The position numbers were made by a program, and so were the translations under genes. A DNA stretch of 57,152 nt, counting the filler, from Rhizaria sp. SCN 62-66 (lineage: Eukaryota): assembly GCA_001724265.1 (NCBI GenBank). It is 2 parts of 2 records of this genome, joined end to end, with 100 filler letters (N's around TTAATTAATTAA, not from the genome) between each part and the next. Parts side by side here need not be neighbours in the genome. Positions count along the whole stretch, not along the records: positions 1 to 28,574 come from MEDY01000386.1; positions 28,675 to 57,152 come from MEDY01000387.1. One strand, written 5' to 3'. Positions 1 to 57,152 of this stretch are shown piece after piece (positions within the stretch are counted from its first letter, which is position 1; every line of letters starts with the position of its first letter). The notes under the pieces were generated by a model. It was not told where the DNA came from. It did no database searches and was given only the letters and a program-made list of their open reading frames with translations.

Positions 1-201
1 AAGCTTTGACGATTATTTCACAGAGATTTCTATTGTGGAAGTTACCTGCCGAAAACTGCGTTTTTGGCGTTTTTTAGTTGACGCTACATAGGGGTTACAC
101 CTTTATTAGCCAGTAAGGCGTTCTAAATAGCTTAATTGTCACTAAATATTCGTGTTTTGAATCATGCGTCGAATGTGCGTGTAGTGTTTGACAAGCATCA
201 C

Positions 202-3200
202 TCACCGCGGCGGTGGCGGCGCACCGTACAGCTCAGCGAGCATGCGCACGTTGTGCCCCTTCGGGGCTCGACCCCGACCACGACCATCAGCACCAGCAGA
301 GTCGGCGTTATTGGCACCGCCCCGACCTCCGCGCCCACGTCCGCGACCGCGGCCGCGGCTGCCTGCGCGCCTGTTGCCAATATTGCTGTCAGCATCAGCG
401 TTGTCGATCAGGCTGCCGTCTTCGTCGTCGTCGGACCAATTGTCGTAGCCAAGACCCGCAGCCGCCGCGGCCGCCACGGCCGTCGAAAGCCCGCCGCTGC
501 GAGTCTTACCAACAGCAGCACCACTCCGGCGGCCAAGACGCTGGCTGTCGTTGTCCAGATCGCTTGCGTCATTGTCCGTGTTGTCGACGTCACTATCACG
601 GTCTGCATTGATATCACCACCGTGGCTGCGGGGTGTGTGGGCATTAATAGGATGCCCCGCGCTGAATGCAATCGCCGTAAGCAGTGCGGACTCGTCTTCG
701 TCGTCATTGTAGCCACCAACACCAGTGGCGCGGGTGCTGTCACCCGTATCACCACGAACGCCAGCATACTCCTTGCTGTGAGCATTTGCATCAGAACCAG
801 CGTCTTCATCGTTCATCGCATTGTTGTTAAGGTCAATCTCACCCGCGCCGTTCGCGTTGACCAGCAAACTTTGCGCCTGCTGCTGTCGTTGCTGCCACTG
901 CCGCTGTCGCCGCCGAGCCAGCCGATCCAGCGCGCGCGCCGCCGCCGTCGCCGATGTCGTTGTTGCCGCAACACTGCTGCCGCTGCGGTATACAAGCAGC
1001 GAGGCACGCAGAGCAGCGGCATCTGCTTGCGCTGATTCCTCTTCGTCCCCTGCATGTGCTGTTGCAGCCGCACTCGATGAGTTTCGGTTACTGCGATAAA
1101 ACGGACTGTGGGCGGCGTAGGTGTCGTCACCAAGATCATCAATGAGCTCGCGCTCAGTCGCAGTGCTTTGCGTCGCCACATATTTATTTTCGCTCTCCCA
1201 CTCATCGCTTGTGTCGCCGCCATCAGCACCATCGTCGTCGCTGTTACTGAGAACGATTGCATCGTCGTCGCTATCGTCGTCTTCACCGTTGTTCGCCTCA
1301 GCATCACCACTGTCATCAATAGTGATTGCACTCTTACGACTGACACTGCCGATGCTTGCTTTTGTCTTTGCTTTCGCCCTCGCCATAGCCCGTGCCCGAG
1401 CTTTGGCTTTGGCAATAACTACGCCAGCTGCAGACGCGGTGGCAGTTGCAGCTGCAGCAGTTAACGGATCATTCCACCGCGCCAGTACACCGTCTGGACC
1501 GGCGGTGACAACAGTCATGCCAAGCCCCGCCCCAAGCCCAGCACCAAGCCCTGAACCGTGTTCAGCACTGCGCGAGAAGCTACCTTGCTCGGGCGCGGAG
1601 GAAGAAGATGAGCTTCCGCTGCTCTTACTCGCACTTGGACTCGCGCTAATCAAGGGCACGTTCGTGTTAGTTTTGTTGCTTGTGTAAGGGGTAGCTAAAG
1701 CAAGACCTTGCTTTGTGAGTGTTAAATCAGCGCCGACAGTCACCGCGCTACTCACAGTCATCCCGCGACCAATCGCAGTGTTTTCTTTGCTCACACTCGT
1801 TCCCGCAGTGCCCACAGTCATCCCAACCGCGGCAGTGACCACAGAGACCGTGTGACTGTGGGCACCGCCGAGCACCTGCAGCGGCCGACCTGTGGCCAGA
1901 CTGCTCACGATCACTTGCGTCGGCTCGGGGGCCAGGTGCACAAGCCATGGCGTGTCAAGCGGTGGGCTGACACTGGCGTCACCGCAGCCGGAATAGCTGC
2001 CGACACGTGCATACACACGGCCAGTATTCGCGCTGGCATTACCGTTTGTGATGTTGCTAAGATTGTTAGTGTTGTACGGGTGTGATGCTGCGACCGACGT
2101 CGACAGCGCGACATCATGAGGTCCCGGCACGACTCCGCTGTAAGTATCACCGTTCGCCGCTATCGTCCCATAGTTGCTAGCGATACCCCACTCACGATCG
2201 CGCGCGCTTGCCGCGCTCGCAACCGCTAAATCCGCCGCACGCGCTGCCGCGGCCCGCGCTGCAGAGAGAGTTAGCGGGCCCCACACCGCAGCCTCAGCGG
2301 TCGCGGCCACTGCAGCGTCGGCAGCATCACCGTCGCCCAATACAACCGCGCTAGGACCAAGACCAGAGCCATTCGCGTTGAATATGTTTGTTACTAAGGG
2401 TGTTGCCGTTGCAATGGTCGTGGGAAGCACTGCGAATACGCACGACAGCGGGACGCGGCTGGGCCGCGACGGCAGCGACACCCCCGTGGCCAGCCCCGTG
2501 GCACCGTCCCAGAGCCGGATCACGCCCTCGCCGCCCGCGCTGACCAAAGTCAAGCCGCTGGGGGCCGGCGCGGCGTGCGGCGCGAAGGCGAGCTGGAGCA
2601 CAGGGGCCGCGTGCGCGGTGACCGTGAGCACGGAGCGGCCGGCGGGCGTCGCCGTCGCGGCGACAGTCGCGATTGGAGTCGCCTGTGTCGAAACTGTAGC
2701 CGTCGCGTTGGACTCAGCCACAAGGCTAGAGCGTGAGCCTGCGCGTGCGAACGGTGTCTCGGAGCCCACTGGTGTCGGCAGCGCTGTCATTGCGGCGTCA
2801 TCGTACCTCGTGGGCCTCTGCTGCTGCTGCTGCTGCTGCCGTTGTTGTTGCTCTTGGTTGTGCACAGAGAGACCGATGGCACTTAGACTGGACGTCGCGG
2901 TGAGACGAGCAGTTGGCGCCTCTTGCGTTGCAATCGCAACGACGCCCCGCGTGTGCTTCGTCCTTTGCGATACAGACCCTGCAGGAGACTGTGACTGCGG
3001 CTGGGTATCTATCAGTGACTGTGAACGTGACACAGCTGGCTTCAGTCGCGGGTTCGCAGAAGAAATCGTGAAGCCCAGATTACTGACGTCCTGATACTTA
3101 GAGGACGCCTTCACGCGACCTGTTGTCAGTGCAAGTCCGTCTTCGTCGCTATATGCGTCGCTGTCGCTTTCAAACTCGATTTCACTAGCATCATCATCGC

Positions 3201-5613
3201 TCATATTGATGACACTTGTGCTCTTGCGTTGCTTCGGGTTATCACGTTTGCCACTGGATCGGGCATTAATAAACCTGCCCTTCGTGTTATTAAAGTCGCT
3301 AGTGTGACCATGCAAGAACACAGGAACAGCGACAGCGACCCTCTTCATCCTCTGCAGCTGCTGCTGCTCAAACTCGTCGTCACCTGCATTGTCACCCGAG
3401 GCGGCATGACCTTGTCGCCCGACCACGCTGCCGCCCCCAACCCCCCTGTTGCCCACGGTCACGCCGCGCCCCCCCGCTCCAGCGCCGTTGCCGGCGTCCA
3501 GCACCGCAAAGCACGCCGCCGTCCTGATGTCCCACAGCCGCACCGTGCCGTCCTCGCCGCCGGTCGCCAGTACGGTGCCCGCGGCCAGCGGCGCCAGAGA
3601 AGACAGCGCGCCGCCCAGGCGGCTGTGGCTGCGCGCAAAGGCCGCGTGGCTGGGGGCGACGGACGCGCAGTGGCAGCGGCGGGTCGCGCGGGATGAGAGC
3701 TTCACAGTCGATTTCGCACTGCATGAGCTCGTTTGAGTGCTTGTGTCAGCATTGCTCGGAAAAGCGCGTTCGATGTGTGCGCGGTGGCGGCGCCGAGGAC
3801 GCGCATAACGACAATTGCGCGGTGCGCCTGCGATGGAGATGTACGCATTAGCGCTCGTGGCCAGAGGCGCGGGCCAGCCCACAGTGGCGCTCACCGTCGA
3901 TACTAGCTCAGACACGAATGCACTCTGCGCTGAGCCTTCTGTTGCTTGCGCTGCAGCAGTCCGACCTTGACCGCGTGGTTGAGATTGCGTGGGCGTTGCT
4001 GTCGACGTTACGGCAGTGATGTGCGTTGTTCCGATTGCAGATGTAGCTAATTCTGACAACTGCTCAGGCAGCGACTGCAACTGCCACTGTAACTGCGGCT
4101 GCGGCAGTTCATGCTCATCGCCGTCATCAAAGTCACTGCCACTCTGCTCGCTCTGTTCCACATCGCTCTCCAGCTCGCCGCCGCACTCGTCACAGCACAC
4201 ACGGTGGCTCGCATCCTCCGTTTGCTGACTCAGCAGCGCACGCTTGCGCCGAAGCCATGCCGGCTCGGCCTGCTCAGTCAGCCACACGCGCGCACTTGCA
4301 GTCACAGGTGCCCAGGCAGCGGCCCACACGTTGGGCTCGTGCGTCCAGCCGCCACCGCCGCCGCCGTCGCCAGAGTCCCCAGAGCCGGCAGCGCTGGAGC
4401 CTAGGCTCGCGGCTGACGTGGTGGCAAAGGGGCGGCGGCGCGGCGCCGGGTGGCCGTACTTGGACAGTACAAGCGCCGTCACGCCGCTAAGGGTGTCGAG
4501 CAGGCGCACATCCGCGCCCGCGGCGGCGAGCAGCGTGCCCAGGCCGCCGCTCAGTGGGGAGGAAGTCAGGCCGCTGCCGGATAAAGGTACGTCGTCACGG
4601 GGGCTCTGATTGCTGTTCGAGTGGGAGGACAACGGGGCTAGCGCTGTGATATGTGCTGGCAGTGTGAAGCTCGTGATCTCGGCCGATGTCAGGGGATCCC
4701 AGGTACTTACACAGCCTCGCACAGTGCCTGTCGCAGCTAATGGCAGCGCTACACCAAAGTAACTCGACGCTGAAAGCGACGACGGCACGCCCGCATTGCT
4801 GTTACCACGCGCGGCGTGGGTGGTATGTCTACTGCTGTTGGCGTTAGGGGGCAGCCAGGTAACGCAAGATACGGCGCCAGAGGACGCTTTCAACGTGCGC
4901 ACCCGGCCCATAACCCGGGTGTTACTCGCGGCGCTGTTGCGACCGTCGTTGCGGCTCACGCTTGACGCTGCGGCTGTAGAAAAAAGGAAGGACGACGGAC
5001 GGAACACAACGACGCTGTCGCCGTTGCGGCTGTGTGCACCGGCGTTGGCGCGGCCATTTCTGCCACTAGCAGCAGCGTTAACACCCGTACCCTCGCCATC
5101 CTCATCGTCTGTGTCTTGATCGTCGTCACCGTCGTTGTTGTTGCTGTCTTTGGTGTTGTTGGTGTTGCCGTGGAGAGGGATGTCGTTGCGCACCGTCGAC
5201 ATGACATACGTCGCCCCCCCAGCGGTGCCCACAAGCATCACGCCGCCGCAGCTGCCCCGCGCCGCGCGCTCCACGTCGCGCACAGACTCGCCTTCAACGC
5301 CAGAGTCATGCTGGTGCTGTTGAGAGTGCGAGTATGCTGACGGACACGCAGCGAGCGCCGTCACTGGCCCCAGAGTCGGCGCCAGATCGAAGTTAAGCCG
5401 TGGCGTCGCGGCAAGCGGGGCCGCAGAGACTAGAGAACGCAGCGCGAGGGGCGCAAGGACGCCGGCAGCGCGAAGCCGGAGCCGCGGGAGCAGCGAGCAG
5501 GTCGAGAGTGGGTGTGGCAGCGCTGGTGTCGGGGGCAGGGCGGCTCCGATGCCGCGAGAGTTCCAGGGCCGAGACGACTGCGCGGGCTGGGCTGAGCTTG
5601 TTGAGGGATACAT
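202..5613 (-). CDS. ERCC8: ERCC8/CSA-like WD40-repeat protein, about 1803 aa, with very large low-complexity insertions and a C-terminal RGG tract
   Basis: Single ORF, first ATG at 5613, TGA at 202-204. Motifs occur in CSA order: DVRLLDTLSG...GH...VWAAAWAP...VLATGGEDGTVRLWDIRTAACFAVLD...TAHAAPVLQLAF...LVSAGGEGVIRLWDGATG. Recalled CSA pattern: [26 protein letters not shown]...AHNGKVNGLCF...LLTVGTDNRMRLWN. Confidence 0.72.
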   Translation of the reverse strand: MYPSTSSAQPAQSSRPWNSRGIGAALPPTPALPHPLSTCSLLPRLRLRAAGVLAPLALRSLVSAAPLAATPRLNFDLAPTLGPVTALAACPSAYSHSQQHQHDSGVEGESVRDVERAARGSCGGVMLVGTAGGATYVMSTVRNDIPLHGNTNNTKDSNNNDGDDDQDTDDEDGEGTGVNAAASGRNGRANAGAHSRNGDSVVVFRPSSFLFSTAAASSVSRNDGRNSAASNTRVMGRVRTLKASSGAVSCVTWLPPNANSSRHTTHAARGNSNAGVPSSLSASSYFGVALPLAATGTVRGCVSTWDPLTSAEITSFTLPAHITALAPLSSHSNSNQSPRDDVPLSGSGLTSSPLSGGLGTLLAAAGADVRLLDTLSGVTALVLSKYGHPAPRRRPFATTSAASLGSSAAGSGDSGDGGGGGGWTHEPNVWAAAWAPVTASARVWLTEQAEPAWLRRKRALLSQQTEDASHRVCCDECGGELESDVEQSEQSGSDFDDGDEHELPQPQLQWQLQSLPEQLSELATSAIGTTHITAVTSTATPTQSQPRGQGRTAAAQATEGSAQSAFVSELVSTVSATVGWPAPLATSANAYISIAGAPRNCRYARPRRRHRAHIERAFPSNADTSTQTSSCSAKSTVKLSSRATRRCHCASVAPSHAAFARSHSRLGGALSSLAPLAAGTVLATGGEDGTVRLWDIRTAACFAVLDAGNGAGAGGRGVTVGNRGVGGGSVVGRQGHAASGDNAGDDEFEQQQLQRMKRVAVAVPVFLHGHTSDFNNTKGRFINARSSGKRDNPKQRKSTSVINMSDDDASEIEFESDSDAYSDEDGLALTTGRVKASSKYQDVSNLGFTISSANPRLKPAVSRSQSLIDTQPQSQSPAGSVSQRTKHTRGVVAIATQEAPTARLTATSSLSAIGLSVHNQEQQQRQQQQQQQRPTRYDDAAMTALPTPVGSETPFARAGSRSSLVAESNATATVSTQATPIATVAATATPAGRSVLTVTAHAAPVLQLAFAPHAAPAPSGLTLVSAGGEGVIRLWDGATGLATGVSLPSRPSRVPLSCVFAVLPTTIATATPLVTNIFNANGSGLGPSAVVLGDGDAADAAVAATAEAAVWGPLTLSAARAAAARAADLAVASAASARDREWGIASNYGTIAANGDTYSGVVPGPHDVALSTSVAASHPYNTNNLSNITNGNASANTGRVYARVGSYSGCGDASVSPPLDTPWLVHLAPEPTQVIVSSLATGRPLQVLGGAHSHTVSVVTAAVGMTVGTAGTSVSKENTAIGRGMTVSSAVTVGADLTLTKQGLALATPYTSNKTNTNVPLISASPSASKSSGSSSSSSAPEQGSFSRSAEHGSGLGAGLGAGLGMTVVTAGPDGVLARWNDPLTAAAATATASAAGVVIAKAKARARAMARAKAKTKASIGSVSRKSAITIDDSGDAEANNGEDDDSDDDAIVLSNSDDDGADGGDTSDEWESENKYVATQSTATERELIDDLGDDTYAAHSPFYRSNRNSSSAAATAHAGDEEESAQADAAALRASLLVYRSGSSVAATTTSATAAARALDRLARRRQRQWQQRQQQAQSLLVNANGAGEIDLNNNAMNDEDAGSDANAHSKEYAGVRGDTGDSTRATGVGGYNDDEDESALLTAIAFSAGHPINAHTPRSHGGDINADRDSDVDNTDNDASDLDNDSQRLGRRSGAAVGKTRSGGLSTAVAAAAAAGLGYDNWSDDDEDGSLIDNADADSNIGNRRAGSRGRGRGRGRGGRGGANNADSAGADGRGRGRAPKGHNVRMLAELYGAPPPPR

Positions 5614-5930
5614 TGAGGGGCCACCCGCACCGGGGCGCGGCGGGAGAGCAAGAGAGGAAAACGGCGGGTTCGGGGATACTGACGACCCTCGGTAGGCTGG
5701 GCGGGCAAGAGGAACCGGAAGCTGTGGATGAGAGGGAGAAGTGAAAAGATGAGTCAACGTGAGAAGGTGACTTTTTCGAAGAATATAATTAACAATTTAA
5801 GCTCAAATTCCACTTTTATATATTTTTATAATAACATACGTCCACTTGACGATCAAATTCGCGTTATAGGCTCTGATCTTTCCACCGCGCTTGATCTCCC
5901 GCCCGATTGCTGCGGTCTCCAGTCCCTGTC

Positions 5931-7027
5931 ATGAGCATCTACCGTGGCACCGAGCGCGCGCAGCATTTGACTGCTAACGACGTACGTTCACTGCGCACAG
6001 GCTTGTCTATCTTGTACTACACCTGCACTGTGTATATCTCCCGTCTTGCTTCTCTGTGGCGCTTCGTATGACTCACTCTCTCCTCTTCACAACCCCTTGC
6101 GTCTTCACTCCTTGCTTAACTTCACGACAACGCATCACAGCTGGACTTCCTTGCTGGCGAGATGATGATTGACATTATCCCCGTTATGGACAAACCACAA
6201 TACGAGTACGTTTATCTGCTACGTCCTTCTCGTCACAACACAATCCCAATGCCTGTCTGACAGCCCTGAGAACATATCACTCACTCTAATGCACGCTCTG
6301 TGATGAATTTAACTTTCTTTCCTTTTGTCTTCCCTATAGGTTGATGAATGGTGACTTTGTTGGCGAATTTGTTCGCGGCGTCAGCACCACTGTGCCACTC
6401 TGGGTCGCGCTCTACCTCAAGAAACTCGACAAGTGCAAGGTCCGTCACTTCGTACATTTTCGAAACAGCATATGTATTCGTGTTGTCATTTCTATCCAAG
6501 AAGATCACGTAGCATTTAGAAAAATTACCTGCCATAAATATCATTTTACGACTGACTATTTCTATTCACTGACATATGTCGCTATAAATCTCACTGATTA
6601 CTCAATGACATTCTTCCATATCTTCCCACATGTTGCGCTGCCTCTGCAGATCACGATCCCGGACACGCACACCGTGCCGTCGCTGTCCCTGATCCTAGCC
6701 AACGAGTCCGCCTCCGACTCTGCGCTTTCGGCGCTGCCGCCCTTCTTCTTCGAGCTGGCGCGCGCGTTGCTGGCGCACGCGCGCGCGGACTTGCCCGACC
6801 CCGCCGCATTCGAGTCCCTGCTCAAGGACACCGAGGACCTGCGCGCGGCCAAGATCCGTGACCGCGTGAAGCGGATCGGCGAGAAGCAGCTGCAGATCTT
6901 TTCCGTGCAGAACCTCACGCCGTATGAGCTGCGCGGCCAGGCGGGGGTCGTGCGCGCGACGCTAGACGCCTTCCTGGCCATCGACCGCAGCGGGCCCGGA
7001 GCCGAGGACGCCGAGGGCGGTCGCTGA
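5931..7027 (+). CDS. GINS2: GINS complex subunit Psf2, 197 aa, 4 exons (5931-5981, 6141-6205, 6340-6439, 6650-7027)
   Basis: GT-AG introns join into one frame: LDFLAGEMMIDIIP...VPLWVALYLKKLDKCKI...LPPFFFELARALL...LLKDTEDLRAAKIR...QNLTPYEL, typical Psf2 motifs. Confidence 0.93.
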
Positions 7028-7528
7028 GCGGGGACGCTGAACGGAGCCACTGAACGGGGACGCTGAGGGCGCGGGGGGCAAGACGGGGAGATACAACTAG
7101 GTGGGGGTGAGCGATACTGATAAAAAGGGGCCTGGAGTCTTATCAGGCCGGTCACCAGGACATCAACACGGAATGTGGACAGAGTTCGAAAAAGAGGCGC
7201 GCGCCAATGCGAATACATAAACGATCAAATTAGCATGATCAAATGTCGCTTTGCAATGATGTACCAAGTCGTTGGCTTCGAGGCGTTCGCCCAGGCGCAT
7301 ATTTTATTTCTTTACATGGCGTCCGAGTTCAGCAAAACCAGCGCCACGTCCGCGGATCCGATGGTTTGCGCGGGAGCGTCGATCAGTGCGTCGCGTAACA
7401 GCGACACCATCTGAGCCGCTAGTCCCCAGAGCTAGGACTCGGCGTCGCTATCGCGCCGCGGGACGAGCACGCGCGAAGTGAGCATTTGCTGTCGGTCCGA
7501 CGCGAGGAAGCGTGACACCAGCGATCTG

Positions 7529-8458
7529 TCACCCAGACAGCGTCAACAGCAGCTCCTGACACGCTTCAGCCTCGGAAGGCTCCAGCAGACCGATAAGCTC
7601 TTGCAGCTGCATCAGCACCGCCGATGTGAAGGCTGGCGTGGCAGTGCTGCCACGCCGCGCCCACTCGGAGACCGTCCGCACGATGCGCATTGCGGGCACA
7701 CGCGTGGCGCGGCTTGTAGTAGAACACTGAAGCACGTTGTGAAAGATGCTCTCTTCATCGCCGGACACGAGGTCTTCAAAGCGTACCCCTTCGCACTGCC
7801 CCTGAAACACGTAGGACAGCATGTTAAGCGCGTGCGTACGTGCCGGCAGGTATCTTAAAGCAGCGGCGAGCTGCGGCACGATCGGCGCGACGACACTGTA
7901 CACCAGCGGCGGCTATACACAGATACATGCTGCCATAGTCTTCGGAAGAACCTGATGCACCGCCGCGCCAACGTCAAGAGCTCCTTCGCCGTAGACCTCG
8001 GCCATGTACCGGCCCAGGTGGGCCACGACGCCGCGCTGGGCCAGCGTGTCGACGGCAGCGCGGCCGGAGCGCGCGATGCTGTCGAGAGTCAGAAGCGTGC
8101 TCACAGCAGTTATGCCTCGGAGCCGGTCACAGAGAAGCCGGTGAGAGAGCTTCTCCGCAATGCCGTGCTCGATCAGCAGGGCGCAGCCGCTGGCTGTGCC
8201 GGCCAGGTTGCTCAGCACCCAGAGCGTCCCATGCCTTAACCCAACGCTGTTCAAGCCAGAGGCCTCCAACAACCGCGCAAGCCAGCCAAGCACGTCGTGT
8301 TCGAGACAGAGCGCCAGGAGAGCCTATGCGGCGACGCCCGTTTGATCCGCGCTAACGGTCCTGAGTTCCTCAATTCCGTTGACAAGTCTGGCGGGCGACA
8401 GCGATGTCAAGTCCACTAGCGCATGGTGAAAATTGTTGTAGGAGAACGGAGAACTCAT
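7529..8458 (-). CDS. Divergent importin-alpha-like ARM-repeat protein (about 309 aa) with two in-frame TAG codons (8324-8326, 7913-7915); may be a pseudogene
   Basis: ORFs 8324-8506, 7913-8293 and 7529-7903 share one frame and are separated only by TAG. ARM-like motifs: HDVLGWLARLL...TLWVLSNLAG...LLIEHGI...LDSIA...QRGVV...PPLVYSVVAPIVPQLAAAL. Protein-like sequence continues in a shifted frame to TAA 7312. Confidence 0.55.
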
Positions 8459-9405
8459 CGAATGAAGTGCAGCGTGCGATACAAGACGGAGGTATAATTC
8501 CAACAAGTCTTGTAATACGCTTCACCAAACGTCCCGTGTTGCGTCACAGACCGTTATTGTGCGCAAACCTGAAGAGATAAGGCGAGGAAAATAAGAAAAC
8601 ATGTGTGAGGGAGAGAGTGGAGGTTCGAATTTAAAGTTTCTAGATTTTTGTCTTAAGTGGAACTTATTGAGAAATTTCTAGCAAATATACATCGTGTAAC
8701 AACATATATTATCGTATGGTAGTAAATTTAGCCCAATGTAGATGGGGAGTGCGCTGTTTGAGCACGAGATATGAACGATTGTGGCGCTTCTTCAACCACA
8801 GGACTAGGCATGACGATTGAACTCGTGAATTCACGGGGAAGATCAACGCCCCAAGAGAAATCAATTTAGTACAACATATAAATCTTTCTGTGAATCGTAT
8901 TTCATGGCTTACATTTACATATACACTTGAAGGCATTCTATGAACTGCATTTCGATAAGGAGCTTGTTCGTTACCTCGATTGTGGTCGGCAAGAACTTTG
9001 AATCATGCCATGTCAATGTGATCGTCAGATCAGCTAGAATAGAAGTATAAACGTGGAAAGTTATTCTTGTATAAAATTGTCTTTTGATATAACTAAGTAA
9101 CATGTACATCTACCCCAATCACTCAAGGTGGCTGCTCTCAGTGTCACATCAGTAACACTCTGCATGAAGCCACAATCTCGAGTGGGAAACATGCCTCAAA
9201 CTTTGTCACCGTCTGTAACGAACTGCGGCAAAGTACTCAAACTCAAGCAATTATCGAACATTCAGAGCCACACGGCATCATAAACCAGAAAAAGAAGCTT
9301 TCGAAGTCATGATAGCGTACACTTTAAGTCACTGCTTCGTTTCAAGTTGTTTCTGTCACTTTGATTTGAGCTTGCTATTGATGATTGCCTTTACGCTTTG
9401 ACGTT

Positions 9406-11442
9406 TCACTGCTCCTGAGCCTTCGCTTCACCACTTTCAGCATCTCCGTCTTCATCTTCGTCTCGGCCGCCCTCATCGTTGTCACTGCCACCGACTTCGT
9501 CGCTTTCGCTCTCTTCCTCGTCTTCGTCGACAGCGTCGCTCAAACCCTCGTTTGCATCCTCACTCGGCCGCTAGCTTCGGCTGTTACTGCGACTTTCATC
9601 TTTGCCTTCGTCGCTCGCAGGACCACTACTCGTGCTCTCGCGAGCCTTCGTGCTGCCTACAGTCTCACTTTCACGGCCGTCATGGTCATCATCATCAGCA
9701 TCGCTCTGAGAGCCTGAGTCAGATCCGGAGTCAGATTGCGAGCCAGAGCCAGAGTCGGAGTAGTCCTCGTCCTCGTCCTCATCCTCATCCTCGTCCTCGT
9801 CCTCGTCGTCTTTATCCGCTCTCTCGCGCGCCGCGGCCTGCTCCTTGAGGATTTTCACCACAACCTCTTTGAGCTCGTTGTCGTTCATCAAAATGAACTC
9901 GATGTGTTTCGGTGTGATCACCGTTCCCACCCCAGCGCCAGCGCCGCTGCCGGACTCCCCGCCGCCGCCGCCGCCGCCGCCAATGTTGCGCCGCGCAACC
10001 TGTCCCGCCAGGTCGAGCACCTCGGTGGCGATGTACTCAAGCACGGCGGCGAGGTAGATAGGCGCCGCGCCGCCGACCTTGCCGCCGTAACGGCCGTTCT
10101 TGAGCGCGCGGTGCGTGTGCGCGATGCTGAAGCCCAGCCCGGCCTGCGACTCGGCCTTCTTGCCCGCCGCAGCGGTCGCCGCGCCGCCGCTGCTGCCGCT
10201 GCCACTGCCGCTCGAAGCGGCGTTTTTGCGGCGAGACGTGCTCGAGTTGTCACTAGAGCTAGAGCTCGATTTAGCGCTTGCGCTGTGAGTATGGTTCATG
10301 TTGTTGTTATTATTCAAGGGGAGGCCAAGAGCAGAGAGCAAGTCGTGCGCGTTTGCTCTGGTGTTGTCGTCGCTGCCACTGGGCACGATGCCCGCTGCTG
10401 CCGCGGCGGCCGCGATCGCGTTGGCCGCGGCAGCTGTCCCTCCGGTCGAGTCCACGCCGCCCACGTCTCCGCCGCCGCTGGCCTCCTTGCGGCTACGCTT
10501 CGCTTTGTGGGCGACACTGCCGTCGCCGGACTTGCTGCTCGGTTTAGAGGACGATTTGGTTCTTGCGGCGTCCTTTGAGCTTGATGCAATGGCGTTTTTG
10601 CTCTGCGTGCTTGATGAGCCCGTCTGCAATGAACGCTTTTTGCGACTGGCTTCGTCGCTCGCAGTAGCGCCCGTGCTTGTGCTGTGCGTTCCAACCAAGG
10701 CCGCCGCAACACCCGCACTGCTCGCCGCGCGACTACCGTGACTGTGCACCGCTGCAGCCGTGCTGTGACCGCGACTCTGACTCTGACTGTGGCCGTGGGC
10801 AGAGGCAGCTGGGGCGCTGGGGCGACCGTGGGTGGCGTACTGTAGCGGGTTACGAGCGAGATACGGGCTCGGCGGCGGCTGCTGTTGCTGCTGCTGGGCG
10901 GGGTAGCCGTGGGCAGCAGCGGGGTACTGTTGGTAGGGAGGGTAGTACTGCTGCTGCTGCTGCGGATACTGATGAGGGGGCATCATGTGCTGCTGATGCT
11001 GCGGGTACTGCTGCTGCTGTGGGGGGTAGTAGTACGGCTGCTGCTGCGGCGGCGGCCCCTGCGGCGGCATCATCTGCTGCCCCTGATGATACTGTTGATG
11101 CTGGTGAGCGTACTGCTGATGCTGCTGCTGATACTGATACTGGTATGCAGGGCCTTGCGGCGGGCCATAGTATTGCGGAACGTACGGGTATCCATGCTGG
11201 GTGTGCGTGCCCGCGCCCGGGTAACTGTGCGCAGCGTGCGGCAGAGCGCCCGCGCCCGGTGCCGGGACGGGCGCGGCGGCATGCGCAGCAGCAGCGACTG
11301 CGGCTGGGGCCGGCGCGGGGTGCGGGCCGCGGGCGTCGTGTGTGGGCGGAACATGGCTGTTGTAGGGCGTAACGCCTGATGCGCCAGGAGGGTATCCACC
11401 TTGGTATCCCATAGAGGGCGTGTGGGGCGGAGGACCTGACAT
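9406..11442 (-). CDS. Histone H2A-fold protein with Q/Y/P prion-like N-terminus and long acidic C-tail; 678 aa if TAG 9571-9573 is sense, 623 aa otherwise
   Basis: AGLGFSIAHTHRALKNGRYGGKVGGAAPIYLAAVLEYIATEVLDLAG...ITPKHIEFILMNDNELK is an H2A core (about 9841-10162). The acidic tail continues past the TAG (RPSEDANEGLSDAVDEDEEESESDE...) to TGA 9406-9408. Confidence 0.85.
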
Positions 11443-11965
11443 AAGACGCGCTGATGTCGGTGGCAGGCTTGGTGAAGTGTCCCTTGGTGTGTGTCGAAAG
11501 GGGCTACTAGGCAGAGGGGTTTTCAGAAGAAGGACGTGAGGTATAGAGTAAATTCAATTGATACAGATTACCTAAGACAATATTGTAAAATATATTCGAG
11601 TAACCCATCATAATGAGCTCATTGATGCCGTGAGAGGCTGCGTTGACGACAGTGCACGATTCGCGAACCACAGATTGCGGTGACCGCGCGAAATCAAGAG
11701 CAGCCAGAATTCCCTTATTTCCCACCAGGATTCCGCGCTAGAATCCGTCACTGTCATTCCTAGCACGAGATTCAAATTTCACCATACAAATCCATCATAA
11801 CACGAAAATTATATGCTTATATCCGACATATTTGATATTCTATTTCAATTTTTGTTTCTTCCTCAGAGCGCGTGTTGCCACCCTAACGGTCACTCTTCAG
11901 CCTCAATCGTCACACTCTGCAATTGCACTCAGTACCACCAGCACTCTTCCGACTGTATTGCCGTG

Positions 11966-14900
11966 ATGCGTCCAACATTTCCCGAGCGCCCCGGCTCCGC
12001 ATCAGTCCATGGGGATCGGTTCGGCGCCCTTCCAGCCCGCGCGCCGCTCTCAGCCCACACAACCACCACCAACAGCAGCAGCAGTAGCTCTACTCGTCCT
12101 GTCTCCGGCTCTACATCGGCGTACGGCGGCGCCGGGCCGCAGCTGCCGCCGTCGTCGCACAATCCCTACCTGACCTCTGGGTCGCTTGGGCTTGCTATCG
12201 CCGGCAACACGATGCGTCCCCAAACCGCGACATCGGCCTCAGGGGCGCCGCCTTCCCGCGCGAGCACGGCGGGCTCGACTGCTGCGGGTTATAGCGTGAG
12301 TTCGAGTGCGAGTGCTGCCCGCCCTAGCGCCCACGTGCAGCCATAGTCACGTCTTCCCTCAGCCTCTGCATCTGTTGCCACCACAAGCAACTCCACAAGC
12401 AACGCCACAAGCAACTTGAGTGGCAGCGGTGCTGGCGGTACTAGCGGTGTCAGCGGGTCTGCAGCGTTCGCGTCCGCTCTGGCCTCTCTTAAAGCGATGG
12501 ACGCCGGCAGCAGTAGCAGTGCGGCCCATGGTGGTGTCGGCGCCGCTGTCGCAAAGTCAAGTCGCCCTCTGTCAAACAACCCTTACATGAACCCGACCTC
12601 GAGCTCGAGACTGTACAACGACAGCACCGCGGTCGGCATGAGGCCCCCCGGCCCCGCTGTTCAACGAAGCACCAGCACCAGGAGCAGCTACAGCGGCTAC
12701 AGCACTGGCGCCGGCGTCGGTGTTGTCGGCACTGGCGCTTTATACCCCGTGTACAAGGGATACGACGATTACGACGTCGACAGTAGCACGAACGCGCATC
12801 ATCATCCTAGCGCCGGAAACAACGGCTCCGGTCTGCCCGCAAGCTCGAGTTCATCGGCAAGCAATCACCACTACGGCGTCGGTGCCTATGGCGCGGAGCC
12901 TGCGGCCGAACCCGAGGCGCCGGGCTACATGAGCGGCGGCGACGACGACGACGGCTTTGTCGGGACGTTTGCCGACGGCGCGGGCGCGTATGCGGGCAGC
13001 GCAGGCGGGTACGACGATGATGATAATGTCGTCGGCGGCGGGGCAAGTAAAAATCCTTACGGGTACGCTTACGACGATGACGCTGGGAATGTTCATAGCA
13101 ACAATTATAATGCTGATGATGGTGAGCAAAACGGGTACATTGATGACGGCGACGATCTAGAGAATAACGGCGATGACGATGAGTTCCCCGTCCACACCGC
13201 CACGCACATGCAGACGCAGCCGCTCGATCCACAACCTCGACACCAGCAACAGTCAGAGCGCGAGGAGCGGCAGTCGCAGCCACTGGCGGCGGGCCTCACT
13301 GTTGCGGACTCATTGTTCCGCACTCGCACGAACAACAAGAGCAAGCAGGGCGGCACTTACACTGGCGACACAGGTGCTTACCCAGAGGACGTGTTGAACA
13401 TGTCGGGGGCGGATATCGCTGCTTCACTTGACTTCATCGATGATGATGACAACGACGACAATCATAACAATGACTACAATGGCAATGCTCACCGCGACCT
13501 GCAAGGTGCTTACAATAGTGATGAAGGGCCTGACGCAGAAGCGACTACTTACATTAAGTCCACATCTAACGGCGTTAGGGGTCCTCACGCTTCCTCTTCT
13601 AGGGTTGCTCAAAACATCAGCTCGCAGTCGCAGTCTGAGGGCGAGGCCTGGCTCCGCGCCGCTGCCTCTGCCATCGGCACCACTTACGACTCCAGCGTGA
13701 ACGCGGCCAATACCGGTACGGGCGCCGCCGGCTCTGGCGCGAACCCCGGTGCCGCGGTGAGCGGCAGCGTCCAGGTGACCGTGAGCAGCTGGCTCTCGCG
13801 CTCCTCGGTGCTGCGCTCGATCGTCATGGCGGCCACCCAGGACGCCGCGGCGGCCGTGGCGCGCGCGTCGTCACGCATCCCCGAGCTCAAGGACGCCGAG
13901 CTCGCACACGTGCAAAGCAACAGCGCCAACAGTGTCAACAGCGTGAACTCTGGCCCTAACACGGGCTCCGGCTCTGGCCCTGGCTCTGGCCCCGGCCCCG
14001 CCTCGGCCCCCCTAGCCCCGGCGCTGGCGGCCGCGGGTGACGCGCTGCCCCGCGTCCGTGCCGTCCTGGCTTCCTCTCTCGCGCACACCGCCGGGCTGGC
14101 CCGCGCCTTTGCGCGGCTGGTGCGGCCCGAGAGCGCGCGCGACGACGACGCTTACGTCGACCTGGTGCAGACGCACCTGGACGCGCTCGAAGACAGCCTC
14201 GAGGACCGTAAGGCCGCGCTCGCTGCCGCGCAAGCCGGCGCCGCCGCCGAGGCTGCAGCGCTAGAGCGGGAGCTCCGCGCGCTGCTGGAGCGCACCGAGC
14301 GCTGGGACGCGCAGGTTGCCTCGGCCGCATCGGCCGCGGCGGCGGCGGCGGCTGCCTCGGCTGCGGCAGCGACGGGCACTGGGCAAGGGCAGCAACAGCA
14401 GCAGCAGAGTCGTGGTGCATCTGCGCTGTATGGCAACAACGACCAGACTGGCGCTGCTGCTAATGCTGATGGCGACACGAGTGCGCTTGACGCAAGCTTT
14501 ACTGACGATCGCAGCGGCAGCTCAGGGGGTGCCAATGGTAGCGCTGGCGGCGGTGGTGATGATGAGGACACCGACCAAGGCGGCCTGACTTCCGTCATGG
14601 CACGCATGCGCGCTCTCATCGACAGCATCGACAACACCGCTAACAGCGCTAGCGGCAATGCCAGTGCCCCTGCGAGTGCGTCAAGCGCGCTCAACTCGAG
14701 CAACCCCGCCATCGCCGCCGCCGCTGCGCACGGCCAAACGGGCGGCTGGAGCAGCGAGGATCACAGCGACTTCCTTCATGCGATTGCGGGCGCGCCGTTC
14801 GCGGCCGCCACCGCTGCCGCCGCCGCTGCCGTGGCCGCGGCGTCGCTGCCGTATGTGCCGCGCTCGGAGCAAAGCGCGGAGAGTCTCAACACGAGCCGAA

Positions 14901-16064
14901 ACCTAAACGAGTCGACTGCAAACGCACGTTCTGCTTCGGACAGCGCTCGCGGTTCCACGCCCGCAGACTCGTCTTCCTTCTCTGTTCTGTTGCACCTGCC
15001 GCCGATCCCCGCCTTCCCCTCCGTGGCCGATCTGCCCCCGCTGTCTTTGTCCGCCTACGGCGCCCCCGCCGCGGCCATCACGGCCCGCGCGCAGCAGCAC
15101 ACGCCGCACCTGTCCCCCGACGCCGTGCGCGCGCACCTGCTCTGGTACCTACACCAGCTGCTGCTCGCGGCGGCCAAGCGCGCCGCCGTCGTGGCCTGGC
15201 GCGCAGCCCGCGCGGCCGTCGCGGACCGCCGCGCGCTGCGGGAGGCCACCGCGGAGGCCGCAGTGACGGCGCAGGCGGCAGCGGTGCGCGCGGCGGCCGA
15301 AGCTGAGCTGGCCAAGAGGAAGAAGGAGCGTGTGGAGCAGTGGCGGCAGAGCAAGGCGGCAGAGGCGGCGCGGGAGACTGCCGCGAAGGAGGCCGCCGAG
15401 GCTGCGGAGGCCAAGAGGAGGAGGGATGCGGCCGAGGCCGAGCGCATTCGGCTCAAGCGCGCCATGGTCACTTTCCAAGTACGTCTTGTGTCGCTTTACT
15501 TCACTGTGTCTTCGTTAAACTGCTCCGAGTTGATCAGAATCACGAGATTATAACCTTCATATTTCAATCGTATCTCATGCCATATTTTCAACATCTATCC
15601 CATATGTTCTCACATTTCACCCACTTTTACGATTCGTTCATTCACAGGAGCAGCGCAGCCTCGACGCCCGCGTGACTGCGACGGAGTCTGCTGCGGTGAC
15701 CGAGGAGGCCGAGGCCGCGCGCCGCCGCGAGCGCCGTGACCAGCTGGCCCAGCTCCGCGCGGCGCAGGAGTCGCGCCTGCAGAGCATCGCGGCCGAGCGC
15801 GAGCAGCGCGCCGCGGCCGCCGCCGAGGCCGCCCGGCGCGCGGAGCGGGCGCGCGTGGCGGCGGCGCACCGGCTGGACGCCGTGGTGGTGCGCGACGCCG
15901 GGCGCCTCACACAGGCGACGACGGCGCAGGCGGCGCGCGAGAAAGCCGCGGCGCGCGAGCGCGAGCGTGCTAAGGAGGCCGGCGACGGCGTGCGTGGCAT
16001 TGCGTACGGCGCCGTCGAGAGCGGGCACAGGGGCGCGGCGGCGTGGCGCGGGAAGATCGGGTGA
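11966..16064 (+). CDS. CCDC112: CCDC112-like coiled-coil (centriolar satellite/cilia) protein, about 1309 aa, exons 11966-15478 and 15648-16064, in-frame TAG at 12344-12346
   Basis: GQTGGWSSEDHSDFL, PHLSPDAVRAHLLWY...KRAAVVAWR, RDAGRLTQAT and C-terminal HRGAAAWRGKIG match recalled CCDC112 motifs (GGWDDYDHQNF, HEKWY, RDPSRLYKPT, HRAIPTWRQG). Intron GTACGT...CAG keeps the frame. Confidence 0.75.
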
Positions 16065-16513
16065 TCTGGGTTGTGCTGTCATGTGCGAGTGCGTTGATGC
16101 ATGCTGAATTTTTCCTGTTCGTGCGCTTACACTTAATGAATGCGCATATGCACCACACATATTTGTTTTCTTATCATGCTTTGCTACATTAGGAATACCT
16201 ACGTAAGGACGAATGGTTAAAAGTCTCGTTTTGTTTTATTAGGTGCTAAGAGAGAACGATTCGAGACAGGTCTCAGTGATTATAGAAAGACATGTTACTA
16301 CTCGTTTTTGTTTGTTTGATTAATATAACAATAAATACACAAAACAAAAGGAGAACACACACACATATACGAACATTAGACACACATAAACTAAAGGCAG
16401 TGCATAACGACGGTTTTGTCATTGGTGAACAGTCGTCGCACTGCCATAAATTAAGAGCTGCACGAACACAGCGTTTGATTGACGAGTGGAGGGATGTCAC
16501 ACCTGTTACTTGC

Positions 16514-19500
16514 TTATGAGAAGAAGTATTTGGACTCGCGGATCTTGTTAAGGTCGAGCGTGCCGCGCTTGGGCACGGGCGGGAACTGCACGTGCGGGAA
16601 GCGGATCGAGAAGGACGTGTGCAGGTCGTCGAGAATGGGCTGCGAGTAGAGCTGGATGAACTGCTCGCGGAGCACCGTGTTCATGGTGTCGACGTCGCAC
16701 GCGTGCGCCCAGAACGAATCGTGCACGGACGAGAAGTTGAGTCCCTTCTTCTCGCACTCGATGGCCGTGGTCATCATGTGCGTCGCGTCGAGCGAGTGCA
16801 CGAAGTTGGGCGGGAACGCCGCCTTCTGCCGCGTCACCGACACCGGCAGCGAGTCGTTGTTGTCCGTCATGGTCACGTTCTGCATCAGCGTCCTGATCGT
16901 GTAGGCCGAATTCTTGCGGTACGGCTGCGTCACGGGCAGCCCCAGCGGCGTGACCCAGCTCACGGGCTGCTGCTCGCGCGCCATGAGGCTCGCGCACTCG
17001 CCCAGCCATCCCATGATGGACTTGGCGCCAGTGAAGACGGTCGACAGCGAGTTGAGCGTGAGGCGCGCGATGTACATCGACGCCTGGTACAGCGCGCGCT
17101 CCTTGGGGTCGGGCCAGTTGATCTCGCGCAGGTCGACGAGCTGGCGCATCACCTGCTCGCGCGCGCCGACGAACGTCACGCCGTAGACAGAGGTCATGAC
17201 CGTCTGCTTGACGACCTTGCGCGTGATGTGCGGCAGCAGCAGCTCCGCCAGCGGGTGGCCGTTGGCGCGGTCCTCATCCATGAGGACCTTGACCTGGGCA
17301 AGAACGTGTGAGTATACGTCCTGCGGCTTGTCGGCGGGCATCAGGTTCACGCGCGCACCGCCGAGCTCGTCGCGGCCCAGCGCGGCGTAGTGCTGCAGGC
17401 CGTTGCACGAACCGTCCTGGATATGGACGAAATAATGAGAAACATATAGAAGAGTGAGTTAACACGTTAGATAGACAAGAAAAAGCACATGAAGACATAC
17501 GTAGACGAAGATTGATCAAATTATTTTCTTCAAACTCCGATTATATTCGAGTGCAGTGGTTCGTACCTGGTGAACAGGGAGCGAGCAGCAGTACTCGGCC
17601 GGGTTGGGGCTGCGGACCGCGGCGGCAATCTCGAAGCACGTGGCGAGCGCCTGCCACGGTGAGTCGGCCGTCATCCACCACGGGATGAACTCCGAGTGCT
17701 CCTGGGGCGGGTCCAGCTCGCCGCGGGTCTTGCCGAAACGCGGGTTCGGCATCGACGCGAACAGCGGGTCGTCGGCAGCCTGTGCGGAATGTGAAAACGA
17801 AGAGAAAAATATGACATACAGTGAGATGCAAGATGTGATACGTGATGATTAGGACATTTAGAGATCCGACAACATCAGGATTTGAGAACAAGGAGAGACG
17901 TTGTACTGATCGTTCGTTATGCGACGAACCTGAAGGATTTTGTCGAGGTGCGACTTGGCGTACGCGACACGGTCATCGAACGAGATCTTGTCCACGCCGA
18001 ACTGCGCAGCCAAGTGCGCGTAGAGCCAGTAGAGCCCGCGCTCGCCGAGCGGGCGCTTCTCAGAGAACATGAGGATGCCACGAGACATGTCGGAACCCAG
18101 GTGGTTCAAGTGGGGCGGTAACGGGTACGCGCGGCCGCGGAAGTCCATGTTACAGGGGAAGTAGAGCTCGTAGTCCATCAGGGCGTCGGCCTGGTTAAGC
18201 TTGAGAATGACGTCGCACCGCAGCGAGTGCAGGTCCATGTTAGCCTAGGAACAAAAAAGGAATGAAAACAGAGTGGAGTGAGGAAAATGAGCATGTGAAA
18301 AAGATTTACACGTGTTTCAAAACAAAGTAAACAATTTAAATGCGTGTCCAAAATAAAAGCAACACGTTAGTGAAGGGGAATACTTCAGCTTTGAATACTT
18401 CAGCTTCATGTTTGTTTTGCTTCCGATTGCGACGCACCTGTGTGAGTTTCTGGATAAGCTTGTTGTGCTTGCGCATCTCCCGGTTGTACGCGCGCTGCAC
18501 GCGCTCGTTCTCCTCGGCCGTGTTCATCTCGTCCAGCACGGGCGCCGCCAGCGGCAGCGGGAGCGGAATGTCGACGCGACCCGGCAGGTCGGCGACGCCG
18601 CCGCCCTTCTCCCAAAAGGCCTTGACAACGTCGATGACCTGCTTGTTGACGCGCCAGGGCACGCGGCCCAGCACGTCGAGCGACTCGAACGCCGCGGGCA
18701 TGTCGGCGTAGAAGACCGCCTGCAGCTGCTTCGCGGAGCCCTTTGCGCGGATGGCCGTGTTCTGCACCGTGATGTACCCGCCCGCCTTGGGGCTGGACCA
18801 CGGCCGCGGGGGCACGACCATGGGCATGAGCTTGGGCCCCAGCCCGGCAATGAAGGCGTGGCCCTCCTCAATCATCGTCAGCACGTCGCGGTGGCAGCGG
18901 ATGACGCCGATGTAGTGTCCCTTCTTGACCGGCACGTACTCATGCAGAAACGCGAGCTCTTCCTGCGGGACGATGGACGTCGCGGGCCCGCTCTCGGCGT
19001 GATACTGCACCTTGTCCGCGATCGCCTGCGCCGCGAGCTCGGCCGCCACGACCGCGAGCTGCGCGTTGCCGGGCTTGTCGTTGATCTCAAGCGCGGTGCT
19101 GCTCGCGGCCGCATTCGTCGCAGCCAGCCCGTTGGAGGAGTCGGCAGAGGCAGCGCCGCTCACGAGCGCGGTGTGCTGCATGTTCTCGACATACTTGCGC
19201 GCGGCGCGGTCGATGGGCGACATGTTGTTGTCGAGCAGCAGCGCCGCCATCGTGGGCGCCACCTCCTTCATGTTGTTGTGCGCGGCCGCCTTGCCCTTTT
19301 TCTGGTTGTCCATCCGGATCGTGACCGTGTTCATCATGATCTTGAGCAAGCACGCGCCGACCTGCGCGCGCACCTGGTCTGACCACACCGAGTTGGACAT
19401 GAACTTGCGCGCCTTGATCATCACGCTGTCGGTCGTGCGCTGCCCCATCGGCAGCTGGCGGCGCAGCTCATCGTACGCCTCCTTGTTGCCCTTGATGAAC

Positions 19501-21149
19501 TGCATGTTGACCTCCGCGTTGACGGCGCGGCCGACCGCGACGGCGGCCTCGATGAACCGCACGCCGCCGGGCGACACGAGCAGGCGGTTAAGCAGCTCGT
19601 GCATCACCACACACGCCAGCTCCGACGCGCCAAGCGCCTGGATGTAGGGCCCGTAGACCTTGCGGCCCTCGCCGACGACCTTGTTCTCGACCAGCGCCTG
19701 CTCGTGCTGAATCGCGCGCGAGAGCGGCTCGAACCACGCCATGACAAACTGCTGTGCGGGCTTCAGCGAGGAGCCGCGGCCCATGCGGCTAAGCTCCTGC
19801 GACAGCTCGCGGTACTTAAGCACGGCGGCCGACACGGCGAGCGTCTCGTTGATCAGCTGCTGCTCGAATAGCCTCGGCTCCGGGTGCGTGCCCGTCTCGA
19901 TGGCGTACTGGCGGTACTCGCGAGCGATCTGCTCCTTGGTAAACATGGACCGCAGCAGCTCGTCCTTGTACTCGAGCTTGGCCATCACGGCCGCAGACTC
20001 GCGCTGTGCAGTGTCGATGACGGTGTCGATGTGCCGGATCGCCGCGTCGGCCGCCGCGAGCAAGTACGGCGTGCTCGTGAAGTCCACGTGCTCGCTCTTG
20101 CCCGTAAAGTGCACCAGCGCGGCGTCGATCTCGGTGTGCAGCGTGCGTTCGTCGAGCCGCACGACCTGGAACGGCGGCGGCGTGCCCGGCGCCAGGGCAA
20201 CCGAGTCATACCCACGTTGGCGGGCCGCCTCGATGGCGGTCTCGCTCGCGCCCTCAGGCAGCTCCGCCACGGCCTTGTCGGCGGCGGCGATGGCGTAGGC
20301 CGCGGCCTCCGAGCGGCGGCCCAGGTGCAGCAGCACGTGCATGGCGACGGCCGAACGGACCGCGCTGTCGATGGCGAAGGCCGACGACTGGTCGGCGACG
20401 TCCTTGGTGAGGATGAGCGCGGACCGCGCCGAGTAGAGGCTCGCCAGCGTGGGCTTGTCGCGCGGCGGAACAACGAGCGTCTGCAGTTCGTCGACGACCT
20501 GCGCGATCTCGAGCGCGGTGCGGCGGTCCAGCAGGTCCACCTCAGCCGACGCCTCCTCAGCGGTAGCCGCGGGCGGCGAGATGAGCGAATCCATAACGCC
20601 CGCCGGCTGCTGCGCCACCAGCTGCTCCGCGAACGCGGTCGCGTCCTGCATCCGCGAGTACGGCGTCGAGTTGGCGTCGCCGTCGCCGCCGCTGCCGCTG
20701 TTGTTGCCGCCTACATCCGCGCTGTCGTCGCCATTGCCTTCAGCAGCGGCGGCAGAGGAAGAAGAAAATGAGTCGTCGAGGTGCGGAAAGGAGTCGGTCG
20801 GGGGCAGGTTGTTGACGTAGTCGGAGTTCAGCGCGGGGCCAGAGAACGCACGCGCAGCGCCCTGCGTAGCCACACTATGAGTAGCAGTGCGACTGCTGAT
20901 GCTGTTGTTCTTAGGTATGGAGCCGAGAGCACTATTAGTGGCGGCATTGCTGTTGCTGTGACTGCAGCTGCTGCTGCTAATGAATACAGCGGAAACGGAC
21001 TGGAACGCGCGCGGGGCGGACGACGCAACTGAAGCTGCGACCGTGTTTGCAGTAGCAGCGGCAGTTGCGCTCGCGGTCGTGGCCGCAGTCGAGGCCGTTG
21101 CAAGGCTGTGTGCAAGGGCGCGACGACACGCGCGACTGAGGATACTCAT
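16514..21149 (-). CDS. POLRMT: T7/T3-phage-type single-subunit mitochondrial RNA polymerase, 1380 aa, exons 21149-18438, 18244-17930, 17779-17567, 17416-16514
   Basis: MPMVVPPRPW, NMDFRGRAYP, PVHQDGSCNGLQHY (motif A), RKVVKQTVMTSVYG (motif B), FPPNFVHSLDA, VHDSFW (motif C), C-terminal YFFS. The N-terminus is R/A/S-rich, like a mitochondrial targeting peptide. Confidence 0.97.
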
Positions 21150-22156
21150 GCTGCTGTTGTGGAGAGTGCTGCCAGAGACGCAACAGTGTAGAGATGAGAG
21201 TGAGGACGCGAGTGCGGGTGCGACAGCTGCTGCGGCTGCGGCGGCTACAGAGGTGGGGGCTGCTGCGGCGACGGCGGAGAGCGGGAAGCCAAAGCAAGCG
21301 CGGGACAGCTACAATCAAAATAGAAACTAGAAAACGTGCCCTAAAACAGGCGCGGTGTGCTGTGGCGATCAAGTGAAAGGGGGGATATCAGGAGACGTGA
21401 GTTTAGGGGCGAGACAGAACCCACAGTAAGTGGGCGTGAGAGCGTGGGGCAGAGGCTCTGTCGCCATAGAGAGACCGTCTATAGTGATATCAACAAAGGA
21501 GCATATATAAAACAGACGATTCTTCAATAAAGATATAAAAATATGACACTCTGGCACGGTATACACTTGCAATGCAAGTCATGTGCGAGGCCGGACTTGG
21601 GCTTCGGTCTCAGTCGGAGTCTCCGCCATTTTTCGGTCCGTCAGTCGAGGGTCCGACAAGTTGTGCTTTGGCAGCAGATAGCAGCATGAAGACATTTACA
21701 TGTTGAACAAAAAGAAGTTTTGCCAACGGGCTTAAGATATGTAAGTGTATTTTTCACGTTTTACACGCGAGGTCAGCAGTCCACACGCCAAACAGTCAGC
21801 GAGGGACGCGTGAGCACATACGCAGTACAAGCAGGATACAGACTAGACAAGACAGGAAAGACGAGAAGAAAAGATAAAAAGAAAAGAAAGATTCTACTAT
21901 GGGTAACATTGGACCTTACAATACATCACATTGCTTTCGTTTGTTTGGCTGCATCATGCTTGGTGACCAAGCGCAAACACAAGTACGCTAAGTAAGAGTC
22001 GCTGATATTTTTGCTGATATTTTTGTTATGTTTTTTTTTGCGGTGGCGACCACGCGCGCTAGCTGATATCCTCATCACTAATTACACGTGTTTACGGAAG
22101 AGATATGGCCGTCTAGCTCGCGGTGTTTTGCTCTCACCGCGCTTAGTCGTCGTCGC

Positions 22157-23211
22157 TTAGTCGAAGCCGGGGCCGATGTGCGAGCGGTCGAGGAACTCCT
22201 TGATGCCGCCCTTGAGGCCGTATTGGGGCTTCACAGCCGGCGCAGAGCCGGAGCCGAAGACCTGAGCCGTCGTCTTGAGCGGGCCCTGGCGGCGCGCGTT
22301 GACGCTGTTGTTCTTGACGCGGTGCACGCAGTAGAAAGTGTCCTTGCTGCATTTGTTGCAGAACTGGGTCGTGCCCTGCGGGGTGCGGCCGATGTCATAC
22401 AGCGACGGAACCTTGGTCTGGAACAGGTGCGGCGCCTCCAGGTTGCGCTGGTACTGCTCCTCGAGCTCTTCGATCACGTCGCGGCGGTCCGTGAGCGAGT
22501 TGAGCGGGTCACTGGCCTCGCTGTTGCCCTCGTAGGTGCCGTCGCCGCCGGCGGCCGCGGCGCGGATGCGGGCGGCGCGCTCGGCGTGCAGCTTGCTGTA
22601 CTCGCGCTCCTTGTGGAGCAGCTCCTTCCACTGAGACGTGCGCAGCGTGTGCGTGAACTCCGCGCGGCGGTTGGCGTCGGAGGAGCCGAAACCGGTGAGG
22701 CGCTGGCGCTGTGTATGTGACAATGGGGGTTGCAACATAGTCAGGTGTGTAATGAGATGTGAGGACAACAAATTGAGCTTGTGTGGAGAGATCATAATAT
22801 AAATTGCGAAAATTCCATATAGTGGCTAGCTGTGGCTTCAAAGAAAACATGATTAATCTCGATTTAAGTTATATAAGCAGCTCAGCGCCATCGTGTAATG
22901 TGATAACTGTACGTTCAAGCGTCATGACGCCTCGGATTGAAGTGATGATAGAAGGAATAAGGTGGGCTTTGTTAGTAATATAAACGTACGTTCTGGTTGA
23001 ACTTGATCGCAGCGTCAGAGAAGGGCTCGGGGGCGTAGGTCATCTTGGTGAAGTAACCCTCAGTCTGGCCCTCCTTGGGGATGGTGGTTTGGAACTGCTT
23101 GCCCTCGTAGCGGTACTCGCCGCGCTTCTCCTTGGGGATCTTCTTGTCGTAGGGGTCACCGATCGTGAGGTACGATTCGGCCGCCTTGGGATGCTTCGTT
23201 GATTGCATCAT
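22157..23211 (-). CDS. Probable flagellar protein with a CFAP96/UPF0602-like N-terminus, 257 aa, exons 23211-22990 and 22708-22157
   Basis: Strong GC3 bias and a clean phase-0 intron. YLTIGDPY...GKQF.T..PK....GYF resembles the recalled CFAP96 N-terminus, followed by GFGSSDANRRAEF and a C-x2-C-x6-C-x-H cluster. The gene is solid; the family call is tentative. Confidence 0.6.
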
Positions 23212-23791
23212 CTCAGCGCGCTGTTGGGGGCACAAGGACACGTGGGAGGAGGGCGAACGATGGCGAGGAGAAAGAGTAGTTCGGGAGTGAGAGGTAGAGA
23301 AAATCAAAGTAAGTATTGCACAACAAGACGCACTCCAATAGCCACATGGAATAAGAAAAAGAGTACTGACTCAACTAACAGCCATATAACAGGAATACAT
23401 AGCATTCCAACGACGGTAAGGTATCAAACTGCGATGTCGTTTCGTCTTACTTGACCACTTGAGAAACGGCGGTTCGGCAACGATCGCTCGGCTCGGTCTG
23501 GTTCTTAAAAAGTGCTGCGAAATTTGACTTGGACGGGTATCTTCAAAGCAAGATATCGCCGTCTTGCGCGCGTCAATAGCGAGTTTGACTGCATGATAGT
23601 CTTGAAGCCTTTCCGCTAGCTCTAGATATTCGTTAAGATTTTCATAACCAACCCGTCTTTGTCGTCTGCGACCCTGCCTCAGCGCCTTGCTGACGCGGCT
23701 GTCTGCACTTGCTCTGCCTACTTACTCGCTTCTCGTCTCACCTTCACACTTTCATGTTCCACCCTTATTTTGCGCTTTACAGCCCCGTCCC

Positions 23792-25513
23792 ATGGCGAGC
23801 TACGTCCTCACGTACCTGCTGTGGCTCTTCGGCGGCTTCTGTGGGCTGCACCACATCTACCTGGGCCGCACCTCGCACGCCTTTCTCTACGCCGCCACCT
23901 TCGGCTGCCTCGGCTTCGGCTGGCTCCACGACCTCTGGCGCATTCCACAGTACGTGCGCCAGGCCAACTCGGAGCCGCACTACATCGAAGACATGAAGGT
24001 CCGTGCCCGCAATCGCCCCAACACGTCCCTCGCGCGCGCCACGACGATGTTCTTCGTCGGCTCCGTCTTCAGCCGCGTCGCGCTGGCGCCCGTCGGCTGG
24101 CTCGAGCCACTGCCATCCCTGCTCTCCCCACTTGCCAGCGCCTACCTGGGCTCGCTGTCCCCGCTTTTCACGCCCCCCGCGGCCGCCTCGGCTCCCGGCG
24201 CGTTCCCCGCCGGCCCCATCCCCCTCTGGTGGCCGCTGCTGACATCGCTCGTGTCCGCGCTCGGCGCCGGCGTCGGGGTGCTCACGGTCGGCTCCGTCGG
24301 CGGCCAGCGCACCGTGAACCGCTACTACGTGCTGCTCGCCGCCGTTGTCGGCTCTGTCGTTGACGCCGTCGTCGTCGCCATGGGCGGCTCAGACGCCAGC
24401 GACCTCTCGAGCGAGATGCAGGCGCTCCGACTCATTTTCCCTATCGTCGTGTGGGCCCGGTCCTGCGAATGGGTGCCCACGATCCTCCACAGGCACGCCG
24501 TCGCCGCGCTTGCCAGCAACAGCGTACCCGCCGCCGCCGCGCTGAGCCCCAGCATCAACAGTAGCGACAGCGGCAGCAGCAACAGCGACGCGTCGGGCGT
24601 GACTGCTGCTGCCGCGGGCGGTGCTCAGTCGCTCAACGCGCCGCTGCTCTCTGCCTCATCAAGCGGCGCTTCGGACGATGATAACGTGTCCAGCTCGAGC
24701 TCGAGCGCTCTTGACGGCGGAGGCTCTGCAGGCCAGCGCCGCTGCGATTTCCCCCGTCGCCTCTTCACTGTGATTCTGTCCGTGACGGCGTTCTGGGGCA
24801 TGTGCGGCCTCTACGTGTATCATTACGTGCCCATTCCGACCGACTCGGACACACAGTACGCCGCGGCCTCAGCCGAGTACGCCCAAAGTAACGCCCCGGG
24901 GGCCGGCGGCAGCGCGGCGCCCGAGTACTACAATCACGACAACGCTCAGCAACAGCAGAAGCAGCAACATCAGCAGCAGAAGGCGAAGACCACGCCGCCG
25001 CAGCCTGACGACAAGGACGAGGAGTTCTACGACTACTTCGGCTTCGACTATAACACGCGCAACGCGCGCACAGCCCCGATGCGCGTCAAGGACGTGCTGA
25101 TCCGGATTCGCCGCTCGCGCTTCTGGTCCGACGCGGCCACCTACATCCCGCAAATCCTTTACACCGTGCATCGTGACGGGTTCGGCCGCGCCTGGGACGA
25201 CCTGGTGGGCACCATGGATCTCAACGGCGGCGAGTGGGCATTTAACGTGCTCGGGCTGGAGGAGGCCTCGGCGACGCGCCGCAGTGCGCGCAAGCGGCGC
25301 GGTGAGCTGGCGCTCAAGTGGCACCCGGACAAGAACCCGGCCGAGCGCAAGAAGGAGTGCGAGGAGAAGATCAACGAAATCAACGAAGCGTACAAGATTG
25401 TCGAGGAGGTGCTCAGCAAGAGGGAGGCCTCCGGTGCCGGTGCTGCTGCTGGCGCTGACGCTGGCGCGGCGGGTGCTGGCCGCGCGAGCCGCAGGAACAA
25501 GGACGAGTTGTGA
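23792..25513 (+). CDS. DNAJC22: DNAJC22/Wurst-like TM2-domain, multi-TM J-domain protein, 573 aa
   Basis: N-terminal TM2 motif TYLLWLFGGFCGLHHIYLGR...GWLHDLWRIPQYVRQAN, hydrophobic helices, and C-terminal J-domain AFNVLGL...LALKWHPDKN...EINEAY. Confidence 0.88.
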   Translation: MASYVLTYLLWLFGGFCGLHHIYLGRTSHAFLYAATFGCLGFGWLHDLWRIPQYVRQANSEPHYIEDMKVRARNRPNTSLARATTMFFVGSVFSRVALAPVGWLEPLPSLLSPLASAYLGSLSPLFTPPAAASAPGAFPAGPIPLWWPLLTSLVSALGAGVGVLTVGSVGGQRTVNRYYVLLAAVVGSVVDAVVVAMGGSDASDLSSEMQALRLIFPIVVWARSCEWVPTILHRHAVAALASNSVPAAAALSPSINSSDSGSSNSDASGVTAAAAGGAQSLNAPLLSASSSGASDDDNVSSSSSSALDGGGSAGQRRCDFPRRLFTVILSVTAFWGMCGLYVYHYVPIPTDSDTQYAAASAEYAQSNAPGAGGSAAPEYYNHDNAQQQQKQQHQQQKAKTTPPQPDDKDEEFYDYFGFDYNTRNARTAPMRVKDVLIRIRRSRFWSDAATYIPQILYTVHRDGFGRAWDDLVGTMDLNGGEWAFNVLGLEEASATRRSARKRRGELALKWHPDKNPAERKKECEEKINEINEAYKIVEEVLSKREASGAGAAAGADAGAAGAGRASRRNKDEL

Positions 25514-26099
25514 AGTGACTGAACCTGTTTTATGCGAGATTACGTTTGTCATATTGCTGTTTTCATGCAAAAAAATCTTTGAAAACAAGTCATTCCTCGA
25601 ATATGAATGCTTCCTTTTATTTTCATGTAGTTGTTGTTTTTGTGGCGTTTGGTCCAGGGTTGGCCAAGCATCAAGTTCTCTTTTTCACAACAGTGTTACC
25701 GTGCTGCCATTTTGTGATGTGATTTAATATGGGCACAGAACTGCGACGGTGATTTGAGCATGTTACTGAATTACATCTCATTCACTTATGATTAACGACT
25801 TGTACATGTACTCCTAAATATGTAATACATCTTTATATAGTTTATTCGTCGAAACATGTAAGCGTGCGTATCAGTTGAGTTAAACACAGTCTGACAAGAT
25901 TCGACGTGATCCAGGATGCCAAAGAAAAACACTATTGTATCATATTCGCAGGCCTTTCACTCAAAATACCCACATTCCAGAGTAGGACTGGGATATCATT
26001 GGCGTAAAATGCATCATTCTTTGCGATAAGCTCTCAGTCACTCGATAACTCCATCTCAGTCAATCAATCGATGGATCTGTAAAGCTCGTTTTGCGCACT

Positions 26100-27137
26100 T
26101 CACTGGTTGTTCATGGCGGTGGCGTCCTTGATGATCGCGTCGACCATTTGCTTCCACTCGCCCAGCACGGGGTGCTGCGCCGCCCCGGGGATGACGTCCC
26201 AATGCAGCACAGCGGCCATGACCGCGGCCGTCAAGACAAACGCAGACACCAACGCCAGCGCCTGGCCCAGCCCGCCGCAGCAAGAGCCCTGCCCGCCGCC
26301 GTTGCCGCTGCCAGGCGCGCAGCCGCGCTGGTTCTTAACGGCGTCGGCCGCATCGTCGGTGTCGTACGGCGCGCGCGCCAGTGAGGCCTTGTTGCCGCGC
26401 TTGACGGCCGCGCCCGCGGCGGCGGAGCTTTTGGGGCGCACGGGCACGTTGCTGCTGTCGTCGCTGTCGTCGTCGTGGACATGGTCAGAGGTGTACCCGA
26501 CCGCCTTCTTGATGACGTCGTTTTCAACGACGTAGCCAGGGCACGTTAGCAGGAACTGACGCAGGTTGCCCAGCGCGGCCTTGGTCTCTCCGGCCCAGGG
26601 CCCGCCGGTGAGCGCAGAAAATTTGACGCCGAAGTCCGCGAACGAGATGCTGTTGTTGGGCGTGTTGGACACGATGCGCTCGATCGCCTCCAGAGCCTTG
26701 GCGCGGGAGGTGACTTTGCCGAATTTCTCGACCTTGCGGGGCTCAGGGCGCCACGGCTCACCGCCCTTGCTAACGCCGCTGCTGCTAGAAGCGGGGGCGG
26801 CGGGCTTCCTGGGGACCGCGAGCCGCTTGAGCGCGGCTTTGACCTCGGGGTAGGTCATCGCGTCGGCGTTGAGGCTTGGCGCGAGGCGGGCCAGGCGCGT
26901 GCGCTGGTCAGCCTCTTCCTGTACAAAGTAAGCAAAAGAACATACACGCAAGAAATGTATATATTTGTGAGAGCCTGACTCAATGTGAAATCTATCTTAT
27001 GCTTTGTTGTTGGCATTCATGTTGTCGGTTGCTGAGTCACTAAGTGGACGTACCTGGGCAGCGTTGGCCTCCTGGCGACTGGTGCCGCGGCGATTGTTGT
27101 TCACGGGGATAAACTCACCCTCATCGTCGCTCGACAT
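26100..27137 (-). CDS. Hypothetical 300-aa protein with a possible LOTUS/OST-HTH-like winged helix and a C-terminal TM helix; exons 27137-27054 and 26918-26100
   Basis: Phase-0 CAG|GTACGT...CAG intron. ISFADFGVKFSALTGGPW...LGNLRQFLLTCP.YVV resembles a winged-helix/LOTUS pattern (inference). ALALVSAFVLTAAVMAAVL is TM-like. Confidence 0.6.
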
Positions 27138-28448
27138 AGTGTCTTTGCGTTTCAATAATTGAGCGAGGGTCGTGTGCACAAGAGAAGGATGTTGAGTGTC
27201 GTTGACGAGGTGTGAGTGCGATGTTCAAAGAAGACGATATCAAGGGAGACAACGCCACAATGAGACTTAAATTTAAATTAAATAGTTAATAAAACATGTA
27301 ATCACTAATGATGCTATTCAGACTCTTGTTGACGATCATATCGTTGAGATCTACCTCGTTCCTTCCCACTGATTCGCGTTCGTAAAGCTACACCACAAGC
27401 TAGTCACGGCGACTTGCCACAAGGCCTGCTCAATACAAGCCAACACCTTCGACGGTGAGGACGGCTTTTCCACATCAAGCATGCTTCACTATTTGCACAG
27501 CGATCTTTATTTTGTCCCAGCAGTCGATATTGCTTGTTGTATCCCTTCCAAAGCATGACAGACACCGTGGTAACAACGCTTACGGAGACCTCAATAAAGC
27601 GCATATAAAGCCAAAACATGTGTTTCTCAAGTACTTCGTAGATTTTCTTTCTTGACATATTCGACATTCTAATTCTACCACCCCAAAGGCTCACTACCAT
27701 AAGAGATCGCTCCAAATAAGTACCTCATCAGCTTCAGAAAGTTGGTCCAATTTCATTAGACCCAAGAAAAGACAGTATCGACCACCTTAGGCGAAAATCT
27801 AAACAGCCGGCAATACACTAAAAAGCAAAAACCATTCTAAAGACGAGGTTTAACATCACTTATTAGCCGTGTTAATGCGTTTGGGAATTCGGAAAGTTAG
27901 CTCAAGAAGGAAGCACTGGACTTGCGGTTCGCAAAAAAAGGAAGTTAAGCCGGACAGTTTGCGACTTGACTTCGGACGGGACGAAATTTTGTGCCGGCAC
28001 TGCGAGAGTGTTTTCTGGTCATCAGAAGGTCCTTTTAGCGATTTGAGTTTCTTTTCGTGAATGCCTTGACACTTTTCTTTCTTACCATTTCATTGCTGAA
28101 GCTGCGAGACGTCGTGCTGGTCTCGCGCGGATGTCGCGAAGAGTGCTCTGGGTGTGCACAGACAGGGCCGGCGAGTCCGTCCGACTCGCTGCTGCCCGTC
28201 CGCGGTGCGCAGCGCCCTCGCCTGACGTTGCGCGGTCGTGCTACACTACTACTAGGACACAACACGCTCTGTCATCGCTATACTGTTTGCCCCGTTGTGT
28301 CTTTACGCTCCCGCTGTCTCACTTTCGCTCATCGCTTCTTCCCCTGCTCTCTCTCGCCCTCGCCCTCGTCCTCCCTCTTCCTCCCGCTCTTCCTTTACGC
28401 CTCCCCTTCGCTCTCCGCTTCCCTCTTGCGCTCTTTCAGACAAGTCGA

Positions 28449-28574
28449 ATGCCTCACTCGTTCGGTTACCGCGCCCGCACGCGCTCCATGTTCTCCAAGG
28501 AGGCTGGCACTCACGGCACTGTTGCCCTGTCCAAGTTCCAGACCACCTACCGCGTCGGCGACATCGTCGACCTC
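28449..28574 (+). CDS. RPL21: 60S ribosomal protein L21e (eL21), 5' fragment truncated at contig end
   Basis: MPHSFGYRARTRSMFSK...HGTVALSKFQTTYRVGDIVD matches the eL21 N-terminus and runs into Ns. Confidence 0.93.
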
Positions 28575-28674
28575 NNNNNNNNNNNNNNNNNNNNNNNNNN
28601 NNNNNNNNNNNNNNNNNNTTAATTAATTAANNNNNNNNNNNNNNNNNNNNNNNNNNNNNNNNNNNNNNNNNNNN
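28575..28674. other. Artificial contig-joining linker (44 N + TTAATTAATTAA + 44 N)
   Basis: Exactly 100 nt with a palindromic 12-mer that places stops in all six frames. Genes on either side are cut off. Confidence 0.95.
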
Positions 28675-29200
28675 GTCATACTGGCGCAGCCGAGCGCGAT
28701 ATGACTTGATGACGGTGAGATCGAGTGGCTGGAGCAGGGACGTCCCGTGGGCAGGGACGTAAAGTAGCGTCACATCGTTGTGATAACACCACTTGCGGAA
28801 CGACGTCATAATGTGGCTACGAGCAGAGTTGCAGATAAGCACCATGGTGCAATTCTTGTAGCGACCCACAAGCGTTGTGTCGCGTAGGCTCAGTGAAGGT
28901 CTCGCCGGTCGACATTGCGCTGCTATTCACCTGAACGATCGCGTTGGACGGAGGGTTCATGCATTCCGTCTTGTTATAGTTTGAAAATGCAGTGGTGAGC
29001 TTTTTGTACACGGTGTCCATGTCTGTTTGACGCTCGTAGTACTTGAGCCCCGCGTCAATGGCCTTCTTCACCACTGTGCCGAGAGCCTTCTTCACGGCCT
29101 TCGTCGCGTCCGTCAGAGTCTCTGGCTTAGCAGCACGCGCGGCTTCGGCCGCGGCCGCGGGCGCAGGAAGAACAAGATCCCACGCGTAACATGTTTGCTA
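28675..29200 (-). mobile_element. Degraded pogo/Tigger-like (Tc1/mariner superfamily, DDE_1) transposase remnant, truncated by the gap
   Basis: VNSSAMSTGETF (compare N.KAWMT.E.F), then after a frameshift near 28870-28890 MVLICNSARSH...TLLYVPAHGTSLLQPLDLTVIKSYRARLR (compare L.LDN...H...LPPNTTS.LQPLD.GVI..FK). Confidence 0.75.
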
Positions 29201-30233
29201 ACTCCTCGAAAACTGTTAGTGGATTATTGACGAATCTCATGTTATGAGTAAACTAACCAAAGATGAGGTTGAAGATGGTATGAGCTGTCTCCAGTGTGTT
29301 TAGACGGATTTTGAAAGCGTAATCAAAGGCTGAGTCGTTGACTTTAGACATTATAAGAGATCAAAGAATTCAAAAATGTTGAAAATTGACAGTGGTCAAG
29401 AAGAAAGATTGTTAACCTCTTGTCAGGCTCAATTAAAATTTGATGGAGACTTGAATCAACGATCGAGACTTCAGGTCTAATATACGCCCCCCAGTCGTCC
29501 GAAGAAGATAACAAACAGTTGAATCACATTTCCACTTAGAAAATTAACTTAATAATCAAGATAAGCCTTTGCTCGACAGTTCTAGCTGCTCTTTGGAACC
29601 ACATCCGTGACCAAGCGTAACAACAACTGGGCGACTTAACTTGCGACTTAACTTTAGTTTGAAACAAATGGAATCATCAATTACATGTCACATTCGCAAC
29701 AAGAAAAATAGCTTAGTCAATAGAATAATTAAAAAATACACTTTATGGATAATAGCTAACGTAGTCAAATAATCCGGTCATTTCTGGTGAAACAATTGTT
29801 GGCCCTTGTCTTCGAAGAGTCAAGCAAAAAAAGCACTGTCAAAAGAAAAACACGACCAATATAGGAATCCTTTACATCAAAAACTAATATACGTACATAA
29901 TAACGGTAATATGCTTAAGTTTGGATCAAACCATGCACTCAAATTTTCTTTCGTCAATCTAATGTAGCCAACAGCGTTACAGTTGTGATAAAGCATGCGC
30001 GCAACAGCACAGAGCAACTCAGAGTATGAGCATTTTTGTCGTGCAAATGATAAACAGTGTGATAAGAGTGCGCTGTGTTCTTTGTTGTGTGTTATCGCCG
30101 ACTCGTCCGTCCACTCAAACACCAAACATCATTGCAACACAGCAACATTCGCTTCATCAACTCATTCATTAACTCGCTCATCTCTGTGTGCAGTTACTCG
30201 TCTCGCGCGCGATTGAAACACACTTCACGCACT

Positions 30234-33200
30234 TCAAGTCTTCTTACCGGCGCCTGCGCCCGCGTCAGCGCCGTCCTTGGCGCCGACCACGGGGCTGGCC
30301 GCGCCCGCAGTCTTGCGGCGCAGCTTGCGCAGCGTGGCCTGGTCAACGTGCTCGGGCGACGCCACGCCCGACGCCCGCGACAGCGCGCTGCCGGGCATCG
30401 CGCCGCCCGACGAAGACCGCGGCACGCCGCCCGCGCCGGTCAGCGAGGGCGAGTTGGCGCCGTTAGCCCACGCGGGAACGCCGGCCGCCGTCTTGCGCGC
30501 AGCCTTGCGGCGCTCGGCGGCGTCAGCCGCGGTGACGATGCTGGCGCTGCTACTGGACGCGATACCCAGCTCCGCCAGCGAGGCGTTGAGCTCTTCCAGT
30601 TCCTTGTTCACGGGCGCGCGCGAAGCGGCAACGATGACTTCTTCGTCATCATCCTCGTCGCCGTCCGCAACCTCGGCGCGCGGCGCAGCGGCCGCAGCAG
30701 CAGCAGCAGCAGGCGCGCCGGCAGTGGCGGTCTTGGCTGCAGCAGCACCCTTTCGCGCGCCCTTCTTCTTGCCCGTGCCGCCGCGCGCCGCGGCCAGCTC
30801 GGCGGCCTCGCGCGCGCGCTGCGCCTCCTGAGCCGCGGCGAGCGCCGTCGCCTCGGCCTGCGGCTTCAGCGTCGGGTCGTTGAGCATCGCCAGCGCGTGG
30901 CGGAACGCGGCCTGCACGTCGTAGCCGATCGACACGCCCTCGGGCACCGGCGACACGGGCTCGGCGGCCCGCGCGCGCGCCTTGGCCTCGGCGGCCTCGC
31001 GCTCGGCGGCCTCCTTCTCCACCTGCGCCTTGCGCGAGCCCTTGCCCGCAAAGGCGCCCTGCGGGCCCATGCGGCGCGCGCGCTCGGCGTCATCGGCCTT
31101 GCGCCGCGAGGCCTCTTCGGCGCGCTCCTTGGCACGCAGGTCCGCCATCTGCACCGCGCGCGCCTCGAGCTCCGCGCGGCGCCGGTCCTGAAACGCGGCC
31201 GAGTCGTTGTCGATCGTGGTGAGCTCGAGCTGCGTCGCCGCCGCGGGGTCGAGTCCGCGGAGCTGGGTCAGGAACATGTCGCGCAGCACCGCCGACGGGT
31301 TGTGGATGCGCACCACGGGCAGCACAGAGGCCGCGGCCGAGCGCTTGGCGGCCGCGTCGGCCTCGGCGCGCTCGGCCTCGGTCTGCGGGCCCGTCTTGGC
31401 GGCGTTGGCGGCGTCAGCGTCATCGTCGCTGTCGTCGCTGCCGTCGCCGTCGCTGCCGGAGCCGTCCTCGCCGTCGCCGTCGCCGTCGGCTGCCACGAGC
31501 GCCTCGGCGGTCGCCGTCGCGCTGTCCTTGCCGGCGGCAGCCAGGCCGAGCAGGAGGCGGTCATCCTCGGCCTCCTTGGCAAGGCGCGCGGCCTTGGCGG
31601 CGGCCTTCTCGATCGCAGCCTTTTCAGCGCGCTGCAGCAGCTCCAGGTCGTCGTCCGTCTCGACGAACTGCCGGTCTGCGGCCAGCGACGCGCGGCCCAG
31701 CCCGGCGTAGTAGTACTTCTTCATCAGCTGCCAGAAGCCCCAGATGGTGAAGATGGCGCGCACGCCGGTGAGCGGGAGCACGACCGACGTCTTGTCCAGC
31801 CCGAAGCGGTGCGCGTAGCGGTCCTGCAGCAGCGCGAAGTCGGTGTTGCTGATGTCGATCGCCGAAGGGTCGAAGTTGGGGCCGAAAGTGCGGCGGAAGC
31901 GCATGGCGGCAATGCCCATCATGGCATCTACGTAGTGCACGTAGAGCTCGGGCGTGACCTGCTCGTCCTGCTCCAGCACGACCTTCTGCTCGTTGCGCGT
32001 GCGCTTGCGGTCCTTCTGCTTCGACTCGTCGAGGTCGAGCGCGTACAGCTGATCGTTGTCGAACGCGCGCACGGGCACGGGGCAGTCGGGTAGGAAGGTC
32101 ATGAGCTCCGTGTCCTGCGGCTTGAGCGCCGGGTTCAGTCCCGAGCGGTCGAGGCCGAAGGGCGCGGGCAGGATCTCCAGGAAGGTGATGAACTCCTCCA
32201 GGTCCATGGCGAGCCAGGACTGCTTGGAGATTTCGGCGTCGGACCACAGCGCGGAGATGTTACGGATGTCGAGCATCGTGATGGGCATGGGGATGACATC
32301 CGTGGTGGCCTTAAACGAGTGCAGCAGCACGGCGATGAAGAGGTTCAGCAGGATAAACGTCGTCACCATCGACAGCGAGATGTAGTACAGCAGCGACAAC
32401 GTCGGCCAGCCGCACTCGTTAAGGTAGCCGTTGACGTACACGCAGTGCGGGGACGAGATCTGACTCTCGTGCATGTACTTGGTCCAGTCTTCCGTTGTCG
32501 CCAATATAAACACGAGTTGAATCGCGTTGCCAAACGACTCGAAGTTGATGTTCTCATTGATGTACGTCTGGTGCTTGAGCGAGCCGTAGAGCACCATACC
32601 CATGTAGGCGTAGATGAGCACGATGATGAAGAGCACGATGGCGATGTAGAGCAGCGCGAGCGCGGCGCCGCGGATCGTCGCTACGACGGGCTGCAGCGGC
32701 TTGTAGATCCTGGTCACTCGCACAAGCCGCAGCATGCGCGACACGCGCAGGATCTGCGGCCGGAAACCGCCGTAGGTGCCGCCCACCATCTCGAGGATGA
32801 AGCCGACGACGGAAATGGAGAGCAGCACCACGTCGGCGCGGTCGTAGGGGTCGGACCAGAAGCGCTTCCACTCGACGACCCAGATGCGAAGTAGGATCTC
32901 GACGACGAAGATTGCCAGGAAGACGTAGTCGAAGATGTCGATCACGTTGGTGTAGGTCGAGGGCGCGCCGGCAAAGGGCATGGCCATGATCACCGAGTTG
33001 CAGAAGATGAGGAAGCAGAGCGCGTACTCGTACGTGTTGGTGGACATGGCAAAGAAGAGCATGGAGCGCAGCTTGTTCTCGTGGAACACATCGTTGTTAC
33101 GGCGCTTGGGCGCGGTATTGAGGATGTCGGTGTAGGTCTTGAGCCACATCTTGGTGACTTCCTTGACGGTGTCGATCTTGCGGTTGGCGAAGAGACGCAT

Positions 33201-36200
33201 GAAGGTGAAGACGACGAGCGCGATGAACATGGCCACAAACAGGAACGACGCCACGAGCACGAAGATGAACACGGGCGCCGCCATCGCGGTGTTGTTGCCA
33301 ATGATGGGGGCCTCGCCGCGCGGCGTGGCGTCTATGCAGAGGAACATGACCTCTGTCCAGCCGTCGGTGGTGCCCAGCTGGTACAGCGTGCGCAACGCGC
33401 CGGCGATGTCGTCGAAGTTGGCCTGCGCGGGGTTCATCCAGCTGCCGACGCCCGTGGACAGGCACTGTGCCTCGGTGAGGAAGTACTCGACAAGGCCGTC
33501 GGGGCGCTCGCAGCGGCGCATGCGGCCCGCGAGCAGCGAGATGCCGAAGACGCCAAAGATGAGGTACCAGCCGAAGGCCGTGAGGACAATCTTGAAGAAG
33601 GACGGCAGCGTGGTGATGACGGCGAGCAGCATGTCGCGCGTCTGCTTAAACGCCGTCAGCACGCGCAGCGCGCGCAGGGCCAGCAGGGACTGGAACACGC
33701 GCCAGATCTCGTTGTTGGTGACGAAGATGTTGACGAAGAACTGCGTGACGTGGAGGATGAGGATGAGGAACTCGATCACGTTCCACGGGTTCGACAGGTA
33801 CGAGTCCTTGTGCCCCGCGAATCCGAGCGCGAGCCACTTGAGGAAGAACTCAAACAGGAAGCCCGCAGTCATGAGGATGTCACCGGCGTCCATGAGGTAC
33901 TTGCCGTTACTGCCCGGCTTCACTGAGGGCTCGCGCACGCCCAACAGCACGACGCCGAGCAGCACGAAGGCCGTCATGCACAGCCACCAGATGCGGTGGT
34001 GCAGCACGAAGGCGACGCGCTGGCGCACGGGGTGCGCGGGCCACAGGCAGAAGCACGACGTGCCCTGCAGGTCGGTGCGGTCGAACTCGTTTAGGCGGCG
34101 CTCGCGGCGCAGCTGCTGCATCTCGGCGCGGTGGCGGCGGCGCTCGTCCTCGTCCAGGTCGCGCCCAATCTGGTGCACCATCGTAAAGGAGAAGGAGAAG
34201 TTACCGTAGTCCTTGCGCTCGTAGCGCGCACGGAAGTCCTGCTCGTGGGCCTTGTTGGGGCGGTAGATGTCCACTCCCGCGGGCTCCTCCGCCTCGGTCG
34301 CGTTCTGCACCTGTGTCTTGAGACACAGCACTTTGGTGAAGAAGACGCCTGCGTCGTGCAGCAGCAGCGGGAAGCCCTCAAGGCGGATCGCGTTCTGCTC
34401 CAGCGCGCGCTTCGCCTCACGGTCCAGCCGCAGCTGCACGCTCGTGAAGTTGCCCAGAAGCACCGCGATCATGATAGCGAAGAGGAGGATGGCGCCCGAG
34501 ATGTACATGAGGACGAAGAAGATGGCCATGGACCAGCCGCGGTACTCGATCGCAAAGTACATCATCTTGAACCAGTTCTCGCCGGTCATCACCTGGAAGA
34601 CGGAAATGGTGGACCACCAGAAGTTGTTGAACGTGACCCACCGCTTCTCCGGTGAGAAGATGGGGTTGAGGTACTGTTCGTTGGCGATGTTGAAGTCGCC
34701 CATGAGCTGCTGCATGCCGACGACAGAGAAGATGTATAGGTACAGAACGATGAGCAGGATGACAGGGAAGAGGTCGCTGAAGAGCTGGAGCAGCGCGCCG
34801 AACACGAGCTGCATGGGCGCCCACGTGTGCCAGTACTCGATCATGCGCAGCAGGCGCAGCGCGGCCATGGCGCCAAAGATGGTGATGGCGCCACCGTCGG
34901 TGGGCTCGACGGAGAACTCGACGAACATGCACGCCAGTACGCCCGTGTCGACGATGTTGAAGCCGGAGGAGAAGAACTTGCGCGGGCCCAGCGCGCCGAC
35001 GCGCACCACGAGGTCCATGCTGAAGACGATGCAGCCGAGGATGTGCGCGGCGGAGATGAGGCTCTTGCGCGAGGACGATACGTCGTAGGTGTTGGCGCAG
35101 AGCGCGGCTAGCACGAGGAGCGTGGTCGTCCACACGAGCACTTCGAAAGCGTGCGAGCGCATCAGCATCTCGGGGATGCTCTCCTTGGGCTCGTCCTCGA
35201 GCAGCAGCGCGTTGGGCTCGCCGCCCTCGGTCGACGTCAGGTCCACGCCCAGGAAGTCACCCACGTTGCTGTCCATCATCGACGAGAACTTGCTCGTGCG
35301 CAGCCGCTTGAGGTGCTCCATGCGGATCCGGTTCTCCTCGTCCTTAGCCTCCTTGGCGAGGCGCTGGCGCTCCAGCTCGACCTGGCGCGCGCGGTTGAAG
35401 CGCAGCGCGATGAGTGCGATGACCAGGTTCGTCAGGAACAGGTTGCCGATGACGACGAGGATAAAAAAGTACGCGCGCGACGCGCTGGCCAGCACGTCAT
35501 CGATATAGAACATGATCGTCGTCCAGCCGTCGCGCGAGACCGAGACGAAGACGGCCAGCAGCGAAGTGCCGATGTTGTTGAAGTTAAGCACGTTAAACCA
35601 GGGCGACGCGCCGTACGAGTTGCAGTGCCAGTTGTTGGCCGTGTCGCAGTGGCGGCCGTAGTTGTTGTTGGAGCACAGGTACAGCGGCTCCCAGGGGAAC
35701 AGCGTGTCCTCCCAGGTTCCAGTGAGGATGTTCTGGCAGCGGAAGTCGAGGTAGTTAGAGAAGAGCTGGATGCCCATGATGGCGAAGGCGACGAAGAAGA
35801 AGAGAAGCACGAGCGAGATCTCGAACAGCTGCGATAAGGCCTCCATAAGGCAGCGCAGAAGCGTGCCCAGCGCGCCCAACATCGGCATGTTGCCCAGCGG
35901 CCCCACGAGCCGCAGCGTACGGAACACGGCCATGTAGTTCTCGCCGAAGTAAAACTTGAGCCAGCCGAAGACATTACAAAACAGGTCGAGCCAGTTCCAT
36001 TTATTTTTCATGTACGACAGCGGGCCGGCGTTGTAAAAGCCCTCTGCGAAGATCTTCAGGAACATCTCGATGGTGAAGACGATGGTGAAGAAGACGTCGA
36101 CAGAGTAATAGGAGCCCTCGCGGCCGACGCCCTTGGAGCCCGAGGCGGCGAGCCAGATGAGCTGCGCAATGAGCATAATCGTCATGATGTGGTGGAACAG

Positions 36201-37290
36201 CCGCGACTCGACAAGGCGGATCGCGCCGCGGCGGAAGAACTGGTTCGGGCTCGCGCCCCACAGCGCGGGACGACGCGTCATGTGGCGGGCCCACGGCCGC
36301 TCTTCGTACGACCGCAGCGACAGCAGATCTGAAAAGAAAAATTTGGCGTGGACGCAGACTTGGCCAGGCAGCGAGAGCGACTCGATGTCGGCCTCGATCA
36401 GACGCTCGTGGTAGTACGTCTTTTCGACCTCGTCCGGGTCAATGAACTCTGTGAAGTCGCACACATAGTCGAGCAATAGTTACGGTAGAAACATGATGCA
36501 GCGATAACAGAAGCGAAAAAGAGTTAAAGTAGAAAGTTTGAAAGAAGATTTGTAAGAATAATTGGCATAGAGTCGAATGAAGCGCTATGCAGCGCAAGCG
36601 CAGTGCAGCGCGGCTCGGTATAGTACAGTATGATATGATGCAGATATAGCGAATGCACAGCGGGAAGGGGCAGGCAGGCCGCTGCGCGAAGGCTCCGCTT
36701 GGGCGCTCGCCACTGGCAGCGCCTCTCTCTGAGTCCGTCACCGAAGCGTCCGACATGCGCAGTCGCAGGCACGGATGCAGCAGCAGCAGCGGCGGCGCCA
36801 CGGCACGGAAACGGCAGGGAAACGGCTGCGCGGCTTGCAGCGTGCACCGGCCGAGCCAGAAGCTGTGAGTTTGCAGAGCACGCGCGGAAAACAAGTGCAA
36901 GAAGCTGGAGCAGCGTGCAGGCAAACGCGCGCATGCGAGCGAGCGGGCCCCAACGCGGGCAGTCGGAGTGAGGGACGGCGCCGCTTCCAGAGCCGCAAGA
37001 GAGCGCGGGCAAGGACCGGCCGAAAGAGGGGCGGCGGCGCGGGGCAGAGGTGCGGGCAGGGGCAGCGTGGATAAAAAGGCGTGGAAAAACTCTCACGCGG
37101 GTTGGGAGGCGCGAGATAAGACAGCCCCGCGAGGCGCGAGCGCGTGGGAGAATAGAACGAGCGAGACTGGAGGATATGAGGCGAAGCGCGCCTCGAGCGA
37201 GGAGAGAAGAAAGCACGCACCTGATGACTTGACCACAGGGTCATTTGAGGGGAACTCCGCATCTATGGCGGCCGGGTCTTTGGGTTGCAT
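30234..37290 (-). CDS. Four-domain voltage-gated Ca2+/Na+ channel family alpha subunit, about 2094 aa, exons 37290-37221 and 36448-30234
   Basis: Four 6-TM repeats with WNWLD/FNIVD/WNVIE/YDRAD S3 starts, S4 R-x-x repeats, P-loops SRDGW, TGENW, TTDGW, TTEDW and S6 LNLFIAVLL. The exon 1 donor G|GTGCGT and acceptor CAG|AG restore the frame (Glu). Confidence 0.93.
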
Positions 37291-40200
37291 CCCCTCAACC
37301 CTGGGACGGGAAGGAAAGACAAGTCGGAATGAAAGGAGAGAGTGATGAGTGGGTAAGGTTCGGTTTGACAGTGCACATGAATGAACCAAAGCAACGCCAA
37401 GTAGTTTACCCACTAGCTTTTAAAAGTAATAACAAGATACAACACATCAGCTTTCTGCTATATTCAAAGTTACTTTTTGTGAATAACGGTCTATAACCCG
37501 CTATCTCCCGCCGTCCGAAATGACAGTAGCTCCTTCGAAGCTTTGCTTCATTGCCACCCGCCGCCGACCGTGGTTCGCAAAAAAGGCGACCGCCACTTGT
37601 TGGTATCGAACAAAATAAATGCTGCCACTTGATATAAACATATTCTTGGTCGACATGTTTCGTTTGGATAATCACAAGCAGTCTCGTACTCTGTGATATT
37701 TTTGTTCACTTTATGACACTCGGTTAAACCGCCAAAGTGACAGCAAGGCTAGAATGAGTACTTGAATATCTACGGCATATAAATCGGTCCAGTTCGTTAT
37801 AATCCTGCACATAGGGTCTATCATTTGAATATATTACATTTTTTAGTCTGATATGAAAGGTTTCCAAGTCACATTGGTTTTGCTACCAATTATATTTCTG
37901 CCACCACCAATATGATGATGCTACTTTCAAGTTTGTTGACAACACTCGCAATTTAACATTGTACCCACACTCTCAGAAGTTGAAACACAAACTTTTACAC
38001 GGCCAATACATTGAAGCAACAAATAATATCCTATTTTCCTCGTGATAGCTGTTCGATCGTCATCATATAGTTTTGCACAGTAACCTGTGACAGTTCCACG
38101 TGGCAACAACAACGACGCCTAGGTTCATCACTAAAAGACGTTTTAGCTTCTACAGACATGAATTCCAATTTATAGTCATCATATAATAACGGTGTTTTCG
38201 AATTATTTTCTTTTTTTTCTTCTAAACTATTTCCTTAGACAAGTAAAAGTAAGACTTGATTCAAAAACAAAAAAACGGGAGCAATAATTTATACACTATT
38301 TTTATATAAAATTTTTTCTGAGGCGCTCTTTTGAGACTGCAATTACTGTGCTTTTTAAGATGAAGATAAATGCCAAACATAATTAAATTGGGATATATTT
38401 AATGTTGAATTATTATCAAACTAATAAAAACGTTTCTTTAAGTGTAGGTAATGTCTACAAAGATATATTCTATTTTATATCATATTGGCGTGTCACATTA
38501 TGCTAACAGAGGGCTCTGTGCAGCCATTATTGCAGTGATTTCAAATTCATAAAGACTCCGTTCGCATTAACGACCGCTAAACACTCTATTAACGTTAGTT
38601 ATAAAGCATTAGCAAACATATCATTTGATCCATTGGTGCACAAGACCGAGCTGCGATTGACCAGTGACATCGTATGAGCTGCGACAGCCACAGCAAAGGA
38701 ACAACAGATCTGCTGTTGTGTTCTGTGTGAAGGCGATACTAACAAGAAATAAGCAACAGTAAGGTCTTGCACAGATTGTCACAGTCATTTATACAAAAAT
38801 ACATTTTGTATTGACGGTCTCTTAGAAGAGCTCGTGCAACATCGGAAGTTCTTTAGACTTCTTGATTAGCGTTCACGTACGCTTAAAGATTTGTTTATTG
38901 GTTTCGTTTCAATCAAAATGCGTTTTATATTTGCCTTGTGTTACGAAAAGGACTGACAAATTTACGCTGACCCCGGCTTACTTTGTTTTCCTGGCTCGAG
39001 GGATGAAGGCATGGGTTCCGTCGTTTCAACATTGATCTACAATGTATTACCCGAGGTTATCGTTTCACCACGACAAAAGAGATTAATTTTTAAATTTTAG
39101 AAGCCAAAAACCAATTGTACTTAATCATTGTTTAAAAAGCTAGGAGTCGCGATTATGACGTGAATTTCATTGGCGCAAATCCGGAGTCAAGCGGCCCGTG
39201 CGGGACGGAAAAGCTGTCTTTTGTTTCTCACTGCGGGGCGGGACAACGCGCTTGTGCGGTTAGTGTTGAAGTAAGTGTAACTAACAATCACTGTTGCTGT
39301 GAATACATTTGCACCCAGGGCTATTCCGCTGCGTCCGCGGATGAGGACCAATAAGGGGCACCAGGTTCCTGTTCTGGCACTTATGCGGGTGGGTCGGTAC
39401 ACGCGTATCACGTCGTTTTTGAACATCAGCAACATGCATGCTCATAGCACAACGGGCACTAAGAGCGCACGCCGGTGACAGCTGCCTTACCAATTGAGGT
39501 TCCAGTGGGCGTGACAAAGTTGTTTTCAAGCTTGTAGGCTCTGTAGAGGTAGAATGTGTTATATCGAGTTTATGGGGACGTCCTGCCTTGCCAAAATGAC
39601 TCAAGAATTGCAACTGCAGTCGTCGCAATCTCCGTGAGGGCCATATATAGCGAGCATCGCTGACCAGGATCGAGTTATATCTGTCAGCAGGAGTTCAAAG
39701 TGTTTGTATTAATAGTGATGGACCGTCATGAAAAAAACCGGGTCACTAAGATTATATGTACAGAATAGGCGCTGAGGCGCAAAAGAAACCTAAAATAAGA
39801 TATAGAAAAGCAATTCTAAAGGAACGGTGCTGAACCCTTTAACATAAGAATATCGTGCCAATTTTAAGACGAGATCACGACGTAACTTGTTTTGAAGGAG
39901 TGTCCTTTGAGGAGGAATTGAAAAAGATACTGTGGCGTCAAGTCCAAGCAGTGAAATGAGCTATTATTTATCTCAGTTATAGACCACACAAAAAGTAGAT
40001 TAAATAGGTTTGCAGGCAATTCTACCACGTAATTACGGCATGGAAGCTGGAAAACCATGGCGCAGATCCCGGAAAAAACTGGTGGTGAGCGCACTCTTTC
40101 CATATTTCCGGCAAGATAAGGAGTTGTTGTCCGATACCCCCCTCTACACTCGACAATTGCAGTATCGTGAAAATCTTCAATATATTATCAGATTCTCTGT

Positions 40201-40430
40201 TCAGTGCGTTCATGACCAGGGTCAGACAAAAATGAATGCTGCTTTCCCGAATCCGAAGACAAAACTTCGATCAAAATATCAAATAACACCATGTATACTT
40301 TAAATTTTATATAAGTGTACAAATCTGGTACGGACCCGTGCTTGTTTTTGAATTTTTTTTTAACCTCACCGAGTTTCATTGAGAGTACCTGCGTGAATCA
40401 GCTATGTGTCGATTCCGGAAGACTTGAACA

Positions 40431-40504
40431 GCCCCATTAGCTCAGTTGGTAGCAGCGTACGACTTTTAATCGTGATGTCACGGGTTCGACCCCCGTATGA
40501 GGCA
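40431..40504 (+). tRNA. tRNA-Lys(UUU), slightly atypical
   Basis: Cloverleaf: acceptor GCCCCAT/ATGAGGC (one C.A mismatch), A-box TAGCTCAGTTGG, anticodon stem TACGA/TCGTG with loop CTTTTAA (TTT at 40465-40467), T-arm ACGGG-TTCGACC-CCCGT. Confidence 0.9.
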
Positions 40505-40507
40505 ACC

Positions 40508-40516
40508 TTTTTTTTT
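40508..40516 (+). terminator. Pol III oligo-T terminator
   Basis: Run of T starting 3 nt after the tRNA 3' end. Confidence 0.8.
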
Positions 40517-41360
40517 CTTGCACTTAATTTTTGCGCGCAGCCGCGCTTCCAACGTGACGATGTGACGGACCGTGATAGCTCGGCAGCGACAACCAGCGAC
40601 AACAGGGAGTTCTCAGGTCAGGGTCTACAATATGTCATGTAAACGGTGAAAACGCTCTTGATTGCGTGCATCATTCCGTTACGTGCCTCTCGGTTAGAGC
40701 CTGCTTTCGCTCAAATACTGCGTCAGAGAGTGACAGCAGTCTTACAATTACCAGTGCATAGATAAAATAGCAGTCACATTCGACACAACAAATTTCAGAG
40801 TCAAATGTGGTCATTACGTCGTGAAGTGACCACTTCCATTTCGCTCGTCTAGGCGTGTCCTAACAATAGTAAACACGTCCAGTCGCTAGTGGTGCCGTTG
40901 GGGGTGTCAAGCTCCTTTTGGTGATGTGAAACGTTGCTCAGTAGACGATCAGAGCGTCGTGAGAAGACGCTGTCTCTGTTCCATTAGATTAACCTACGAA
41001 TGTATATGCAAGTTTCGTTTTTTATTTCCGCAAATTTGAACTCTGTGTCGTGATATACGAGCCGTTTCATGTTGCAGTTTGCAGCGTGAATCTTCGACGC
41101 CCAGAATCACTTGTTTTCCCCGAAGTCATCGACTTCTAGAGATTGCGTCGCTATTTCACTCTTATTTTTGCGTAGTATGCACTTATTAATTGCATTTTGA
41201 GCGTGTGACTTCCGATTTGCGGGGGCTAGCGCTCTCTAGTCGTCTCGGTCTCGCTCGTGTCTTGCAACCCACTCAACTACTCTTGTTTCCCTCTCTCACC
41301 TGACCTCACGCTCACGCTTCTTTCTCACAACATTCTCTACTGTCTGCCTCTTTTAGAACC

Positions 41361-42078
41361 ATGTCGTCCAACAAGCGTCCTGAGTTTGAGACCAACTTCC
41401 AGGTTCGTATCCCCTTGCTCTTCCCGCTCTTACATCATACCGATACCAGGCTCACCGATGTCATGCTTTAACAAAACGATAATAACTCACTCTTCTATCC
41501 TTGCCCTGCGCCTCTTTTATTCTTCGTTGTAACCAGGTGACCAAGAGCATTACCACCCAGCAGAGTCTGGACATCATCAGCGACGCCGCCGAGAAGGGCG
41601 TCATCGAGATCACCGACGACCCGCGCGTACGTGCACTTAGACTTCACGAAGTGACTCATTTAACACATGACTTTTCATTCAACACTTCACAAAATACGTT
41701 TGGATCTTTCTATTTTCCTTTGCGCATCATGTTTCCCGTTTTTTTTTCTTCTTTCTTCACTCCTCTTTTCACATCTCTCACGCTCTCAATGCTTTCACGC
41801 TTTCTCATTGACTCGCCCCACTGCAGAAGCTGAGCAACGGCATCTACCGCCCCGCACGCAACATGCCCGCCAACGTGGCCCCCACGGCGCCCCCTGTGCC
41901 GCAGCCGGCCGGCTCTGCCGCCGCGTCCGCGCCCGCCCCGTCGGCCTTCCAGGTCGCGGGCGTGCTGCAGGCGCGCGACAAGGACGCCGCGCCGCCGGGC
42001 GCCAACAAGGGCCTTGAGATGTTCCAGCGCATGCAGCAGCAGAACGCCAAGAAGCCCATGGTCGACATCACCAAGTAA
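41361..42078 (+). CDS. Hypothetical 127-aa protein, exons 41361-41402, 41537-41626, 41827-42078
   Basis: Two phase-0 GTNCGT...CAG introns give MSSNKRPEFETNFQVTKSITTQQSLDIISDAAEKGVIEITDDPRKLSNGIYRPARNMP...KKPMVDITK. Strong GC3 codon bias; no family recognised. Confidence 0.75.
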
Positions 42079-43849
42079 GCCGGTCAGCGAGCGTGCGGTG
42101 AGCAACAACAAACCAACAACAACATGCGCAGAGCGGGTGATTTTGTGGTTGATTTCATTGGACTCATACTATGTGGCTGGTGTCTTTCTAGGTTCGGAAC
42201 GAGTTGTGCCGTGTTTCTACTTCTACTGTCTGTGACAGCTGTTGATGGACAGCAACAGAGCCGCAACATTGGTTGCTGTTGAAGTCGTAAGGTCGCACTC
42301 AATCCATGTACAGCTTGTCGTGTGTAAGTGCACACGTAATACAAAAGTAACATTTTGACCTACAACCGACGACTTTTTGAACGGAAATCTTCAAGCATGT
42401 ACAGCAAGAGTCGCACATGTAAGCATTTGTTACAATTTAAGTGCTTTGTGAAGATAATCGCGTATATACAGGTGCGTTTATAATACCATTTTTCGGTCCC
42501 TCCAGCGGCTTATCTTTCTTTGCGGCTGGTTGGTGCGCATAGTGATCAGCAGGATTCGATTGGAGCTTATCTTCACACAAAGCTTTTGAGCTTTTGACAG
42601 GCGATAATAGAATGCTGCTGGTCCACTTAGCTTGAGCAGTGGGTTCTGTTTCTTGTTTTATTTTTCACACTTCCGCGCAGCGCGTGTAAGTGTGTCTAAT
42701 CCGGCCAGGTACGTACTTGGGCTTCCCAGAGCTTATACAATCACATCTTTTGAACGTCTTCTCGATCAGAGCCATCAATAACGGTTGATCAAGGGACATT
42801 CACGCACGTCCAGCCCATTGCCCGACCTTCCATGACGGGGGATGACTATATTTTTTCAGTGCAACAGTATTGGAGGCGAGATGAAGTGTTCGCTACCTCG
42901 ATAATGGGTAGGGTACCACCGGTCTTTTCTTACATTCTTCCACAATCCACATCACCTCTCTTCTTGTTGAGGGATTTATCACTTGTCACCAGCCTCTCTG
43001 CTTTTATTTTGTTCAGCTCACTCACTTTTCAATCTTCTGTTTCGCACTTTTTACAGGTTCCTCTCCTGTGATCCTCCACTCCTTGTCGGATACGACTTTC
43101 TTTGCGTCTCACCCGCAAGTCTTCGATGTGAGACTTACAAGTCGAGAGCGTGACTGGATCCACTTGCTTGTGATTGTGCTATGCTCTGGCCACTGCGCTG
43201 TGCTAGCATTGTTACGTCCGCAGTGAGACGTTGAAAGTTGTTTCTTGTCTTCACAAGTTCAAACCAATTTTGTTTTTGGTACTGAACAATATTGCTCCGA
43301 GACTAAGTTTAATACACAAAGACACATTCACTTCATCCAACCATCTTCATTTCACGACGCCATATACGAGTATGATCGCTTGAAAACAAGGTCATCTTAA
43401 ATCATGGTAATACTTACTGTTAACGAGTAAGCTTATGGTCTTTCGGGATGAAGTTTTAGTTCTATTTATTCTGACTAGAGCTTCTTGTCATTAAAAGATG
43501 AGCTCAAATATATATACAATATATAGTAATGATAAAAACAAAGAAGAGGAAACAGATATGTACACACAGATTGATAATTGTTTGCGTAATGTCTAAGCTT
43601 TCGCCACTCTCTGCGTCGTGTGATAATGAAGCATCTTCTCCTACATGATGCCAAAGTGACTGACAATACGATTCGAGGAAACGATTTTGTCAGTACTCTC
43701 CATGTAACTACACTTAGATGTACTTCAGACCAGTCAAGACATTAAAAACACACAAACAACGAAATGGACACACACACAAGTACACCTTGAAGTACGCTAA
43801 GACTCAACCAGGGATACATTGACACAAGCATGCAGAGGGGCCTGTACGC

Positions 43850-46072
43850 TTAGAGATAAATGGGCCCGACGGTGCCGGGAACAAGGAAGGCGACGTCGGC
43901 GACGCAGCGGAAGATGTGGATGGTGCTCCAGACCATCGACATGATGAAGAGCAGCAGGAAGCAGATTTTCTCCACGAAGAAGAAGTGGAACTCGGCCACC
44001 ATGAGGAAGTAGAAGCCCGCGAAGAGTGACAGCACCAGCGGCAGCATCAGCGCCAGCGTCACGCCTGACCGCAGCTGCGCAGCCGCGGTCGCCGCAACGC
44101 TCCCGCCGTGACCGGCCGCAGCAGCGGCGGCGGCGGACTTGCCGCCCTTGCCCGCGCTGCCGGGCAGCGGCTTGCCGTTGGCGCCGAGTGGCACCATGGC
44201 GACGGGCGCGCCGGCCGCGGAGACGCCCCCGGCGCCGGCGCCCGAGTCTGTCCAGTCGGGGTCCTCCAGGTCCCCGTCGCCGTCGTCGCCCATGGCGCTG
44301 CCGCCGCCGCGGATGCCCACGGCGACGTGGCCGCCACCGCCGCCGCCGTGGGGGCTAGCCAGCGGCATGTCCAGGTCCAGGTCCGTGTCGTCGTTGGCAG
44401 CCAGCGGGGAAAAGCCGCCCATGCCGCTGAACGCGCTGCCGGCGCCGGCGCCGCTGCTGCTGCTGCCGGCGCCAGCACCGCCGCGGAGGAGGCCCTGTCC
44501 GAGCTTGACGGTGAAGAAGTCAAGCCGCATGACGACGGCGAGCGCCTGCTCGACCGAGGCGCCGAGCGGGGGCAGCTCGGCGTTGCCCAGTGCGGCGGCG
44601 GTCGCCATAGCGGGCGCGGGCAGCGGGGCTGCGAGTGCGGCGTCAGCGGCGGGCAAGCCCTGCGCGAAGGGCGCCTCCTTGGGCGGGGCCAGGACGACGG
44701 CGAAGAGCGAGAGGGCGGCGTAGGGCACGAGCACGAGGTATCCGGCCACGGCGGGCCACGCGTACACCGGCGGGATCTCCTGCGGCACCTGCGTGGCCGC
44801 GCAGTACACGGCGGCAAAGAAAGAAGCGAGAGCGGCGACGCGCGCGCAGAGGGGCACGCCCGCGGCGATGGCCAGAGCGCGCGCGCGCGTGCGAAGTGCG
44901 TCGATGGAGCGGAGCTTGCCGAGCGAGGCCGAGGCAACGAGCGCGAGCGCGGCGATGGCCACCTGCAGCAGCACGGTGGACACGACGAAGGGTGCGTAAG
45001 AGTCCGGCAGCGTCACGCGGACCGCGTTCCAGGCGCGCACAGTGTGAAAAAAGATGTGCGGAAACCAGTTCCAGGGCTTGAAGAGCGGGCCGATGCAGTA
45101 GGCGATGGTGCCAATGGGGAGCCCGTCGTCGTCGTTGCTGAACGGGTGCTGCGCGCGGCGGAAGTAGTCGTACGAGAAGAACGGGTACCAGAAGACAGAG
45201 TTGAAGTTGTACTCCATGGGGTAGCGCATCAGCGGCGCCTCCGAGGGCGCGCCGCCCGAGAGCAGCATGGCCGTGGCGTTGAAAAGCGGCGCGGCGTCGA
45301 GACCCGGGAAGGCGGCGGTGAGGAAGCCCTGGTCGGCGCCGTCGTAGGAGAAGATCTTGAGTGAGAGGAGCGAGTCAAGCAGCGAGTGGAACAGCGCCGC
45401 GTCGGGCTTCACGACCATCAGGCCCGTGTGGAAAAACAGCGGGTTCATGAAGGTGTTGCAGTAGTGGCCGCAGAGGAAGAGCTCGTCGACGTTGCGCACG
45501 ATGAGGTTGTCGGCGTCGAGGTACATGACGCGCTCGTACTCGACCAGGTTCCAGATGTAGAGCTTGTTGAAGGTGAACTCGAAGCGCGACTTGTAGGTGC
45601 GGCGCGCCTGCTGTGTGGCCTTGTACGGATTGGGGATGTTGGGCACTTCGCGGATGATGGCGCCGACCTCGCGGAAGGCCTGCTTGGTCGACTCGCGCAC
45701 GTTTGTCGCGCATAGCACCACGATGTCCTGCTTCGTCCCGGAGTCGCGGATCGACTTGATCACCACGCGCGAGCCCAGCACGTAAAGGTCGTCCTTGGGC
45801 GTGCCTTCGTAGTGGATCATGACGTAGGCGAAGCGCGAGTGCGCCACCGAGGGCTCCAGCACGGGGTACTGCGTGTGGAAGGCCAGCGCCTTGGACACGT
45901 CCAGGTCCATGGCCACGTAGTCTTCGCGGGAGATCTCGTCGTCGCCGTCGGCAACCGTGGGGGACGGGAGCACCACGCACAGCAGCAGCGCGAGCGCCGC
46001 GAGCAGCACCGTAAACCGTGCGAGCCGCGAGCGACGGCCGCCTCGGGGTACGGATGCGAAGAGGCTGAGCAT
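43850..46072 (-). CDS. GT8 glycosyltransferase, plant PGSIP7/PGSIP8-like, N-terminal anchor plus C-terminal multi-TM region, 740 aa
   Basis: AYVMIHYEGTPKD..Y, NPYK...RFEFTFNKLYIWNL..YERVMYLDADN (DxD), DELFLCG..C..F.NP..FHTGL, DGADQGFL, KPWNW, as recalled for PGSIP7/8. Confidence 0.85.
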   Translation of the reverse strand: MLSLFASVPRGGRRSRLARFTVLLAALALLLCVVLPSPTVADGDDEISREDYVAMDLDVSKALAFHTQYPVLEPSVAHSRFAYVMIHYEGTPKDDLYVLGSRVVIKSIRDSGTKQDIVVLCATNVRESTKQAFREVGAIIREVPNIPNPYKATQQARRTYKSRFEFTFNKLYIWNLVEYERVMYLDADNLIVRNVDELFLCGHYCNTFMNPLFFHTGLMVVKPDAALFHSLLDSLLSLKIFSYDGADQGFLTAAFPGLDAAPLFNATAMLLSGGAPSEAPLMRYPMEYNFNSVFWYPFFSYDYFRRAQHPFSNDDDGLPIGTIAYCIGPLFKPWNWFPHIFFHTVRAWNAVRVTLPDSYAPFVVSTVLLQVAIAALALVASASLGKLRSIDALRTRARALAIAAGVPLCARVAALASFFAAVYCAATQVPQEIPPVYAWPAVAGYLVLVPYAALSLFAVVLAPPKEAPFAQGLPAADAALAAPLPAPAMATAAALGNAELPPLGASVEQALAVVMRLDFFTVKLGQGLLRGGAGAGSSSSGAGAGSAFSGMGGFSPLAANDDTDLDLDMPLASPHGGGGGGHVAVGIRGGGSAMGDDGDGDLEDPDWTDSGAGAGGVSAAGAPVAMVPLGANGKPLPGSAGKGGKSAAAAAAAGHGGSVAATAAAQLRSGVTLALMLPLVLSLFAGFYFLMVAEFHFFFVEKICFLLLFIMSMVWSTIHIFRCVADVAFLVPGTVGPIYL

Positions 46073-46723
46073 AGGCGTGCGGTAGCGGCGGGCTAGCGGG
46101 ATGGACGGAAGGACTTAGTAAGTGCTTCCTTTATTTTTACACTGCCTTGTCAGTTGGCAGCACCAAAATGCAGATGATGTGCAAAGAAGAGGTCTTTGGC
46201 AGACAACGGAGCGAATAGAGACGAAGGTGATGCGGAGATGACGTTGGGGCGTGAGGGTGCGTGTCAGCGATTGAAATAAACAGCAATAGATTTGCGCGGT
46301 AAAGTTTTGAATAAAAAATATGTTAGAATCAATAGAGTTTAATTCTAAAATAACATTTGATTTTAGTTTAAACGAATGTAGTTTGCACACGATTCAGTTT
46401 CAAAACTGTTCGTGCGGTTCATGGTTGAGTGTTGGCAAGAGCGCGCAGCGGACCTCTTGGTCATAGTTACACCAACAAACGCAAACAAAGGCGTCATCGC
46501 CAGATATAAACCCCAAACCAAGAGTGCAGACATAGACAAAAGAACTGTTGTGTATAATAATAAAAACATCCTTCCAGGATGCATACAAAACGAAAAAGAC
46601 GAAGGATGAGATACTGAAAAGCAATCGCGCTTACACACACACAAAGAGATCGACGATCATCGCTCTCCAGGGCTCCTGCAGCGCGTCACGCTTTCCGCTC
46701 CGCTCTGCTCCGCAGCGCCAAGC

Positions 46724-48498
46724 TTAGCCAAAGTGGAAGTGGAAGCCGCCGCCGCCGCCACCGCCGCCGCCGCCTCCGGGGAAGCCGTGGAAGGGGAAGG
46801 GGAATCCGTGGCCGCCGCCGCGTGGGCCCTGCGGCATCTCGATGTCCTCGCCGCGGTCGTACTTGCCGCGCTTCTCGTCGTCGATCAGGATCTCGTAGGC
46901 GTTGCCGATGTCGTGGAAGCGCGACTCGGCCTCGGCCTTCTCGGCCTCACCCTGCACCATGTCGGGGTGGTGCTGCTTGGCGAGCTTCAGATAAGCCTTC
47001 TTGATCACCTTCTTGTTGGCCGTTTTGGCCACGCCAAGGATCTTGTACCAGTCCTTGCGCGAGGCCTTCTTGACCTCGACCTGCGCGCGGTGCACACCCT
47101 GGCGACCGCACTGAGAGTTCTGGTCCGTCTGCGACGCCTTGTTGAAGGCGGCCTCGGCGGCGGCCCAGTCCTCGCGCACGAAGTGGGCCTCGCCGACCTG
47201 GCACCACGCGTCGGCAGAGTTCACGCGCTGTGCGACGGCCTCGCACGTCGTCAGTGCGGCCGCGCCCTGGGGAAGTGGACGGGAGAGCGAGAGTCAAGGG
47301 GAAGAGTGTCAGGGTGAGTGTTAGTTCGAACAAACATTGATGATTGATTGGCATAGAACACGTAAAATTCGCATTTAAGAGAAGTGCCGAGAGAAAGTAC
47401 TACTGAATATACAATGAAGTTCATGAAATGCGTAGTTTTGCAGATGTTATCTTTTCGTACCTGTCCGGAGACCTTAAGCAGCGCGGCGCACTTCTTCTCC
47501 TCGATCTGCCCCAGCACGACGCGGGGGCGCGGGTCGACGTCGCGGGCCTCATCCAGCCGCGCGACGGCGTCGCCGTGGCGGCCCTGCTGCGTGGCCTCCT
47601 CGGCGTCGTCGAGCTTCTTCATCAGCGAGCGCACGAGCTTAAACCGCTTCTGCAGCACGCGGTGCTCAGGGTCGCCGCGCAGACCCTGCTTGTAGTGCGC
47701 CACTGCGTTGGCGTGCTCGCCGAGCAAGTAATACGCGTCACCGCGCGTCGTCAGCGCGGGAATGTCGTCGGCATTGGCTTGCAGCACGTGTCGCGTGTCG
47801 AGGATCACCTCATGCAGCCGCCCGGCGGCCAAATGCAGCTCGGCGCGCTGGCTGTAGTGCTCGGGCCCGCCCAGCTGTAGCGCGATCACGCCGTCCAGCG
47901 CGGCCAGCAGCGCGGCCTGCTGCGGAGCGCTCTGCTCCGCCACGGGCCGCCACTCGGCCTGCTCCTGTGCGTGCTCCAGCGCGGCCAGCGCGGCGGCGCA
48001 GCGCTGCGCGCGGTCGAGCGGCTGCGCGGCCTCGGGGCCCGTCGCGCGCTGCAGGTCCGCCACGGCCGCCGCGCACTCACCCAGCTGCGTGCGGGCCTGG
48101 CCGCGCACTAGCAGCGCCTTGTTGCCCTGCTGCTGCACAGCCGCGGCGGCGGCGGCGTCGCTGTTGGCGGCGGCGGCGGTGGCGGCGTCGATGGCGCGGG
48201 AGGCGTCGGCGACGACGGCCGACCAGTCACGGCGGCGCTGGTTAAGCGCGGCGCGCTTGAGGTAGGACGCCGCGGTGGGCTCCAGGTCGATGAGCTGGGC
48301 CAGGTAGCTGGCGGCCGTGGCGAGGTCGCCCGAGATCATGGCTTCGTCGCTCTTGCGGCGCAGCATCGCTGCCGAGACGGCGCTGCCGTCGGGCTGCTGC
48401 GGCGGCGGCGAGGGTTGCGCGGCGACGAGGACGTCAGTGAAGGTGCCGAGGGAGAGCAGTAGCGCGGCCGCGACGGCGACGAGGCGCGGGAGCATCAT
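46724..48498 (-). CDS. DNAJC3: DNAJC3/P58IPK-like ER TPR + J-domain co-chaperone, 526 aa, exons 48498-47461 and 47266-46724
   Basis: Signal peptide, multiple TPRs (RGDAYYLLGEH...GLRGDPEH), KDWYKILGV...KKAY.KLA..HHPD...RGKYDRGED, and C-terminal GGFHFHFG. Confidence 0.9.
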
Positions 48499-49263
48499 TC
48501 GCGACAGACTCCTTGTGTAAGTGTGGGTTCAGACTACGGAGCCTGCAGACGGGCTCTGAGAGTGGCTGAGGGGAATGGGAGGGTTGGGGGCTAGAAAGGA
48601 GCAGAGGTCAAACCCAGCTAAGAGAAGCAGGCAAGGAGTGGGTCCTGGAAGGGCGGGAGCAAAAGCAAATAGTGAAGACAGGGAATCGTGAGCGATGACG
48701 TCAAAAGTTGCAGACGACCCTGCTTTAAGTGTCTGGACGATTTTACTTTGGGTCCTGTTTACGAGTGGATACGCGGCGCACGCCGAAATGATTAAAATAA
48801 CACACAAGTAAAACAAATCTTCTGGTCATTATCGCGTCATTTTCATGCGTCCACAGCCGTAGTAGGCCAGGATAGACGCTCGTATCTTGCTGACAAAGCG
48901 TCTTTCGCCTGGCCACCCGACCTTGGGCGACCGTGGGCTGGTCACGATGGCGACCGTGAGCAGACCCTTCAGATGCACAATAATTAGTACTTGGACACCA
49001 CAACACTATTTTTATGGGTTACAAATAAGGTAACGCGGTAGCCACGCGGTTGTTTCATCTTATATCTTGCATTCACTTTATCTGACGGATAGTAGTCATG
49101 TTTTTTGGGTGATTTTTTACTCTTGTGGATGAGCCTCACATCTCTGTTTTTTACATTTTTCTTGCCCTACAGCGGTCTATCTTCCTTCTGTGTGGATGAA
49201 AACTTTCCAAACAAAGTAACTAGTAACCACCCGTCTTATAGTCTGAGAAGACCTGTCCACGCA

Positions 49264-49835
49264 ATGGCGTCGTTGCGCCAGAGCCTCTGGGACAACTACC
49301 AGGTTCGTTACAACCCCTCCCTCTCTCTCGTCTTTTGGCTCGTCCCTAGTCCCTTCGCTCACACTTCTTTCTTTCCCGCTTTTCCTACAGGCTCTGGACC
49401 AGGACACTGAAGTCTTGATTGGCGCGTTGCTGCGCGACATCGACGTCCTTACGCGCGGCGACGAGGCGACGTTTCTGTCGTATCAGGGCCCGCTGCGTGA
49501 GTCGCGCAACCGCACGCGGTACCACACCAACCCGCCCATCTCGTGCTACGACGAGCTCAAGCAGTGGCGCACGCTCCGCAAGGACACGCGCGCGCTCGCC
49601 GCCGAGGCAGCACCCGACGCCGCCGCCGCGCCCGCGCGCTGCCCCCGCCACAGCGGCAGCCACAGCAACAGTCTCAAGCAGAAGAGCAATGCTCGTGTTG
49701 CAAGCGTTGATGCGAGTATCATTTCTACTGTTGCGCCCGAGCACGTGCTGATCGGCCCCGCGCGCGCCTAGCAGCCGCCGGCGCTGCCGCAGCAGCTCTC
49801 CGTGTCGTCCACGACTACCGACGCCCCCCTCGACG

Positions 49836-49875
<40 letters not shown>

Positions 49876-51007
49876 TTCCGGCTCTGAGGCCTCGTCTGCC
49901 GCGGCGGCAGCGGGTGGGCTGACCGCGGCGCAGCGCCGGCGCGGCTCGCGGGGCGCCCTGACCCCCGTCTCGGGCGCAGGCGCAGGCGTAGGCTCAGGCT
50001 CCGGTGCCGGCGTTAGTGCTGGGGCTGGGGCCGGGTCCCCAGTCGCCGCGAGTGCTGCTGCGTCGGCAACGGCTTCCGTGAGTGCGAGCGCGAGCGCGAG
50101 TGCCGCTGGCGCGGGCACTGGCGCGGGCGCTGGGGGGCTGGCGCGGCCGCACACGGCGTCGTCGGCCGCGATCACCAGCTCCCGCGGCGCCTACAGCGGC
50201 CCTTATAGCGGCATCTATAGCGGCTCCAAGCAGACTCAGCAGAACGCGCCAAGCTCGCCGCAGTCGCAGACCGCTCAGACGGCGGGGGGCGCGAGAGCAA
50301 GGATGAGAGCGAGCCTGACTGGCGTGGCTACGGCCGGCAGAGGCGTGGGCGGCTCGCTCACCGGCAGAGCGAGAGGAGGCACGGCGACTATGCTCGACGC
50401 GGTTGCCACCGACACCGAGTTGCCGCCGCAGTCCCAGCGGCAGCCGCAGCAGATGCAGAAGCAGCGGCGCAGGCGCGGGCGTCGCGGCCGCCGTGGCCGT
50501 GGCCGCAGCGGCAAGGCGGCTCTCTACTGCTCCACCCACAGCCTCAGCCACGGCGACCTAACAGGCTCGACCTCAGCCTTTGCCCCCGCTGCTGCTGCTG
50601 CTGCGGCGGCTGCGGCTGCTGCTAATGCAGTGGCCGTCTCTTGCCCCGCGTGCGCGCGCCTGGCCGGGCCGCCGCACCGCTGGGTCGCTTCACTGACGCC
50701 CAACCAACACAACAACAACAGCAACAGCAACAACAGCAGTGTGATTCGGGGCGCGCCCCGGGCCCGCGCCAGCAACGGCCTCAGCAACAGCAGCACGACC
50801 CGCGGCTCCCGCGGCCCTGGCCTCACCGCCAGCTCCAACACCGGCGCTGGCGCTGGCGCTGCGATAATCGGCGGCGCTGACGGCAGCGGCTGCGTGTACG
50901 CCGACGCCGACGCCGGGCTCGAGCCCTCGGCGTCCCCCGCGCCCTCCCAGTCGCAACACTCGCTCTCGCAGCAGCGCTCTGGCACTGGCACTGGGGCTGG
51001 CGGCGGC

Positions 51008-51048
<41 letters not shown>

Positions 51049-54000
51049 GCACCTGCTGCGGCGGCGCGCGACGGGCCGGTCTGTGGCCGAGTCCGCGGCC
51101 TGGGGCTCGGACGCCGACCAGAGCGAGATCTCGGCGCTCAACCGCGCCATGATGCGCACCGCAGCGGCCGCCGCAGCAGAGGCTGATGCTGCGACCGCTG
51201 CCGCTGGAGCAGTGCCAACCGAAGTCTCCGGCTCCGGCTTCGTCACGGGCGCTGGCGCGATGCGTTCACCGCCGCCGCAGCAGCAGCAACAGCAGCAGCA
51301 GCAGCATCACCGCAACACGTACACCAGCGCGTCCGGCCTCGGCAGCGGCCGCTGCGCCGCCACCGCTACCGCCTCTGCTGCCGCTGCTGCTGGGGACCAC
51401 AACGCCGTCACCGGCGGCGGCGGGCAGACCGCAGCGCGCGCGCCGATCGTGGGCCGCGGATCCGGCTCCCGCGCGCTGGGGCTTGGGCTCGGTGCGCTGG
51501 GCCAGGGCGGCCGGCGGCGCGGCGGCAGCAACGCTGGCCGGTCGAGGTACGGCTACGACGGCGCCGGCAACGGCAACGGCGGCGGTGACGACGACGACGA
51601 CGACGACAGCGACGACGTGATCGACGGCGATGACGCCTACAGCGTCGGCGACAGCGACAGCGCCTCGCAGCAGCAGGCCTTCGACACACCTGTCCACGGT
51701 CACGCCCACGGCAACGGGCTCGGGCACGGTCTGGGCAGCGGCCCCGGCAGTAAGCGCGCGTCGGTCGCGCGCGCCCACAGCGGACGCGTGCCCTCTGCTA
51801 GGCACGTGTTCCGGCCCCAGCAACAACAACAGCAGCAGCAACATCAGCATATGACGCATGTGCATGCTGTTGCTGCCCCCAGCGCTGCTGTCCAGGGCCA
51901 AGCACCAACGCCTGGAGCAGCTGCTGTAAGCTCAGAGCCCGTTGTCGTGAACGGCGCGCTACTGGACCTCCTGAAGGAGGCCGCCGCCGCCGCCGCCGCC
52001 GCGCTTGCGACGATGGCCTCCGCCACCGCCCCAGCCACCAACAACACGCAGAGCCACGCGCAGAGCCACGGTCACGCTGCGGACTCCCACGTGCCCGTCC
52101 CGCCGCCGCGCTCGCCGCCGCAGTCGCGGCCGTCGTCGCGGCCGTCGTCGCGCACCCACACACGCACCGCCACTCACATTGGGACTGCGCCACCGAGTGC
52201 GACTGCGCCACACGCGGCGACTGCTGCGACAACGGCAGCGCAACTGCAGCCGCACCCGCCGTCGCAGCCGCCGCCGGCGTCGCAGCCGCCGTCCCGGCCG
52301 CAGTCGCGCTCGCAGCAATCGCGGCCGGTTACGGCCACGGCCACGGTCACCGCCATGGCCGCGGCCGCAGCCGTAGCGCGCCCCGGCTCGGCGGCTGCCG
52401 CGGCGGCGCATCTCCCCGCGAGCGTTGCAACTTCTCACGCGACGCCCGTGGCCAGCGCCGCGGCGAGTGCGGCCACACCGGTGGCGTCGGCCAGTGCTGC
52501 GACGCCCGTGGCAGCCGCGGCGAGCTGCACGACGCCGGTCTCGGGCGCGACGACCCCGGTGGGCCGGCGCGTGATCAGACTGCCGCGCATCTCGCTCACC
52601 GCCACCACCACCACCGCCGCTCCCGCCGCCACCGGCGCTGGGGACGGGGACGGGAGCGCGAGGTCAGCCGCGGTCACGCCGCTGGCGGCCGCGTCGGGCA
52701 TGTTTGTGCCGACGCTGGCGCTGCCGGCTGCGCTGTCTGTGGCACTGGACTCTGCGTGCATCGACACAGCGCACACAGATACGGCACGAACTGACACTGC
52801 GCACACAGACACAGCGCGCACTGATACGGCGCGTAGCGACTCGGGCAACGCGCACACGACCGCGGTGGACGCCGACTCCACGGCCGCTGACCGCACCGAT
52901 GCGACAGAGGCGGAGACGGCCGCCGCGGCTACCACCCCCGCAACGGCCGCTGCCGCCGCCACTGCTGCTGCCGCTAGCGCTGGCGCGGATGCTGGGAACG
53001 CGGGTGCCGCCGGCGCCGCCGCGAGCGCCAACCCAGCCGGTGCGGGCACGAGCACCGGCACGACGCTGCGCCGCATCTCTCTCGCCACGGCCTCCACGCC
53101 CACCGCCGCGGCAGCGGCGCCGGTGTCCGGCTCGCTGTCGGCCGGCTCGCTGTCGGCCGCGGCCTCGCTCTCGGCCTCGGCGTCTCTGTCCACCTCGGCG
53201 GCATCGCTGTCGCTGTCGACCACCGCCGCCGGCTCTGTCTCGGGCGGGGCTGCGACGCCGCGCACGCGCGTGCTGCTGCCGACGGCCGCGGCCACGCCCG
53301 TCGCCTCCGCGACTGCCGCTGCCGCTGCGGGCGCCGGTGCCTCGCAGTCGCCGCAGTCGGTGCAGCCGACGCAGTCGCAGTCGGCGGGGCTTGTTCCTGC
53401 CCCGCTCTCCACTTCAACCTCTGGCAGTGGCACTGGCGCTGGTGCGGGTAAGGGTGTGTCTCCGTCCAAGGGCTCGCCGCCGAAGCGAGATGTGTCGCCG
53501 TCTAAGGGCGACGCATCCCCGTCGAAGGGGGAGAACGCGCCGTCTAAGGGTGTTACTGCCGCCACGAAGATCCCGTCTCCCAGAAAGACAGCTGTTCCAG
53601 CGACCGCTGCCAACAACACTCCCACAGCCTCAGCCACCGCTACCGCGACCTCGACTGCGACTGCAACAGCGTCGACTCCTGTGCTCTCCAGCACGAACGC
53701 AAGCAGCGCCCCCACCGCTGCCAGCGCAAATGCTGCGAGCGCGAGCGCCAGCGCATTGCCGCCGCTGTCGCCGTTCCCGCACCGCTCTTCGATCGCGAAC
53801 GCTAGCGCGAGCACGAACGGCGGCGGCGGCGGCGGTGCTGCGCAGAGCAGCTTCTCGCCGACTTCGCCGGCGCAGGCCGCCGCAGCCCCCGGCACGCCCA
53901 CATCTAGCTCCGCTGGCGTTGGCGTTGGCTCTGGCGTTGGTTCTGGTTCTGGCGCTGGCGCTGGCGCAAGAGTCGGGGCCCGCGCTCCCAGCCCCGCGCA

Positions 54001-56731
54001 TCTGCCGCCGTCCGCCTTTTCCACACAGCCACAGTCTCAGTCTCAGTCTCAGTCTCAAGCGCACCCGCCCGCGCTGACCGCGGCGGCCGTCCTCGCGCTG
54101 GGCTCTGGCGCGCGGCGGCCCTCGGGCGGCTCGCTCATCCCGCGCCTCGCGCTGTCACGCACGTCGTCGGGCGCGCTCACTTCGCCCTCGGCCTCCGCGC
54201 TCGCCGCGGCGGCTGCGAGCGCGGGTGCGACTGTGTCCTCGAACGCCGACGGGCGGTCGCCGAGTCCCGACGCCGGTGCGCACAGGGGCCGCGCGTCGCT
54301 GCCGCCACGGCACCCGCTGGCGGCCCCGACGCCGCCGCCACACACCTCCGCCTCCGCCACTGGCAGCGGCGCGTCTGCCACTGCGAGTACGGCGAGTACC
54401 GCGGCGGCGGCGGTGAACAGCACTGGGTCTCCTGGCGCCAGAGCGGCGAGCCCTCATTTCGGGTATTTCCCCCAGTCACCAACCACCGCAGCAGCCTCGG
54501 CCTCTGCCTCCGCGTCAGTGACGACGGCGCCGCCCAGCCCCGGCCCCTTCACCCCGGTCTCCGCCACCGGCTCCGCCACTATGGGCGGGGGCGGGGGCGG
54601 GGCGCTGGCGGGCGGCGCGCGCGATTCGGGCACGCACTCGCTGCGCAATGTCGCGTCAATCTTTGCCCGCCGCACATCGCGCGCCAGCACCGGCCTCACG
54701 GCAGCCAACGCAGCCAATGCCGCCAACGCCTCCAGTGCGGTCAACTCGGCCAACGGCGCCAGTGTGGCGACGCCGACGGCTGCTGCGGCCGCCGCTGCGA
54801 GCGCGAGTGCGCACGCGACAGCGGCCGACTCTTCTGTTGCTGAGAGCACGGCTGACGCGGTCAGTCGCGCCAGTGACCGTGAGCACGACCGCGAGCGTGA
54901 GGAGCGCAGCGCCGGCCGCGACAGTCCCGCGCCGCAGCGGCCGCCGAGCTCCGCGCTGTCTCTGGCCCATACGCAGTCGCAGACGAATGCGGCAGGCGGC
55001 GACAGCGCGGCGCCGACCGGTGTCGCGGCGCGCAAGCTTCTCGCGTCGCACTCGACCACCGCGCTCACTGCACACAATGCCGCAGCCGTTGCGACTCCCG
55101 GTGCGACGGCGACGGGAGCAGGGAGGCTCGTGAGCGCGACGGGGCAGCGCGCGAGCGCCGCCACGCCCACGCCGCCGCTGCCGCCCGGCGCTGTCGCTGC
55201 CGGCACAGTTGCTGCCAGCGCGGCTGCAGGCAGCGCAGCAGTGTCATACGCGCATGTGACTGCACCGAGCGGCCGCGGCACGCCGGGCCCTCCGCTGAGC
55301 GCGCGCACCTCGGGCGCCTCCGTCTCAGCGTCCATCGCCGCCGCCGCCGCCGCTGCTGCTGCTGCAACTGCGACTGCTTCAGGCTCCGACAGCGCTCGTG
55401 TGCGCCGCGGCTCCGTCCCAGGCGGCTCCTCCGCAGCCTCAGCCTCAGCCTCAGCCTCAGCCTCAGCCTCAGCCTCAGCCTCTGGCTCTGGCTCTGGCTT
55501 TGGCGGCTCGGTCCCCGCGATGCTGCCCCCGATCGCAACCATCGCTGGCGGTGCCGCCGCTGCTGCCAACGCCTCTGCGTCCCCCGTGCCCGGCCTGTTC
55601 TCCAGCTCCGGCACCGGCGCTAGCAACGGCAACGGCGGGGGCTCTGGGTCTGGCCTGCGCGGGTCGCCCCCGCCGCGCTCCGCTCGTCTCAGCGCCGCCG
55701 GCAGCGGCAGCGGCAGCGTCAGCGGCAGCGTCAGCGCCGCGCGGGCGGGGTCGCCGCAGCTGCAGCCGCTGCCGCCACACCTGCAGCGCCAGTCCCCGGC
55801 GCCCGGTGACCGCGGCGGTGACCGTGGGCTCTCGCCCTCGCCGCCCGCGCCCCACGGCCTCGGCGGCCACGGCCTCGGCTTCGGCGGCGCAGGGCCAGGG
55901 CTGGGCTTCGGCGGCGCGGGCGGGCTGGCGTCGGGCCGGCGCCGCGCGTCGCTGCCCGGGGAGTCGCCGCCGCTGCCCAATAGCGCGCGCCTGCTTGCCG
56001 GCCACGGCAGCGGCTACGGCGGCGGCCACGGCGGCGGCCACGGCGCGCCGCCCGCGGTGCTCGCGCCCCTCCACTCTAGCGGCGCCGCTGCTGCAGCGAG
56101 CGGTGGCAGCGCCAGTGTGCAGAAAAGCGCGCGCACGCTGAGCCCGACGAGCCCGCGGCGCGCGTCACTCACGCCGGGCCCCGCTCCAGTGCTCGCTGCC
56201 TCTGCAACGGCCACTGCGACTGCGACTGCCGCGATTGCTGCCGCTGTGAGTGAGGGCGCTGTGAGCACTGCCGGTCTGACGTACCCGGCGACTCCGAGCC
56301 ACCACGCTCCGAGTCCCCTCGCGCCGCAGCCGCAGCTGCAGCAACAGCAGCTGCTGCAGGTGCAGGCGCAGCGGGACACAGTGAGTCCAAAGCACCGCAG
56401 CCGCAGTCCGGGCCACAGCGCGAGCCCTGCGCCGCGCCACAGCCCCGGCCCCGCGGCTCGCGGCGGCAGCAACAACAGCAAAAACAGCGACAGCCCCGCG
56501 GCGCACGGCGGCGGCGCGGGCGCGACGAGCAGTGCGACGAGCGGTGCGAGCGCTGCTGGCGCCTCCGCTAGCGGCGGCACGAGCGGTGGCAAGTTTAGGC
56601 TGGTGATGAACGCTAGCAACAGCAAGACGCGCGCTGCCGCGGCAGGGACCTCGACAGCGACTCCGGCTGGGAAGGTGCACGTGCACGGCGCGGCGGCTGG
56701 CGGCAGTAACAACAAGACGACGGTCAAGTAA
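49264..56731 (+). CDS. Giant intrinsically disordered A/S/G/P-rich protein (about 2459 aa) with a short globular-looking N-terminus; exons 49264-49302 and 49391-56731; in-frame TAG at 49769-49771
   Basis: ATG, then CAG|GTTCGT...CTACAG intron into ORF 49415-49771, which is in frame with the 2309-aa ORF across a single TAG. Ends TAA 56729-56731. Confidence 0.65.
50999..51049 (+). repeat. (GGC)n coding microsatellite, poly-Gly17
   Basis: Seen directly. Confidence 0.9.
52763..52840 (+). repeat. 15-bp tandem repeat x5 encoding DTA(H/R)(T/S)
   Basis: DTAHT DTART DTAHT DTART DTARS with synonymous divergence between units. Confidence 0.85.
55434..55481 (+). repeat. (CAGCCT)8 hexamer repeat encoding (Ser-Ala)n
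   Basis: Seen directly. Confidence 0.9.
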
Positions 56732-57152
56732 GCCAGAGAACGCACAGAGTACAAGTGCGACGATTCTTTGATTTAAACGATTAATTTGATTTTTTTGTTT
56801 AGGACTCTAAAGTTACATAGGAATACAATAGTTTTAGTTTTATTACGGTTTTTGGTTCTGAACAACCGATGATATAGTTGATATATGGAGTACTTGTGTA
56901 CATGTACTGTATAATATCATCTTTTGCATATTTTCCTCGAACATTATTAAAACTTTTGTTCTCATAGATCTTACGTAAGTGTGTATATGTCCCTCTTGTT
57001 GTGACTGGGGTCTCCTCTTAAAACGTTCAATGATGTTGTCAATCTGATCCGTTGGTGCTCCTGCCTTCACTGTCTTTCGTCGAATTACTTGCCCTTTGAG
57101 GATTGCATGCCTCTTTGATTGTCTTGCTGTTCGTCCATTATTAGCGCAACAG

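Follow-up and report, generated by a model that had tools for sequence, protein, structure and literature searches.

In the protist genome considered here, UAG is probably a sense codon, with UAA and UGA acting as stops; the reassignment may be complete, or suppression at UAG may be efficient enough for the genes to tolerate it. A sense UAG alongside UAA and UGA stops is a rare change of the nuclear code. The window, that is, the whole stretch of DNA analysed (57,152 nucleotides), consists of two contigs joined by a spacer (N..TTAATTAATTAA..N, positions 28575-28674). The original prediction had proposed this code with Gln as the residue read at UAG. Its first part, translation of UAG and termination at UAA and UGA, is supported by homologue alignments, a predicted fold, downstream coding sequence, TAG codons in related loci and a grouping with the genus Rosculus, while Gln is a candidate for the residue.

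In-frame TAG codons in the window

The five TAG codons described previously are all present, as CTA on the plus strand at 7913, 8324 and 9571 and as TAG at 12344 and 49769 (the last read from the window only), and are followed by GCT, CCG, CGG, TCA and CAG, as had been listed. If TAG is read as Gln, the flanking frames fuse into 7529-8521 (-), 9406-11553 (-), 11801-15553 (+) and 49247-56731 (+). A sixth in-frame TAG (7432-7434, -), absent from the earlier list, lies in the frame-shifted continuation of an armadillo-repeat gene. The open stretches behind the TAGs comprise 54, 127, 136, over 1000 and 2319 codons.

We consider it very improbable that the TAGs reflect an artefact or another process, such as errors of assembly, chimeric contigs, introns that would splice out the TAGs in frame, or editing of UAG in the RNA. 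The window does originate from a metagenome assembly, and introns are present in the genome. The surroundings of the TAGs are nevertheless GC-rich (0.57-0.69), with no intron signals seen around them, compared to a GC of 0.40 in the RNA-verified intron and 0.52 in the predicted intron of the giant gene described below; homologues align across the TAGs of the armadillo-repeat gene free of gaps, and the codons recur in contigs of other studies.

Three of the four TAG-containing genes are an H2A-like gene, a low-complexity gene and a giant gene:

9406..11442 (-), H2A-like gene, 678 codons, through TAG to TGA 9406-9408
9571..9573 (-), TAG within the acidic tail encoded by the H2A-like gene; coding periodicity continues
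11966..16064 (+), low-complexity gene; its probable last exon stops at TGA 16062-16064
12344..12346 (+), TAG, codon 127 of the low-complexity gene, with 126 open codons before and over 1000 after
49264..49302 (+), predicted first exon of the giant gene (MASLRQSLWDNYQ), ATG and 13 codons, then GTTCGT
49303..49390 (+), predicted intron of the giant gene, 88 nt, GTTCGT...CTACAG
49391..56731 (+), second exon of the giant gene, 2446 codons if TAG is read through, with TAA 56729-56731 as its stop
49769..49771 (+), TAG of the giant gene, from the window sequence

The H2A-like gene has no match in a Pfam search; we take it, from its sequence, to encode a putative histone-fold protein. Contigs of polyA-RNA (run X5) map to positions 10005-11192 within it. 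The 54 codons of the tail past the TAG have a GC of 0.59 and a purine periodicity of 0.89/0.83/0.44, similar to the tail before the TAG. Beyond TGA 9406, GC drops to 0.39 and the frame closes at codon 5. That coding character is kept past the TAG and lost only after the TGA favours translation through the TAG.

In the low-complexity gene, GC climbs from 0.37 to 0.62 at ATG 11966, 126 codons upstream of the TAG, and a putative intron starts with GTAACG following ...KRAM. A Pfam search assigned no family to this gene, and its earlier description as CCDC112-like is therefore unconfirmed. The ends of the putative intron of the giant gene resemble those of the RNA-verified intron 22709-22989 (GTACGT...ACACAG). 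The 126 codons of the giant gene ahead of its TAG have GC values of 0.67/0.53/0.82 at the three codon positions, GC3 remains at 0.76-0.88 in six 300-nt blocks past the TAG, and no AT-rich spacer follows it. The start codon, predicted intron and GC3-rich exon sequence ahead of this TAG, like the GC rise at the ATG of the low-complexity gene, also favour translation through TAG.

A gene of the armadillo-repeat fold with three TAG codons

The fourth gene contains half of the TAGs of the window:

7532..8458 (-), opening frame of the armadillo-repeat gene, 309 codons from the ATG at 8458
8324..8326 (-), TAG, codon 45, in a predicted helix (residues 41-53)
7913..7915 (-), TAG, codon 182, in a conserved V-x-PPL motif
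7432..7434 (-), third TAG, past the frameshift, adjoining a conserved L-W
7315..7530 (-), the same gene continued in the +1 frame up to TAA 7312-7314

The gene has no Pfam match, including to the Pfam Arm family. A library of 1.84 billion proteins contains 16 relatives, of which 11 span codon 182 and 5 span codon 45. Among ten tblastn queries, all cross the TAG at 7913 in frame (frame -3), four cross that at 8324 and three that at 7432. Each of the three TAGs is opposite a single residue in the homologues, with no gaps. The AlphaFold2 (AF2) model of residues 1-309, built with an alignment (pLDDT 89.5, pTM 0.88), places the first two TAGs inside the fold: the TAG at 8324 within the helix 41-53 (block pLDDT 92), and the TAG at 7913 in a loop (180-186) between two confident helices. 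The predicted structure is an armadillo-repeat fold, a right-handed solenoid of three-helix repeats, and a Foldseek search matches it to designed armadillo proteins and importin-alpha (TM 0.63-0.70, probability 1.00); structure matches in the Atlas reach a TM of 0.51-0.67.

At 7529-7535 homology moves from frame -3 to frame -1, corresponding to a +1 frameshift at GGG TGA C (TGA 7529-7531); three of the ten queries extend across 7530-7315 in frame -1. The site is covered gap-free by contigs of runs X3 and X4. We note that two of the five TAGs listed originally are located in this frame-shifted gene, a defect that had been overlooked.

The shift bears on a reading with the standard code, which we consider unlikely. 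It would explain the TAGs as nonsense mutations that arose recently in pseudogenes or in regions that are dispensable, with their share among stops set by the GC3-rich mutation spectrum. In support of it, the armadillo copy carries a frameshift relative to intact homologues, as a pseudogene would; its C-terminus is short, some homologues extending about 110-140 residues beyond its end; and its GC3 is only 0.57-0.74. The window's copy may be decaying. The mixture of disabling changes typical of a pseudogene was not observed: the internal stops are TAG in three of three cases and the shift is single, the sole other defect in about 6,100 codons. Strain differences within the gene amount to four, too few for a test of constraint. 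The TAGs of the window and the related loci are located in gene tails, near N-termini and at alignment columns that vary, which again suits the standard code. The giant gene, on the other hand, is open for 2319 codons past its TAG, and the standard code would require the independent inactivation of four genes in the window and two in the related loci.

Gene ends and codon usage

The genes of the window end in TGA (6) or TAA (6) and never in TAG, the same count as in the original prediction (0 of 12), and a further point against the standard code. Past ten TGA or TAA stops, the next in-frame stop occurs within 3-36 codons and GC drops to 0.33-0.59. No TAA or TGA is found in frame in 11,875 codons. 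UAA and UGA thus still terminate, with GC and periodicity collapsing past them.

All nine internal in-frame stops (six in the window, three in related loci) are TAG. A single step converts CAG, TGG, GAG, AAG or TAC into TAG, and a single-step model of random nonsense mutations already gives an expected TAG share of 0.52-0.67. At these shares nine out of nine would occur by chance with a probability of about 0.006-0.02, which argues against the standard code. TAG constitutes 59 of 301 off-frame stop triplets. The sample is small, with 12 gene ends and, beyond the armadillo copy of the window, five TAG-containing genes in window and loci together, and falls far short of a genome-wide tally.

The TAGs are unevenly distributed, with none in 5,450 codons of GC3-rich genes versus six in the 6,425 codons of the remaining genes (Fisher p = 0.034). 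UAG occurs roughly once per 1000 codons in genes of weak bias or low complexity. Two genes serve as TAG-free controls:

30234..36479 (-), four-domain ion channel, 2081 codons, ending in TGA
16514..21308 (-), mitochondrial RNA polymerase (mtRNAP) gene with introns, also used as a marker, ending in TAA

The ion channel contains four Ion_trans stretches and has a GC3 of 0.92. The TAG-free GC3-rich genes, to which the original prediction gave no stress, count in favour of the standard code. Their lack of TAG also fits a general codon bias, since CAA is likewise scarcer there (10 of 200 Gln codons, compared to 60 of 266 in the other genes).

The rarity of UAG and its restriction to weakly biased genes are also compatible with an ambiguous UAG that is a stop in some genes and is translated in others, whether because termination depends on context or because readthrough is programmed or near-cognate. 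Ambiguous stop/sense codes are reported for other protists (PMC4967479; 10.1101/2022.04.12.488043), and the +1 shift at a TGA in the armadillo-repeat gene hints at unusual termination. We regard such ambiguity as quite unlikely. TAG terminates none of the window's genes, the six TAGs have differing 3' neighbours (beginning with G, C, C, C, T and C), and three TAGs within one protein of 381 codons would demand a high efficiency of readthrough at each.

Persistence in other samples and related loci

DNA contigs from two other studies cover five of the six TAG sites with identical or near-identical sequence (7432, 7913, 8324, 9571 and 12344), and TAG is present at all five. Contigs of run X3, from another study, are identical to the window over 7402-8897 and 11524-12846, including the surroundings of the TAG at 12344. 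Run X4 represents a slightly different strain in which the TAGs are kept, contrary to what the standard code would suggest: its contigs differ from the window at 4 positions over 6841-7571, at 15 positions over 7642-9792 (14 of which are listed, none in a TAG) and at one position (12493) over 12131-13632, where the TAG at 12344 is retained. A contig from X6, an RNA-labelled run that may be DNA, is unchanged at the TAG at 7913 (7814-8046) and is the only contig from an RNA-labelled run across any TAG. The organism occurs in bioreactor and wastewater metagenomes.

Three related metagenome contigs (L001-L003), possibly from another organism than that of the window, contain armadillo homologues and further genes, and two of them (L001 and L002) carry three additional in-frame TAGs. 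In L001, two TAGs are located within a conserved N-terminus, each facing one residue, and the gene ends in TGA. As for the three armadillo TAGs of the window, the aligned homologues thus place these two UAGs inside coding sequence. In L002, a TAG follows 33 codons past the ATG of an ADH_N gene, where the GC3-rich sequence starts. The armadillo homologue in L002 ends in TAG-TGA, an arrangement that is somewhat more likely if TAG is a stop and that suits an ambiguous UAG. In L003, an armadillo-family fragment and a second gene both end in TAA.

The source organism is a GC3-rich, intron-poor protist. Its mtRNAP gene (Pfam RPOL_N and RNA_pol) groups with Rosculus in a clade of 9 rows with an SH-aLRT of 100, in a tree of one 291-aa piece and 33 rows from a quick search, which chlorarachniophytes did not join. 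Rosculus is a genus of Sainouroidea (PMC5304391). If the placement holds, the organism would belong to Sainouroidea (Cercozoa, Rhizaria).

The residue read at UAG and a possible mechanism

The five TAG sites that can be scored are variable columns, in keeping with the earlier remark that none is at a strongly conserved position, and hence no consistent residue can be shown. At 8324, for example, the homologues have K, K, R, Q, A and V. In a crude score over the five columns Gln reaches -1.4 half-bits and Leu -8.8, and several polar residues score as well as Gln or better. Judged by these alignments, Gln appears to be a better fit to the polar columns than Leu, as had been proposed, although other polar residues match or exceed it. 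The residue is most likely polar; we lean towards Gln and consider Leu improbable, with the remainder falling to other residues.

A tRNA with anticodon CUA would read UAG and not UAA, and a single change in the anticodon of tRNA-Gln(CUG) or tRNA-Leu(CAA) could produce it. Such a tRNA would be accompanied by an eRF1 that competes poorly at UAG. The 57 kb window and L001-L003 yielded no tRNA(CUA), the only tRNA detected being tRNA-Lys(UUU), and no eRF1 gene lies in the window.

Comparison with known systems

Rhizaria sp. exLh, a member of Sainouroidea, reads UAG as Leu and keeps the other two stops, UAA and UGA (Panek et al. 2017, PMC5304391); it is the only known rhizarian with sense UAG. Both organisms would belong to the same broader group if the mtRNAP placement holds. 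As would be the case in the window, UAG alone is changed in exLh; in both, its use is uneven between gene classes and no UAG terminators were seen, among 12 gene ends in the window. The differences are in number, position and habitat: in exLh, 384 UAG codons are reported in 71 genes, at conserved Leu positions, in an organism that lives in an insect, whereas the UAGs of the window organism are rare (6 in about 11,900 codons), absent from GC3-rich genes and face polar, variable columns. The fornicate Iotanema spirale, in which UAG encodes Gln, is similar in that UAG would be the one stop turned sense in both, UAA and UGA still terminating, and in that Gln is also the residue favoured for the window. 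The same paper reports 204 UAG codons in 126 of its genes, with Gln at 22 of 28 hyperconserved sites (PMC5304391); the TAGs considered here include no sites of that kind. Iotanema is an unrelated anaerobe, whereas the window organism encodes a mitochondrial RNA polymerase. UAG is common in conserved genes of both exLh and Iotanema, unlike here, a contrast that speaks against a sense UAG in the window.

Phyllopharyngean ciliates translate UAG as Leu or Gln, with predicted suppressor tRNAs (McGowan et al. 2024, PMC11687900), and represent another UAG-only reassignment detected in mined metagenome data. As described there, UAG is widespread and UAA the preferred stop; TGA and TAA are used equally in the window (6 and 6). 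The armadillo-repeat gene shifts by +1 exactly at a stop (GGG TGA C), as do genes of Euplotes (PMC10952039), but it is a single case in another lineage and with another motif, and a plain mutation may account for the shift.

Judged by mtRNAP, the closest named relative is Rosculus sp. ATCC 50888 (58% identity over 67% of the piece). PMC5304391 discusses a single Rosculus gene, which reportedly terminates in UAG, in which case the code change would not be common to the whole clade. We tentatively suggest, as a possibility we hold to be doubtful, a second, independent capture of UAG within Sainouroidea at an early stage, in which the codon would specify a polar residue (Gln) instead of the Leu read by exLh, still be rare and be kept out of strongly biased genes, perhaps with a weakened termination that permits a +1 shift at UGA. 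If true, this uncultured wastewater lineage would provide a natural snapshot of UAG uncoupling from UAA.

In-frame TAG codons in the armadillo-repeat gene

The original prediction proposed that UAG is a sense codon while UAA and UGA remain stops. Its five TAG codons (8324, 7913 and 9571 on the minus strand; 12344 and 49769 on the plus strand) are present in the window sequence with the 3' neighbours described, and the split frames indeed fuse when TAG is read as sense. We consider it probable that UAG is translated in the window lineage as a rare codon, with UAA and UGA terminating. Homologues and fold of an armadillo-repeat gene, the tail of an H2A-like protein and related metagenomic loci speak for the proposal; a frameshift, the TAG-free GC3-rich genes and a TAG-TGA gene end at one related locus speak against it.

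8458 to 7312, minus strand: armadillo-repeat gene, the strongest test of the UAG reading.

A Pfam search with this gene gave no match and a word-index search no homologue of near length; an exhaustive search of the protein library retrieved 16 relatives. Three of them are fragments of the same protein (residues 1-44, 56-181 and 213-309) that end at or near TAGs. Codon 182 is spanned by 11 relatives at 34-43% identity and codon 45 by 5; in tblastn comparisons TAG 7913 is crossed in frame by 10 of 10 family members and TAG 8324 by 4 of 10. TAG 7913 lies within a conserved V-x-PPL motif, with exactly one residue opposite in every homologue. The gapless homologue alignments rule out introns that would remove the TAGs of this gene; at the remaining TAGs such introns are unlikely, the surroundings being GC-rich and free of intron signals.

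AlphaFold, supplied with the family alignment, predicts a confident helical solenoid for residues 1-309 (pLDDT 89.5, pTM 0.88), codon 45 falling within a helix and codon 182 within a short loop that joins helices; the single-sequence AF2 model is poor (pLDDT 45.6). The predicted fold resembles designed armadillo proteins and importin-alpha (TM 0.63-0.70), and for a full-length family member the Atlas search gave matches to armadillo clusters. Judged from the model, truncation at codon 45 or 182 would leave a protein unable to adopt the solenoid. The contigs listed for X5, a polyA-RNA run, include none on this gene (depth 0 at 7834-8500), which is uninformative on expression.

The armadillo frame closes at TGA 7529. 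For 3 of the 10 tblastn queries, homology carries on in the +1 frame (7530-7315), passing a third in-frame TAG (7432) that adjoins a conserved L-W, and the continuation ends with TAA at 7312; some homologues extend 110-140 residues beyond the end of the window copy. The +1 shift is located exactly at the TGA (GGG TGA C; 7529-7545, minus strand) and is gapless in contigs of two other DNA runs, X3 and X4. Either a mutation or stop-codon frameshifting, as known from antizyme, RF2 and Euplotes, could account for it. The window copy could be a gene in decay, a shortened version or one that depends on the +1 shift. This frameshift counts against reading UAG as sense.

TAG sites in contigs from other samples

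X3 contigs are identical to the window over 7402-8897 and 11524-12846. X4 represents a slightly different strain, with 4 differences and no gaps over 6841-7571, 15 differences over 7642-9792 (none in a TAG among the 14 listed) and a single difference, at 12493, over 12131-13632. Assembly error is therefore excluded at five of the six TAG sites, those within the 20 kb compared, the sixth being 49769. Only one TAG-covering contig belongs to an RNA-labelled run, and it may derive from DNA. An artefact, an intron or editing strikes us as a very improbable explanation for the TAGs.

Introns are present in the window but few and short, and AT-rich introns split the mitochondrial RNA polymerase (mtRNAP) gene. 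A 281-nt intron (22709-22989, minus strand, GTACGT...ACACAG ends) is absent from one contig of run X6, which shows that this run, although it carries the label 'probably DNA', contains spliced RNA from the window organism. Window DNA was detected in bioreactor and wastewater metagenomes, with at least half of the sampled window words present in 4 runs (3 studies), one of which may be where the window comes from. The window's two contigs are joined by an artificial spacer (N..TTAATTAATTAA..N, 28575-28674).

Further genes with in-frame TAG codons

The 54 codons of the H2A-like gene between TAG 9571 and TGA 9406 have a GC content of 0.59 and a purine periodicity of 0.89/0.83/0.44, and resemble the acidic tail that precedes the TAG. 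Directly past TGA 9406, GC is 0.39 and a stop follows at codon 5; in 10 other genes, the sequence past the terminal TGA or TAA has GC 0.33-0.59 and no periodicity, and the frame meets its next stop at codon 3-36. The encoded protein (9406-11442, minus strand) has a putative histone-fold core broken by a Gly-rich insert; its N-terminal region is very long and Q/P/Y-rich, its tail is acidic, and polyA-RNA contigs map onto the gene. Its core motif resembles H2A by eye.

In the low-complexity gene, GC climbs from 0.37 to 0.62 at ATG 11966, with 126 open codons upstream of TAG 12344 and more than 1000 downstream. The giant gene appears to begin with ATG 49264 and 13 codons, followed by an 88-nt intron (GTTCGT...CTACAG; structure inferred) and a putative exon of 126 codons before the TAG (GC at the three codon positions 0.67/0.53/0.82). 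Past the TAG, 2319 codons are open, the first six blocks having a GC3 of 0.76-0.88, and no AT-rich spacer like those between other neighbouring genes occurs before 56731. A search among longer proteins found no homologues of its first 126 residues. Pfam gave no match for the H2A-like gene, the low-complexity gene or the N-terminus of the giant gene, so the H2A name and the name CCDC112, originally proposed for the low-complexity gene, are unconfirmed.

Related metagenomic loci

A metagenome scan with a family alignment of 8 closer rows yielded three loci, L001-L003, all from one metagenome, which may derive from the window organism or from a relative. L001 encodes a 450-residue armadillo family member with a TGA end; upstream in the same frame, a conserved N-terminal F-H-x-A-L-A-D-L-x-S-L motif spans TAGs 805 and 889. 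L002 carries, on the strand opposite its armadillo gene, an ADH_N-domain gene whose GC3-rich sequence begins at the ATG (GC 0.43 in the 150 nt upstream); a TAG stands 33 codons past this ATG, followed by 24 codons with GC3 1.0 until the next ATG. The TAG at L002:2062 was left out, as it lies upstream of the called start with no in-frame ATG ahead of it.

The armadillo homologue of L002 closes with a tandem TAG TGA (3550-3555). This end would suit TAG as a stop somewhat better, although in L001 the residue opposite this TAG is the Q of A-V-P-Q. UAG that is ambiguous or read through would accommodate both this end and the TAGs within genes; we rate this explanation as unlikely, a little more so than nonsense mutations under the standard code.

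Codon counts and gene ends

All 9 internal stops (6 in the window, 3 at the related loci) are TAG. Under a standard code with the TAGs as nonsense mutations, a single-step nonsense model on the codons of the same genes predicts a TAG share of 0.52-0.67; among off-frame stop triplets, TAG accounts for 59 of 301. The observation that 0 of 12 gene ends are TAG holds for the accepted window ends, which are TGA (6) or TAA (6). TAG makes up 20-30% of terminators in other GC-rich eukaryotes, and taking this share the probability of 0 in 12 is ~0.07 to 0.014.

In window genes that have Pfam or database matches, GC3 is 0.86-0.94 and codon periodicity is clear, the intergenic spacers being ~35-50% GC; in a second class, of low-complexity genes or genes that lack wider homologues, GC3 is only 0.56-0.74. 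TAG occurs 0 times in 5,450 codons of GC3-rich genes versus 6 times in 6,425 codons of other genes (p = 0.034). This absence counts against sense UAG. Nonsense mutations under the standard code are the foremost alternative, albeit an unlikely one. General codon bias narrows the gap: CAA supplies 5% of Gln codons in GC3-rich genes versus 23% in low-complexity and orphan genes, and from these shares ~1 TAG would be expected in the GC3-rich genes if TAG acted as a rare Gln codon.

No tRNA(CUA) was found in ~67 kb (window plus L001-L003), and tRNA and Rfam scans returned tRNA-Lys alone. This tRNA-Lys(UUU) gene (40431-40504, plus strand) stands alone in 6 kb of AT-rich sequence with few genes (37.4-43.8 kb). 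At 41812-42078 (plus strand) lies a small exon or gene with GC3 0.94, ~70 codons from ATG 41866 and a TAA end, for which Pfam gave no family. The 152-codon ORF at 41710-42168 (minus strand), which ends in TAG, is antisense to it and was rejected as a gene, although it is the first to appear in an ORF list. The second contig starts with a DDE_1 (pogo/Tigger-type) transposase remnant in two overlapping frames (28675-29197, minus strand), whose upstream ORF ends in TAG. A protein with TM2 and DnaJ domains terminates in KDEL (25,499-25,513, plus strand), which suggests retention in the ER.

The residue proposed for UAG

Residues aligned at the five scorable TAG sites are K,K,R,Q,A,V; D,T,T,W,Y,E,Y,S,K,T,S,T,E; P,I,N,N,G,T,F,I,S,N,G; N,S,S,L,S,D; and G,M,D,K,A,D,D. 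Mean BLOSUM62 scores summed over these sites place S, N, D, T, K, E and Q within ~3 half-bits, and Leu 7.5 half-bits below Gln, a crude measure on variable columns. The dominant Gln codon, CAG (190 of 200 in biased genes), is one transition away from TAG. The proposed assignment to Gln gains over Leu and not over S, N, D, T, K or E, which score similarly; Gln is our best guess from the sequences, and given Rhizaria sp. exLh the residue may, less probably, be Leu.

Affiliation and comparison with known codes

A 291-residue piece of mtRNAP has metagenome relatives at 63-83% identity; the best named matches are Rosculus sp. ATCC 50888 (58%), Amorphochlora (57%) and, at ~55%, an entry from a eukprot transcriptome with the truncated name Norri.... 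A search of genome contigs with this piece found no relative. A quick maximum-likelihood tree of 33 mtRNAP rows groups the window with Rosculus in a 9-row clade (SH-aLRT 100), outside which the chlorarachniophytes fell; this placement near Rosculus is that of a single gene.

Gene callers cut at UAG, as seen in the three fragments of one gene in the protein library, so eukaryotic bins from wastewater would be mis-annotated.

Nuclear codes that split UAG from UAA are described for few lineages, namely exLh, Iotanema and some ciliates (PMC5304391, PMC11687900). The sainouroids include both Rosculus and exLh; in exLh UAG encodes Leu, and UAA and UGA are kept as stops, and one Rosculus gene is said to end in UAG (PMC5304391). 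In the paper library searched, no later report on the genetic code of sainouroids was found. UAG is described as common in conserved genes of exLh and Iotanema (PMC5304391), whereas in the window organism it is rare and absent from GC3-rich genes; such low use would afford an unusual glimpse of a reassignment that is early or weak. If true, sense UAG in a free-living Rosculus relative would show whether the change in exLh is older and wider than assumed, the alternative being that the same group altered UAG twice, to different residues. Should the residue differ from that of exLh, the case would be more than an addition to a very small class of known codes.

Follow-up and report, generated by a model that had tools for sequence, protein, structure and literature searches.

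In-frame TAGs in an H2A-like gene and in other genes of an uncultured GC-rich eukaryote, and the probable reading of UAG as a sense codon

The H2A-like gene and its acidic tail

The window, meaning the whole stretch of 57,152 nucleotides that was analysed, consists of GC-rich (45-77%), intron-bearing eukaryotic contig sequence with long genes, and is best explained as nuclear DNA of a GC-rich, uncultured eukaryote that occurs in bioreactor/wastewater metagenomes. Its introns are AT-rich, 87 to about 190 nt long, and start with GTNCG. It encodes a phage-type RNA polymerase (Pfam RPOL_N and RNA_pol), of the kind that serves as the mitochondrial enzyme in eukaryotes, and the introns of this gene carry the signals CAG/GTTCGT...YAG, with the slash at the exon border. 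A scan of metagenome contigs with an exon of this polymerase gave 52 pattern matches, one of which was a relative, namely a 2,550-nt contig (L001) of the same organism with 100% identity. The atlas neighbours of that exon are phage or plant RNA polymerases, and those of an ion channel encoded in the window are haptophyte or oomycete channel clusters; both are leads only.

The H2A-like gene lies on the minus strand and comprises the following features, in the direction of transcription.

10156..11442, minus strand: long N-terminal extension, P/Q/Y-rich and then S/A/K-rich, within the ORF 9571..11553
9838..10155, minus strand: H2A-type histone fold in which a Gly-rich insert of ~20 residues separates helix 2 from helix 3, without the canonical docking/C-terminal motif (phmmer against PDB; alignment with P0028 and rotifer H2As)
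9574..9837, minus strand: acidic/serine-rich tail before the TAG, 88 codons
9571..9573, minus strand: in-frame TAG in the acidic tail, next base C (from the sequence; unchanged in the X3 contig)
9409..9570, minus strand: tail after the TAG, 54 codons, D/E/S/G-rich, in frame and character as before the TAG
9406..9408, minus strand: TGA, likely the true terminator (TGA A, with a TAA four codons on)

The ORF 9571..11553 holds 660 codons ahead of the TAG, and we infer that the gene starts with the ATG at 11442-11440, which gives 678 codons to the TGA. The product would be a protein of ~678 residues, P/Q-rich at its N-terminus and acidic in its tail, with an H2A fold whose loop carries the Gly-rich insert. 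In a phmmer search against PDB chains, the best match was a histone H2A (E 1.3e-18), and the best 60 of the 223 distinct chains found at E up to 1 were all H2A; the alignment covers residues 30-105 and 126-154, from alpha1 to alpha3. With matches admitted up to E 1, Pfam still returned 0 families, both for the whole protein and for the fold by itself. The protein thus resembles H2A in sequence over alpha1 to alpha3, and it shares an acidic C-terminal run with the rotifer H2A-like proteins P0029 to P0031. Unlike canonical H2A of ~130 residues, it possesses a low-complexity N-terminal extension of about 420 residues and the Gly-rich insert in loop 2, and it lacks the ...GVLPNI... docking/C-terminal motif; in the alignment, the canonical ...GVTIAQGGVLPNI... 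segment is replaced by KILKEQAAARE, which is followed by the acidic tail.

Among 5,043 candidate proteins of 372-1,187 aa no relative was found, and a search at shorter lengths gave four matches, of which only P0028 is an orthologue. This protein, known only from a metagenome, has the same Gly-rich insert and a tail of 103 residues, which lies between the two possible tail lengths of the H2A-like protein, 88 and 143; a residue-by-residue alignment of the two tails was not possible. Neither of the two possible forms of the H2A-like protein has an exact match in the protein collection. Scans of viral contigs with P0017 (3 pattern matches) or P0028 (151) confirmed no relative, and of 33 pattern matches in genome contigs scanned with the H2A-like alignment, two held up as weak loci, with E 1e-4 and 8e-4. 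One weak locus, L003, was rejected, as it reads as an ordinary high-GC bacterial contig.

Translation of the minus strand from 10299 to 9403 reads ...KDESRSNSRS, a stop, RPSEDANEGLSDAVDEDEEESESDEVGGSDNDEGGRDEDEDGDAESGEAKAQEQ, a second stop and N, and the residues flanking the first stop are ...SNSRS-X-RPSEDANEGLSDAVDEDEEE..., with X for the TAG at 9573-9571. The initial annotation had described a TAG followed by 54 open codons up to the TGA at 9408-9406, a continuation of the same acidic tail in these codons and a turn to AT-rich DNA only after the TGA, and each of these observations is borne out. In frame, aspartate and glutamate together make up 46% of the residues after the TAG and 40% before it, against 4% and 8% in the two remaining frames. 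The in-frame value is significant, as 46% was not reached in any of 20,000 mononucleotide shuffles. The open frame alone is not significant, as 11.6% of 20,000 such shuffles are also open. The GC content is 0.58-0.59 in the tail after the TAG and drops to 0.40 in the 150-162 nt beyond the TGA. A codon-usage model does not prefer the frame of the tail on either flank of the TAG, and antisense frames score higher.

Contigs of two further studies cover this region. The contig of the second study (X3) spans 9131-9789 with 0 differences, and that of the third (X4) spans 7642-9792 with 15 differences, none of the 14 listed being located in 9571-9573. The presence of this TAG in independent metagenome assemblies indicates real DNA and no assembly slip. 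In the tail after the TAG, the X4 strain differs at 3 of 162 bases, two of them in one codon, and a comparison of the sequences shows that both affected codons change their residue, V to A through 9494 and D to N through 9526 and 9528. The non-coding stretch 8459-9405 differs at 7 of 947 bases; the density of differences in the tail is about the same, which is compatible with weak or no constraint. Contigs from a poly(A) RNA library (X5) match the H2A-like gene at 10005-10269, 10307-10641 and 10928-11192, i.e. in its 5' two-thirds, and none of those listed extends across 9406-9573, which carries no weight either way.

Other in-frame TAGs and the use of stop codons

Five further in-frame TAGs were found in three other genes.

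49769..49771, plus strand: TAG after codon 139 of the gene at 49265, then 2,319 open codons to the TAA at 56729
12344..12346, plus strand: TAG 126 codons after the ATG at 11966, then 1,068 open codons
7315-8458, minus strand: ARM-like gene with three in-frame TAGs
8324..8326, minus strand: first TAG of the ARM-like gene, with homologues aligned on both sides in one frame
7913..7915, minus strand: second TAG of the ARM-like gene, within the motif V-x-PPLP[FY]
7529..7534, minus strand: GGG TGA with a +1 frameshift in the ARM-like gene, where the homology to relatives moves to a frame offset by one base (tblastn frame -2, followed by -3)
7432..7434, minus strand: third TAG of the ARM-like gene, in the post-shift frame

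The gene at 49265 is the strongest case of an in-frame TAG. It starts with the ATG at 49265, has 13 codons before an 87-nt intron (49304-49390) and continues from 49391 in exon 2 with 126 codons up to the TAG; the intron borders, CAG/GTTCGT...CTACAG/, show the same signals as the introns of the RNA polymerase gene. The gene passed the codon-score test on both flanks of the TAG, and the GC content after the TAG is 0.81. At 12344, in the gene that starts at 11966, the in-frame codon score likewise exceeds those of the five other frames on either flank, and the TAG is kept in X3 (0 differences) and in X4 (one difference, at 12493). The H2A-like tail had been put forward as the clearest single example of sense UAG; it serves fairly well as an example, but these two genes are stronger cases. 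The TAGs at 7432, 7913, 8324, 9571 and 12344 are all identical in X3 contigs, and no difference is listed at these sites in the X4 contigs, which are roughly 0.7% divergent.

In the ARM-like gene, metagenomic homologues with 33-43% identity are colinear across two of the TAGs, and the codon-usage model gives no support to its TAGs. Database protein entries split the gene into three fragments. Neither the X3 nor the X4 contigs have a gap at 7529..7534, and the gene stops about 100 residues before its relatives do. The frameshift and the shortfall suggest that it may be a pseudogene; as an alternative, the shift may be programmed, and GGG-TGA-C could then represent a +1 frameshift at a stop codon. 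Only two TAG columns are alignable, with D, R, K, Q, A in one and T, W, Y, E, Y, D, T, S, T, K, S in the other, and the aligned residues vary too much to give a single meaning. With BLOSUM62, Q, K and E rank first and hydrophobic residues last in these columns, which weakly suggests that the residue inserted at UAG could be polar (Gln, Lys or Glu). Two related metagenome proteins, P0003 and P0018, stop where P0017 has E in an E/D column, which is suggestive.

Taken over 14 coding stretches with 11,885 codons, the in-frame stops are 6 TAG, 0 TAA and 0 TGA, the six TAGs being distributed over four genes at about 0.5 per 1,000 codons. As this set was assembled allowing TAG only, independent tests matter more than the count. 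One such test took in stops with open flanks and asked for the best codon score of six frames on both sides; with flanks of 40 codons it was passed by 2 of 58 TAG, 0 of 46 TAA and 0 of 149 TGA. With flanks of 60 codons the TAA at 26997 also passes, but it is intronic, and the TGA at 48529 also passes with a negative upstream score. Stops preceded by 40 open codons with the best-frame coding score number 24 (10 TAA, 12 TGA and 2 TAG), and in 10 of them the GC content then falls below 0.5, all ten being TAA or TGA. The two TAGs in this group are 49769, after which coding goes on, and 6962, which is antisense to Psf2.

No coding region was seen to end in TAG, in a small sample of roughly 10-15 genes in the window, and the ends anchored by homology are a TAA (RNA polymerase, ...KYFFS) and a TGA (...KDEL). 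Beyond confident TAA and TGA ends the GC content is 0.33-0.48, with the exception of Psf2, whose end overlaps a convergent gene, while beyond all six in-frame TAGs it is 0.58-0.81. The next base is A or G at 7 of 7 real stops, and C, T, C, C, G and C at the in-frame TAGs. All six of these are situated in low-complexity or weakly conserved sequence, and the seven Pfam-supported stretches, with 6,899 codons, contain no TAG.

Competing readings of the TAGs

Given this pattern, we consider it probable that UAG is decoded as an amino acid in this organism, and that UAA and UGA terminate translation. The proposal that UAG is sense at 9571 itself is then supported indirectly by the six in-frame TAGs in four genes, the lack of in-frame TAA and TGA, the lack of coding regions ending in TAG and the coding composition past every TAG, but it receives no help from the codon model, which does not favour the frame of the tail, nor from the X4 differences, which are as dense there as in non-coding DNA. 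On balance, the TAG of the H2A-like tail is most likely translated and not read as a stop. Translation would pass through 9573-9571, add 54 further acidic residues and stop at the TGA at 9408-9406. Ribosomes are inferred to read UAG by means of a tRNA and/or an altered eRF1, the tRNA presumably having the anticodon CUA; no tRNA with this anticodon is encoded within the window, where the sole tRNA is Lys(UUU) and a gene for eRF1 is likewise absent.

Under the standard code, the TAG at 9571 would be a true stop, and the 54 codons beyond it would be left over from a nonsense mutation of fairly recent date (e.g. from GAG, CAG, AAG or TCG), which shortened the protein by an acidic tail it could do without; the remaining TAGs would then belong to an ARM-like pseudogene, to upstream ORFs or to similar truncations. 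This fits the poor codon score of the H2A-like tail, its divergence from X4, the degraded look of the ARM-like gene and the Pfam-supported stretches without TAG. Moreover, TAG is the commonest nonsense outcome: random nonsense mutations with the codon usage of the window give TAG in ~65% of cases, so that finding six TAGs among six stops reaches only about p = 0.08. However, besides the pseudogene, three of the roughly 15 genes on these 57 kb would need a truncating mutation, and two of these mutations would drop 1,068 and 2,319 codons whose frames are still perfectly open. The upstream and downstream ORFs must also share their frame every time, the TAGs are fixed in two or three sampled populations, no gene is seen to end in TAG, and the GC content stays high past every TAG. 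We therefore regard this explanation as unlikely.

A leaky or context-dependent UAG stop, with programmed or position-dependent readthrough of the kind known where stop codons are ambiguous, appears doubtful and would have to be given a low chance. The H2A-like gene would in that case yield a short form to 9574 and a longer one to 9409, and the position of its TAG near the 3' end of the gene would suit such a mechanism. Termination in eukaryotes is leakiest where a C comes next, and C follows four of the six TAGs; TAG is also rare and avoided in conserved genes. Against this, two TAGs are located near the 5' end of very long ORFs, where partial termination would waste most of the product, no TAG in the window acts as a plain terminator, and the six contexts have no common signal beyond the next base.

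It is very improbable that the TAG is an artefact of assembly or sequencing, or that RNA editing or a tiny intron takes it out of the message. This was considered because the window is metagenomic contig sequence with two runs of N away from the TAG, but no supporting point was found, the X3 contigs show 0 differences, the X4 strain keeps the TAG, no signal of the GTNCG type brackets 9571, and the sole GT...AG pairs around it span 17-23 nt, so that splicing there would disrupt the acidic frame. Short introns at or near the TAGs were likewise ruled out on length, composition and frame.

Relation to known UAG codes

Ciliates are common in activated sludge, and their macronuclear genomes are generally AT-rich with tiny introns. 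The window, with a GC content of 45-77%, long genes, introns of 87 to about 190 nt and TAA as a stop, does not look ciliate in comparison. Oligohymenophorea sp. PL0344 is reported to read UAA as Lys and UAG as Glu (PMC10553269), and phyllopharyngean ciliates are reported to have a code that splits UAG from UAA (PMC11687900); what these ciliates share with the code proposed here is a meaning of UAG that is independent of UAA.

The rhizarian "exLh" (Sainouroidea) provides another parallel in its code. As reported, its nuclear UAG encodes Leu with UAA and UGA as stops, which was derived from 384 in-frame UAGs in 71 genes, and a tRNA(CUA) was predicted (PMC5304391). As in the window, only UAG is affected there, UAA stays a stop and the change was inferred from in-frame UAGs in otherwise intact genes (PMC5304391). 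The UAGs of exLh as presented there occupy conserved positions that fix the meaning as Leu, whereas the window has 6 in about 11,900 codons and none of them at a conserved position. Hydrophobic residues fit the aligned columns of the window worst, and nothing links the window to Sainouroidea.

Fornicates have reduced mitochondria that are not known to contain genomes. As the window encodes a phage-type RNA polymerase, a close relationship to the fornicate Iotanema spirale would be unlikely; the window is also GC-rich. In that species UAG is reported to encode Gln, with UAA kept as a stop (PMC5304391); the UAG-only reassignment is shared, and Gln is among the best-fitting residues in the window.

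Full-text literature searches turned up no description of an activated-sludge eukaryote that reads UAG, and the giant-virus catalogue PMC13524828 has no bearing on the contig of the window. We lean slightly towards the view that a GC-rich activated-sludge/bioreactor eukaryote has made UAG alone a sense codon, which is used very rarely and in weakly constrained sequence, and that this represents an early stop-codon capture which arose separately from those known in rhizarians, fornicates and ciliates.

If UAG is indeed sense in this organism, it adds one more member to the small set of UAG-only changes in nuclear codes. Nuclear codes in which UAG and UAA differ are few, and each of them tests ideas on stop capture, such as the origin of the tRNA(CUA), the specificity of eRF1 and the part played by GC pressure. 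An early stage of stop capture would be on view in a lineage whose UAGs are still rare and limited to unconstrained sequence. Gene callers that use the standard or bacterial code cut the proteins of this organism at TAG, as in the fragmented ARM-like gene, so the annotation of eukaryotes in wastewater metagenomes would be systematically wrong for this lineage.

The acidic tail of the H2A-like gene

The initial annotation had described an uninterrupted acidic tail on both sides of an in-frame TAG in a protein with an H2A fold. On minus-strand translation, its KDESRSNSRS-TAG, the 54 open codons and the TGA that ends them proved exact. The gene comprises the following elements:

9571..11553, minus strand: stop-to-stop frame upstream of the TAG, 660 codons
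9573-9571, minus strand: in-frame TAG, directly after ...KDESRSNSRS
After the TAG and up to the TGA, minus strand: 54 codons, RPSEDANEGLSDAVDEDEEESESDEVGGSDNDEGGRDEDEDGDAESGEAKAQEQ
9408-9406, minus strand: TGA that closes the 54-codon stretch

The protein likely starts at the ATG at 11442 and would then have about 624 residues up to the TAG or about 678 up to the TGA. A P/Q/Y-rich N-terminus is followed by an S/A/K-rich middle part, an H2A-type histone fold and the acidic tail. By sequence the H2A fold is real: a phmmer search against PDB chains retrieved histone H2A with a best E-value of 1.3e-18, in an alignment that takes in helices 1-2 and helix 3. Neither the entire protein nor its isolated fold matches a Pfam family. 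An orthologue found only in a metagenome, P0028, is 51% identical across the fold and also has an acidic tail. Both proteins (the fold spans 9838-10155, minus strand, in the window) belong to a family that carries a Gly-rich loop-2 insert of 20-40 residues and long acidic tails, lacks the docking motif and falls below every Pfam histone model; in the window, a 420-residue P/Q-rich N-terminus is joined to the fold.

The openness of the 54 codons is unremarkable alone, as 11.6% of 20,000 same-base shuffles are also open. Their composition bears out the annotated continuity of the tail: Asp and Glu make up 46% in frame after the TAG, a value reached by none of the 20,000 shuffles, versus 40% in the tail before it and only 4% and 8% in the two other frames of the same stretch. 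Also the AT-richer sequence indeed begins only past the TGA, where GC drops from 0.59 in the post-TAG stretch to 0.40 in the next 162 nt. The acidic content and the GC level thus indicate that this stretch codes, or did so until very recently, in the frame of the tail before it. The codon model described below favors the acidic-tail frame neither before nor after the TAG, since antisense Ser/Ala-like frames obtain higher scores.

An assembly error at 9571 was rejected with contigs from two further metagenome studies. The contig of the second study (X3) shows no differences from the window over 9131-9789. That of the third study (X4), a strain about 0.7% different, shows 15 differences over 7642-9792, and among the 14 that are listed none falls into the TAG. 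Three of the X4 differences lie in the 162 nt after the TAG (a pair that turns a single codon D>N, and a V>A change), compared with seven in 947 nt of downstream non-coding sequence and one (E>G) in the tail just before the TAG, which suggests weak constraint on the acidic tail before as well as after the TAG. A sense UAG is the best available interpretation of this site; the claim that it is the clearest example does not hold, since the gene at 49265 is clearer.

Stop codons across the window

The sequence is present in bioreactor, wastewater and activated-sludge metagenomes from several studies. The window is eukaryotic, as seen from its long GC-rich ORFs, which are split by AT-richer spacers, and from its spliceosomal introns. 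These AT-rich introns measure 87 to about 190 nt and have CAG before the 5' boundary and GT(G/T/A)CG(T/A)...YAG within the intron, the 5' signal being unusual. Recognized features besides the H2A-like gene are:

16514-21308, minus strand: introns of the phage-type (mitochondrial) RNA polymerase gene, a recognized gene
About 26925-27052, minus strand: intron of the gene at 27136
49304-49390, plus strand: 87-nt intron of the gene at 49265, with consensus signals
23789-25513, plus strand: TM2-DnaJ protein ending in KDEL
40431-40504: tRNA-Lys(UUU), the sole tRNA gene of the window
Further recognized genes: GINS Psf2, a four-domain voltage-gated cation channel, a family-8 glycosyltransferase, TPR and WD40 proteins

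The TM2-DnaJ protein is a single chain in which a long low-complexity spacer separates the TM2 from the DnaJ domain and KDEL forms the C-terminus. Its gene ends in tandem stops (TGA AGT GAC TGA), and the channel gene ends alike (TGA AGT GCG TGA). The region 37000-43800, at GC 0.35-0.52, is AT-richer, contains few long ORFs and includes the tRNA gene. Two runs of 44 N (28575-28618 and 28631-28674), read as scaffold gaps, lie within the filler between the two records and are surrounded by short ORFs on both strands. The TAG at 18247 only marks where the first intron of the RNA polymerase gene ends, at its 3' splice site. Two other genes contain an in-frame TAG near the 5' end of a very long ORF:

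49265, plus strand: ATG, 13 codons, intron 49304-49390, 126 codons, TAG at 49769, 2,319 open codons, TAA at 56729
11966, plus strand: ATG, 126 codons, TAG at 12344, 1,068 open codons

The gene at 11966 has the same Ser/Ala/Thr-rich character on either side of its TAG. In total, 14 coding stretches (11,885 codons) hold six in-frame TAGs and no TAA or TGA. As this set was built with TAG permitted and TAA and TGA barred, further tests were run without that assumption. A codon log-odds model was trained on seven Pfam-supported stretches (6,899 codons, no TAG), and a stop codon passed if its flanks were open and the in-frame score was the top of six frames on both sides. With 40-codon flanks, 2 of 58 TAGs passed (12344 and 49769), compared with none of 46 TAAs and none of 149 TGAs. 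With 60-codon flanks one TAA (26997) and one TGA (48529) pass too, of which the former sits in a consensus intron and the latter has a negative upstream score.

Stops that follow 40 open codons of best-frame coding score number 24 (10 TAA, 12 TGA, 2 TAG). GC falls below 0.5 after ten of them, all TAA or TGA, and the two TAGs are 49769, where coding goes on, and 6962, located antisense to Psf2. Over the 150 nt past confident terminators, GC is 0.33-0.48, with the exception of Psf2 (0.61), whose end is overlapped by a convergent gene; past each of the six in-frame TAGs it is 0.58-0.81. The next base is A or G after all seven real stops and C, T, C, C, G and C after the six TAGs.

The ARM-like gene and its relatives

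Three of the six TAGs lie in one gene:

8458-7315, minus strand: ARM-like gene with TAGs at 8324, 7913 and 7432

Exhaustive searching with HMMER retrieved 16 proteins, of which three are pieces of this gene itself, split at the TAGs by gene callers, and 12 are metagenome-only homologues with 33-43% identity. The family (window 7532-8458 and proteins P0003-P0016) has at least 12 members. Alignments with several homologues run colinearly through the TAG at 8324 and through that at 7913, which sits inside a conserved V-x-PPLP[FY] motif. The TAG-aligned columns hold no constant residue (D,R,K,Q,A in one and T,W,Y,E,Y,D,T,S,T,K,S in the other); BLOSUM62 places Q, K and E at the top and hydrophobic residues at the bottom, which may serve as a weak hint to the amino acid.

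This gene is a doubtful witness. In tblastn, the homology moves one base out of frame past GGG TGA C (7534-7529, minus strand), a +1 shift at a stop codon that is gap-free in the X3 and X4 contigs, and the frame closes at a TAA (7312), about 100 residues shorter than in the relatives. Two readings follow: a dead gene with a pseudogene lesion at this site, or a gene that needs a programmed +1 frameshift there. Among the metagenome relatives, the near-identical P0003 and P0018 (248 residues) end exactly where the closely related 449-residue P0017 has a Glu, in a column that is E/D in eight homologues; this suggests an in-frame stop in a relative, possibly UAG read as Glu. Six of P0003-P0016 share one alignment column as their beginning, each with an alternative start codon, which looks as though a stop or an intron had truncated them on the upstream side.

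Probable decoding of UAG as an amino acid

Judged from the sequence, we think that UAG is probably decoded generally as an amino acid, as this would explain at once the in-frame TAGs, the open frames, the shared frames, the fixed TAGs and the lack of TAG at gene ends. Against it count the low frequency of about 0.5 TAG per 1,000 codons, the lack of TAG in the seven Pfam-supported stretches (6,899 codons), the position of all six TAGs in low-complexity or weakly conserved sequence and the lack of a tRNA(CUA) in the window. The doubtful state of the ARM-like gene, the varied residues opposite its TAGs, the poor codon scores of the acidic tail and its differences in X4 weigh in the same direction. 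Under the standard code, the TAG at 9571 would be a true stop and the tail beyond it a relic. Random nonsense mutations at this codon usage would be TAG in about 65% of cases, so that six of six gives only p ~0.08. This alternative requires, however, truncating TAGs in three of about 15 genes within 57 kb. Two of these TAGs would sever frames of 1,068 and 2,319 codons that have stayed fully open, and each TAG must share its frame with the sequence after it. The TAGs must also have reached fixation in two or more sampled populations (X3 matches at 7432, 7913, 8324, 9571 and 12344, and the listed X4 differences spare all five), and all this goes along with a complete lack of TAG at gene ends. 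We thus regard the standard code as unlikely. A leaky or context-dependent UAG with readthrough appears somewhat less likely still, and an artefact, editing or splicing behind the TAG is very improbable.

A general sense UAG would have precedents. In the rhizarian exLh, UAG encodes Leu (384 in-frame UAGs in 71 genes), and in Iotanema spirale it encodes Gln; both retain UAA for termination and have a predicted tRNA(CUA) (PMC5304391). UAG-only nuclear code changes are also described in some ciliates (PMC10553269, PMC11687900). The present case works like these changes, but differs from them in its very low UAG frequency and in its GC-rich, intron-bearing genome with TAA stops. A full-text literature search returned no report of such a UAG-reading organism from activated sludge, and a metagenome scan for relatives yielded only the same organism, while scans of viral and genome collections yielded none. 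Judged within the 57-kb window, this organism probably adds to the known UAG-only nuclear code changes.
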